Below are positions 1-64,000 of a stretch of 64,000 bases of DNA, piece after piece (the first letter of the stretch is position 1; every line of letters begins with the position of its first letter). The notes under the pieces were generated by a model. It searched no databases. It was not told where the DNA came from and saw only the letters and a program-made list of their open reading frames with translations. The DNA is taken from positions 2,542,001 to 2,606,000 of the forward strand of contig CM120646.1 in the NCBI GenBank assembly GCA_051362555.1, in the 5' to 3' direction. The translations under genes and the position numbers were made by a program. This DNA is from Lingula anatina. Lineage: Eukaryota > Animalia > Brachiopoda.

Positions 1-344
1 TTTTCTACAAAATGAATGTTTTCAGTCCTTAAATTATTTGTAAAAATGTGACTGCATCTATACATTGAGCAAAACAGCAGGAAATGGAACATTAGCGCAT
101 CTTGTTTTTTTTTAATTGCAACTCAACCGTGGACACTGATGAAGATGTAAAAAGGGATGGTGTGATAATTATCAATTTTTATGTTCAGATTCATTCATTT
201 ATCAACATTATTTTATGTTCAGATCCTTTCACATCTTTCAGACAATACGGTAACCTATCATCAGCTCACAATACTAAACCATTATATTACGTAAAATATT
301 TTGAAAGTTTGCCCTCGGAACGACTCTTATGGGCATTTTAAAGT

Positions 345-1760
345 TTATTTTAGTACAGTTTTGTGTTAAGTGTATGTAAGTGTCATGCTTTACTAATATT
401 TATCTATTTCTATTGCCTCAGGTGGACCTGCCACAAGGTGTGTCCGAGGAATCACATTCACTGAATGGGGGCTTTAAAAGAAGACGTATGTTGCTAAAAT
501 GTAAAAAATGAGCTTGCAATGATATTTTTCTTATAAGTTATATTAATTCAGCATCTGTGCATACGTAGATCTAGTCCAGACAGATACGGTTTAGGTTTCG
601 AACCGCATATAGAACTTGGTCAAAAATAATTTTTCGTTCTTAGTATATATGCCAAGCTTTTTTCAGATTTTAGTTTATACAATAATCAGAAATAAACCAC
701 GTCCCTTTTTTGCAAACGACAAATTAAAAATAGGACAGAATAAAATTTTATAGGAAACAAACACTGACAAAAATACAATGTACACATGTAGGAAGAGAAA
801 CCCGCCTCCTTCACAGTGTGAAGGGATCAGAGGTCAGAATTCTGTGTCCTTTATTGAATGCGTGTCTTAGGTCCCCCGTTCTTAGGAAAGCATGTCCTCT
901 GACACAAGCTCCTGGAACTAAAAGTTCTGCAGAAAGAGTTCGATGTCTTAGTTGGAGATATTTTCGCAACTAGACTATAGTAATAGTTGTTTTGTAGGAG
1001 AAATAGTTTAGGATTCTGTTAACGCGATTTAACGTGAGATAACGCTCTTTATAATTACTCGCATAGCCCAGTTTTCACTTTATTCGGCTTAATTAAGATT
1101 TTGAAATAAACGAAAGAGAGCCTTCAAATTTAAACTTTCACTTTATTTCAAATAACTATGGACAACATATATTCACCATTCACATTAAAATATCTCGACA
1201 TAACAGACCAGAATTGATAGCTAAAATATATGGCAGTCACAACACATTATTGTTTTTCAAAAAAAAAAAAAAAAAAAAGAGATAAGCATGTCAGGAAAGA
1301 TTACAGTTTCATACCTCATAATAACGTGTACCTATGATCAGCCCACAATACTTAGCCATTACTGTTGTGTAAATTTAAAGGTGTTAAACCTTTAGGCTAA
1401 GTATCCCCAAAAGTTTGAAAAATTGCCCTGGAACCAATCCTCTGGGTATCTGTCAAGTTAATTTAGTGCAGTTTTTGTTAAGTGCATCTTAATGTCATAC
1501 TTTACCAACATTTATCAATTTTAGATTGCCCTAAGTGGGCCTGTCACAAGAAGATATGTGCGACAAATCATATTCAGTGAGTAGGAGCTTAAAAAGAAGA
1601 CGCATTTAGCCAGAACTTGGACCTAACTCTCTATTTAGGTCCAAGGCCAGAATAAATGTACAGACATAGTTTAATCTGTAATGATAATTTCCTTTCAATA
1701 CCTTAATACTGGCTTTAGGTTTATTTGTTATCAATACAGCATCTATGCAAACGTACGTCT
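345..1760 (+). repeat. Diverged ~220-bp direct repeat (about 345-570 and 1460-1760)
   Basis: tttagt(a/g)cagttt...gtcat(g/a)cttta...aaaagaagacg...cagcatct(g/a)tgca present in both copies. Confidence 0.75.
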
Positions 1761-2450
1761 CCACTCTGGTCCTTAGATCAAATTCGGTCCTTTAGCTTTA
1801 AATTGTTTCTGAGAGGTTCTGTTCTGTTCCTGCACCTGTGAATGTCCATCATACCTTGATCGTACGTGTTCCCAAATTTTTCAGCTGTCTTTATTTGGAA
1901 ACCTGCTAGTATGACGTCCAAGGGAAGGGGGTTACATGTAGGCAAGATACGTGTAGTTTAGCAACCAAATTAACGGTCATTTGGTTGATCCGCAAGATCA
2001 GCAGGCTAACTAGGTGATATTTTACAGCGTGAATTGGAAAATATAAATTGCAGAATAACCCTGTGTTCCAAGAATATCGCTTATAATTATTTATTCCCTT
2101 TATTCTACCACCCTACCGAGATCCGAAAGATGAGGAGAGACCGCAGGCCCAGTTTTGGAAAGATGTCAGGTCAGGTCACAAAATGACTTATATGGCATCT
2201 CAGGCCACAAAAAATATGGATTTACAGGTCAGTGAGTTTAACCTAAGAAATATTCCCCTCTCCGAGAAAACTCCAGGTATACGTTCACCCTGTTTCCTTC
2301 GTGTCCTTATTATAATTTTTGTCGTGTTCCTTATTTTTTGTAGCACCCTTATGCGTTCCAGGTAGAAATCTTAGTTTTAGTTGGTTCAATAAAGCATGGT
2401 TTCTAACCTGCGTGGAATTTTACTTTCATAAAAAGTAGAATGTTACTCTG

Positions 2451-2617
2451 CAGGCCCGTAGCCAGCAATTTCAAGTGGGGGGTTCGTTTTCTGAAAAAGT
2501 GGACCTTTTACCATAGAACCTTCATGTACCTAAATCAAATTTTATCCAAAGTGGACCTTTCTCTAGCAAAAAGGGCGGTTCTTTCGAACCCCCCGAACCC
2601 CCCTGGCTACGGGCCTG
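2451..2617. mobile_element. MITE, 15-bp TIR, 5-bp TSD
   Basis: caggcccgtagccag...ctggctacgggcctg flanked by CTCTG on both sides. Confidence 0.88.
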
Positions 2618-5600
2618 CTCTGTATATTTCACGAATATCACGGCCGTACACGACGATCTTCTTTTCGCTTTGCCTTAAAACATAAACCACTTACGTTGGC
2701 TCGGAAAACTTACGCGGTAAGGAGATATTTTGTAATTATGAACTCTTTCATTGTGGGTTTTACACTTATACCCCTGTTGAGTATTGTTTAAATGCAACAG
2801 AAAATATTTTTCCTTTTTCCAATTATTACTTGGCTGCTCTTCATTACGATGAAAATAGTAAAAGAAGGCAGTAACAGAAAATGGGCAACCAAGATGGTCA
2901 GTCAGTTTTCCAAAGTATAAGAATGATGGTTACACAGTCAGAAATAAAACACACACACACACAGAAACACACACACACTCACACACACACACACACACAC
3001 ACATTATCTATGTAAAATGTTCAGATTCAATTAAAGAAATATCGTATCTGCATGTCTACAGTACTGGGTAACAACATCTTGTGTGCACGCTTTTCGCTTA
3101 GAAAAAACATAACATTTTGCTTCACATTCACAAAGTTCGTAAAATGTTACCCTAAAACAAAAATCATTAGGAAAGAGTACACTTACAGCTGTAACTCCAC
3201 AGTGCTGGGAAAGCAAGCTGCGATCCTAAATCACCTGTTAAACAGCGACATGAAAGCGTTTTTCGTACGTTACACGCCAAAAAGTGGGGACCGGATATAA
3301 TTTATTTAATAAGTCTTATTTAATATTTATGTGACCGGGTCATTACGCCATCAGTGGAAATTTCCATTATTTAGAAACACTATTGAGAAAAGAAACTACA
3401 CACTAGCTGTGATTTCGCTGTCGTGCGAGTCTGAAGGAAATAAAACAGGATTGGGTCATAACATCTGTGATTACACCCTCAGATTATAGGATTTCCTTAA
3501 ACATTGTTGTGAAATGTGAAGAATGAAAAACAGAGTGTATTTCAGGTATCTAAATCCCAAAATTGAACGATTTGCATAGATCACGTTTATGGGAGATACT
3601 TTGTACACCTGTACTAAAGTTGAAAACGGAAACGATTGTAACTGACAACAACCCATCAAAATTGCGACGAAGAGCAATTTTTGATTTTCTCTAGCGTGCG
3701 TAAATAATCTCTGGCATTACAAAAAACATGACAATACTTTTCTGACTGGTATGTCTGTATCCCACATTTAAGCATTGTTTTAATGTCATTTTAGGCTAAG
3801 AATTAAAAAGTTTAAAATACACAGCAATGTTTTGAAACAGAAAAAAAATGTTCATAATAAGACAAATCCACCCCCTTTCACATGAAAGCACTCCTACTGT
3901 AATCCAGCACATAGGAATATTAAAAAAGACTATCGAAGATGGTAGCCATTGTTGTTAGTGGCCCTGACACACCCCCGCACCCGCCACTGTCAATAGCCTC
4001 AACACCACCGCACCACTTGAGGATAAACCACGTAACGTTACTTTCTGAAAGAATAAAATATAAAAACCCTAATCAATTTCATTAAGCTCATTTAAAATAA
4101 AGTATTATATATATTCTATCGGAAGAGAACTTATATTGCCGAGACACAGCGGGGAACAGTGTGGATCAGTCTCATCAATCATCAACTTATAGAGACGCAA
4201 CAGCGAACCACACATTGGGAAGTCGGTCGACAGTCTAGTGATGGACAGTCAAAAGGCACTTGCGCGAGAAAAGGGATGACGCTCTCCCAACTTTGCATTT
4301 CTCTTCAATATAATCGGTATCTTCTAAAGATGTACTTCTAAAGATGTACTCAAGGGATGATTATTTAGTTGCTTAATTAAATCTTCAATGGCTTTTTTTA
4401 TAATTAAAAGAACTATGTTGGCATTGGAGAATAATATTGAATCAATACAATACATCATGAGTAGTCATGGTGGTGAATTGTGGTAGGTGTGACAAGAGTT
4501 CCATTGTGCTTTGGTAGTGTAGGAACAATAGAGGCTGTCCGGGTTCTCAACGAGAAGACCAAGTTTCCCCGTGATTTTACGAGATCTGCCTTGAGGTGGG
4601 GTTAGAATATGGAGTCCACAAGGAAGTAGAGCAGCGATTTCTTTACTTGAAAAATAGCTGAACTTACACATTGGATGGATGCCTTATCAGAACATTAGAC
4701 TTGCCTGCATCTTTGATTTAATTTCACTAAATTTATAGTAACTAATTCAAAAGGCTCGAGTTTGATCATAAAGTTAATTTTCTTCATTTATTTACTTATG
4801 AAAATGATGCTAATAGAAACTAATGGATAGCGTTCACAAAATGTAAGTTTCATTGTGATCAGATCCGACTTAAATGACAGGAAAGATGACAAAAGAAAGT
4901 ATTAAAATGGACAACATATAAGTTGAAATTTTCACAAAATCATTGCATTTTATTGACAGTTATACACAAATGCAACAAATAAACACATCACAGGCGAACT
5001 TGTATTTGTGATCTGAGTAAATGATATGAAAAACAGGTGTCATATAGTTATTAAAAAAAGTCACTACAGTAACATAAGAATGATACTAGCAAGTAAAATC
5101 ATTTTCTTCATTAAATCACTAGTGCAGTACAATACATAGGCCTATATACATATATATATTCATAAAACCAAATATTTCATTTTAAAGTAATAAAGAAAAT
5201 GCCTGATACTGTAAGTGACAGCCAGAAAAAAATGCCATCTGTTGACTCCTGATATAATTAAGAAAACAACATAATAACTAAGGACATAAGAGATTAATAT
5301 ACACTGAGCAATCTTCAACATCTGATTATCCTGACCACATGACTCTCGCAGTTCTTGACTGGTTCAATAACATGTGCTGTGTCTGCCATGCTCTAAAATA
5401 AATAAAAAATAACTCACTTAGTTTTCTGAAATATATATCATTATGTGATAAACGTTGTTGTAAAATACCAACTCTAATTTCCACCTTACTTGCAAATTGC
5501 AATTATCATAACTGACCACCCGGCATGGAATGTTACAACTGAACATTGTGTATACTTAATAGGTGTGGAAGGTTCACCAGTATTTCATAATCAGGTACAC

Positions 5601-6916
5601 GTTATATGGAGATAGGAATGGTACAAGCAAATTTGTCTGATATAGTTACCGTAAAAGACTATTAATCACAAGTACTAGGGCTGTATTACATTAATAAACC
5701 ATGGTGTCCTGTAAACTACACACAAAACTTACATGTACTTATTAATATGCCCCTCGACCGTTGATGATACGGTCTGTACGGTGATGCCATGGAGCCAGTG
5801 ACGTGCAGGGTGCGAGTTGTCTGCAGTTGGTCCCTTTCTTTCTACAAAATACTGCGACCTGATCTGTACTTAAAATATTTCGGCATTTAGTCCTTTTAAT
5901 CTAATCAAGCCCAACTTCTCTTTCTTCACTTCACTTCTCTCGCCAGTCGTGTCCGTCATCCATAGTCATTTTCCTGGTTTTCTCGCTTTACTTTATCTGC
6001 AATGCACCCTACGACACAACATTAGCAATTCGCCATTGCGTTGCTCTATCTCAAATTACATGACAACGCCAAATTTTACTCAATGCAATCCTAAAACATA
6101 GACTTGTGCCTGACCGCGAGAGAAGTTTCAATGGCAGATTTTAACCCCACCTCTCGTGAAATCTCGCTCCAATCCAGGTCTCGTTTGACGTCATCTGCTG
6201 CGCAGATGTTCAAAATAGGCTATCCCGGACATCTCCTATTTCAGTGCCATAATCACAATGTCTAAATATTTTGGACATTTGATATTTCTACATTATTCAT
6301 TGATATTTTCAATCCATACTTTAATGAAAGAAATCCTCCCAGGAAATCGTCCTCTATATCACAAAATAAATGTATAATATATACTATTGACCATCAACCA
6401 ACCAAGTTCCTCCGTAGTAATGTATGAATCACCATACCAGTGTGATTGTTTCAAGTTTAAATAATTCGGAGAGGGAAAAGCCCAATGTACGAATAGCAGA
6501 ATGTCTTTGTTTTCGACCTGTCGATGAAAATTATGGGTAAAGTAATATATTAATGGGTAGAATAAAAAGTTGATAAGTAAAAATCACCCATATCAAACCG
6601 TTGTACATGTCTTCTAATAAGAGTGTTTCATGTATGAGGTAAAATATCTGATGATAAAATAAATCAATTGGAAAGAAACAACAGTGACAATGAGGCCAAA
6701 GACAATCAATTATCCCAGCTTCGGGCTGAGCATAACCTAGATGTGACCTCACCCATGAGGAACCAAAGGATGTGAATCATATACTGTATCAAACTGTCAC
6801 AGAGCAGGAAGGATGTGTCGCGGTCTTCATACACACACAGACAGATCTCAATAAGTCGAAAACTATGGAGCAATAATGTAATATTATTCACTTAAAATAG
6901 ACGAAAACAATGAAGC

Positions 6917-6997
6917 AATAATATAATATAATATAATATAATATAATATAATATAATATAATATAATATAATATAATATAATATAATATAATATAAT
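6917..6997. repeat. (AATAT)n microsatellite
   Basis: Perfect pentamer run. Confidence 0.95.
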
Positions 6998-7666
6998 TCA
7001 CTTAACAAGTTCAATATTAAAAAAAATTGAAAAGGTTGATTTTGACTAAGGCACTACGTTTTCGCCTTCGACCGTTCAGGCACAGTCAATCAAAACATAC
7101 GCTTAAATAAAGGAATTGAAACTCATAATTATGAAAAAAAGTTAAAACAATTTTCAAAAGAACTGACTGAAGAAGACAGTCTGAGCAAGGAAAGTTCGTA
7201 TTGGTTTACATAAGGGAAACTTGATAATGCTGATGTTATCTAAACGCTTGGGGAATTCCCTTTTTCATTTAAAATAAAAACTGCTCTATGCTTGCACTAC
7301 GTCTTCCAGTAATTCCCGCTTTCCTCGCATCCAAAAAAAAAAAAAAAAAAAAAATAGAATTAAAAAACTGTTTGCATTTCTTTGTACGTTTCTGACTGAT
7401 TACTTTTAAATGGGTCCAATGGTTTTCTAGTACTTTGGTGCTTTTGATTTCAAGAGCAATGTTTATAATACATAATATTATTTTTCATAAAGAGGACGCC
7501 ATCATTAACCTATTATGGGAATTCTTTTACCAAATATAATTATTCTAAAAATAGTTCTTATAGTGCAATTTGGTTCTTGTAGTGCAATTAAGTGCGTGGC
7601 GCAATTAAGGACAACTTAATTCGTACAGTTAATTTTCTTATACATTATGTGAGGATTATTCATGTA

Positions 7667-8133
7667 TTAAACGAGTTGGTAAATGCCATTTCCATAGTAA
7701 CAGTATTTCATCAACGCCTCAAGCTCCCTGTTGATCCCAAATTCACTGGGTTTCACGTAAAGGATCTTCAGGTTGTCAGAGGCGTAACACTCAAGCTTTA
7801 TCGGACGTATATTACCCAGTGCAGATGGGCATATGCCTGGCAAAGCTTCGGCAATAAGACGCTGGTGTTCTTCCGCGGACGTTTCACACGCTTCAATCTC
7901 CCCGGTGCCATCATTGCTGCCTTCTCTTCCATTTTGGATCCCAAATTCAATGGCTTTCAAGCAGAAGATCACTAAGTTTTCAGAGACGTAACCCTTCAAC
8001 TTCAGCGGACGTAATTTTCCAGTGCAGAATGGCAGATGACTGGCAGACGCTACGGCAGTAAAATGCTGGTATTCTTCCGCGGACATTTCACACACTTTGC
8101 GCACCTCTTCTGCATTGTGTTGCTCAATTATTT
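7667..8133 (-). CDS. Probable terminal exon of the ANK-DD gene, with an internally duplicated unknown module
   Basis: Strong acceptor ttttttctccctgtag at 8134. The phase-1 join gives ...ELVKTA-E-IIEQH, completing the last death-domain helix, and continues into the 145-aa ORF. Confidence 0.65.
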
Positions 8134-11100
8134 CTACAGGGAGAAAAAAACTTCAGACAATACGATAACGAACTTTTCTAGTGACCTTTTTTATCATTAT
8201 TTTAAAAAGCCATGGTTAGATCTTTGCGGAACCAAAAGTACATAACAAAACACAGGGCAGCAAAGCTATCCAATTAACAGACAAAAAGCAGAAAATAAAG
8301 ATGCAGAAAATAGGTAATTTTGTCAATTTTGACACCATATTAAATAATGCTTATAACAGTACAGTTAATTATATTTTCATTATGTATAACAGGTAACATT
8401 GTCAAAAAGATTACAGTTTTAGGACCATGGTAGTTCAAATTCACATAATGAAATTCCCAATAAGTGAAAAATTATGACAGTGCATGAAATAATATTACAT
8501 AATGTTTAACGACATAAACACTAATAGTATTGCTTTTGTGGAAATACAGAAAATGTACAGAGCCATAGGTAGATGGGAGTTTAAAATCACTGCAGTATTA
8601 ACATGATATGAATAACCCAAACGAGGTTGGGGATTGTTAGACACTGCTCTACAACTATAGCATTAATGTTGGCATTACACAAAATGTTTTTTCTTTTGTA
8701 AACTTACAGGGTTAAGAGTTAATATGGAATATTTTTCTATCATTGTTATTTTTGAGTGCAGATTAATTTTGTTCTGGTTTTATTCATCAAAAATTATGTC
8801 ATTGAGTGATAAAAATATTCATTGTTCTATTGTGAGATATTTTGATCAATAATGTGAAAGTTTGCTTTATTTCATTAATATGACTTTTTTATTTTAATAT
8901 TTTATAGTTTTTTTTATTTTCCGATAGCCAGTTTATATGCATACTAATAAAGTAACAAAAACATTACGGCTTCCATAGTTTTTTCATTTATTTTATTATG
9001 TGTATTTTTCTTCTAGTAAACGCAAGTTTTTTACATGTATTAACGCATCCTTTTGGCGTACTCCTAGTACACAATATGTATGAGCCTGTTTTGCCCGATA
9101 TTTTTAACTATATAGGGTACCATCCAAGGCGACTGTTCTTCAAATGAGGGAAAATCACTTTACACAAAACACAGGATCTCCGTTCTAAGATTAATTTTTC
9201 GGTGTACACTCGCAGAAATTGAAAAATTTCTTGGGTACTCTTGGATAGTATGGACTAAGAATTTAAGACAAATCAAGGCAGTTTAGAATTTGAAAAATGC
9301 AATATATAATTTTCTGTAATATTCCTTTGCTACCGGTATATTGGCGCTTTGACGCTTACAACACACAGAAAAGTGTTCTAAGCGTAATGATCACCGAATA
9401 TATAGACATTAAAAACACTAAGGCAAATGTTGCTATGACAAGTAATATAGGGAAGGGGGGGGGGGGGGGGGGGGCTACGGTCATTTCAAATGTAGGACTC
9501 GAATCCAAGGATGTAACAGGCCGATTCTTCAATAATATTTACTTTACGGACATGTGCGATAACCACTGCAAAGACGAACTGAATTTTGCAAGGCACTTAT
9601 TTATAGAAGGATTTCCATATACATTAATAAGTATATCATTTAACCGTATTATAAGAATAGGACTTTCAAATGGCCGGGCTTACATTACTGTCATAGGTGT
9701 AACATGAATAAAGGTCTGCCAGTAATGCAAGTCCTAGCTACTATAATTATGAGCCAGGAACCTAAATCCCAGTAGAACTGTAACACAACAGAGAGTCCTA
9801 CGTACCCTTTCAGGCGGACGTTACATTTTAAAATTGATTTTTTAATCCTAGTGTCCGTGGAACATTGTATTTTGAAACGTATGGTCCCCGGACCTCCAAT
9901 TTTAAAATGGAGGGACAGCTTTGAAAATCCAAGTCCTTTTAGAATGCCCTTTGTATAGACATTGTCAATCATGAAAAAGAAATATACGTTCGTTTTTCTT
10001 TAATGTTGTGAAAAAAAACATTACGGATACAAAAAACACAAGAAAAAAGAATTTAAACGAAAAATGATTTATTCCTTTCTTATAAAACCCAAGTTGTATT
10101 GATTACGATTGGTGATTAATGTGCCCTACCTTGGTCAGCAGGCTGTATTCTGTAATATAAAGCTTTCTATTAAGGCATATATTTAAACTTTAAACTTTTC
10201 CAACCTGAGAACTACCTCCCTTGCCCTGGCCTACTCCACTGCAGAATATTGCGCCCCTGTGTGGTGCAGAAGTAGCCATACAAAGACAATTGATACAGCC
10301 ATAAATAACAGCATGAGGCTTATCACAGGATAGCAGAGATCAACACCAAAACCATATCTCCCGGTACTAAGCGTCATACTTTCCTCAGATATGAGATATC
10401 AGGCATGATCAACGCTGTCTCCAACTGGTCAACAGAGCACATGAGCCAGGACATCTACTGTACCAGCAACTCCGGCAAGATGAGGAAAATACCAGGCTTT
10501 CCTCAAGGGCTCCATTGATTCCATACTTGCGAGAGTTAGAGGAGAACCAAAATGAAATGTCAACAGAGACATGGGGAATGGTGAAATGGCAGGAGGAATG
10601 GGATGTCCTCCAAAGTGGCAGACTGTATGTATGACTTCATTCCTGAAGTGAGCGCCCGACCACCTGGCCATGAACTGGGTTGGCTATCATGGACTCGACT
10701 GAACCGCATCAGAACAGGTCATGACCGTTTCTGTGCTAACATGTTTGAATGGGGGCTCTGTCAATCTCCAGCATGCAGTCAACCACATCGTAGAGACTTG
10801 TCAGCTGCATCATTGCCCAGGGCTGGACTCATTTAAGTGGTTAGAAGAAAGAGCTCAAGTCTGACTTTAGAATGCCACAATATATATATGCGTATTTCCT
10901 TTTTCATCTAGGTAATGTACACTCAAGAATCTAAAGTCAAAGGAATACATATATATATTGAAACTACAGGCACTTTGATAACATATTTAGAAGACATAGT
11001 TCAGAGTTAATTTCACTATTACATATGCATTAGCCCAAGTATATATAAGACAGATATATGTATCAGGGGGATTAAAGTTGATACACTATGGCTTCCCGGC

Positions 11101-14100
11101 CGAAACAGCTGTGTATATATTGTATCTTAGATCTTTTTATTTCCCACTATACATTTTGGCAAAGTTACATAGTAAACATTTGTTCTTTTGGCAGTGCGAG
11201 TGTAAGGTTTGCTGTGTTTGTTGTGTTAGCTATGATTGTGTTCGGTGTGTATCGTGTATGTTCGTATGTGTACGTGGAGGTCAAGGGTTGAAAGACCGCG
11301 CCCCATAAAATTTGATTTCCACCTGAGAGTCGGACGGAGATGCAGGTTGAATAACTGAAATAGGTATTCCAGTGAGTTTGCAGATATTTGGAGATATTTG
11401 GAGATATTTGCAGATATTTGTACAATAACAATAAAGAAACATCAACCCGAGCTATCGGTCTGTTACATTTGGCGCCCGAACAGGGACTTGACTACAAATC
11501 GATATCTGCAAGAGTCACGGCCTGTTAAGAGAGATATTTTCGTCCGTCCTCCAAGGGTCCCCACTGCCCCGTATAATACGGTCCAGAGAAGAGGGATACT
11601 GTCTTTATCTCCGCCAAGGATTCCCGCTGCCCCGTATAACACGGTCCAAAGAAGAGGGATACTTTCTTTCTCTCCGCCAAGGATTCCCGCTGCCCCGTAT
11701 AACACGGTCCAGTGAAGAGGGATTTTTTTACTTGCTGTCCGGTAAAACACCGATCAGTATATTCAGATGATGTGGTGATGGCCATGGACGAGTTGTCGTC
11801 GATCTAATGCTGTGCGTCTGTGACTGTGCCCGATTCGCATAGGTCTACGTGGACAGCTACGAGTTGATAGTTGAGGATTTGGTTGCTTGGTTTGGCGTAA
11901 TTGTCGAACTTTACATTGACTGCAGTGTACATATTTTGCCTAGGCTGTATATATTTCATTTGACTGTGGACTTTAATATTTTTTTTTACCGATATTCAGA
12001 CATTGATATTGAACTTTTCTGATTGCACTGTTGCATAAAATTGGACTACTATTCACATTGACTATTGGATTTGTCCATATAAAGACTTTTGATTAACTAA
12101 TTTAATACCTGTACATATTTTTTTTATCAGTAATTTGTACATTTGAGGCTAGGTATAATACAAACAGAACGTTGGTAGTATTTTTATTTTCATCTAACAC
12201 GTTGGTTTGTTGATTACCAGGCTTAGTAGGAGTTCTTTAAAGTAATGAATACCAAATAATTTATTTATTTTTTCTTATCAATTTGATTCTTTACAGTAGT
12301 TCGACTAATTTTCTTATTTTTTTTTTCAGACAGTTCTAAAAACACCAATTTTAGATCATAGTTGGCGATATCTCAGACTATTGGATTGGTTCTAATTAGT
12401 GCACTAGGTCTATATAAAGACACGGAGTCTTATGGTCCTATATATCCAGCAGATTCTCTCAGGTAAGTGATATTTATTTAGGGATTTTTTTCTTGCCTGG
12501 GGGAAAGGGGGCCTACATTTCACCCGATGTGTGAGTTTTGAATGTGTTTTCAACTGATTATGAATATGTTGTGTTGATATTGATATGATGGTGTGAAATC
12601 ATGACTGTGAATTGATGTTATTGATATGTAATTGACAATGAATAAATAAACATTTTTTTTTTACTATTGTGTTGTTATTATTCATGAATGAATGTGATGT
12701 ATATATATTAGCTAGCATCAGGCATAAACGTTTTTGAGAATGGCCTACCCATCGTCTTTATTAAGGTCAAGAAGCATTGTCATTACTGGACTGCCTGAAC
12801 AAATTACAGATTCTGAATTGAAAGACTTTTTAAAATTCCATCTGGTATCAGAGTTTACAATAGAATACATCCATAGACCTGACACAATATTGGGTGCAAT
12901 ATTTGTAGTATTTGAAGATGTCGCTTTAGCGACAGAAGCCATTGATATTCTTGATAAAAGAAAATATGATGGTCAAACAGTTGACGTGAAGAAAATAAAC
13001 AAAAGTATGGAAAGGGATATACTGGATGCACTAGAAACTAAAGAATCAAAACTGTCTGAAGTGATAGGTATGATAAAGTCGTTACCGGCTGATGATATTG
13101 TGAAAGTTTACGAGGAAGTAAAAAGTTTGTTGCCCAAATCATCAAAACCAAAGTTTCCAGCAAATAGTACCCCGAAAAGAACCCCAATTTTTAGAATACA
13201 AAAAGGCAGCACCCCAAGAAGGTTACTACCAAAGATCCCAACTTTTTCAACATCAGGGTCAGAACTCGTTTCATATACACATCCGCCCCGTCTACCTCTT
13301 TTTTCCGGGGATTCCAAGGATGCTAGCTTTAAGCAGTGGTTGTTTGAAGTCAAAGCTCTTCGACGTGACGGTATTTATTCCGATGCCGTTTTATTACATG
13401 CGATCAGAAGGTCACTCAAAAGTCCTGCGTCTGATGTTTTATATCACCTTGGTGATGTAAAAGAAATTGACCGAGTTTTGGAGAAATTTGAACAGGTTTT
13501 TGGTGATGTGTTGTCATCAGGGGCAATATTACAGCAATTTCATTCTTCTAAACAGCATGATTCTGAGAGTATTGCAGCATGGGCCTGTAGACTGGAAAGT
13601 TTAGTTGCGCAATTACTCTCCATCAATCCACCGGCAGTAACAGACACTGGTGCAAAGTCCATGTTGCGTTTGAAATTTTATTCCGGGCTTAATTCTAACA
13701 CTACCAGGCATCTATTAAAAAATAAATTTGATGGTGGTGCCACATTCGAAGAATTACTGGTGGAAGGAAGAACAATAGAGATGGAGGAAAAAGAAAGATT
13801 TCATCTCGATGCAGCTGTATCTGACATGCGTTCTGGTGGCTTAATGAAAGCAATCGATTCTTTAAGTCGTAGGTTAAGTGGGTTGGAAACCAGTATAGGA
13901 CGGCGTAATCGAGAGTACTCAGCCAGTAGAAATGGTACTGGTACTGCTCGAGGGGCCACTGGAAATGATTCCAGTCGGAGATCTTTTTCTGGCGAGTGTT
14001 GGAAGTGTGGAATGATTGGTCATAGGCAGTCGGAGTGTCCAACTTTAAACTTGAACCAGTCTGTGAGAGGGGGCACTCAGCAGACGCTCAACCCAAACGC

Positions 14101-17100
14101 CCCAAACTACAATCATCAGTAGTTAAGCGATTGGTTGGTAATTCTAATGAATGTATGACAGTTTTTCATGGTAGGGAATTACGGGCGTTAGTGGATACGG
14201 GATCAGTGGTGAGTACTATCTCTGCTTCATGTGCAAAATCGTGTGGCTTGGAAATAAACCCCCTTGAAAGTGTGTTGGGTTTTCAAGTAGCCGGAGGTCA
14301 TAACATTTCATATTTGGGCTACGTCGAGGCTTCTCTTACCATTCCCCATGTAGATAGGTTAGAATCCGATGTGTTTCTATTTTTGGTTGTACCCAATACA
14401 GAGTATCATACAAGAACACCCTTGCTCTTGGGAACAAATATTTTATCACTTGTTATTGACACACAGGGTGTTAATGAAAACGACCTGCCCTATGCATTGA
14501 AACTTGCGCGTGAGTGTATGGTTAAACAACAAAGGGCACCTGATCATGATGGTGTTGTTGGGAATGTGAGGATCACAAAACCCATCACAGTTCGACAAGG
14601 TGAAAAAATGTTGATAAATGGCACATCTAACATTTCTACAAATCAACAAATGTTAGTGTTGGCAGAAGAAAATCTCCATTCCTTTTTACCTGGAGGGTTG
14701 TTGCTATATCCTAGCATTCATATGATACAGCCTTGTTCCTCTCCTTATGACATCTCTGTGGAAATTTCAAATTTCTCTTGCCATAGCATTACCATTCCTG
14801 GTGGTTCGACAATTTGCAACTTATCTCAAGTTTCCATTGTACCTCCTGAATCAACCATTGGAAATGTGGATAATCATGATGATTTTACATGTCAGTTTGA
14901 TGATATGCTTCAGGAAAATTTAAGTCCAGCACAGGTTTCTGAAGTGAAACATCTGTTGTCTAGGTATAAAACCTCCTTTGCTATTCATGACTTGGATTTG
15001 GGAAAGTGTACTACTGTCAAGCATAAAATCAATTTAGTTGATGAGATACCTTTCAAGTCCAAACACTGTCACATCCCTCCATCAATGTTTTCTGAGGTGA
15101 GAAATCATCTGAATGAAATGCTTCAACTTGGTGTCATTCGCAAGTCATCTAGTCCATATTCATCAGGTGTCGTCCTTGTACGAAAGAAAGATGGTTCTTT
15201 GCGCTTCTGCATTGATCTCAGGAAACTCAATGCAAAAACCATCAGAGATGCATATGCATTACCCCGCATTGATGAAACCTTGGATATTCTTTATGGTTCT
15301 TCTTGGTACAGTTGCCTTGATTTAAAATCCGCATATTGGCAAGTAGAAATAGAAGAAGCTGACATTCTGAAAACGGCTTTTTCCGTTGGACCGTTAGGTT
15401 TTTATGAATGTGTTAGAATGCCATATGGGTGTACAAATGCACCAGCGACTTTTCAGCGTCTTCTAGAGTCGTGCATGGGTGATTTGAATCTTGAGCATTG
15501 TCTCATTTATCTTGATGACATTATTGTATTTAGCAAAACATACGAAGAGCACATAGTGAAATTGGAAAATGTTTTGTCAAGATTGCGTGATCATGGTCTC
15601 AAGTTGAAACCCAGCAAGTGCAAGCTTTTCCAGCGCAAGATCAGTTATCTTGGCCATGTTGTGTCCTCCAAAGGTATTGAGACAGATCCCAAGAAACTTG
15701 AGGCTGTAAAGAATTGGCCAGTGCCAAAATCTGTACAAGATGTCATGTCCTTTATTGGTTTTGTTGGGTACTATAGGCGTTTTATCAAGGGATTTAGTGA
15801 AATTGCCAAACCTTTACATGACCTCACAAAAGGTAAAGTGAGTAAAACATCTAAAAAGAGTAGAAAGTCAACTGAAACATTCGTGTGGCAAGCAAAGCAT
15901 GAAGAAGCTTTTCAGGAATTGAAAAATGCTTGTATACATAGTCCTATTTTAGCATTTGCAGATTTTACCCAACCTTTTGAACTAAGGACGGATGCTAGTG
16001 GAAGTGGACTTGGTGCTCTCTATCAAAAACAGAATGGGTTGGACCGAGTTATAGCGTATGCTAGTAGAGGGTTACGTCAGTCAGAGAAAAATTACCCAGT
16101 TCATAAACTCGAGTTTTTGGCTCTGAAATGGGCGGTGACCGAAAAATTTTCTGACTATCTGTATGGGAATAGTTTTACTGTCAAGACCGACAACAATCCC
16201 CTGACATACGTGTTGTCATCAGCAAAATTGGATGTTACAACTCACAGATGGGTTGCCGATCTTGCCAATTACAATTTTAATATAGTGTATGTAGCCGGCA
16301 AAAGTAATGTAGAAGCCGATGCGCTTTCCCGTGTTCGTTGGCCAGAGACGATATCTGAAAATACTTGTCAGGCTATTTGGCAAAGTGCTCAATCCGGGGA
16401 ACCGCTGATCAGTTGTCTGCCATGTTCGGAAGAAGTGATACCCAACGAGATTTTGTCCTCAGCAGTGAATCAGAAGAAAGACTGGAAAAGATTGCAAGAA
16501 GATGATCCAGAACTAAAGAAGGTGAGAGATGTATTGAAAGGTCGAGTCGAAAGCATTAAAGGGAACAGTTTGAAAGTAAAAGGTTTCGAAAAGAGATGAG
16601 TAGCTTGATCTTATCTAATGATGTTCTGTTTCGCACAAAACAAAAGAATGATGGGTCAATTTTGAAACAGTTAGTGTTGCCAAAAGCATACCGAAAAGAT
16701 GCGTTGTACGGATGCCATGATGAGATCGGACATTTGGGCAGAGAGAGAGCTATTGATTTACTCAATCAACGATTTTATTGGCCAGGTATGAGTAAACAAA
16801 TGGGTGAATACATAAGTAAATGCACTAGGTGCATTAAACGCAAAACGCTGCCTGTTGCTCGAGCAGAATTGTGCCCCATATCCTCATCTGCACCCTTAGA
16901 GCTCGTGTGCATGGACTATTTAACTATTGAAGACGGTAAAGGTGGTGTCGGCAATATTTTGGTAATTACAGACCATTTTACTAGATACGCGCAGGCCTAT
17001 CCTACCGCAAACCAAACGGCGAAAACAACCGCCAAAGTATTTTTTGAAAATTTTGTTGTACATTATGGATTTCCCAACCGTATACATACTGACCAAGGAC

Positions 17101-18543
17101 GCAATTTTGAAGGAAAGGTTATAGCGGATTTGTGTTCCATAGCAGGTGTAAAGAAATCGAGAACAACGCCATATCACGCTATGGGAAACGGACAATGTGA
17201 ACGCATGAATAGGACCCTACTTGACATGTTAGGCACATTGTCGCTAAACCAAAAGTCAAATTGGAAAAAACACATTGCTTCTCTAGTTCATGCATACAAT
17301 TGTACGCGTAACAGTTCTACGTCATTTTCACCGTACTACCTAATGTTTGGTAGACACCCCAAGTTACCGGTTGATGTATCATTGGATGTTTCCTCAGAGA
17401 CAACCGCTAAATCTCAGTCTGAGTACGTACGCGAATTAAAAAACCGATTGCAAGAAGCTTTTAACATGGCAAAAGTTCAAATAGAGAGGGCGCAATCTAG
17501 ACAAAAACAAAACTTTGACAGAAAAACAGGGGCGGGTGTTTTGTCAATAGGTGACCGTGTTTTAATTCGGAATGTCGCATTCGATGGTAAACACAAGATT
17601 GCTGATAGATGGCAGAGTGAAGTGTTTGTGGTAGTAGATCAGCCGAATGATGGTATTCCAGTGTATGTAGTGAAAAGAGAAGATGGTGCAGGAAAATCAA
17701 AGACACTACATCGAAACATGTTACTTACCATCTATGAAATGAAACAGGAATATGAAGAAAAACAGAATGAAGAACTTGCAGAAGTACGATCCACAAGAAG
17801 TAGGAACAGGCCAGAATGGATGAATAACAAAGATTGGATATTGTAAATAAAGTTATATGGCATAATAAATATAAATCAAAGATTGATGTTGTTGTTGTTT
17901 TTTTTAATGGTGTGGAACCCATTTCGGGGGGGGGGGGGGGGAATGTAAGGTTTGCTGTGTTTGTTGTGTTAGCTATGATTGTGTTCGGTGTGTATCGTGT
18001 ATGTTCGTATGTGTACGTGGAGGTCAAGGGTTGAAAGACCGCGCCCCATAAAATTTGATTTCCACCTGAGAGTCGGACGGAGATGCAGGTTGAATAACTG
18101 AAATAGGTATTCCAGTGAGCTTGCAGATATTTGGAGATATTTGGAGATATTTGCAGATATTTGTACAATAACAATAAAGAAACATCAACCCGAGCTATCG
18201 GTCTGTAAAGACAATAATAAAAAGATGAAAAATATCTGTACTTTATTGTGTGAAGAATGTAGGGAAAACGTAACGCAATGGAACTCTACTACCACTTACT
18301 TGGGCTAATACCCGACTTTGTTCCACTGGTCCACGTGGCTGACCTGCCAAACGCTGATATATATAAGCTATGTTGTTTTAACTAATTTAGAAACTACAGC
18401 CACATTGATAACATATTTAGAAGACATAGTTATTAGTTTATTTCACTGTGACATATGCATCCACCTGGTGGATGAAAATGACAATAATAAATATTATTTT
18501 AGTGAATATGCTATTAAACAATAACAATGAGTAATACTATTTA

Positions 18544-18593
<50 letters not shown>

Positions 18594-19991
18594 ATAACTA
18601 CTATTGCCGGTAAGTGCAGCACTGTCTTCTAGATCCCTCCTAGCGGTCCATGCAGCATATATTTCAAAACAAATTGACTGCAAATTAAGCACGATTTTCA
18701 CCTTTAAGTTCCGTGGCACGTTTTCATATCATGCTCCTATTATTTCTACAAGTATTCTCTGCCCCAAATACAATAAGATCAAATGTAATCTTACCGTGTT
18801 GTTAAAATAACTTCTTTTTTCTCTTAGCATTTTGGGCTTTTTGAAAAGAGTCAGCATAGAATAACCCAGACACTGGTTTGTTATTTTAATAAATTAAAAC
18901 TAGAGGATCAGAGAGGCGATACTGCCTCCGGATATTGTACCACCAGCTGGAGTAAGCGCATTCGTATGGAACCCCCCCCCCAAAAAAAAAGGGACACTAC
19001 CACCAGTGTTGTGCTTTACAAGCTCTATAAAATGCAATCAACAAGAGTTCTCAAAATATGCAAAACAATATAACTAAAAATGGTACAACCAAGCAGATTT
19101 TCGAATTGACCTGCATTTTCCTACCATTGATCACTCCTGTGATTCTCTAGACAAAAGGCAAATTGGTTTTCCTTGAAATGAGTTGTCAGTGGTGCATTTA
19201 TGCTGACAAAAACGAAAACCTAGGGGCAACACCGGACACATCTCTGCTAGTTTTGAAGATATGAGAGGCGAGAAAATATGCAAAGCTCAGTTCATGGTGA
19301 AAAAGTAATTCAAAGATCAATTTCAATATCATAGTATATGGATTTCTATTCAAGCTGAATAGTAACCATGGGCATTTCTTTGCCAATTTTGCAAATTTAA
19401 AGGCCAGAAAACATGCAAAAAAGCAGTTCATCATAAAATGTAGGTCAAAGGTCAATTTCAAGGTCACACTTAGATTGCCAGTGTATTACTTCCTACTCAA
19501 GTTCAATAGTAACTATGGACCTATCTCTGCCAGTTTTGGAGATTAAAAGGAAAAAAATGCGAAGTTCAATTCATGATGAAAAGTAGGTCAAGGTCAATTT
19601 CAAGGTCACACTTAGATTGCCAGTATATGACTTCCTTTTCATGTTCAATAGTAACTATGGACCTATCTCTGCCAGTTTTAGAGATAAAAGGGAACGAAAA
19701 TTTGCAAAGTTCAGTTCATGGTGAAAAGTAGGTCAAAGATCAATTTAAAAGTCATAGTAAATTGTCTCTAATGACTTTCTATTCAAATTCAATAGTAACT
19801 ATGGGCGTATCCTTGCCAGTTTTGAAGGTTTAAGCATTAAAAAAGTTGCAAAGTTCAGTTTATGGTGTAAAGTAGGTCAAAGGTCAATTTCAAGGTCAGA
19901 GTAAGATTATCAGTATAAGACTTCCTATTCAAGTTCATCAGGAGCTATGGACCTATCTCTGTCACTTTGGCTTCTTCCATTGTTTAATTTA

Positions 19992-20028
<37 letters not shown>

Positions 20029-23000
20029 CAAATTTGCCGGCTCGCGGCACTAAAAGGTCACTTACACTGGCCATTTGCGATAGCTTCCACTCTAGAATCT
20101 ACACCACACAAAGGTGTTCAAGAATTTCTCTTTATTTTTCAACGAACACGTCTTCACATCCAACATGGAGTCCTACTAAATACCAAAACTCCCACCAGAG
20201 GAACGACACAATCATTCGTCTCCTCCGGTGCAACCAAGACAGCAACAATACACAACAGTTGCTTCTTGAAATACACTCCAAAGATTGACCAAACCCATGC
20301 GTTTTTATACAAGGACAGAAATTGCCGAAAAGACCACCCTTCACATTTCTAATCACAGAACATGCAACTGCATGCATCAAGCTTTGTGTGGTAATTAGGT
20401 AATACACCTGGCTACACATGCAGTGACACCTAAGTTTAGGGTTTAAAATAGTGAGAGAGAAAATGTGCAGAAAATTTACCCCCCAAAAAATAATATTCTG
20501 TATAAATTATATAAAGTTTTTGCAACATTAAACAACATTTACCTGCATAGTTATCACTGATTCCTTATAATTCCTTATTACACTGTTAATTTAGACCTTT
20601 TGCAAACTGTATCTTGCAGAGAGCTAAACTGATGGGAGTTAACATGAAAATCTCAACATGTGTGTTTCAATGGCTACTTGAAACTTAATTAGGCAAGTGG
20701 CTAAATGACTTTGAACTAAGGTGTTGATTACCCAAGGGACAATTACAGACTGACCGCCCGTTGTAGCTATATGACACCAAATAAAATAAACATAATTTGA
20801 AAAATGAAAATGTCATACAGAACTGCATTGAACCAAACAGAAAGCAAGCTCACTGATTTTCTAACACAAGCTTCACTTCAGTCCTGTGAATTCTTTCAGT
20901 AAGTTTGATAGGTAACATGTTTTTACCTTAAAGGCTGGCTTTATTGGTTAGATTAATGTATAGGAAATATTTTAGAAGTTGTTAATGATTTTCTTAATCA
21001 GTTTGGGTCAAAAAAGTCCTGCTAAAACAACTAGAATAAGCAATTGGAAAACGAATGGGGAGAGAAACACCCTAAGCAGTCCAAAGAAGACATATTCACA
21101 CGCAGCGAATCGAAACCGTTTTGATGTTTTGGTATGGAGAATCATATGTGTTTTTCTGATGTTTGACTCACCTGCCGTCTTCACTAGCTCTGCAGCTCTT
21201 AAAGCGTCAATCAATATTTTCACTGACGCGTCTGATGTCTTCTTTCTCCACAAAGAAAGGATCTGGAAGCGTTGTTCCCATGCATTTCTTTGGTGGTTCA
21301 TATCGATGTCGTCTATTTCTACGTCTCCTATGGCAAGGTGATATCTAGCCAACATGCGGCAATCTTCCAGTTTAATGTGATCACACAGACTGAGGATAGC
21401 TCTCATGAAGAGGTGGTTCTGATTGAGAAAAGGATAAGACAATGTAATAAAACATATGGTTACACTCCGTCATGATATATTGAAAAATAATAATTATAAT
21501 CCATATATTAATACATAGCAACCAAAAGGTTGAAGTTGTACATTAACTGGATTGGAATAAAAATTACAAATTATAATATTTACATAAAATAAATAATATA
21601 TACAATAAGAGCAAAAGGAGATTGAAATTTGAACAAAAACCTCTAAACGTTTGATAATAGCAAAAGGCAAAGAGTTTCTCAATAAAACACAGACCACTAA
21701 AGGCCTGATAAGGAAAAGGGGATAAAGGTGTATTTAAAACGTTTAGTCCTGAATTCGGTACCTTAAATCTTACTGGCTATTCCATAGTTTCCTGTGGGGT
21801 TTGCAGGTTAATAGGTAATTCAACTTATCTCTGTTGCTTTTAATTTTCGCAAAGAGTGATGTGCAGAGTTCTACGCGGCGGAAAACGCGTTAAGAGGTTA
21901 TTTAAAGGTAATTATTTTTTAAGTCAAGAGAAAATATCCGCATTTAAGATTCTGCAAATAAAAGTAAAGATAAATCTTAATACTAATGTTCTGTTAATTG
22001 TAAAACGGTCAGACAAACTTTTTACAAGATAGGTTTTAAGGCTTTGGTAAAATCATCTGCTTACCATATATTCCTTAATTCTGAAAGACAAACAGCATTA
22101 TCTTTGAAAAATGGCCCGATCATGCTGATTTTCGAACTCAACCTGCGTTTTATAGATATTCATCAGTTTTGTAAGATTAAAGCCAAAAGATTAGACAGGT
22201 TTCCAATTGTTTTTATATAACTGCAAATGCACGACGAAAACGGCGACGGTGGTGACGGCAACGACGACAACAGACGCAAATGTCATCTAAATGTACAGGC
22301 TGTGTCTGCACATAAAAAATCAATATATAGGTTTCATAGGGCTGCAGTAGGATGTTTGATGAAAACTGGCATACCTTAACAACTGAGTTGTTAAATCGAC
22401 ACAGGTACTCCGCGATTGCTGTTTGACCCATCTCTTCTGCCAGCTCGCAAGGTGTTCCTTCTTCCTAAAGATTAGGTAAAACATTTGTGGAAGGGTGTCT
22501 ATTCATCTATATCTTACAAAATCTAAATCGACCAATCTCTCCAAGATTAAAAACAAACCGAATAGCAGTAGGCCTATAATTAATTTCGTGATGTAAACAT
22601 TACTTTTTTTCTTTTCCTAAAGTAAAGTCTAAGCATTTCATTTCGAAAAAATTATAGTTCTTGGACACAAATCTTACTTACGGAAGACCGCAAGCGGGAA
22701 TCTGCCCCATACTGGAAGAGAAGGATCACATTTTGGACATTCCCTCTGAGTACAGCATCGTGGAGTGGTGTTCTTTCGTCCTGTGGGTTTTTGAAATTAA
22801 TGTTTTTTTAATCAAACATTGAATCTGGACTATGCAATAGTATATGTATTTAAGATAGTGTTTTCTATTTTGCTTTAATTCATAATTATTAAAGACAAGT
22901 TTGATTATGCATCAAAGCGGTCTTAAAATAAAGTTTAAAATGTATTCATTCCATTCTCCTATAACATATATGAATGACAGCACACATCCCAAGCGTGTGT

Positions 23001-23293
23001 CCTTTTGTGTACATACATCATCTGGTATATTGGGATCCGCCCTGTGCTGGAGGAGAAGTTGGACACAACGTGTGGCATCTAGCATTGCAGCCAATTGTAG
23101 CGGTGTGCGTCGATACTGTGGATTTGAAGAAATATAATATTTGTTGCAAAATCTGCTTTTTTCTTCGATAATCAGACCATATTATAGTATAATTAAACAG
23201 CCAACTGTATGTAAAATAGTGATTATGCCTGATCAGTAGTAGGCATAGGGAATATTGTAGAATTTGGAAACAACATATACCACAGCATATGTG

Positions 23294-23356
<63 letters not shown>

Positions 23357-26300
23357 GTTTTCATATTAAAATTTAAACAGCAAATACACACAGAGCACAT
23401 ATCCATTCGCATACATTACCAAAGTCTGTATATTGGGATCCGCCCCGTGCTGGAGGAGAAGCTGGACGCACTGTGTGGCACTTTGCTCGACAGCCAAGTG
23501 TAGTGGTGTCTCTCCATTCTGGGGATTTTAAACATGTGAGAGGTTTGGTTCACAATCAGTCTATTTTACAATAAATTATCTTTATTTTAAGATAATTAAA
23601 CATTCTACTGTACAGTGTGTAAACACTTCTCATGTGTGAGTTAGGAAGATATATTCATATATATATATAGATATTTTTAATCCGTAATATATTTGCGATG
23701 GGAAGTTTTAAATTGGACAAAATGTCTGCTACAGTAAATTTGGTTACATGGAATGTGGAGTTTTGAAAAGCCTACACAAACGATGCATACTTACATCATC
23801 CTGTATATTGGGATCTGCCTGCTGCCGGAGGAGAAGCTGGGCACACTGCGTGACATCTCTGTCTTCAGCCTAATGTAGTGGTGAACAATTATACTGTGGA
23901 TGTAAAAATGTGCAACTTTCTCGCAAATTGTATTTTATTTATACATTTACTTCATAAAACATCATAACATCATAAAAGATCCGCGACTTAAAGGAGGAAT
24001 CAACACATATGTAACCTTTGTCTAGAAGAAAAACGGTTAATTATGCCCACTCCAGGTACTATGAATAAAAGAACGGAAATTATAACCATTGGATGTTACA
24101 AGGTGACGTAATTGCCAAGGCGTGCGACCTACCTGTAAGTGTCGTCACGCTGTTAAAAAAACGGTTGAAACATCATTTTAAATAAACACTTTCTGATAGG
24201 GCATATAGCCTATGGGTATTTCCATGAAACTCAAAGATGAGGTTGACACGTATCTTGTGTTAGTTTTATTCATTTATTTATTTGTTTATATTTAGTTATA
24301 CAGGTGTATATACATGTACGTTTTGATGGAAGCCAGAGATTTATTTTAGGTGCATTTTTTCTGTAGGGCAGTTATCGGTTGACATAGAGTAGCCCCATAT
24401 CTCTGAGAAGTAAGGATTGGAGAAATGTGAGTATCAAATAACATCTCTTTAAAAGAGTTGCAAACATTACTCTGAAGTGGAAGAGACTTGGACAGACGGA
24501 AGAATGCCTTTGCAACACGTTAGTGGAGATTACGTCGAATTTTTGAAGAGCTTACTTGTGGTTTAGAAGGAGATCCAGATACATGTATTTGTTGCCCTTT
24601 TGGATTGGTTTTCCAAACAGAAAAAAAATCAATATTTGCAGCTTTTTGCAAAATTTAAAAAACAATAGCCATGTTAAAGTAAGTTTGACACAGTGTGCTG
24701 TCATGTCCGTAATTATCTTTTATAGGAAGGACGTTAAATGCATTTTTGTGATGGGAAATTATCCTGTGAATGCGTTTTAAACTTTGATAGCCCTCCAGCC
24801 CCGCTTGGGGGGGGGGGGGTACGAGCTAGGACTTATGGTTCCTCAACATCCGGTCCTCCCAGTGATCCCTCGTGCCAACTTCCGGTCTCCCGAAGGCATT
24901 TCGGGTGGAAAAATCGTGGAAGTAATAAGCATTACTTGATCTCGACATGCTCTAAGTTACTGTCGTCTGAGTGTTTGTTTCACGCGCTAGACGGAAACAT
25001 ACGACTTACCGACCAGAGCATGTCGTGTGGCACAAAACAAGGTCATTTAATTTTTGATGCGATATTTTGATTAATTGTTGCCAAAAATCGGTTGGGATGT
25101 GGTAATTTGTTTTGTTGCGGTAAATTTTCACTGCACACTGCTCAAAATATCTTTATAGCTGTAGATCTAATTTGGATTCTGCAACCCTATAAAACATTAG
25201 CTTCCCCTTCAAAACAAAGTAATTCGAAACGAAACACCTTTGATGATAAGAAGTAAATGAAAACCCTATGGACCTTTCCCGTAAAATACAACCATTGCCA
25301 TTTACCGTTTTAGCGACCAGCCCCTCTTAGATCCTGTTTGTGTCTTGCAGAACAGTTGCTTCCCTCTTTTCTGAGTGACATGGGATAAGCAAAACAGAAA
25401 ACACCCGAAGAAAATCTCACTCGACTTGTAATTCTGGGAGGAAACTGGATAAAACTTGCCAAGAAACGTAAATTTCATGTTACTGTTACGTGGAAAAAAT
25501 CCATAACCAATGCATAACTTGTAAAGGGACATGGTATAACAGTCTGCCCAATTGCCAGTGCAAATAAAATTGGACTGTTCCGGTGAAATTTCTTAAAAGC
25601 AGTCAGTTACTGACCCAGTTTATTGTTTTTCAGCGGTATTGTCATGTAGTCCAATTTGATTTATAGATATTTAGACTATATGTTGTCTTTATTTGTAATA
25701 AACTTTTGAAAATCCCATTTTTAATCTTATTTGTAATAAAAAGCTCGTTTATTTAAGTATTTTTTTTTTCAATTTAATTTCAATTAATTTATTTTGTTTA
25801 TTTAATATTTATTATTTGAGAATTGATCTGTAAGTTAAAAAGTGTTGGACTGGTATAAGCAAGTCAGATGAAGAAAAATACAATTATTTTATATGCACTG
25901 TTGAGAAAAAGATTTCCCAACATAGACTGCGTAAAACTGAAAATTGTAGCAAGTTTATCATGCTTGTACATTTATTAATTAAAGTTTAATTAAGTGTAAA
26001 TTATGTAGTCTATGGGCCAATGTAGACCCCCCCTTAGATATTTTCGTTCACTATGTTTTTCTGATAGTTTAGGTACTAAGCTTGATTTTTTGCTTGTTTG
26101 TCATTAAACCGGTGGTGGGTGTGTGTGCTACAGCCGTTGCCATGGTAACGGCTGAGACTAAAAATTGAAATTTCTGAGACCAAAGAAATATTAAAATGTT
26201 CAAATGTATTAAGTAAATGGAATTCAAAATCATTTCAGATGTATAGTTTAAGAGCTGCACTATAGTAGTATGAAATCAGGCTGACAGTTACTATCGGCGT

Positions 26301-29300
26301 GAGAAGCGACGTGGGGTGTTTGTTTGTTTGTTTGTTTATCCATTTGTTTGTTTATTTATTTGTTTTTAATAAAGGTGTTGCGGATCCCACACCAAACGAA
26401 TACAAACAACGGGAAAATGTTCACACCTTTATTCACGCACATACACTGACATGGTGAAACTAAAAATAACAAAATAATGAAAGATATACACCAAAGTGAC
26501 AATATAAAAGTACACAAATATAATATAAACTGAATACAAATATAAAAAGAAATAATGGATTAATTATAAGAAACGAGAAATGTTGTGCATACTACAGATT
26601 TGGCTAGACAAAACGAATTATGCTTTTACATATACATTGTGCAAATGATTAACAATACATACAGAGAAATGTGGCTTTTGCCGGCTGATAGTGATCCACA
26701 GATTTTGCCGAAGTGACTATAATAAATCTTGAGACTTGGCGACCTGAGCCTTTTGCTCGTCAAATACAATCGTGGCTGCGCCCAGTAACTACTGCTGGCC
26801 GTATATATACTGAGCAAATCATTTGCATAACAAAACACAGATGACTAGTAACAATACTAATGTAATCGCAACTTGTTGTCGTAAGCGACAACACTCCACC
26901 CTGAGCATCAGAGATAACTTGCCACTAACCTCTTCACTATAGCCTATCTTCATCGTGTCAAGTTACCTCTGACGAAAATAGTTTGACCTAGTTTATATAA
27001 GCCAATCGAATCCATGTTTCAAAATTTTTCACCAAAGTTTGGTGAAAACGCTGATTGGTTGACCGTCAATCGGCAATCCTCGGCTGATTCCGCAAGCTCC
27101 ATACTAACAACATAGTTATTGTCGAGTGCGGAGACATCCGAGTAGTTCCGAGTAGTTCCGAGTACACAAAGAAAGCATGGAGTATATCGGAATTGAAACT
27201 AGAGCAGTTTGATGCCCTTCATCATTATCTACTGAGGGATGATGTATTTTGCGTGCTGCCCACAGGTTACGGCAAGTCCCTGATATTCAGCCTTATCTTT
27301 GATTGGTCCGGATTTGAACAAAGCGCGCGTTGACTCGTTCGCGTTCATTGGCTAGATCGTTCAATGAGTCATTGAGTGCGGGCTTTAAATTTGATTGGCG
27401 GGCGGCGGGGGCTATCGAATGTGGTCAGAGGTAACTTGACACGATGAAGATAGGCTATAGTGAAGAGGTTTGTGGCAAGTTATCTCTGAAGCTCAGGGTG
27501 CAACACTCCCACTAAAACAAAAAAAAAATTAAAATGGCATTTTTATTTGTACAAAGTACATTTATCTACCTCACTACATACTCAAACAAATACATATTCA
27601 CTTATATTATCTGTTACAAACCAACAAACAAAAATCAATATTACTTATTCTTATTCAAATTTACTTACAATTTATTGTTAACAATGTCTCTTAAACAATA
27701 TTGTAATAATAAAACACATATCGTAACAGTCTCCCTCTAAAAATACTAGTTTTGTGATGGGTCTACTATAGCGAGACGATTTAGTACGAACCGTCGCGCT
27801 ACGCAGTAAGCTATCTCTCCCGATCTTAACATCTACAGCTAGAGGCCATGAACCACGGGGCATAGAGGTATCAACTACAAGGACAAGGTCCCCCTCTTTA
27901 AATTTCGCTTGATCTCCCGCCATTTAGGTCTAGACTGAAGCAAAGATAAATATCCCCTAGTCCATCGCTTCCAGAACTGGGAAACAAGAAATTGACAATG
28001 TCTCCACAACCTTCTATACGCATCTGCTATTTCAAAATCACCCCAAGGAAGAGAGGGGTTGTTATGGAGTATTAACAGATGGTTAGGCCTCGAAAATGCA
28101 GTAGTATCGAAGTAGCAAAAAAGCATTAACGCAGTAGTGGTGTGGAGCATATTTGCAGTAGAAATGCAGCATAACTGCAATTCTACTCCAAAAAGTACAT
28201 AGGTTTGTACAGAGAGGAGCATTAATGCAGTAGATTAGGAGCATGATAGAAGCATGTTTCAAATATGCTAATTAGCTCCCAAATCGAAGCAGATTTGAAG
28301 CATGTTTGCAGTATGATTGCAGTAGTCTACTGCGCTGGAGTATCTACTGCGTTTTCTTGCGGGGGAGTAAGAGCGTCACAGTCATTTGAGTCAGTGCTGA
28401 CTTTTGTCATGGGTCTCCCATTTATAATGCTTTCGTACTCACATAAAATTGTCTGTAATACACAATCAGACAATGACTTGGTAGACACATTTGACAACAG
28501 TTCCGTCAGAATTTTTCTGACAGTTCTTATCATGCGTTCCGAGATCCTTCCATGATGGGATGCATGTGGGGGATTTAATTTCTACTCGACACCTCTGCGT
28601 CTTGTGTCCATGAGTATTTTACTCTTGTCTAGCTGACGCAAACTTCTCGATTAATCATTCTGCGCACCAATGAAATTCGTGGCATTGTCACTATAAAATT
28701 TTGAAGGACATCACCTTCTTGCAACAAAACGAAAAAATCCGTTGAGAAACGCGTCAGTACTCAGATTTTCCAATACTTCAATATGCAATGCCCGAGTTTT
28801 GAAACAAGTAAATATGCATCCATAACGCTTAGCATCAGAGCGCCCTACTTTGACAACTAGGGGCCCGAAAATATCGATGCCGACAATATCAAACGGAGGC
28901 CCCCCCCCCCCCCCCGCGCTACACGTCCTCGGGCAAATCCGCCATTTTCTGCCACATAGGTAATGCGTAGAGCTTTTTGCAGATTACGCAGTTTTTGACG
29001 ATTTTCTTGACCAAATTTCTTCCATCAATTATATAGTACTATGGGTCCACTCAGTTCCCATATGTGCTCCACCGTGAAAGTCGCTTATGATCGAAGAGCA
29101 AAATATGTAAGATCTGGGCAAAATGGGAGGGCTGTATACATGCTAATGATGAATGAATAAGTCTACCGCCAACAACTAAAATCCCGCCCTTCACAATAGG
29201 AGATAACTTGTAGATTGCACTCGATCGCAAAATAACGCCGGACTCACTCAAAGATTGAATTTCATGACCAATTACTTCACTTTGGACTGCTCTGAAAATG

Positions 29301-32300
29301 GAATCTTCAGCTTCTTTCAACTCGAATGCCGTTACATTCGTTTTTATGATGTCTTTTCCACGAAGATATTTTTTGAATCTTAAAAGCCAAACCACAGCTT
29401 TGCAAAGTTTGTAAAAGCTTGATTAATGATTCCATAACTATTGTAAAGGTGAAACATCTATTTCAGATACAGCTCCCTCGGGTTGTTCACCGACAATGCA
29501 CGTGTGGATTTCAAGATCATTAGAAATGTCTCGAGAGGACTTTGGGCAAGACCATTTTGATCTGAATTCCGATAAAATTGTGGGACCCTTCATCCAAATT
29601 TCAGGCATTTCATCAACATTGCTTCCTCGCGATAAAATATTGGCTGGATTTGATTTGCCGGGAATACGTCGCCTTTGTTGCACACTGGTATTTTGTCTTA
29701 TGTAAGACACCCTATTTGCCACGAACGTCTTGAAAAGCGTAGTTTCATTTGTAATATAGGCCAACGCGACTTCACTGGCACTCCAAAATGTAGTAGGCAA
29801 CAAAGATACATCCAGTTCTTTGCGGATTAACCGATCAAGGTCAACAGCGACAACACATGCAGTAAGTTCCAGTCTCGGTATAGTGACTTGCTTTAAAGGC
29901 GCTAATCTGCTTTTAGCTACCAATAACGCAATGCGGATTTTGCCATCACTACAGACTGATCGAAGGTATGCACAAGCTCCATAAGCCTTTTCACTAGCAT
30001 CACAAAACATGTGCGCCTCGGAAGCATAACTCGTTTTCGAAATAACACACCTTGGAAAATGAAGATTGTGTAAATCTTTCAAAGATTCAATCCAATGTTG
30101 CCATTCAAAACTCAAGTCACCAGACACCTTTGTGTCCCATCGTTCGCACAACCGTGTTACCTTTTGAAATATCATTTTACCGTGTATGATGATAAGAGAT
30201 ATCAATCCAAGAGGATCATACATCGAGGCAACTGTACTGAGAATGATACGCTTGGTAACAATCGCGCTTTCTTTGAGTCTGAAGATGTAATAGAAATAAT
30301 CAGGCATGACTTCCAATTTAATCCCGAGAGCTTTTGCATGAAAATCGAACGCTAGTTCTTTCACCTCTTTAGCTCTGCCATCAACAGGAATAGCTTTATT
30401 TAATTCGAAGTCATTTACTACGAATTGGGTGAGATCGAATCCGCCGCGGCTCACCGCGCGTTTTGTGCCTTCAATGACCTCACGAGCCTCTTTTCTGGTT
30501 TTCACGGATTTGAGCAAATCATCGACATAAAACAAAAGATTTCAACACGGCGTTTCTGATCAATTCTGTAACTTCATGGTCCTTTACTGTGCGTCTTAGA
30601 GCATAACAGCTTGCGCTCCCTGATCACTTTCCACCAAACAAGTGGAGGCGCATGCAACAGTGAATAAGATTTTCCCCGTCGCGCCATAAGAATCTGAGCG
30701 AATTTCTATCGCATTCGGGCACCATAACTTGATAGTACATCGCCTTGATGTCTGCCATTATCGCGTATTTATGTTGACGGAATCGCAAAAAAATACCTTA
30801 CAGCTTGTTTATGAAATCTGGGCCTTGTTTGGTCTAAGAATTTAGACTAACACCCTGACATCTGCACGCACAATCATAAACAACTCGCAATTTCTCAGGT
30901 TTTGAGGGATTCAAAACATGTCTGTGCGGAATATACCATACTGTGCCGTCGCGCAGATCAATTTCATCATCTGGGACTTTCTCAACATAACCATCGGAAA
31001 TCAAATCCAATATGTTGTCGTGATATTTTTCGTATAGCCCGTCTTTCTCCAGCTTACGTCCTAAACTATGTAAGCGGTCGAGTGCCACGTTCTTGTTATA
31101 CGAAAATTTCGGACACCCTGTTTTTCACGGAATCGGTAACACGTAGTGACAGTTCTCCTCACTAACAGTCGACTCCGACAGGGCCAAAACTTCTCTCTCT
31201 TCTCGCGAGAAAGAAACCACGCTCTCATTCTCTAGTCTCCATAAATTCTCAATATTTTCTTAAAAATTGACTGAAATGTCAGATGCCAACTTATCATTCA
31301 ACGGGCCGTTCAATGCCCAACCTAAGCGCGAACGGGACGTGTAAAGTTTCAATTTTCCGCTTTCATCGCAACGCGTCTCTTACGGCATGATCAAATGCGC
31401 GTTGTTCATCCCAATTATATCTGCGTGACCCGACCCTGTGTTACTGAAAGGAATGTCTTTCAAATACGGATACGCACCAGTGTCAACTCGTGAATTCGCT
31501 CGCACACGAATTTGTGGGATAACTAACACATTTGACAAACAATAGAGGCATTTGCGTCGACAGTCTTTGGTTCATCCGCAGCTATGGCACGCTCTATTAC
31601 CCCAAACAACCGTGTAACAGCGCCCTTCCGTGCCCTACGTGCGAGTCGCAGCTTATTAATTTCTTGATCTTTGCTGTCACTCAATTTGCAGTTTCTTACA
31701 CGGAGATGGTGTCGTCTTAGGGTAATTCAGTTGTCCACTGTCTAGATTTCTTTTTTCACTGTTGCGGATCCCAAGCCAAACGAATACAAACAACGGGAAA
31801 ATGTTCACACCTTTATTCACGAACATACACTGACATGGTGAGACTAAAAATTACAAAATTATGAAAGATATACACCAAAGTGACAATATAAAAGTACACA
31901 AATATAATAAACGGAATACAAATAAAAAAAGAAATAATGAATTAATTATAAGAAACGAGAAATGTGCATACTACAGATTTGGCTAGACAAAACGTATTAT
32001 GCTTTTACATATATGTCAAAGGCCCGGATCAAATCTAGTCCCATGCATAAAAAGCCTAGACCCCATGTTTATTACGCCCTGGCTGGGCCCATTCTTTATG
32101 GTGTCTTTGCATTGTTAACAGCATAATGGGCAAGTTAAGTGACCAAGTTAATTGACCAAGTTAATTGGCCAAGCTGCCAGTTTGTTTGGATGGCATGTGC
32201 AGGGGATGTCTTAGATCAAGGCACAAATGAAGCCCATCTTTAATTTAACATATCTTTAGTAAAGGTTACTAAATCAATCTACATGTCTTTTCTTTTCTAT

Positions 32301-35300
32301 TAAACATCTTTAAAAGTATCATCCTCTGATGTATTTTACAAATCACGAGTAATGAAATACAAGCATATCTCATTTGCCACACCTGTAAGTATCATAATAT
32401 GTACTTGACATCCCCTGCACATGCCATACAAACAAACCGGCAGCTTGGGCAATTAACCTGGTCATTTAACTTGCTCATTATGCTGTTAACAATGCAAAGA
32501 CACCATAAAGAATGGGGCCAGCCAGGGCGTAATAAACATGGGGTCTGGGCTTTTTATGCATAAGACTAGATTTGATCCGGGCCTTTGACATATACATTGT
32601 GCAAATGATTAACAATAGGGGTACATACAGAGAAATGTGGCTTTTCCAGGCTGATGGTGGTCCACAGATTTTGCCGAAGTGACTATAATAAATCTTGAGG
32701 CTTGGCGACCTGAACCTTCTGCTCGTCAAATACAATCGTAGCCGCGCCCAGAAACTACTGCTGGCCGTATATATAATGACCAAAGCATTTGCATAACAAA
32801 AAAAAGATGACTAGTAATACGAATGTAATCGCAACGTCTTGTCGTAAGCGACAACAAATGGAATGGTATTATGCGCAGATCCTTTATGAGGATACTTGAG
32901 TACAGACTTGAACTGATGAACGTTCTAGGTCTATATAGTAGATAATAGTTTGAAATTTTATAATTGCATTTTATCTTTAACTTCAGTGTTGCGGCTAGAA
33001 TACACTTGATAAAATCTTCACATCGGGAGGCGGGAAAAGAGACAAAGGGACAAAGACAAAGAACTGAGAATGAAGCACACACGCAATTTAAAAAGTCACA
33101 ACCTCGTATAAGTAAAATACAGACTCGTAAATTTAAACTCTTCTTAATTCATGAAATATGGTTGTCACATATTGTGCAGTGCGCCACCTATATGATGTGT
33201 GTATTGACCTGGGAGGTCATTGTATATCTCAGTGGAGCTGATTCTAATAAACACGTGTCCTGACAACAAGGCAGTTGTTATATGGTGTCTAGAAGCGGGA
33301 TTCTCAATGGAAACCTTGAAACCACCTGCACACGTTAATTTCTAGAGTGGAAATGTGGCTACAAACTGGCGTAAATGGGAGCAGCAGTTCAAGATGTACT
33401 ATAATGCATGCGAATTAGGAGAAAAGTCTGGCGCGACGCAAGTCGCCATCTTGCTTCACACTGCAGGCCCGGAGGCGCTAGATATTTTTAACACGTTCAC
33501 TTTTGAAGATGACTCACAGAAACAAGACGTAGACGCGGTCTTAACAAAATTTAGACAGTACAGTGAGCCCAGGCGCAATGTAGTTTTTGAGAGACACCAA
33601 TTCTGGAGCCGAAGTCAGAAAGAAGGGGAATCCGTAGACACGTGGATGACCGAGCTGAGAAGGCAAAGCGACAAATGTGAGTTTGGTGAACAAAAAGACT
33701 TGTTGATTAGAGACAAACTCGTATTTGGTGTATTGGATCCTAAAGTCAAAGAAAGATTGCTAAGGGAAACCTCTCTTACGTTAGAAAAAGCGCTTGACAT
33801 TGCACGTGCAGCAGAAGTAAGCAGAGCGCAAATGGCCGCCATGACAGTCCCGGCAAGTATACCTGAAGTCAATGCTATTAAGAGCAAACAGCGTACCGCC
33901 AAAGGCACATCTAAATGCAAGTACTGTGGAACTTCACACCTTCCGAAACGATGTCCGGCTTATGGTAAGAAGTGCAAGAAATGTTCGGGGTTAAATCATT
34001 TTGCCGTTGTTTGTCTGGGTGGAGGCTTCAGAAAGAAACCATTATCATCAAAGAAGATACACCAGCTAGACACGGAGGATGTTGGCAGTGATGAAGGTGA
34101 GAGGCTGTTCGTTGGTAGTCTCACAAACAGCAATTGTTCTACGCAGTATTCTGAGACTCTGTATATTAACAAGAAGCCAATGACATTTAAGTTGGATACT
34201 GGAGCTGATGTCAATGTGCTGCCGTGAGGTACCTATAAGCAAGTATGCCAGACACCTCTCCATGCCACTAAAACTGTTCTGACAGCATTTGGAAATGCTA
34301 CAATTAAACCAGTGGGTCAAGCACAGCTGTCAGTCTCAACCAAGCCCTCTCTTATGCCTCAGCCAGCTACCTTCTATGTGACTGAAGGAGATTATTCAGC
34401 CATTCTTGGACGTCAGTTATGTGCTTCACTAGGGCTTAAACAACGTGTACCTGTGAACATAGTCCAGTCTACAATGTACCTTTGGCACAAGACAAGCTAT
34501 TGAGTGAGTATGGTGACAATTTTACTGGACTCGGACAATATAAGAGAGGATATGATATTGTTGTTGACCCAAGTGTTTCCCCAGTGGTGCAAGCTCCTCG
34601 TAAGATACCCTTTGCTAAGCATGACAAGTTGAAGGAGGCTCTCTCTCAGCTAGAAAAGCAAGATGTCATTGCAAGTGTTGACAAACCAACTGACTGGGTG
34701 AACAATTTAGTGATTACAGAGAAACGCAATGGTAGCATTAGGCTATGACTCGATCCCAAGCCTCTCAACCAGGCCATAAAGCGTGAGAGATATGAGATAC
34801 CTACGCCAGCTGATGTTCAGAGCCGTCTAGCAGGTAAATGCCTTTTCACAGTAGTTGACATGAAGGACAGTTACTGGCACGTGAAACTATCTGAAGAATC
34901 ATCATATCTTTGCACTTTCCACACCCCATGGGGCCGAAAGAGATTTAAGCGCATGCCTTTTGGAATATCCTCTGCTAGTGAAGTGATGCAAAAGCGTAAT
35001 GAGGAAGCGTTTGGTGACATTCCAGGGGTGCACCTCATAGCAGACGACATGATCATTGCAGGTAGCAGTGAGGCAGAGCATGAAAGTATAGTTCATAAGG
35101 TCATGCAGCGAGCACGTGAACAGAATGTCAAGTTCAACAAGGATAAAATCCAATTCAAAGTGAAATCAGTTAACTACATGGGCCATATTGTATCTGAAGA
35201 AGGACTTAAACCTGATCCTGCCAAAGTCGATGCAATCATAAACATGCCCCAGCCAACAGACAGAGCTTCAATGATGCGTTTCTTGGGAATAGTGAAATAT

Positions 35301-38300
35301 CTGTCACCATATATAGCCAATGAGTCAAGCCTAACTGCTCCTCTCAGATTGCTGCTAAAAGAGGATATTGAATGGCATTGGGGACCAGAGCAGGATCATG
35401 CTATGCAGCAAGTAAAGGAAGCTCTAAGCAAGCAGCCCGTTCTGCAGTTTTATGATGTGACACAGCCAGTCACCATTCAAACAGATGCCTCTCAAGGTGG
35501 GTTGGGTTCATGCTTACTCCAACGAAACAAACTTGTTGCATATGCCTCGAGAGCTCTTACTTCAGCAGAACAAATAATTCTCAAATAGAAAAGGAGCTTC
35601 TAGCTATTTGTTTTGCCTGTGAAAAATTCCACCAGTATGTGTATGGCAAAGAAGTGGAGATTCACCGCCCATTGGAAATTATTCTAAAGAAGCCTATCGT
35701 TAAGGCATCTCCAAGACTGCAACGTATGATGTTACAGCTACAGAGATACAACATTTCTGTCCGATATATATGAGGAAAGTTCATGCATGAAGCTGATACG
35801 CTTTCTAGAGCGTATATTCAGGATCGGTCCTAGTGTGGTGCTCCAGAGGATATTGAAGTTATGGTACACAGACTAGTTACCAGTCTCCCTGCTTCTCCGC
35901 ACAAGCTGGAGGAGATTAAGGCTTCGTTCACATGGAATGTCTATTTTCTAAAAATCTATTTTCTATTCGCGCTATCTTATCATCAGCAGTGGCTGCTTTA
36001 GGCTTCATTCACATGCAATGTCTATTTTCTAAATTCTATTTTCTATTCGCGGTATGTCTTATGATCACTGTCTGTGCCCTGAATATCCCGCGGCGTAATT
36101 ACTGCTCGCGCTGCCAGTAATTACGCCGCGGGATATTCAGGGCACAGACAGTGATCATAAGATAGCGCGAATAGAAAATAGATTTTTAGAAAATAGACAT
36201 TGCATGTGAATGAAGCCTAAAGCAGCCACTGCTGATGATAACACGTTATTAAGACTTCAGTCAGTTATAAAACGCGGTTGGCCTGACAGGAAGTCTCAGC
36301 TGCCAGTGAATGTCCAGCCTTACTGGGACGTAAGGGATGAGTTACATATAGCAGAAGGCCTCGTTCTTCTGGGAGAGCGCATCGTAATTCCTGCCAAGTT
36401 ACGATCAGACATGTTGTCTCTAATTCATGAAAGCCACTTGGGTGCTGGCAAATGCAAAGCAAGGGCGAGATCTTCACTATACTGGCCAGGAATGTCAGCG
36501 GACATAGAATTGATAGTTGCACAGTGCTCAGTGTGCAGTAAATTTCGTCCAAGCAATGTAAAGGAGCCCTTGATTCCGCACGCGATACCACACAGGCCAT
36601 GGGAGAAAGTGGGAGCAGACATTATGACTTTGAAGGGTAAAGACTACCTGGTTGTGGTAGATTATTATTCCAAATACCCAGAGATTTCTTACTTAGAGGA
36701 CAAAACGGCGAAGACCGTGATACTACACTTAAAGTCTATATTTGCTAGACATGGAATTCCTGAGACGATTGTCTCTGGAAATATGCCATTTGGGAGTTAT
36801 GACTTTAAAAACTTCGCAAGAGAATGGGGAATAAACCAGGATACCTCGAGTCCTCAGTATCCTCAGTCAAATGGACAGAGCGAGAGAACAGTTCAGACTA
36901 TTAAGAAAATCCTAAAGAAAGCCATGAGTGATGGAAGAGATCCATACATGGCCTTGCTGGAGTATCGTAATCCTCCAATCTCAGGAATGGATTTTTCCCC
37001 AGCCCAGATGTTAATGAGCAGAGCTTTACGTTCTAAGATTCCAACAGCTACCAAGCTACTTGAACCGCAAGAAGTATTCCCAAAGCAGCTGCTACATAGA
37101 CAACAGCAGAGGTACAAGGGAGTATATGACAGAAAAGCAAAGAAGTTGCCCGAGTTAACTCCAGGAGAATCAGTTGATCCAGCCACTTCTAAACACCGTC
37201 ATAATGTGACGTTGACTCAATGTTGTATTTTGGTCATTGACACAACCTTGCAGACATGGATTGTAATTTAAAATATTAATTATTGAAAACGTGATACTTT
37301 GTTTATCAATACTGTAACTACCTTTATCAAAATAATAAAAAAAAGTGTTTTAAAGTAAATGTGACAGTTGTTTTGTGTCTTTAGTGAACTAGTAAATTTT
37401 CTTAACTTGTTATTCAGAAATACATTCCAATAAACTGAATTCCTTGCAAGGTCAGCTAACACTAGGATGAATAAGTTGCTGTAAATGTGATGGAGTGAAG
37501 TAAATAAAGTTAACAGTTCTTGTTAACCTGTTATAGATAGACAGTTTGAGGTGACTGTGACTTTGTTATATATATATATATATATATAAGAAATAACTAT
37601 GTTATTAATCTAAACCTTAGAAATATTAACTTAAAAACCATATCCTACAAATATTTAGCCAGTAAACATGTCCTACTGCTAAACACATCCAAAACATGCT
37701 TAGGAGCTAAATGCGTTGAAAATATCAGACAAAGCAGGCACTTGGATGTTTTTTACAGTGTACGTTATAATTGTGTACCTGTGTTTTGTACCAAAAATAA
37801 AAAACATTTCAGGTCAATTTAATGTCTTTTCGTGCAAGAATCTTGTCTAGCAACTGATGTTGATACAATGCTGTTATCTGACGTTGAGTCAACTTTCAAA
37901 TCCAATGTGTATCCAACGTATTATCAACGTTATGGTTCAACGTTGTTTCAAAACAACATAATTTGCTCGCTTGGAAGATGCAGTATAGCAATCTTTAACA
38001 AAGTTACATTAAGTTTCAAAGATACAAGTTTAAGTAAAATTATCTAGTTCTAACAATTAATTTCACATATTTCATTAAGATATTAAGATGCTAGCATGCT
38101 TAAGACAGGGGGTGTGTTGCGGCTAGAATACACGTCATAATCTCTTCACATCGGGAAGCGGGAAAAGAGAAAAAGGGGCAAAGACAAAGAACTGAAAGTT
38201 AAGCACACACGCAATTTTAAAAGTCACATTGTCGTGTAAGTAAAGTACAGACTCGTAAATTTAAACTCTTCTTAATTCATGAAATATGGTTATTCAATAG

Positions 38301-41300
38301 AACTCAATATATTTATTTCTATTTTTTTCTTTCAGACGTGTTAATGTTTAATAAAGGACATATATGGAAACAAAGTCATTGTGTTTTTAAGCAAGCACAT
38401 TCAGGATTTCCTTGTTGTCATCACTTTTTGATATATTTTAATTCATGTTTTACTTTTAAGAGATCCATTAATATATAATTTCTGAGACATTTTGTACATA
38501 CATTTTCATAAATATATATATTGAAATAACATTATTAATGTTTAGCACTTTGTATGCATTTGATCACATGTCGATTAATAGGTACAGTGCCAGTATGTGT
38601 CAAAATTATCCTGGAAAAAGGAAGACTTTCTAGGTTAAGACAATTCAAGAAACTGTCACATTCTTTGGCACTGTCAGAACCTGCGATTATGGGACCTTAG
38701 CGCTGGGGGGTCTATACTTTTCTGTATTATTAGTATATTCTTGGACGTCCATGATACATTGTTTAGATAGTATTGTTAAAGCAGTGCATACACACCAAGC
38801 ATATTTCCATTCACATACTGACCCTATCCAGTATATTGGGATCCATCCTCTGCTGGAGGAGAAGCTCACACTGTGTGGCACCTCGCTCTGCAGTCACGTG
38901 TAGTGGTGTACGTCCCAACTGCAGGTTTTATATATATGGAACTTTTTTAGCAAAATTTTAAAACAATAGTCAAGTTTAAGTAAAATTCACAGTTTACTGT
39001 TATGTCCGTAATTACCATTATAGGAAGGTCGTTATATGCATTTTTTGTGATAAAATAACCCTGTGAATGTGTTTTTAACTTTGAAATAATGTTTTAATGG
39101 CACTGTTAAACAGTGCACACACACACACATTAAGCATATGTCAATTCACATACTTACCCTATCCGGTACATTGGGATCAGCCCCTTCCTGGAGAAGAAGC
39201 TGGACACACTGTGTGGCATCTCGCTTTGCAGCCAAGTGTAGAGGTGTACGTCCAGACTGTGAGTTTTAAAAATATGCAACTTTTTTGTAAAATTAAAAAA
39301 AATTATGTTTTAGATAATTTCACAAAGTGTGCTGTTATATCTGTAATCATATGTTATGAATAGGGCGTGCAATGCATTTTTTGTTTTTTTAACATTGATG
39401 TAATGTTTTAATTGTACAGTTAAACAGTGCTCACACCCCAAATATATGTCCGTTTACATACTTACCTCATCCTGTATATTGTGATCCGCATTGTGCTGCA
39501 GGAGAAGTTGAACACAGTGTGTGGCACCTTGCTCGGCAGCCAAGTGTAGAGGTGAATGTTCAAACTGTGGATTTGAAAAATGTGATAATTTTGATGCATA
39601 ATTAGTTATTAGTTCCAAATTTTTTTGCTTCAATCAATAACTTAATATTGAGGTACTTAACCTGGAATATTTTGATGTCTAACAGAACATCTTCATCAGG
39701 GAATGAGACTTTCCAGGTGTATAGCCTCTATCCAGGGGATATACAGGTACATGTACTTGCCCCCCCCCCCCACCTCCACACACACACACTACTTTTGCAT
39801 TATGAAAGGGAGGTACAGGTGAGGGATGATGGCACCATCATTTCTGTTGAAACTAGCCCCTATTTTCTTGATGTGGATGGCTTCCAGGACTTTGTTGTGG
39901 TGTGCTTTTGGTTCACTGTCAATCGCCTTGATTTTTTCAATCACTTGACCATGTGATATTTTGTTGGGGTACCCGGTGTCATGTATATACAGGGTCCCCC
40001 GGACCCTGCATTTAACCGGATCCTACGTTTCATGACAGCTATCACGAAACACAGAGTCCGCCCGTCATACAGAAGAACTGGGTCTAAAAGCTATGGTCCT
40101 ACTGTAGAACAGTAGATATTTAGTAAAAGCGCTTTATATTGACAATCTGGGTATAATAGAATTATAATAAAGCAAACCCTTGATGCAAGTAAATATAATA
40201 TAACAAAACGGCGGTGGTTTGCACAACGACCTGGTGGTGTAGTGGACACTGGTGAGGACTCTACTATGGTATTCAATGACAGGGAAGTATGTAGTAATTT
40301 AACAATATGTTGGTTCGAGTCCCACACTGGAGTTGACTTTATGACGCCTCTATTTTCAATCTTGTTTTTTTTTTATTTATAGTTAAATATTCAAATTATG
40401 TTTTATACTCACTTTTTATTACATTTCATACCTTTTTTTAATTGGACTTACTTAAAATATATTTCACACATATCCCATTGCATTGTGATGCTTAAGACTA
40501 CATATACACGTGACTTATTTGAATACCACTCGTACATGTGTGTAAGCAAGTGGTACACAATGAATCGATGGTAAACTGTGCAAAACGTTTCTTTTCTCTA
40601 GACTATACGCGTAACTTAGGCTACAATGACTACCACTCATAAATGTGTGACAGCTAGCGTTATACAGCGCATCAATGCCAAATTGTGCAAAATATGTATT
40701 TTCTGGAAACTGACGACATTAATTAGTTATTAAATATACATGCTTATGTAGTGTAATTGAAAATGTACTCATTTAATTTTGTTTACCAATTTATATAAAG
40801 TTTTAATTTAAGTTGCATACCCTAAATTAAAATGGAATCAACCCAAAAGGAATGTATTCCATGTTTCTCAATAACATTAGAAATCTTAATTAAAGTTTTT
40901 TCCATTGTGTATTATATGGACAACAATAAAGCAAGATTGTATCAACAAGAAAGGATTTGATATCTACATGTACTTAAAAATATATTTATAATGTGAAACC
41001 ATGGATTATATTTTTCTCATTTTAGACGAAGCACTGGCACAGATGTTTTATCAAGTTTGCATGATGATGGAAAGGCGGGTGACAACGGACAATGAGGAGA
41101 AAAAACAATTACTATACTGATTAATAAATTAAACTTTTTTGTAAAATCAGGAAGTTCACCAAAGGCACTTATGTATTCTGAATAAATTTATATTTCTTGA
41201 GTGATGTTCTTTCTCAATTGCATACAAAAGATAATCCTGCAAATTAAAGTTTATGAAATGCGAACAATGCACATTTATACTATGCGTTACACTTTAACAG

Positions 41301-43697
41301 AGTTTAATAATGTTTTTTTACCTTTAATTCTTATAATTCTTCCCTCCATATCAGTTAACATCATGTTCAATTTCATTTTTAAATTGCAAGTTTTAAGTGT
41401 GAGATTTCATTATTGCTCTTCAATGCGGACTTTCAGTATTAAAACGCAGTGTCCTAGGACTTTCCGTACTGAAATAGAGTGTCTAGGGGGACTCTACATT
41501 TCAGAACATAGAGTCCGGAACCCGTTATTTCGAGACAGGGAGTCCGCCGGACTCTCAGTTTTAAAACACCTGGTCCGCCGGACCCTAGAATGGTAGGACT
41601 CTGTGTTGCTTGACACCGGTAATTAGTTTTTATTCATAGTCATATTAAATATTTACACAGTCTGCTGTTTCTAAAAAGGTTTTGTGATCGGTAATTATAG
41701 TCTTTATAATAATAGTTATTTTAAGTCCATAAATATCTATTATATGAAGGAAAATGAATGTATATTTCACCTGTGATGGGAAATATTGGCATCAAAATTA
41801 AAGTAACAATAAATGCTTTTTTTTAATTTGATAAAATGTATTATTAGTACAGTATACACATCGCAAGCAAGTGTCCACTCACATACTTACCCTATCTAGT
41901 ATATTAGGTTCCGCCCTATGCTGGAGAAAAAGATGGACACACTGTATGGAACCTTGCTTTGCAGCCAAGTGTAGTGATGTACGTCTGAACTGTGGGATTA
42001 ATATAATGCAACTTTTATTTTTGCATATTTAAAAAACAGTAGGCATGTATAAGTTAGTGTGACACAGTGTGCCGTTATGTCTGTAATAATATATTATTGG
42101 GAGGACGCTAAATGCATTTTCTGTGATCGAAAATAACGCTGTGCATATGTTTTTTAACTTCGATCTGTTGTATAATAGTAGAGTTAAAGGGTGCACACGC
42201 GCCAAGCATATGACCATTCACATACTTACATCATCCTGTATATTGGGATCTGCCCCGTGCTGGAGGAGAAGCTCACACTGTGCAGCACCTTGCTCTGTGG
42301 CCATGTGCAGTGGTGTACGTCCAAGCTGAGGGTTTAAAAAAAACATGTAACTTTTTGCAAAATTTATAAAAAGTGTCCAGTTTTAGTTAGTTCCGCAAAG
42401 TATGCTAATTTGTCGGTTTATAGGAAAGGCGATAATTGCTTTTTTGTGATGGGAAATTACTTTGTGAATGAGTTTTTAAACTTTGAAATATTGTTTTAAT
42501 AGTACAGTTAAATATTGCACACACCCAAAACGTATGTCCGTCCAGATACTTACATGCCCGTTATGATCTTTTACAGGAAGGATGTTTAATGCATTTTTGT
42601 GATGGGAAATGACCCTGTGAATGTGTTTTTGAACTTTGATTTAGCGTTTTAATAGTACTGTTAAATAGTGCACACACCCAAAGCATATGCCCATTCACAT
42701 ACTTACCCTTTCAGTTATATTGGGATCTGCCCTGTGGTGGAGAAGAAGCTGGATACAATGTGTGGCACCTCGCTGTACAGCCAAATGTAGTGGTGTACGT
42801 ACAGCCTGTCGGTTTAAATAACATGTAATTTTTTTTTGCAAAATTTAAAAATAATTGTCCAGCTTTAGTTACTTCCGCCAATTGTGCTTTATTATCGATT
42901 TATAGGAAGGGCGTTAAATGTTTTTTTTTTTTTTTTTTTTTTTTTGTGATGGGCAATTACCCTGTTAATGAGTTTTTAAACTGTGATATACTGTTTTAAT
43001 AGTACAGTTACATAGTGCACACACCGAAAACGAATGTCCGTCCAGAAACTTACATCATCCTGTATATTGGGATCTGCCCCGTGCTGGAGGAGAAGCTGTA
43101 CACACTCTGTGGCACCTTGCTGTGCAGCCAAGTGTAGTGGTGTATGTTTAACCTGTGGATTTGAAAAACGTGATAATTTAAATGCATAATTAGTTATTAG
43201 TTTAAAGAATTTTTGCTTCAAATAACAACTTAATTTTGAAGTAGTTTACCTGGAATATTTTGATGTCTAACAGAACATCTTCATCGGGGAATGAGACTTT
43301 CCGGGTGTTTACCCAGCAGGCATAGTTGCGTTGGATCAACGTTGAAAACAGGTTGATACGTTGAATTGTCGTTAATCTTTATATATTAGAACTTTATATA
43401 TCAATCTAAACCTTGGAAATTTAACTTAAAGACTATTCATTTACAGCCTTCATATATTTGGCTATCAATCATGTCCTACTGCTAAACACATCCATGCTAA
43501 TTTTCCGCTGGGTGGGGTTGATATAACATTGTTTTCTGACGTTGATACAACGTTGTTATCTGAGGTTGACACAACTTTCAAATCCAACGTTTATCCAATG
43601 TCTTCTCAAAGTTATGATTCAACGTTGTTTCAACGTTAAAACAACATAATTTGCCCACTGGGTAGCCTCTACCCAGGAGATATACTTGCCCCCTACT

Positions 43698-43731
<34 letters not shown>

Positions 43732-46700
43732 CCTTTGCCTTATGGAAGGGAGGTACAGGTTGTTCTGGGATCAACAAAATATTGTCAAAACTGTTCAGTC
43801 TAGGATGTAAAATGTGGTCACTCAGTCATGTGACACATGAATACAAAAGACAGTACTGAGAGGACACACACATCACTGACTTTGCTGGAGATAGACAGAA
43901 GTACATGACTCTCTAAAATATATACTCCACAATTTATGTAAGTGTACAATGTATTTGTTTTAATTCATAAGAATCACTATTTTATTATACTTTAGAACAT
44001 ATTATATTGTATTTTTATTTTTTATTTTTAGTGACCGGCTTTTGGCTTTCGGCTATCGGCTATCTGCTATTGACTGTCTGCTATGAACAATTTTGAATAA
44101 AGCCAACCGTGTACAATAAGTAGTTTTATGTTTTTTTTATAACCCAAAATAGTCAATAAATTTGGTCAAACAATCAAGATTACCAGAAGCAGTTCACTTA
44201 CATAATAACCATGGACTTGAAAACGTTAAAGAAACGAAGTGATGCTAAAAGAGCTGTTACTGTGGGAGCAAAGGCCTTGGAACAAGCCATTGATGTTGGA
44301 CTTGAGGTAAAGGATGCAGTGGAAAGACTAGAGAAAAGATATCTGGATTATTTGGAAGTAACAAACGAATACATGGTGTTATGTGAAGAAACAGATGCAG
44401 ATACTGAATTCACAGTTGTTGCTGAGATGGATCTTCATGAATACGATGAACAGGTGAAAAAAAACGTACCTCAATACAATCCAAGTTTATAAGCAACATA
44501 GCAAACGAAATGTTACTCAAAATTCAGACTCACCCATTCAACTGAAAAAAAGGGAAATCCGTAAATTCTCAGGACACAGAAGAGACTGGCCAGAATTCAA
44601 AAACATTTGGCAAAATATGATTATTCCAGCCGTACAAAATAAAACAGCCTTGGCTGTGGATTTAAAAAACTCTTTTAAGAGTGGTCTAGCTTATGTAGAA
44701 ATTTCCAATATCTCCGCAGGTTCGGAAAATGCTTATGATAAGATGTGGGAGGCATTATGCCTTCACTATGATAATGTCCCATTAGCAGTGTCCAATGCTT
44801 TAGAAGAGATAAGCCAGTTAAAACCAGTGTCATCTGAAGATAATTATCAAGAGCAAGTACAATTGATCAGAAAAATTGATTCCATATTTCAACAGCTAGA
44901 GATGTTAGATCAAGTACATATGGTTTCTTGTAAAGACGTGGCACACATTGTTTCATTTTTTTCACCCTTACTCAGAAAATATTGGGCAGAATTTCTAAAT
45001 AAGTTGCCAGTCTCAGCACAATTACATCCATTAGGTCCACTTCAGGACTTCTTACAATCAAAGTTAGGGGTTCTCAAACAAATGGCAAATGATCAAGCAT
45101 TATTAAAACCTGTCAAAACACAAAAACAAAGTCACAGTCACAATGTTAGAGCAAATCAGAATGATAGTTGTTTTTTACACAATGACAATTCTCATACCAC
45201 TACTCAGTGTAAGCTGTTTTTATCTCTTTCAGTGCCTGAAAGAAAAGAAAAACTCAGACAAGCAGGTAGATGCTTCAGGTGTTTTGCTTCCCACAGAAAA
45301 GAAAATGGTCCATGCTCTTACTGTAACAGACGTTCCCACCATACCCTGATGTGTTGGCAAGCACCCACTGTAGATAAAGGCTATAACACAGGTGACTCTT
45401 CTGTGGAGAGCAAACATGCTGAGAGCAATGTAGCCAAAAGTAATGGTAAGACACTCTATGCCATATATGATGTCCCAGTTTCTTCATCCAAAAACAAAGC
45501 TGTCGTTTTTTGTGATGATGGTGCTGATACTACTTTCATTTCTAAAAATGGTGTGAAAAAGTTAAACGCAAAGAAATTGGGAAAAGTTTCCATTCAAATG
45601 AATACATTAAACTCTACAGACACAATTTTTACTCATTTGTATGAAGTCACTCTCATTACTGTCAGTGGTAGAAAAGTGAAAGTTGAAGCCTTTTGTTTGC
45701 CTACACTCTCAAGCTCTGTTTCTCAGTTAAGTGAGACTGCCATTGCAAACATTTTTCCAAATTTTGATCCAAAAACTCTTCAAAGTCCAAACGGACCCGT
45801 CGACATATTGTTAGGTGGGGATTATTTTGGTTTATATCCAAAAAAAGAAATCGAGTCTGATGGGGCTAACCTCAGTGTAATGGAGGGGGATTTGGGTGTG
45901 TGTTTGCAAGGATATCATCAGTTAATTGAGGAACGAACAGAGAAATCCAACAGCATTGGTTATTCAGTTACTCTCTGCAAATCTGTCAGTACATGTATGC
46001 ATGTGAACTCTTCTTGCATGAAAGTCACTCACAGTGAATTTAACCCCCCCTTCTCAGACCCTTCTAAGAGTGGGGGCGTTATGATTATTAATCCCTCTCA
46101 GAGTCAGGGTGTTGTGTCCTCTATTGACCCCCTCTCAAACCCTTCTAAGGGTGGGGGTGTTGAGGTTACTGATCCCTCTCATGGACATACTGTAGATAGC
46201 TTTGTTGATCCCTTCTTAAACCCTTCTAAGAGTGGGGGTGTTGTGAATTTCAATCCTTCTACAAGCAAGGGTGAAATTGTCTTTCCGGACTCCTTTGATG
46301 AGCACAAAAGTGTACATTCTTTGAAAACAAAAAGTGAGTCACATTTTTCTGAAAAACTCTCTAATATTGACACTTTCATATTAGGTGAGGAAATGGGAAC
46401 GGAAATGAATCCAAAATGTGGTGCTTGCAAATGTGGAAAATGTCCATCTGTGGGACAAACATATTCTTTTTAAGAGGAACAAGAATTACAACTGATTACT
46501 TCAAAATTGCATTATGACAAAGAACGTGAATGCTGGTCTGCTGAATATCCCTGGTTATTTGACCCAGCATTATTGCCTGACAACTATAATGCTGTTTTTG
46601 CCACTTTGAAAAGTACTGAAAAAAACTTAAATTGGACCCTCAATGGGCAGAGAAGTACTCTGAACAAATACATGACATGGAAACTAGAGGTGTAGCTAGA

Positions 46701-49700
46701 AAAATGACCCAGCAAGAAATTCTTGAATGGGATGGTCCTGTCTTCTACAGGACAGCATAATATTGCTGATTGGGTCACAAGAGGTAGGTTTCCTAGTGAT
46801 TTAGATCCTGATTCCGAATGGTTCAATGGACCAGATTTTCTTTACAAGCCACGAGATCAGTGGATTGTGAAATTTAACCCTACTGTGTCTGAATTTCTTC
46901 CAGGTGAGAAGAAGATCCAAGCATCTGTGAAAACGGTGAATACTGGCACATTTCTCCATGCAGAGACATCTTATTCCAGGTGTTTATCTTTGAAAGTTAT
47001 AAAATGGGCTTATGCTAGGATCTTGGCTATTTTCAGAGCAGGTTCTTTCCGAGGAGGAAATAAGTCCAAAGTTACACCTGAATTACTTACACAGGCTGAA
47101 ATGCTTTTGATTTCTGATGCTCAGAATTCTGCATGGTATAATGATAGTGTGAAAGCACAGTTCCGTACTTTGATGCCTGTTAGACAAGATGGATTATGGA
47201 TGGTAGGGACACGCATTGCAGATCAAAATCCACTGACACCTGAAAACAAACCATTGATTTTACTGCCTAGAAAGCATCCTTTGACCAAGTTGTTTATGAA
47301 AGATGCAAATTCAAATTGTGGTCATAAAGGTCGCGATGTTACAGTGACAAAGTTCAGGTCACGATTTTGGACATATCATGCTGCAAAATTAAGCAAAAGT
47401 ATTTGTGACAATTGTCAATTGTGCAAACTTCTCAAAACAAAATACGTTGATCAAAAAATGGGCCCTATGCCACCTGCTCGTCTCATGCCTTCTCCTCCAT
47501 TTTCCACAGTGATGTTGGATTTATTTGGACCCTATCAGGTAAGAGGGGAAGTTCAAAAACGCACTACTGGTAAAGCATGGGGGGTCATTTTTACTGATCA
47601 TTGTAGCAGGGCTGTTCACATTGAAGTGGTGTTTGGATATGACACACAGTCATTTTTGTTGGCATTGTCTCGTTTTGCAGCTATTCGAGGATGGCCGTCT
47701 GTTATCTATTCAGACCCTGGTTCTCAACTTCTAGGTGCTAGCGTTGAACTAGCACGAGCATGGGCCAATATAGATAAAGACGTTCTTTTGAGACAAGGTT
47801 CAGACATGGGTCTTAATTGGAAATTTGGGCCTGCTGACAGTCCATGGTATCAAGGTGCTGTAGAATCATTGTTAAAGTCTGCTAAAAAAGCAATTGACTT
47901 AAGTGTGAAAAATCAGAGGTTATCTGTGCCTGAAATTCTCACTGTCTTTACACAAGTTGCAGATTTGCTTAATGAAAGACCAATAGGAGTGATGCCCAGT
48001 GTTGATTCTACTCTCAATATCCTTACTCCCAATTCTCTACTTCTTGGTAGATCTACTTCTAGAAATCCTGGAGGTTATGATGCAAATCCTTCCTTGAGAT
48101 CTCGTCTCACTTTAGTAGAAGGCTGTGTAAAACAGTTCTGGGAGCAATGGAAGAATCTCTTTGCACACACTCTTGTCCATCAAACCAAGTGGTTTAAAGA
48201 GAATCGAGACTTGAAAGTGGGAGATGTTGTTATAGTACCTGATAGCAATGTTCTCAAGGGAGAATATCGTCTTGCAAAGGTTACTGAAGTTTTCCCTGGC
48301 ACTGATGGTCTTGTAAAAAGGGTGAAAGTGTCTTATAAAAATTATAGAGTGGGAGAAAAAGTTCATGAGTACAAGGGTGCTAAGAATATTGAGGTAGAGA
48401 GATCTGTCAGAAGATTGGGTTTATTAATTCCTGTTGAGGATATGTAATTGCTCTCAAATATTAATGCAACATTGTATATATATTATATTAGTACACAAGT
48501 TATTAATGATGTTATATAATTATTTCTTTATTAGTTCTAGTTTAGTTACAGTATATGAATATATTTCATTAGTTAAAATTTTGTGTGACATTTAAACTCT
48601 AAGTTTAATAATTAGTGTCGCAGAGATAAAAATATATAATGTATCTCTGCGAGGAGAACCTCCCGATGTTCTGGGATCAACAAAATATTGTCAAAACTGT
48701 TCAGTCTACGATGTAAAATGTGGTCACTCAGTCATGTGACACATGAATACAAAAGACCACACCTACAGTACTGAGAGGACACACACATCACTGACTTTGC
48801 TGGAGATAGACAGAAGTACATGACTCTCTAAAATATATACTCCACAATTTATGTAAGTGTACAATGTATTTGTTTTAATTCATAAGAATCATTATTTTAT
48901 TATACTTTAGAACATATTATATTGTATTTTTATTTTTTATTTTTAGTGACCAGCTTTCGGCTTTCGGCTATCGGCTATCTGCTATTGACTATCTGCTATG
49001 AAGAATTTTGAATAAAGCCAACCGTGTGCAATAAGGAGTTTTATGTTTTTTTTTTTTTTATATAACCCAAAACACAGGTGAGCGATGATGACACCATCGC
49101 TTCTGTTGAAAATAGCCCCTATTTTTTTTTATGTGGATGGCTTCCAGGTCTTTGTTGTAGTGTGCTTTTGGTTCATTGTCAATCACCTTGATTTTTTCAA
49201 TCACTTGACCATGTGACATTTTGTTAGGGTACCCGGTAATTAGCTCTTATTCATAGTCATATAAAATGTTTACACATCCCGCTGTGTCTAAAAAGGTTTT
49301 GTGAGCGGTAATTATAGTCTTTATAATAATAGTTATTTTAAGTCCATAAATATCTATTATATGAAGGAAAATGAATGTATTTTTCTTCTGTAATGGGAAA
49401 TTGTAAGTTTTAGCATCAAAAATAATGTCACAATGAATGTTTTTTTTTATTTGATAAAATGTTTTAAAAGTACAGTACACACATCACAAGCAAGTGTCCA
49501 CTCACATACTTACACTATCTAGTATATTAGGTTCCGCCCTATGCTGGAGAAAAAGATGGACACACTGTATGGAACCTTGCTTTGCAGCCAAGTGTAGTGA
49601 TGAACGTCTGAACTGTGGGATTGAAATAATACATTTTTTTGCATATTTAAAAACAGTAGTCACGTCTAAGTTAGTGTGACACAGTGTGCCGTTATGTCCG

Positions 49701-52031
49701 TAATAATATATTATTGGGAGGACGCTAAATGCATTTTTTGTGATCGAAAATAACCTTGTGCATATGTTTTTTAACTTCGATCTGTTGTTTTAAAGATGAG
49801 TTAAAGGGTGGAAACGCCCCAAGCATATGTCCATTCACATACTTACATCATCCTGTATATTGGGATCCGCCCCGTGCTGGAGGAGAAGCTCACACTGTGC
49901 AGCACCTTGCTCTGCGGCAATGTGTAGTGGTGTACGTCCAAGCTGAGGGTTTTAAAAAAAAACATGTAACTTTTTGCAAAATTTATGAAAAGTGTTCAGT
50001 TTTAGTTAGTTCCGCAAAGTGTGCTAATTTGTCGGTTTATAGGAAGGGCGTTATTCGAATTTTTGTGATGGGAAATTACCTTGTGAATGAGTTTTTAAAC
50101 TTTGATATATTGTTTTAATACATGTAGTACAGTTAAATATTGCACACAACCAAAACTTATGTCCGTCTAGATACTTACTTTTCCGTAATGATCTTTTACA
50201 GGAAGGACGTTAAATGCATTTTTGTGATGGGAAATGACCCTGTGAATGTGTTTTTGAACTTTGATTTAGCGTTTTAATAGTACTGTTAAATAGTGCACAC
50301 ACCCAAAGCATATGCCCATTCACATACTTACCCTTTCAGTTATATTGGGATCTGCCCTGTGGTGGAGAAGAAGCTGGATACAATGTGTGGCACCTCGCTG
50401 TACAGCCAAATGTAGTGGTGTACGTAAAGCCTGTCGGTTTAAATAACATAATAAATTATTAATAAATTTATTTTAAGTCTAAAATCCATTTAAAATGTTT
50501 AGTAGACTTTACATAAAATATCATAAATAATACTACATAAAATATCATAAATAATATCTAGGTAAAACAGCCATTATTCCATACAATTAAATGCAATTAA
50601 TACAAATTTTATAAAAACCAATTAAGAGTTAATCAAAATATTTCCTAAAAAGGTATGTTTTGAGTTCATTTTTTAAATTTTTGGTAGACTGAATTGCTCG
50701 GATTTCCAGCGGTAATAGATTCCATTCCTTTGGACCTGCAGCTTTAGAAGATATATCACCGTAGGATTTTAATCGCATTTTTACTGAGTTGAGTAGCATT
50801 TGGTCTACAGACCGCAGATTTCGCATTGGAACATAGCGATTTTTGGTGCCAATCCATAAAAAGCATCGTGAGTAAAAACTAAAAATTTTAATAAAATTCT
50901 GGCTTGTAGAGGTAGCCAGTGTTAACTTTTTTAAACTGGGGAGATGTGTATATTTGTGGATGTCCGAGTTAATAATCTGGCTGAAATATTATGAATGCGC
51001 TGCAGTCTAGCAATTTGTTTCTTTGGACAACCGTATAAAATGGAGTTGCAGTAATGTAATCGAGATGTAACTAAACCATTTATAACTGGCTGCAGCAGAG
51101 TCAGACAGCTGATTGCGAATTGCACTTATGTTCCTAATGTTAAAAACCGCTGACGTGCATACACTGGTAATATGTTTGTTCATACAAAGTGTTCCACATG
51201 TGACTTTTTTGCAAAATTTAAAAATAATTGTCCAGTTTTAGTTTCTTCCGCCAAGTGTGCTTTTTTATCGATTTAAAGGAAGGGCGTTAAATGTATTATT
51301 TGTGATGGGCAATTACCCTGTTCATGAGTTTTTAAACTTTGATATATTGTTTTAATAGTACAGTTACATAGTGCACACACCGAAAACGAATGTCCGTCCA
51401 GAAACTTACATCATCCTGTATATTGGGATCTGCCCCGTGCTGGAGGAGAAACTGTACACACACTGTGGCACCTTGCTGTGCAGCCAAGTGTAGTGGTGTA
51501 TGTTTAACCTGTGGATTTGAAAAACGTGATAATCTTAATGCATAATTAGCTATTAGTTTAAATAATTTTTGCTTCAATCAACAACTTAATTTTGAAGTAG
51601 TTTACCTGGAATATTTTGATGTCTAACAGAACATCTTCATTAGGTAATGAGACTTTCCGGGTGTATACCCAGCAGGCAAAGTTGCGTTGGATCAACGTTG
51701 AAAACAGGTTGATACGTTGAATTGCCGTTGATCTTTATATATTAGAACTATATATATCAATCTAAACCTTGGACATTTTAACTTAAAGACCATTCATTTA
51801 TACCCTACATATATTTGGCCATCAATCATGTCCTGCTGCTAAACACATCCATGCTAATTTCCTGCTGGGTGGGGTTTATATAACATTGTTTTCTGACGTT
51901 GACACAACTTTCAAATCCAACGTTTATCCAATGTCTTCTCAAAGTTATGGTTCAACGTTGTTTCAACGTTAAAACAACATAATTTGCCCACTGGGTAGCC
52001 TCTACCCAGGGGATATACTTGCCCCCTCCTC

Positions 52032-52063
<32 letters not shown>

Positions 52064-53690
52064 GCCTTATGGAAGGGAGGTACAGGTAAGGGATGATGAC
52101 ACCATCATTTCTAGCCCCTATTTTCTTGATGTGGATGGCTTCCAGGACTTTGTTGTGGTGTGCTTTTGGTTCACTGTCAATCACCTTGATTTTTTCAATC
52201 ACTTGACCATGTGATATTTTGTTAGGGTACCCGGTAATTAGCTTTTATTCATAGTCATATAAAATGTTTACACATCCCGCTGTGTCTAAAAAGGTTTTGT
52301 GAGCGGTAATTATAGTCTTTATAATAATAGTTATTTTAAGTCCATAAATATCTATTATATGAAGGAAAATGAATGTATTTTTCTTCTGTAATGGGAAATT
52401 GTAAGTTTTAGCATCAAAAATAATGTCACAATGAATGTTTTTTAATTTGATAAAATGTATTATTAGTACAGTACACACATCACAAGCAAGTGTCCACTCA
52501 CATACTTACACTATCTAGTATATTAGGTTCCGCCCTATGCTGGAGAAAAAGATGGACACACTGTATGGAACCTTGCTTTGCAACCAAGTGTAGTGATGAA
52601 CGTCTGAACTGTGGGATTAAAACAATACATTTTTTTTTTGCATATTTAAAAACAGTAGTCATGTCTAAGTTAGTGTGACACAGTGTGCCGTTATGTCCGT
52701 AATAATATATTATTGGGAGGACGCTAAATGCAATTTTTGTGATCGAAAATAACCCTGTGCATATGTTTTTTAACTTCGATTTGTTGTATAATAGTAGAGT
52801 TAAAGGGAGCACACGCCCCAAGCATATGCCCATTCACATACTTACATCATCCTGTATATTGGGATCCGCCCCGTGCTGGAGGAGAAGCTGGACACACTGT
52901 GTGGCACCTTGCTCTGCAGCCAAGTGTAGTGGTGTGCGTCCAAGCTGTGGGTTTTAAAAACCGTGATAATTGGGGTGCATTATTAGTTATTTTTAATTAG
53001 TCATATTTCATGTTCACACGGTCCACTGCTTGTAAATAGTGTTTATGACTGGTCATAAGGCCTTATAATTAAATTTACTCTAAGTCCGTAATTATCAATT
53101 GTAGGAATGTAGAATGTATGTTGCTTTTGTGATGGGAAATTGTAAGATACGGCAGCAAAATAAATGTCACAGTGACTTTTTTAAAGTTTGATATTATATT
53201 TTAATACTAAAGTTATAACAGACCACACACCCAAGCACATTTCCACTCACATACTTACCTTATCCTGTATATTGGGATCTGCCCTGTGCTGGAGGAGAAG
53301 CTGAATACACTGTGTGGCACTTAGCTTTACAGCCAGGTGTAGTGGTGTACGTCCTTCCTGTGGGTTTTAAAAATAGGCATTTTTTTAGCAAATTATCCTT
53401 AATTAATACAAAAAATTATAAGTACACCGTATTTATTAAATGAGATAAATTAAATTAATGCGTGATCATACATTCGTACAATTTTTGTCTTGAAAATACT
53501 GCAGTTTTTTTAAGTTCAATAAAGTTTTAGCTAGAGGACGTCAAAGCATTTCACATTTTAATTAGACACTGAAAGATTAATTCATCACCAGGTCAGTTGT
53601 GTTGACATCCAAGGTCCAGTCTCTCAGTAGTTTCGTTAACCTCTGCAAGTCTCCATCCTCAGCAGCTTGTAAGAGACCCACTGCAAACAT
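7667..53690 (-). CDS. Multi-exon ankyrin-repeat + death-domain protein gene (22 coding exons proposed; ~859 aa without the stop-containing exon)
   Basis: Exons with AG/GT boundaries assembled manually: 53589-53690, 18 ANK exons between 53357 and 22682, 22375-22464, 21172-21418, 7667-8133. All splice phases are compatible. ATG context ccgccaagATG. Confidence 0.85.
10170..10865 (+). mobile_element. Degenerate non-LTR retrotransposon 3' fragment
   Basis: LRTTSLALAYSTAEYCAPVWCRSSH and WTRLNRIRTGH...CQSPAC with stops and frameshifts. Confidence 0.75.
11470..11491 (+). other. Primer binding site complementary to tRNA-Lys(UUU)
   Basis: TGGCGCCCGAACAGGGACTTGA, 2 nt after the 5' LTR end TGTTACA. Confidence 0.92.
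11527..11725 (+). repeat. 63-bp tandem repeat (x3) in the Gypsy 5' leader
   Basis: ccccgtataa(c/t)acggtcca recurs with a 63-bp period. Confidence 0.9.
12734..14122 (+). CDS. gag: Gypsy Gag (RRM-like N-terminus, PNMA-like capsid, CCHC knuckle)
   Basis: RSIVITGLP...FVVFED; LPLFSGD...FKQWLFEV; CWKCGMIGHRQSEC; first ATG at 12740. Confidence 0.93.
   Translation: MRMAYPSSLLRSRSIVITGLPEQITDSELKDFLKFHLVSEFTIEYIHRPDTILGAIFVVFEDVALATEAIDILDKRKYDGQTVDVKKINKSMERDILDALETKESKLSEVIGMIKSLPADDIVKVYEEVKSLLPKSSKPKFPANSTPKRTPIFRIQKGSTPRRLLPKIPTFSTSGSELVSYTHPPRLPLFSGDSKDASFKQWLFEVKALRRDGIYSDAVLLHAIRRSLKSPASDVLYHLGDVKEIDRVLEKFEQVFGDVLSSGAILQQFHSSKQHDSESIAAWACRLESLVAQLLSINPPAVTDTGAKSMLRLKFYSGLNSNTTRHLLKNKFDGGATFEELLVEGRTIEMEEKERFHLDAAVSDMRSGGLMKAIDSLSRRLSGLETSIGRRNREYSASRNGTGTARGATGNDSSRRSFSGECWKCGMIGHRQSECPTLNLNQSVRGGTQQTLNPNAPNYNHQ
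14035..16599 (+). CDS. pol: Gypsy Pol (protease, RT, RNase H), probably reached by -1 frameshift
   Basis: ALVDTGS, LRFCIDLRKLN, YLDDII, TDAS, HKLEFLAL; slippery site T TTA AAC at 14044-14050. Confidence 0.95.
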   Translation: MSNFKLEPVCERGHSADAQPKRPKLQSSVVKRLVGNSNECMTVFHGRELRALVDTGSVVSTISASCAKSCGLEINPLESVLGFQVAGGHNISYLGYVEASLTIPHVDRLESDVFLFLVVPNTEYHTRTPLLLGTNILSLVIDTQGVNENDLPYALKLARECMVKQQRAPDHDGVVGNVRITKPITVRQGEKMLINGTSNISTNQQMLVLAEENLHSFLPGGLLLYPSIHMIQPCSSPYDISVEISNFSCHSITIPGGSTICNLSQVSIVPPESTIGNVDNHDDFTCQFDDMLQENLSPAQVSEVKHLLSRYKTSFAIHDLDLGKCTTVKHKINLVDEIPFKSKHCHIPPSMFSEVRNHLNEMLQLGVIRKSSSPYSSGVVLVRKKDGSLRFCIDLRKLNAKTIRDAYALPRIDETLDILYGSSWYSCLDLKSAYWQVEIEEADILKTAFSVGPLGFYECVRMPYGCTNAPATFQRLLESCMGDLNLEHCLIYLDDIIVFSKTYEEHIVKLENVLSRLRDHGLKLKPSKCKLFQRKISYLGHVVSSKGIETDPKKLEAVKNWPVPKSVQDVMSFIGFVGYYRRFIKGFSEIAKPLHDLTKGKVSKTSKKSRKSTETFVWQAKHEEAFQELKNACIHSPILAFADFTQPFELRTDASGSGLGALYQKQNGLDRVIAYASRGLRQSEKNYPVHKLEFLALKWAVTEKFSDYLYGNSFTVKTDNNPLTYVLSSAKLDVTTHRWVADLANYNFNIVYVAGKSNVEADALSRVRWPETISENTCQAIWQSAQSGEPLISCLPCSEEVIPNEILSSAVNQKKDWKRLQEDDPELKKVRDVLKGRVESIKGNSLKVKGFEKR
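16596..17846 (+). CDS. Gypsy integrase, separated from RT/RH by a frameshift
   Basis: HHCC zinc finger, DYL...TDQG...NGQCERMN, GPY/F-like tail. Confidence 0.93.
   Translation: MSSLILSNDVLFRTKQKNDGSILKQLVLPKAYRKDALYGCHDEIGHLGRERAIDLLNQRFYWPGMSKQMGEYISKCTRCIKRKTLPVARAELCPISSSAPLELVCMDYLTIEDGKGGVGNILVITDHFTRYAQAYPTANQTAKTTAKVFFENFVVHYGFPNRIHTDQGRNFEGKVIADLCSIAGVKKSRTTPYHAMGNGQCERMNRTLLDMLGTLSLNQKSNWKKHIASLVHAYNCTRNSSTSFSPYYLMFGRHPKLPVDVSLDVSSETTAKSQSEYVRELKNRLQEAFNMAKVQIERAQSRQKQNFDRKTGAGVLSIGDRVLIRNVAFDGKHKIADRWQSEVFVVVDQPNDGIPVYVVKREDGAGKSKTLHRNMLLTIYEMKQEYEEKQNEELAEVRSTRSRNRPEWMNNKDWIL
18897..20060. repeat. ~143-bp minisatellite (about 5 units), possibly inside a non-autonomous Helentron-like element
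   Basis: Units aagttcagttcatggtgaaaagtaggtcaaaggtcaatttcaaggtca... start near 19281, 19420, 19561, 19706, 19851; the region begins AACTAGAG. Outer boundaries approximate. Confidence 0.65.
21172..21418 (-). CDS. Death-domain exon
   Basis: Phase 0 to phase 1. NHLFMRAILSLCDHIKLEDCRMLARYHLAIGDVEIDDIDMNHQRNAWEQRFQILSLWRKKTSDASVKILIDALRAAELVKTA matches the death-domain pattern (LAR.L, ID.I, EQ...L..W, L..AL). Confidence 0.85.
22375..22464 (-). CDS. ANK exon E20 (C-capping repeat)
   Basis: 90 bp, tag/gtatgc, EEGTPCELAEEMGQTAIAEYLCRFNNSVVK. Confidence 0.85.
22682..22780 (-). CDS. ANK exon E19 (divergent repeat)
   Basis: 99 bp, DERTPLHDAVLRGNVQNVILLFQYGADSRLRSS. Confidence 0.88.
23017..23115 (-). 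CDS. ANK exon E18
   Basis: 99 bp, [33 protein letters not shown]. Confidence 0.88.
23299..23353. repeat. (TA)n microsatellite
   Basis: Direct reading. Confidence 0.95.
23420..23518 (-). CDS. ANK exon E17
   Basis: 99 bp, [33 protein letters not shown]. Confidence 0.88.
23795..23893 (-). pseudogene. ANK exon E16 with in-frame TAG (pseudo-exon or poison exon)
   Basis: [32 protein letters not shown]; TAG at 23870-23872; cag/gtaagt splice sites intact. Confidence 0.85.
26897..27500. mobile_element. Non-autonomous TIR transposon carrying a RecQ-like helicase fragment
   Basis: ~75-bp TIR caccctgagc...gctcagggtg, TSD CAACACTC(C); internal ELKLEQFDAL...VFCVLPTGYGKSLIF at 27181-27290. Confidence 0.85.
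32014..32590. mobile_element. Long-TIR MITE (TGTCA...TGACA, TATA TSD) inserted in the BEL 5' LTR
   Basis: ~190-bp inverted repeats; the empty site is visible in the other LTR at 26631. Confidence 0.9.
35920..36217. mobile_element. PIF/Harbinger-type palindromic MITE in Gypsy pol, rearranged
   Basis: GGC...GCC ends, TAA TSD (35917-35919 and 36218-36220), interrupts pol reading EEIKAATADDN. Confidence 0.85.
37179..37974. mobile_element. Older, longer relative of the CCCAGC MITE family
   Basis: Shares catgtcctactgctaaacacatcc and ttcaaatccaa...acaacataatttgc with 43312-43662. Confidence 0.65.
38823..38918 (-). CDS. ANK exon E15 (96 bp)
   Basis: LGRTPLHVTAERGATQC-ELLLQQRMDPNILDR, donor gtcagt. 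Confidence 0.82.
39158..39256 (-). CDS. ANK exon E14
   Basis: 99 bp, [33 protein letters not shown]. Confidence 0.88.
39466..39564 (-). CDS. ANK exon E13
   Basis: 99 bp, [33 protein letters not shown]. Confidence 0.88.
39977..41615. mobile_element. Non-autonomous TGTCA...TGACA element with CCGG TSD (Ginger1-like)
   Basis: Filled site acccgg|tgtca...tgaca|ccggtaatt versus empty paralogous site acccggtaatt near 49231 and 52229. Confidence 0.8.
41891..41989 (-). CDS. ANK exon E12
   Basis: 99 bp, FRRTSLHLAAKQGSIQCVHLFLQHRAEPNILDR. Confidence 0.88.
42230..42325 (-). CDS. ANK exon E11 (96 bp)
   Basis: [32 protein letters not shown]. Confidence 0.85.
42707..42805 (-). CDS. ANK exon E10
   Basis: 99 bp, [33 protein letters not shown]. 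Confidence 0.88.
43054..43152 (-). CDS. ANK exon E9
   Basis: 99 bp, [33 protein letters not shown]. Confidence 0.88.
43312..43662. mobile_element. MITE CCCAGC...ACTGGG, TA TSD
   Basis: Terminal inverted repeats; empty site in the paralogous intron near 39720. Confidence 0.85.
43761..49074 (+). mobile_element. BEL/Pao LTR retrotransposon lacking most of RT/RNase H
   Basis: LTRs 43761-44151 and 48667-49074, TSD CAGGT; gag and protease 44211-46473 (CFRCF zinc knuckle, DDGADTTF); integrase 46723-48447 (LDLFGP, SDPG, GAVES). Confidence 0.95.
49514..49612 (-). CDS. ANK exon E8
   Basis: 99 bp, FRRSSLHLAAKQGSIQCVHLFLQHRAEPNILDS. Confidence 0.88.
49847..49942 (-). CDS. ANK exon E7 (96 bp)
   Basis: [32 protein letters not shown], in-frame 3-bp deletion. 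Confidence 0.85.
50332..50430 (-). CDS. ANK exon E6
   Basis: 99 bp, [33 protein letters not shown]. Confidence 0.88.
50450..51195 (-). mobile_element. 5'-truncated CR1/L2-type LINE fragment
   Basis: LVTSRLHYCNSILYG...LQRIHNISARL, RNLRS, GPKEWNLLP...LKTYLF; absent from the paralogous intron near 42825. Confidence 0.85.
51410..51508 (-). CDS. ANK exon E5
   Basis: 99 bp, [33 protein letters not shown]. Confidence 0.88.
51668..51995. mobile_element. Same MITE insertion, copied by block duplication
   Basis: Same position and near-identical sequence to 43312-43662. Confidence 0.85.
52060..52232 (-). mobile_element. Penelope-like (GIY-YIG C-terminal) remnant; paralogous copies at 49075-49235 and 39790-39976
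   Basis: IKVIDSEPKAHHNKVLEAIHIKK...NDGVIIPYLYLPSI. Confidence 0.65.
52510..52608 (-). CDS. ANK exon E4
   Basis: 99 bp, FRRSSLHLVAKQGSIQCVHLFLQHRAEPNILDS. Confidence 0.88.
52846..52944 (-). CDS. ANK exon E3
   Basis: 99 bp, [33 protein letters not shown]. Confidence 0.9.
53259..53357 (-). CDS. ANK exon E2
   Basis: 99 bp, cag/gtaagt, [33 protein letters not shown]. Confidence 0.9.
53589..53690 (-). CDS. ANK-DD gene exon 1 (start, N-capping ankyrin repeat)
   Basis: MFAVGLLQAAEDGDLQRLTKLLRDWTLDVNTTDL, then phase-0 donor gtgatg. Confidence 0.85.
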
Positions 53691-54184
53691 CTTGGCGGTT
53701 GACTTAATTATCCAAAAAACACAAGAACATTATTTACATAAGAAATAAATTAGAAATTTTATATTTAATTAGATGTACCTATTAAAATATACCGTCCTAT
53801 TGATAGGTAATATATGCTGCATGCCATGCTTTTGGCGATTTGTTATTTTTTTTGTAGCTAGTTAGATAGTTTTGGAAACCACTGTCCCTAAAATAACTAT
53901 TTTTGTGATGTAATAATTCTGTACACCCCTCATAAAGTGTATTGAACTTTTGAATAAGCACAGTGTGATTGTTTACCTATAAATCTTCTGGCAATATGTT
54001 TGAGGCCCCTGCCTATATTCTTACAATCATTATAATGTTACTTTATATTTTTGTCTTTGCGTACTTCTAAATTATGCTCGGTTGTTCAACAACTCAGTAC
54101 TGTTATTCAGCGCACTGTAAATAGTGGATTTATCAACATGTTGTTGATAATGGATTGAGATGAACTGGATCAATCTTATCTTAA

Positions 54185-55912
54185 CATTCTTGAGTGAGGA
54201 GTGCAGTAGACACGTTTTCATTATTTTATCTCAACAATATTATATAGTGCAGCGGCCGGATGTAAGAGTATTTTGCAAGATCTGGCGGAATTTTTAGGAG
54301 AATCACAGAGCCTATGGGCAGTCCAAAGAAAGAGCAGACAGTTATCCGCATAAAGGTGCTTTTTCAATATAACGGCCTATTCTCTTATGGGTTTAGAAAT
54401 GAAATATATAGAGTGAATTTCCAAAATTTGCCGACTTCCTCTGGAAATAATCAAATATCTAGATATTCCCAGCCACTGTACTTACTGTAACATATTTCCC
54501 AAAACTAACCTAAACATTCAACTTTTAACTAAATTATTAGTAGGAATAGAAGAGACGTTTTACGCATCTGAACCGAGATATTATATGCAAAATGTGTGCG
54601 GTGCAAGCCCACCTTGATCCTCTACGTAAACAACAAGGCGAGAGCGCCATTGGTAAGGTCTCGTAAGGGGTGGTCGTAGTCTTTGACAATGAAGGCGTTT
54701 TTGTATCAGACTAGCCATAATTATGAAAAAATTAAACTATGCTTTATAACAAATCATACAAAATTGAATTTTTGCCACATTTTCTTACCGGAGATGCAAA
54801 ATACGTCTTCCCTCTTTTGCTTTTAGGTTAAAAGTGAAGGATATTCTTATCAGTCACGAGGCAGGTCGAGAGCGATCTGATAACGTGGGGGTCATAAAAT
54901 CGTAAAATTAGAATTGAATAGATGCATAACTGCCTATCGAAAAATAAATATCTAATAAGCGGAGTCCATTATACGGCGTTTTATGTGCATTTAATTAAGG
55001 CTAAATGAGAAATGAAAGTGGCCTTTATGTTGCAATTGGCTATCACAATGTCATGATTTCAGATATCTTCTGTCAGTGTTTTTAAATTAGTCGCGTGTGT
55101 AAAAGGTTTTTTCTTCGTAATATGATATAACTACCGATTTCGATAAATATCGAATAACCAACCTTTCATGGCATCCTTGAGTGAGGAGTGCTGTTGCTCA
55201 CGTTTGCCTTATGTTATCTGACAACATTCTGCATCGTCCGGGATGCAAGGGTATTTTGCAATATATGGGGAAATTTCTAGGGGAATCCCCTTTCCGCACA
55301 GTCTATGGGAAGTCCAAAGAGAAAAGAAACAGTTGTCCGAATAAACTTATTTAATCTAACAACCTCTTCTCAAATGAGTTTAGAGTTAAATTCTATGGGT
55401 GAATTTCCAAAGTTTGCCGACGACCTCTGGAAATATAAATATTGTTACAGAGGATTTTCCATGATCTTCCCAGCCACCGAAACATGTACAAACATGTATC
55501 TCCACTCAATATTTGAAATTCCTCATATACCTCAATATTGGTAGAAACAAGCGACGTTTCACATCAAAGAATCGTTTCACACAGTTGAACTGGAGTGACG
55601 TAAATAAGTTATACGTAAACACACTACGGCAATGCGCACCGATTTTCAACGTATGAACAAAAGCGAGATGACTTCTTAAAAGTCACTCTTCTTCTTTTAG
55701 AAAGACGAATATTTATAGGAATGGCAGTAGATATTAATTACGAAGATACACTTTACAACAAATAATGCAAAATCTGATTTTTATCACTCCAACCTACCCG
55801 AGGTGTCAATGGCGTCCTCTTTCTCTTTTGTCTTGAAATAATCAGCTCAGAATATTTTTGGTTAGTCACGGGACAGGTCAAGGGCAATGAGATAACGCTG
55901 GGTTCATAAAAT
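54185..55912. repeat. Diverged ~720-bp direct duplication upstream of the ANK-DD gene (54185-54900 and 55172-55912)
   Basis: Colinear shared blocks cttgagtgaggagtgc, gtattttgcaa, gtgaatttccaaa, cccagccac, agtcacg, gataacg. Confidence 0.75.
55267..55290. promoter_or_regulatory. Tandem NF-kB-like sites
   Basis: GGGGAAATTTC and GGGGAATCCCC, ~1.6 kb upstream of the ANK-DD ATG; motif match only. Confidence 0.4.
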
Positions 55913-56753
55913 TATGAGACTAACTGCACAAGTTTCCCGACCTTTCCATAATGCAGAAAAAGGCTGAATTGTGCTTTAATTGATGCGTAATTTTTTATTG
56001 GGGAATAAATATATTGTTGTGAGTTCTTATTTATTTCATTCAAAATCCCGCGCCATGTCACATGATACCAGGTGTCGTGCGAAACAAAATACTTAGATCA
56101 TTGGAGATCGAGATCGAAGGCTGGTGTGTTATCGTCTTTTTCTGATAACATATTTTTATTTTCACTAGAAAGATTACATGTAGTTCACATTGATTTACAG
56201 CCGTAAGGTCCCCGTATCAACAGTACATGCATTCGTGTTATTATCGGTTATTCAATATAACAATCTGTCTGATTTGCTCAGTAGGCCTATTTTCTTTCAT
56301 ACCATCTCAGGTTTTCTCTTAAGCAGTCCGTTTACCCCGGCTCTAATTCGTAGCACCTCAAAAATCTCATTTTCTTTTCAGGCAATCCAGAGAAGCCATC
56401 ATGCGCGATAAAGTTCGTTCTTTCTTCGGTTGTGGAAAAATGTCAGAAAACGGAATTGTATTCTCCGTTTTATACTCCCGTTCATTTGTTCTCTTTCCTC
56501 TGTTAATTGAAAACTTTCCTTGGCGTTTTGGTGGATCTGAAACACAATTTGGAGCTGTGACTCATTCGGCAACATCTACGTTATGAAATAATAAACACAG
56601 GCGTTATCATGTTAGACTGAACAAAGTGTTAAAATTGATATTGAAAATTGAAAAATCTAATGACGGCAACAATAATTTAATGCGGTTTATCAAGAGATTT
56701 TGCCAGGTGAATTCAATGGTTACAATAAATCGGATAACTCGTGTGTTTAACTT

Positions 56754-56754
56754 T

Positions 56755-56789
<35 letters not shown>

Positions 56790-56813
56790 TTAACTAACTA
56801 AATAAATAAATAA
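56754..56813. repeat. (TAAC)n/(TAAA)n microsatellite
   Basis: Direct reading. Confidence 0.9.
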
Positions 56814-59800
56814 ACAGAAAGAAAAGTACCTTCAAATATAGCCGGATATCTGTCACCTAAAATCACCTCCCTAAATGTTGCGACATGTTGGCGAGGTGGC
56901 ATTATCCTGTCAGCACTGAATAAAGAATTGTCATCAAGGTCTAATTCTGGTTCACCGCGAGACCAGCCTTCAACCACCAAGCCTTGGTTTGCCTCCATCT
57001 GAAAGCAAAAATATGATAACTGACAAGTTGTTTGCGTACAAGTTTTTTAAAGTGGACAAGGTTTCAATTTCGTTCTTCCTTCCTTTTTTTCTAAGTAAAT
57101 TAATTTCAGTTAAGGTGGAGAAAAAAACACAACTCGATGCTAAAGGTAAATATCAAGGAAATATCATTGAGATTTGAGTTTGACTTCTTCCTCAAATCTC
57201 TTTCTTTGCTTTGGTACCCATTTATTTAGTGCACTGTTAAATAAATGGTTGCATACTTTAAAATAGCGAGTCGGTCGGTGCTCTTCCAATGATTTTAAGC
57301 ACCCAAGGGTGCTTTGTCCACAAATTAAAGTACTAATAATGGTGCTTTGAATTTAACAGAGTTACAAACTCAGAGTGTATTGAAACGTTCTAATCGAATA
57401 AATAATATTCAAACCGACCTCAAAGAATAACTAAAAAACCTTTCATTTACTTAGAAAGAAATCAGAAAAATTAAGAAATTCACCTGACTTTGACTTCCGT
57501 AGAAACTGTCGAGATTTTCTTCATTGACCAATTCACTGACCAGTACCGCGTGTACTGCAGCAGAGGAGGCCACGCTCAATAAAAAGAATATAGGAAACAT
57601 AATTTCGCGCATCGCTCCAACAGTTATTCTCTTTCAATGCCTGCGCAGTTTATTGCACCCTGCCAAGTGAAATGTGCTTCCTTCTGAGAGTCGTGTGGAA
57701 GAAACCAAAATGCCCATCACTAATCATACCATTTAACAAAATGGTCATATCACATAAGCTTTGTAGAGATAATTTAACACGCCGATTCGATGCAAGAGGT
57801 CAATTTTTATTTTATTTTTTAATTTTCATTTTGTAAGTACATGAGAGCATTAGGATTCTGTAGAGAGTTAGGGTAGTTGACTTACTGTGTACCATCTAGA
57901 CCCTTCTATTTTTTAAGGCCCTAGCACTGACACTTTTACCAACATACTTCAGTTAATCTATCGAAAATATTTTCCATTTTACAGCACTAGTAGGTGATAA
58001 GCAAACTGGCATTGAGCAATTTTGTGGTTAAAAACACGACAAGAAGTGGCGTCACTAGCACTGTTATTGTGCTTTTCTAACATCATTTGAAAACTGTTTC
58101 ACCTTGATATGATTCCCATTAAAAACTGTGACGCATTTTGATCAGGTATTGTTATTAGACTTCGAAGAAAGATCTCGGCGCTTTGTGTTTGCCTTATTTG
58201 CCTCCAAAACCAAAAACATTTTTTAATCCTCTACCAGAACATTTATCACGACATGTCACTATTCACAGAAATTTCTGTGACTATTCACTAAATGTGCAAA
58301 TTATTGTCCATGGAAAAATTTGGTACAAGAACTATACGTTACCACCCATCTGGTCGGCCTACAGAGTACAGTATCTCCTGACACCAAGCACAATGAAATT
58401 ATCGTTAACAAGTTTTAAGGGCTCCATCACTTTATTTTAGATTATAATGCCACAAAATGGTAGTCTCTTGATTCGAGGAATACTTTCTGTGAGTGACTGG
58501 TGTTCATGAAAACAACATTTATATTCTTAATTTTTTTTAGAAAATTGCAATTATTTCCCTATCTGCAACAGCTGAAAAAGTTACGTTCCATACGATATTT
58601 TATCCTTTATTGTATCCCATTTATACTTTTTATGTAAGCATAAAAGAGTAGTGTTAGAAGTAGCATAGACAGCAAACAGTGTTAAATGTAACATTCAAAA
58701 ACTAAATAAATTATTTTTATAAACCAGCTTTTGAATTTTAACGTTTATTAAACCATTTCACTTTTAACAATTGCCTGTCTTTATCCATTATTACGAGAGT
58801 AACCTAGAAACTGCAAACTTATTGATTGACTTACATTTGCAGGGAGAAATGAAAAAAAAATTGATATATAAAAGTCTGACACCCATAGCGTGTCATAAAA
58901 CAACAATTTGAAAAGGGCCCAGTTAAACCCGCTTAGAGAGGGGAGAATTGCACTAGAAATTACAAAAAAAAAAAAAAGAACATCGGGGAGGACTTACATA
59001 TTGCGTTTGTCAGGGAAGCAGGCATCAATTTACCATAATTTCGATCAAAACGTTTCATTTTCAGTCAAATCAATGCCTTTTATAAGACCACATCATTTGC
59101 ACCTAATTATATGAGACGCATGTGAATATTCGTGATGTCAAGCATATGGGGATTTTGTCTTCAGTACGCGTATACCGACCAGTTGGTTGCAAGCCAAGCT
59201 ATGGGTCACCTGATGTATAGAGACTATAATAGACTGTACACAGACTACTCTTGAGCAGGAAACCGGTGACAGAAAAATAAAGAAACAAACTGCAAATATA
59301 GAGAAACTTTATTTGAGATATAAAGTCACCAGACAGTTAGTACATTAATACAGCACCGCAATCTTGATACGAGACCAATCCGTAGAACATAACCTCTTAA
59401 TACAAGGTTCAACACGTTCTTTGAGCTATTTTAAACAGACATATTTTGGACTGGCTTGAAATGTTATTAAAACTAATGAGTTCGAGTAGTAAATCTCGAC
59501 AGCAATTTCCAAATAAAATCTTCATTGAAAGAATACCTAATTCTTCAAATATAAAATAATTATCAAATGGCAAGCTTTTAAGGAACATCACAAGTTAACA
59601 AAAAGGAAGAACTCGAGAGGTATGAGTTAATGCTAAATGCTATCTTTGAAAAACAGCACACATAATTTTGGGTACAGTTTTGAGTTTTCAGACTGACTAT
59701 TAAACCAAAACACGCTATATCTCCCTGTAGATACAAAATAATAAGTCTAGAGCAAAGTATCATGATGTCTACGGGCCTGGTTAAGTGTAATGATAACATT

Positions 59801-60216
59801 ATAATATCTTATATTACCTGAAAATTAGAAATGACAACAGTTTAATTACAATTTTCTGATCTCGGAAGGAAATTACTTTGACAATTTGCTCCAAGAGATG
59901 TTAGATTAAATAAAAAGATATGACATGAAATGAGGAGGTTTTATGTACAAATGTGTTTTAAAAATACATTATCACATTGACACACACACACTCAGATAAT
60001 ATACAGCTGTTTTTAATATCACAACATATATTTCATAATTATCGGTTCAGAAAACACCTCTACCTGTTATATACTGATTCACTTTGATTTTCTTTCAAAT
60101 TTAAATTTTAACAATTTTTAATTTTGTATACAGCCAACTAAAATTTCTGGAGTTTCTAGAGTAAATGAAATCCTAGTTTTAAAAAATCAACATGGCTTGG
60201 TTGAGAGTTAATGTTT

Positions 60217-60374
60217 TTATGGTCGTCTTGACAGCATCTCATTGATTCCTTGACTTAAACAATCAATACGGTCTAAACATTTCTGAAATAAAAATAATAA
60301 GATGAAATAAATAAATATGTTTTTAAATAGAATAAATATATATATCATTAATAACAATGTGTCATTCAGTTGCA

Positions 60375-60462
<88 letters not shown>

Positions 60463-63287
60463 TTTTCCTTCTCTGTGTTTAAGACTGGGTTTTGTAAGGC
60501 AGAAAAAAGAACTATTAGCAGACCCACCTGTACTTTGGTAACCAAGGTTTTCCTCCGCAATCTGCCCTCATTGTGAGACTCAGGTATGCTAATGGAGTCC
60601 AACCTCTCCAGAATCCTCATATAGTCTTCTGTGCACATGCCTAGCCTCTTGCTCAGCTTGGCCAGTGCTTCCCCCTTCAGGTCCTTGGGGAAGTAATTCT
60701 AAAAGAAAATTATAAGAAGACTTTATTATAATGAGATAATACAGGGCTTGACAGCTACTTTTTTCTCCACTGTCCCTTTTGGGCCAGTGAGGTCTGGTAA
60801 ATATAACAAGGGTTACTTGGTGCTTTAAATTTTACTTGCCCTTCTGGACAGTAATCCCCTGTGATTCACTGGCCATGAGATGGGTTTTCATTGCTCCGGC
60901 CCAGAGGTCCAACTTCATGTCCAGCCCCGTAACAGTTTCACTGGATTTGTACACTGTTATAATTATAATTTTGAAACAAATATTTCAGGAAAAATGTATC
61001 TATACTTATTTCCATCAATTTTAAATTTCACCAAGATGTGATCACAAAACACAGAGGAAAGGAGATTGTTGACACATTTCTACATGCACAAAGGTACTTA
61101 AGGCCAGCAAAGATATCCACAGTTAAACTACTGTAGCCATTTGACTATACTTTGTATATTCCAGGCCCTTAGCCAGCAATTTAAAAGTTAAGGGATTTTT
61201 CTGAAAAAGTGGACTTTTTACCATGAAACTCTCATGCACCTAGATTAAAGTGCATCAGAACAGAGCTTTTCCCAGCAAAAAGGGAAGGTTCCTTGAACCC
61301 CCCCCCTCATCTACTGGCCTATATTCTGTAAATATTAAGGGCATATTACTACAGGGGCAGATCTACAGATCTTTTCTGACAGTCTTATCTTTGTTGATCC
61401 ATGCTCCATTTTTTACCATCTGACATAAAAATTAGATGCTTGTCCATGTAAAGTTGAAAAATTCTGATCTTCTATACAAACACTGTGGTTTCCCTTACCC
61501 TGTGTATACCATCCAACTCCAGTGTTATCTCACTCTGCTTCTTCTCTGTCTTTTCTTGTGCTTTTTCCACTGTTGACAGTTGGTTCAAAATTGCATCCTC
61601 AAATGGACTCGGCTTAACAAAACAAGGAAGACAATGTGTCAGTAAGACTACTGTAACAAGATCTGAGGGGTAATTAAGCTGATTGACATGTAAGTGAATT
61701 ATCCCTAAGCTGCTCGGGGAGGTGTGTCAGAAAGATAAGCTGATAAAATAAATTGCACTTTAGCAAGAATCCCCTGCATATAAAAAGAAAGGGATACACA
61801 TGAAATAAGGCAGTGTCATGTTCATGCATGAAGTTGACACCACCTGAGTATATTGTGAAAAACTTTTTTTCCTGATAGAAAACTAAATTTTAACTGTTTT
61901 AACACTGAAGTGCACTTGTTTCTAAACAACAAGTCGAAGATCAATGGAATGTAAATGACACAGAAACTCATGTTGCTTACCTTTTTGCCAATAAGCATTA
62001 TTTTTGAATCTTGCTTCATTCCAAGTTTACTCAGATGTTCTGATGGGTCTTTGAGGGATTTTCCTGAAATAATGGCAACAGAATTGAAATGCAAATGGTT
62101 TCTTTATAATGCTGTTTCTAAGTCCATTAAAAATAGGGTCAAATATTATCATATATTCAGAAAAAAAAGCATAAGATCATTCATGGTTCCAAATTTTTTT
62201 GTTTACTGACATTTAAATAGTTGTTTTACTGCAATTTTTTTCTTCTTTGTGAACCAAATGAGTGACTGCTATCACTGAAATGTCATTAAATTAATTCTCT
62301 TCCTTTGAAATGATATCTCCATCTTAACCATCTGTTAGCACCATTATTAAATAAAAACAAAATTAAAATTAAATACAAAATTAAATAAAAACATTTCCAG
62401 GTCTAGCCCACCTTTGAAAATAAGTCTCTGTCCTGGGATGGGGACTCCTGTGGCTATGAACACCTCTTTGGCCAGGTGTCTCACTGTCAGGACATCCCCA
62501 GCTTCTTCAGTGGGCAAAGCCAACAACAGGTTGTGGTGACTTTGTCCTGAATAAAAAGTATTATCTTTTACAATTCTATTTATTTATTTATTTATTTATT
62601 TATTGTACTCAAACTGCTTGTTATACCAGTAGAGTTGTCTTAGTCTACCAAATTTGTCTACCATCTTGAATAAATTGGTTTCGTATTTTATAAAATTTGT
62701 TCCAAATATTAACCAACTGGATTGCTACTGTATTTATTGACAAGAGTGGTATTCTTAAATCATCTTATGAAGAATTTTGATTCATTAGCTAACCACGATG
62801 ACAGTCAAGTGTGTACTGTCTTCCTACATCCTTCACGTACAGTACAAATGTACATGGACCCCAGTGCTGTTTACATTATATACTGTACTGTATAATTTAC
62901 ATTAATCTCACATCTCACATCACTTGGCACATTTTTTCTTGGCAAAACCATATTCTGGAAGTTCCAGATAGGGCAACTGTCTCGCCTACTTCAGACTTTC
63001 TGACAGCCACAATTACAGTTTTTATACTGTGTCCAATGCTCAAATTTAGGCCCGTCTCCACGGTAGAACAAGATACATGTACCTTGTACAGTAGGCAAGA
63101 AAACATCTTGGAGCCGACACCAGTTTACATTATTGTCACGTCTTCGTCTCAACATCATGATATTATTTATGTCGCCTACAGAACACACCTATAAACAAAG
63201 GCACAATTACAAGCAATTTGGATGTTAAAAACAATATTTACCATGAACAAGTTTAAGTCGTAACTCGTTCACTCCGTCCGCTGCCAT
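60217..63287 (-). CDS. BAG1: BAG family molecular chaperone regulator 1 (ubiquitin-like + BAG domain), 6 exons, 204 aa
   Basis: Exons 63242-63287, 62412-62546, 61981-62063, 61499-61612, 60528-60698, 60217-60282 with matching phases; TGVPIPGQRLIFKGKSL...KIMLIGKK and EDYMRILERLDSI...RRKTLVTKVQKCLD. Confidence 0.93.
60375..60466. repeat. poly-A, (TA)n, poly-T simple repeat
   Basis: Direct reading. Confidence 0.95.
61162..61321. mobile_element. Older copy of the 2451-2617 MITE family
   Basis: caggcccttagccagcaattt...ctgaaaaagtggac...ctactggccta flanked by TATTC on both sides. Confidence 0.75.
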
Positions 63288-63529
63288 TTCTTATCTCAAA
63301 ATCCTAAATCACTAATGACGACGGAGGGTACTAACATTGACGTAAAAGAAACATAAGCAACCTGAGCACTTTACATGACACAGTAACATATACTTGTTCA
63401 AAATTAGCTATTTTGAGTAACATTAATGGTATGAGTGTTCATATTTTTTGCTGAAAAATCCTAATTTTATAGTTTTATGGGGATGATGAGGATGATGTTG
63501 TTATAGTATCCATTTACGATAGTTTGAAG
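63288..63529. promoter_or_regulatory. Probable bidirectional promoter
   Basis: Only 242 bp between two divergent start codons; CRE-like TGACG motifs present. Confidence 0.55.
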
Positions 63530-63785
63530 ATGGCGGATGTTTTAAAAGACTGCATTTCGAATTTGAAGACATTAATCCGTAATTCACACTTTCTTGGAGA
63601 ACAGTTAGAGTCCATCAATGTGTTAGTAAGTATTTCCATGTTCATATTTAGAGGTGGGTTATGTTTCCATTAAGCACTACAATTGCTTGTTCTCTGATGC
63701 TTAGTATTTTATAATTTTTCCACGTCTCTCTTCGGTCTCTATCTATTTTCACTTTCTTCAGCTTTCGGTCTTACATGCTACGCAG
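63530..63785 (+). CDS. First two coding exons of an unidentified gene, continuing beyond the window
   Basis: aagATGGCG start; 63530-63625 MADVLKDCISNLKTLIRNSHFLGEQLESINVL then gtaagt; 63762-63785 LSVLHATQ with ttcttcag/gtaagt. Confidence 0.7.
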
Positions 63786-64000
63786 GTAAGTGCTCCTTTC
63801 ACCCTCTGTCAGAAACTCTCGAGAAAAGCTGTGAATTCACGTATAAATGGTAGTATTTCTTTTATGCTTGGAATAAAAAGATCTAAAATCCAAATTGCCA
63901 TGTGATGGAGGGCACAGAGTTATCGAGTAAGGGATATAAAATCTGGTACTCATGTTTATGTCAGTCTCAGGATGTGGATATTTGTAGCCTCAAGAGCTTG

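What the first reader, a model, noticed from the sequence alone, without database searches (positions are those of the whole stretch)
21172..53690. Array of interchangeable single-ankyrin exon cassettes joined to a death domain: candidate combinatorial 'natural DARPin' immune sensor
Seen: 18 closely related one-repeat exons, all phase 0-0, lie between unique N-cap and C-cap exons and a death-domain exon. The neighbouring introns are also homologous, so whole exon+intron cassettes were amplified recently. Any subset can be skipped, lost or duplicated without a frameshift. Established: 99-bp one-repeat exons occur in ordinary ankyrin genes, so the layout alone is not new; death domains are signalling adaptors in innate immunity and cell death; repeat-module shuffling diversifies receptors in other systems (VLR LRR cassettes, Dscam exon arrays, fungal NLR repeats). 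Inference: this locus may generate variable binding surfaces on a constant signalling tail through alternative splicing and/or unequal crossing-over.
Basis: partly seen in the sequence, partly recalled or inferred. Interest (0 to 1): 0.88.

Follow-up and report, generated by a model that had tools for sequence, protein, structure and literature searches.

The report
Brachiopod ankyrin-exon array death-domain gene
A gene, likely from a lamp shell (Lingula), strings together 18 exons of one ankyrin repeat each in front of a death domain; the repeats differ most at their predicted binding face and related genes carry other repeat sets, so the family is likely a fast-evolving intracellular sensor, but mix-and-match splicing is untested and this copy was not seen in RNA.

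Summary
The array is real: 18 phase 0-0 ankyrin exons on the minus strand between cap exons and a FADD-like death-domain exon. Corrections: three exons are 96 nt, cassette 15 has an in-frame stop, cassette 18 is only about 50% like the rest, a last exon lies at 8133-7667, and recent growth copied a four-exon block, not single cassettes. All relatives found are Lingula anatina proteins with the same layout but different repeat sets. New support: amino-acid change concentrates at the six positions randomised in DARPin libraries (omega 3.6 against 0.89 elsewhere), and frames and splice sites are better kept than neutral drift allows. Against: in five RNA runs the family is transcribed, but all death-domain reads carry paralog letters (43 of 43 at one site). 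No read shows skipping at this locus, no haplotype difference was seen, and four LTR retrotransposons fill half the gene. Best reading: a lineage-specific binder family diversified in the germ line, likely an immune or cell-death sensor, with this copy partly decaying. The same logic is known from brown-algal ROCO/NB-ARC-TPR genes and fungal NLRs; the ankyrin plus death-domain form in an animal is a new variant.

The parts
53589..53690 (-). First coding exon, ATG plus N-cap repeat (34 codons), donor GTGATG
   Evidence: 68-79% identical to the N-termini of P0002 and P0005
53259..53357 (-). ANK cassette c1 (99 nt)
52846..52944 (-). ANK cassette c2, class B, closest to the centre of the cassette tree
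52510..52608 (-). ANK cassette c3, class C
51410..51508 (-). ANK cassette c4, class D
50332..50430 (-). ANK cassette c5, class E
49847..49942 (-). ANK cassette c6, class B, 96 nt (codon 18 missing)
49514..49612 (-). ANK cassette c7, class C (99% to c3)
43761..49072 (+). BEL/Pao-type LTR retrotransposon in the c7-c8 intron (LTRs 93.8% alike), inserted after the block duplication
43054..43152 (-). ANK cassette c8, class D (98% to c4)
42707..42805 (-). ANK cassette c9, class E (99% to c5)
42230..42325 (-). ANK cassette c10, class B, 96 nt (96% to c6)
41891..41989 (-). ANK cassette c11, class C (97-98% to c3, c7)
39466..39564 (-). ANK cassette c12, older class D copy (upstream flank 85-86% to c4, c8)
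39158..39256 (-). ANK cassette c13, older class E-like copy (downstream flank 84% to c5, c9)
38823..38918 (-). ANK cassette c14, 96 nt, donor GTCAGT
32986..38291 (+). Gypsy-type LTR retrotransposon in the c14-c15 intron (LTRs 91% alike)
26376..32013 (-). BEL/Pao-type LTR retrotransposon in the c14-c15 intron (LTRs 94% alike)
23795..23893 (-). ANK cassette c15 with in-frame TAG at codon 8; splice sites intact; longest branch among c1-c17
23420..23518 (-). ANK cassette c16
23017..23115 (-). ANK cassette c17
22682..22780 (-). ANK cassette c18, divergent last repeat (45-55% to the others)
22375..22464 (-). C-cap exon (90 nt, phase 0-0)
   Evidence: (59-67% to 4 of 5 paralog models)
21172..21418 (-). 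Death-domain exon (247 nt, phase 0-1), FADD-like
11198..18206 (+). Young Gypsy-type LTR retrotransposon in the last intron (LTRs 99.2% alike)
7667..8133 (-).

Best explanation
This is one copy of a gene family found so far only in Lingula proteins, in which one-repeat ankyrin exons precede a FADD-like death domain, and the family likely acts as an intracellular sensor whose binding face is likely diversified in the germ line by block duplication of exons plus selection on contact residues. Shown: exon layout, four-exon period, excess amino-acid change at the six DARPin positions, paralogs with other repeat sets, transcription of family members. Inferred: the exon boundary falls in the hairpin tip, so each gain, loss or skip of an exon would pair a new last codon with a new first codon, the two most variable sites; ligand binding along the concave face would cluster the death domains and recruit a FADD/RIPK/caspase-8-type partner, leading to NF-kB signalling or cell death. 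This copy can give a full-length product (859 aa) only if c15 is skipped, and it looks like an ageing, weakly used or partly decaying member of a birth-and-death family.
For: Omega 3.59 at six positions fixed beforehand against 0.89 elsewhere (LRT against 1: p 2e-6); without the two junction codons omega 2.78 (p 0.002); with a separate rate for these codons p 0.003. Mean pairwise amino-acid difference 0.72 against 0.27 among 11 class representatives (permutation p 7e-5; inner four positions p 0.001). The same positions are the most variable among 28 distinct paralog repeats (Mann-Whitney p 7e-4). Neutral simulation predicts 7-8 of 16 cassettes with a stop and 6-7 with a broken splice site; observed 1 of 18 and 0 of 18 (P of at most one stop 0.01-0.03; P of no broken site 0.005-0.01; 400 runs, 16-tip tree). 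Five relatives, all named Lingula anatina, share the death domain (80-82%) and tail; the models with an N-cap hold 9, 11 and 12 repeats; none of the window's 13 binding-face signatures occurs among their 27. Best solved-structure matches of the death domain are FADD (E 1.6e-5). RNA reads of relatives show repeat-to-repeat joints with varied hairpin residues and 2 N-cap-to-repeat reads.
Against: No immune induction, ligand or partner is known; the immune role rests on analogy. Scaffold omega 0.89 does not differ from 1 (p 0.63) and recent block copies show 8 amino-acid against 2 silent changes, as relaxed selection would give. Intron flanks diverged faster (tree length 2.9-5.1 per site, free trees, alignment noise included) than exon silent sites (about 1.2), so against introns the surface excess is small. 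Recombination between cassettes can inflate omega and was not resolved (p 0.64). Fast early divergence of new repeat copies is reported as universal (PMC5120217, abstract), so it is not specific to immunity. This copy was not seen in RNA: 43 of 43 reads at 21203 carry a paralog letter and c18 has no depth in 3 of 3 runs. The one other DNA run laid is identical in 7 of 8 listed pieces, so no haplotype variation was seen.
Confidence: 0.5

Rival explanations
1. Combinatorial splicing is the main engine: each locus makes many isoforms by skipping cassettes, Dscam-style, on a constant death-domain tail.
For: All 18 exons are phase 0-0 with intact, near-identical splice sites; c15 must be skipped for a full-length product; two RefSeq isoforms of one paralog differ by cassette content (X3 has two cassettes where X4 has one other; at least 13 cassettes in all); splice variants are reported for the analogous brown-algal ROCO genes (PMC11378527, abstract and section 15).
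Against: No read from this locus, so no skip joint. RefSeq isoforms are computed models, and near-identical exons can fake joints. Donors are strong consensus (GTAAGT in 15 of 18), as for constitutive exons. The block copies are redundant (13 signatures in 18 cassettes). No feature for mutually exclusive choice was looked for or seen.
Confidence: 0.15
2. This copy is a young pseudogene, and the array is a by-product of unequal crossing-over in a transposon-rich region; the variable positions are simply the ones that any ankyrin repeat tolerates.
For: In-frame stop in c15 with intact splice sites; scaffold omega 0.89; one-codon deletions in c6, c10, c14; LTR elements make up 51% of the gene span; internal duplication in the tail; no locus-specific reads in the 3 runs laid on the death-domain exon, and N-cap bin depth 0 in 2 of 3 other lays.
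Against: Stops and broken splice sites are far rarer than neutral drift predicts; surface sites change faster than silent sites of the same exons; no frameshift in any of 22 exons; the RNA runs come from other samples that may lack this allele.
Confidence: 0.2
3. The family is a fast-evolving binder in another conflict or recognition process (transposon control, self/non-self or gamete recognition, developmental cell death), not pathogen sensing.
For: The selection signal says only that the binding face is under pressure; death domains also serve non-immune apoptosis (established knowledge); fungal relatives of this logic act in allorecognition (PMC13449251, abstract start and passages).
Against: No positive evidence for any of these roles; multi-copy birth and death with a FADD-like domain is typical of immune families (inference).
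Confidence: 0.15

Closest known systems
Brown-algal ROCO (LRR) and NB-ARC-TPR genes (PMC3341825: abstract and section 15 read; PMC11378527: abstract and section 15 read)
   Same: One repeat per exon, dead repeat exons inside the array, repeat number differing between recent paralogs (13 and 17 in one pair), diversifying selection on the repeats, signalling domain behind them; immune role also only proposed.
   Different: LRR or TPR, not ankyrin; a ROC-COR or NB-ARC nucleotide switch, absent here; inverted repeat exons on the other strand are common there and absent here; splice variants are reported there.
Fungal NLRs with highly conserved ANK/TPR/WD40 repeats, HNWD family (PMC4986451 and PMC13449251, passages read)
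   Same: Near-identical ankyrin repeats with positive selection on the concave face and hairpin, repeat-number change, link to a cell-death effector.
   Different: NACHT or NB-ARC domain present, effector at the N-terminus, repeat-number polymorphism shown between strains; here no NTPase domain, the death domain is C-terminal and each repeat is its own exon.
Annotated Lingula anatina proteins XP_013402085/XP_013402078, XP_013384855, XP_013382515, XP_013383939, XP_013422129 (P0001-P0006)
   Same: Same architecture N-cap, ANK(n), C-cap, death domain, tail; death domain 80-82% identical; same repeat scaffold.
   Different: Carry only automatic names; other repeat sets and numbers; single-copy tail; the window's death domain is a third type, about equally far from both annotated types.
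Human ANKDD1A/ANKDD1B and canonical ankyrins ANK1-3 (ANKDD1A: search listing only; architectures recalled)
   Same: Ankyrin repeats with a death domain; one-repeat exons occur in ordinary ankyrin genes (recalled).
   Different: Their repeats are old and fixed in number (recalled); no such protein appeared among the death-domain hits; canonical ankyrins have ZU5-UPA domains, not found here.
DARPins (PMC8248824 and PMC8683736, passages read); Dscam and VLR (Dscam as described in PMC11378527 section 15; VLR recalled)
   Same: Cap, variable internal repeats, cap; variation at repeat positions 2, 3, 5, 13, 14 and 33.
   Different: DARPins are synthetic; Dscam has shown alternative splicing of exon arrays and VLR somatic assembly, neither shown here.

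Membership tests
Lingula ANK(n)-death domain-tail family (P0001-P0006) | Shared death domain, C-cap, N-cap and tail | tested here: met
   Death domain 80-82%, C-cap 59-67% (4 of 5 models), N-cap 68-79% (2 of 5 models), tail 57-70%
Repeat-shuffling candidate receptors (ROCO / NB-ARC-TPR / HIC-NLR logic) | One repeat per symmetric exon, or highly similar repeats | tested here: met
   18 of 18 exons phase 0-0; c1-c17 65-99% identical
Repeat-shuffling candidate receptors (ROCO / NB-ARC-TPR / HIC-NLR logic) | Diversifying selection on the binding face | tested here: met
   omega 3.6, p 2e-6; permutation p 7e-5; caveats on recombination and on the neutral yardstick
Repeat-shuffling candidate receptors (ROCO / NB-ARC-TPR / HIC-NLR logic) | Repeat number and content differ between paralogs | tested here: met
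   9, 11-12 and 18 repeats; no shared signature; the paralog side rests on computed gene models
Repeat-shuffling candidate receptors (ROCO / NB-ARC-TPR / HIC-NLR logic) | Repeat-number polymorphism between alleles | tested here: inconclusive
   One other DNA run, identical at 21060-24000; its contigs are too short to order the array
NLR / ROCO proteins proper | NACHT, NB-ARC or ROC-COR domain | tested here: not met
   No such Pfam match in the exons tested or in P0001-P0005
Dscam-type combinatorial splicing | Multiple cassette-skipping or mutually exclusive isoforms in RNA | tested here: inconclusive
   No locus-specific reads in the runs laid; two computed isoforms of a paralog differ
VLR-type somatic assembly | Incomplete germ-line gene rearranged in somatic cells | not testable with these tools
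   The germ-line gene is complete and spliceable as it stands; no single-cell DNA available
Canonical ankyrins (ANK1-3) | ZU5-ZU5-UPA between repeats and death domain (recalled) | tested here: not met
   The C-cap exon is followed directly by the death-domain exon; no ZU5 match in paralogs
ANKDD1A/B orthologues | Conserved 1:1 orthologue across animals | tested here: inconclusive
   Death-domain search returned only 5 Lingula proteins among 129 candidates, but it is word-limited; no tree with ANKDD1 was built
Immune sensor | Ligand binding, induction by challenge, signalling through the death domain | not testable with these tools
   No functional data; run metadata give no treatment

The most novel reading that the evidence does not exclude
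Lingula has a natural DARPin library: several loci each hold a bank of one-repeat ankyrin exons under diversifying selection, and cells choose subsets by exon skipping (with the stop cassette as a poison exon), giving a combinatorial intracellular receptor repertoire on a constant FADD-like death domain, an ankyrin-based counterpart of Dscam or VLR in an animal.
Probability: 0.15. Interest if true: 0.85.

Novelty: new variant of a known kind. Interest (0 to 1): 0.47.

Why it matters
If the best reading holds, the repeat-shuffling receptor strategy described in brown algae and fungi has arisen again in an animal, with ankyrin exons and a death domain but no NTPase switch, and natural selection has varied the same positions that engineers randomise in DARPins. 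It gives a small, testable family for asking how sessile marine invertebrates widen intracellular recognition. If cell-level exon choice were shown, it would be a new form of diversified receptor repertoire in animals.

Tried and rejected
No whole genome was held, so the family could not be counted in this animal. Joints in the DNA contigs of X2 across the array run between near-identical blocks and were rejected as evidence of copy-number change. 'Goes back' joints in RNA are reads of other family members or other ankyrin genes whose consecutive repeats fit one cassette best, not circular or shuffled transcripts; most such reads match only about 52 nt and continue in a different ankyrin type. 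8-10 reads per run were 99% or more alike, but the output does not place them; they may lie in the high-copy repeat at 22107-22190. A BAG1 search meant to test species identity found nothing. The AlphaFold model of P0001 was unusable (pLDDT 40), so no fold search was run. The tail has no Pfam match, no Atlas hit by features and only unnamed structure hits of TM 0.56 or less; the full-library search gave 2 family members and 1 weak hit judged chance (P0007). A RHIM-like motif in the tail (recalled pattern) was considered; Pfam gave no match, so it was dropped. The Atlas query on the death domain did not complete. The star comparison against c2 is biased by c2's own states (silent changes also look high at surface codons), so the likelihood model and all-pairs test were preferred. 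A four-gamete test on 11 sites showed no distance effect. c15 and c18 were left out of the codon model and the simulation tree; repeats in paralogs were picked by a motif that fixes positions 19-24. No complex prediction was run. Literature: searches found no paper on this Lingula family; a 2018 review of the Lingula immune repertoire (recalled, not listed in these searches) and supplements, none of which I read, may mention it.

Full report
Anatomy. The gene lies on the minus strand. All 18 cassettes have AG and GT borders and phase 0-0; 15 are 99 nt and three are 96 nt. A profile built from them finds these 18 and nothing else in the window. Pfam confirms Ank for the three cassettes tested and Death for the death-domain exon, whose best matches among solved structures are FADD. 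With all exons the frame would be 892 codons, but c15 has a TAG at codon 8; without c15 it is 859. A second DNA run matches the c15 stretch with no difference, so the stop is real; that run may come from the same animal and is not independent support for anything else. Four LTR retrotransposons lie in introns and fill 51% of the 46-kb span.

How the array grew. The cassettes are not 18 independent units. c3/c7/c11 are 97-99% alike, c4/c8 98%, c5/c9 99%, c6/c10 96%, and blocks of 0.2-0.9 kb align at 84-94% in register. The order is c1, then B-C-D-E three times (c2-c5, c6-c9, c10-c13), then c14 and the older c15-c18. This fits unequal crossing-over with a four-exon unit (inference). Between classes the exons are mostly 70-90% alike and the tree is star-like around c2. 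Intron flanks are clearly homologous for c1-c14 and near background for c15-c18. The 18 cassettes give 13 distinct six-residue binding-face signatures.

Family. The death-domain search returned 5 proteins among 129 candidates, all named Lingula anatina, at 80-82% identity. The tail search returned the same 5 among 46 candidates, and the full-library search 2 of them plus one weak unrelated hit. The window is therefore likely from a lingulid brachiopod, and the family looks lineage-specific within the reach of these searches. Motif counts give 1, 1, 5, 9, 11 and 12 repeats; only the models with 9 and 11-12 have an N-cap, so the short ones are probably incomplete. None of the window's signatures recurs among the 27 in the paralogs. 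One repeat type is shared between paralogs with different death-domain types (P0003 and the last repeat of P0002 differ at 3 of 33 residues), which fits exchange or shared ancestry. Some paralog models have 2-18 extra residues between repeats. RefSeq isoforms X3 and X4 of one paralog differ in cassette content; these are computed models whose read support I could not see.

Selection. DARPin libraries randomise repeat positions 2, 3, 5, 13, 14 and 33 (PMC8248824, passage read; the mapping onto the repeat is recalled). In the exon frame these are codons 33, 1, 3, 11, 12 and 31, so the exon boundary lies in the hairpin between positions 2 and 3. I fixed this set before testing. A codon model on 16 cassettes (c15 and c18 left out) gave omega 3.59 there and 0.89 elsewhere (p 2e-6 against 1), junction codons 5.4 and inner four 2.8 (p 0.002); allowing these codons their own rate left p 0.003. 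An all-pairs permutation on 11 representatives agrees (p 7e-5; inner four p 0.001), as does entropy over 28 paralog repeats (p 7e-4). Neutral simulation predicts many stops and broken splice sites; 1 of 18 and 0 of 18 are seen. Limits: scaffold omega is not below 1 (p 0.63); recent copies differ by 8 replacement and 2 silent changes; intron flanks diverged about 2.5 to 4 times more than silent sites; recombination was not resolved; and accelerated divergence of new repeat copies is reported as general (PMC5120217, abstract).

RNA. Five runs from three studies were laid at 90% likeness, 6-30% of each run read. The neighbouring BAG1-like gene is covered in the 3 of 3 runs laid on it, with spliced reads in one, so the RNA comes from a close enough animal. 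The family is transcribed: death-domain reads are present in 3 of 3 runs, in at least two sequence forms. But at 21182, 21203, 21230 and 21242 every read has another letter than the window (40 of 40, 43 of 43, 37 of 37, 25 of 25), and the amino-acid changes point to the P0003/P0004/P0005 type. A contig of that type is also present in the DNA run X2 (record 2). c18 has no depth, the C-cap almost none, and the N-cap bin none in 2 of 3 runs. Reads of relatives show repeat-to-repeat joints with varied hairpin residues, one with an extra residue, and two N-cap-to-repeat reads; they may partly come from other ankyrin genes. So expression and splicing of this copy are not shown. Silence is not shown either, as the sampled animals may lack this allele.

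Mechanism. Shown: layout, block growth, surface-focused change, paralog differences, family transcription. Inferred: a cytoplasmic protein (the first exon begins directly with a cap repeat) whose concave ankyrin face binds a foreign or altered protein and whose clustered death domains recruit a FADD/RIPK/caspase-8-type partner. Diversity most likely arises in the germ line; skipping of c15 is required for this copy and wider skipping is possible but untested. The tail has no known family and the structure model failed. I give this reading 0.5, a young pseudogene 0.2, splicing as the main engine 0.15 and a non-immune conflict 0.15.

Comparison. [quoted passage not shown] It is a member of neither, since it lacks their NTPase domains, and it is not a canonical ankyrin. 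PMC8195603 and PMC11463336 (passages) discuss death-fold expansions and apoptosis genes in brachiopods but not this family; PMC5100051 (passages) notes that ankyrin arrays tolerate added repeats; PMC4308713 (passages) places randomised positions in the hairpin and first helix. Searches found no description of the family. Unchecked scan notes report sea-urchin ankyrin/ZU5/death-domain arrays with a similar variable face, so the pattern may recur in marine invertebrates; I did not test these.

Verdict. A real feature, a new variant of a known kind, interest 0.47. The bold reading, a spliced combinatorial repertoire, is not excluded (0.15) and would deserve 0.85.

Noticed in passing
window 63286-59300, minus strand: BAG1-like gene (Pfam BAG match at 60369-60698; other exons and 3' UTR read by eye); transcribed in the three RNA runs laid on its 3' end.
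   Followed up: partly
window about 57600-56500, minus strand: Small spliced reading frame beginning with a hydrophobic, signal-peptide-like stretch (by eye); first-mate-plus RNA depth 3-6 at 56060-57299 in run X4 only. Possibly a secreted peptide gene.
   Followed up: no
window 11198-18206: Young Gypsy-type element (LTRs 99.2% alike) whose gag-like frame has an RRM and a PNMA-like region; pol lies in separate frames.
   Followed up: partly
window 7733-8097: The tail exon holds an internal duplication (79% alike), absent from the five paralog models.
   Followed up: partly
window 22107-22190: Short very high-copy repeat in the intron between C-cap and death domain (contig depth about 1e6 in X2, several hundred reads deep in RNA).
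   Followed up: no
RNA reads on 52852-52903 and 23426-23477: Hundreds of reads match only the 3' half of a cassette and continue into other ankyrin repeat types, pointing to a larger, well-expressed group of related ankyrin-repeat transcripts in this animal.
   Followed up: no
P0002, P0004, P0005, P0006: Paralog models have repeat spacings of 34-51 residues, with insertions at the hairpin junction like long-loop ankyrin binders; models only.
   Followed up: partly
window 19234-19968; 54185-55435; 300-1605: A 144-bp tandem array and two pairs of diverged direct repeats of unknown nature.
   Followed up: no
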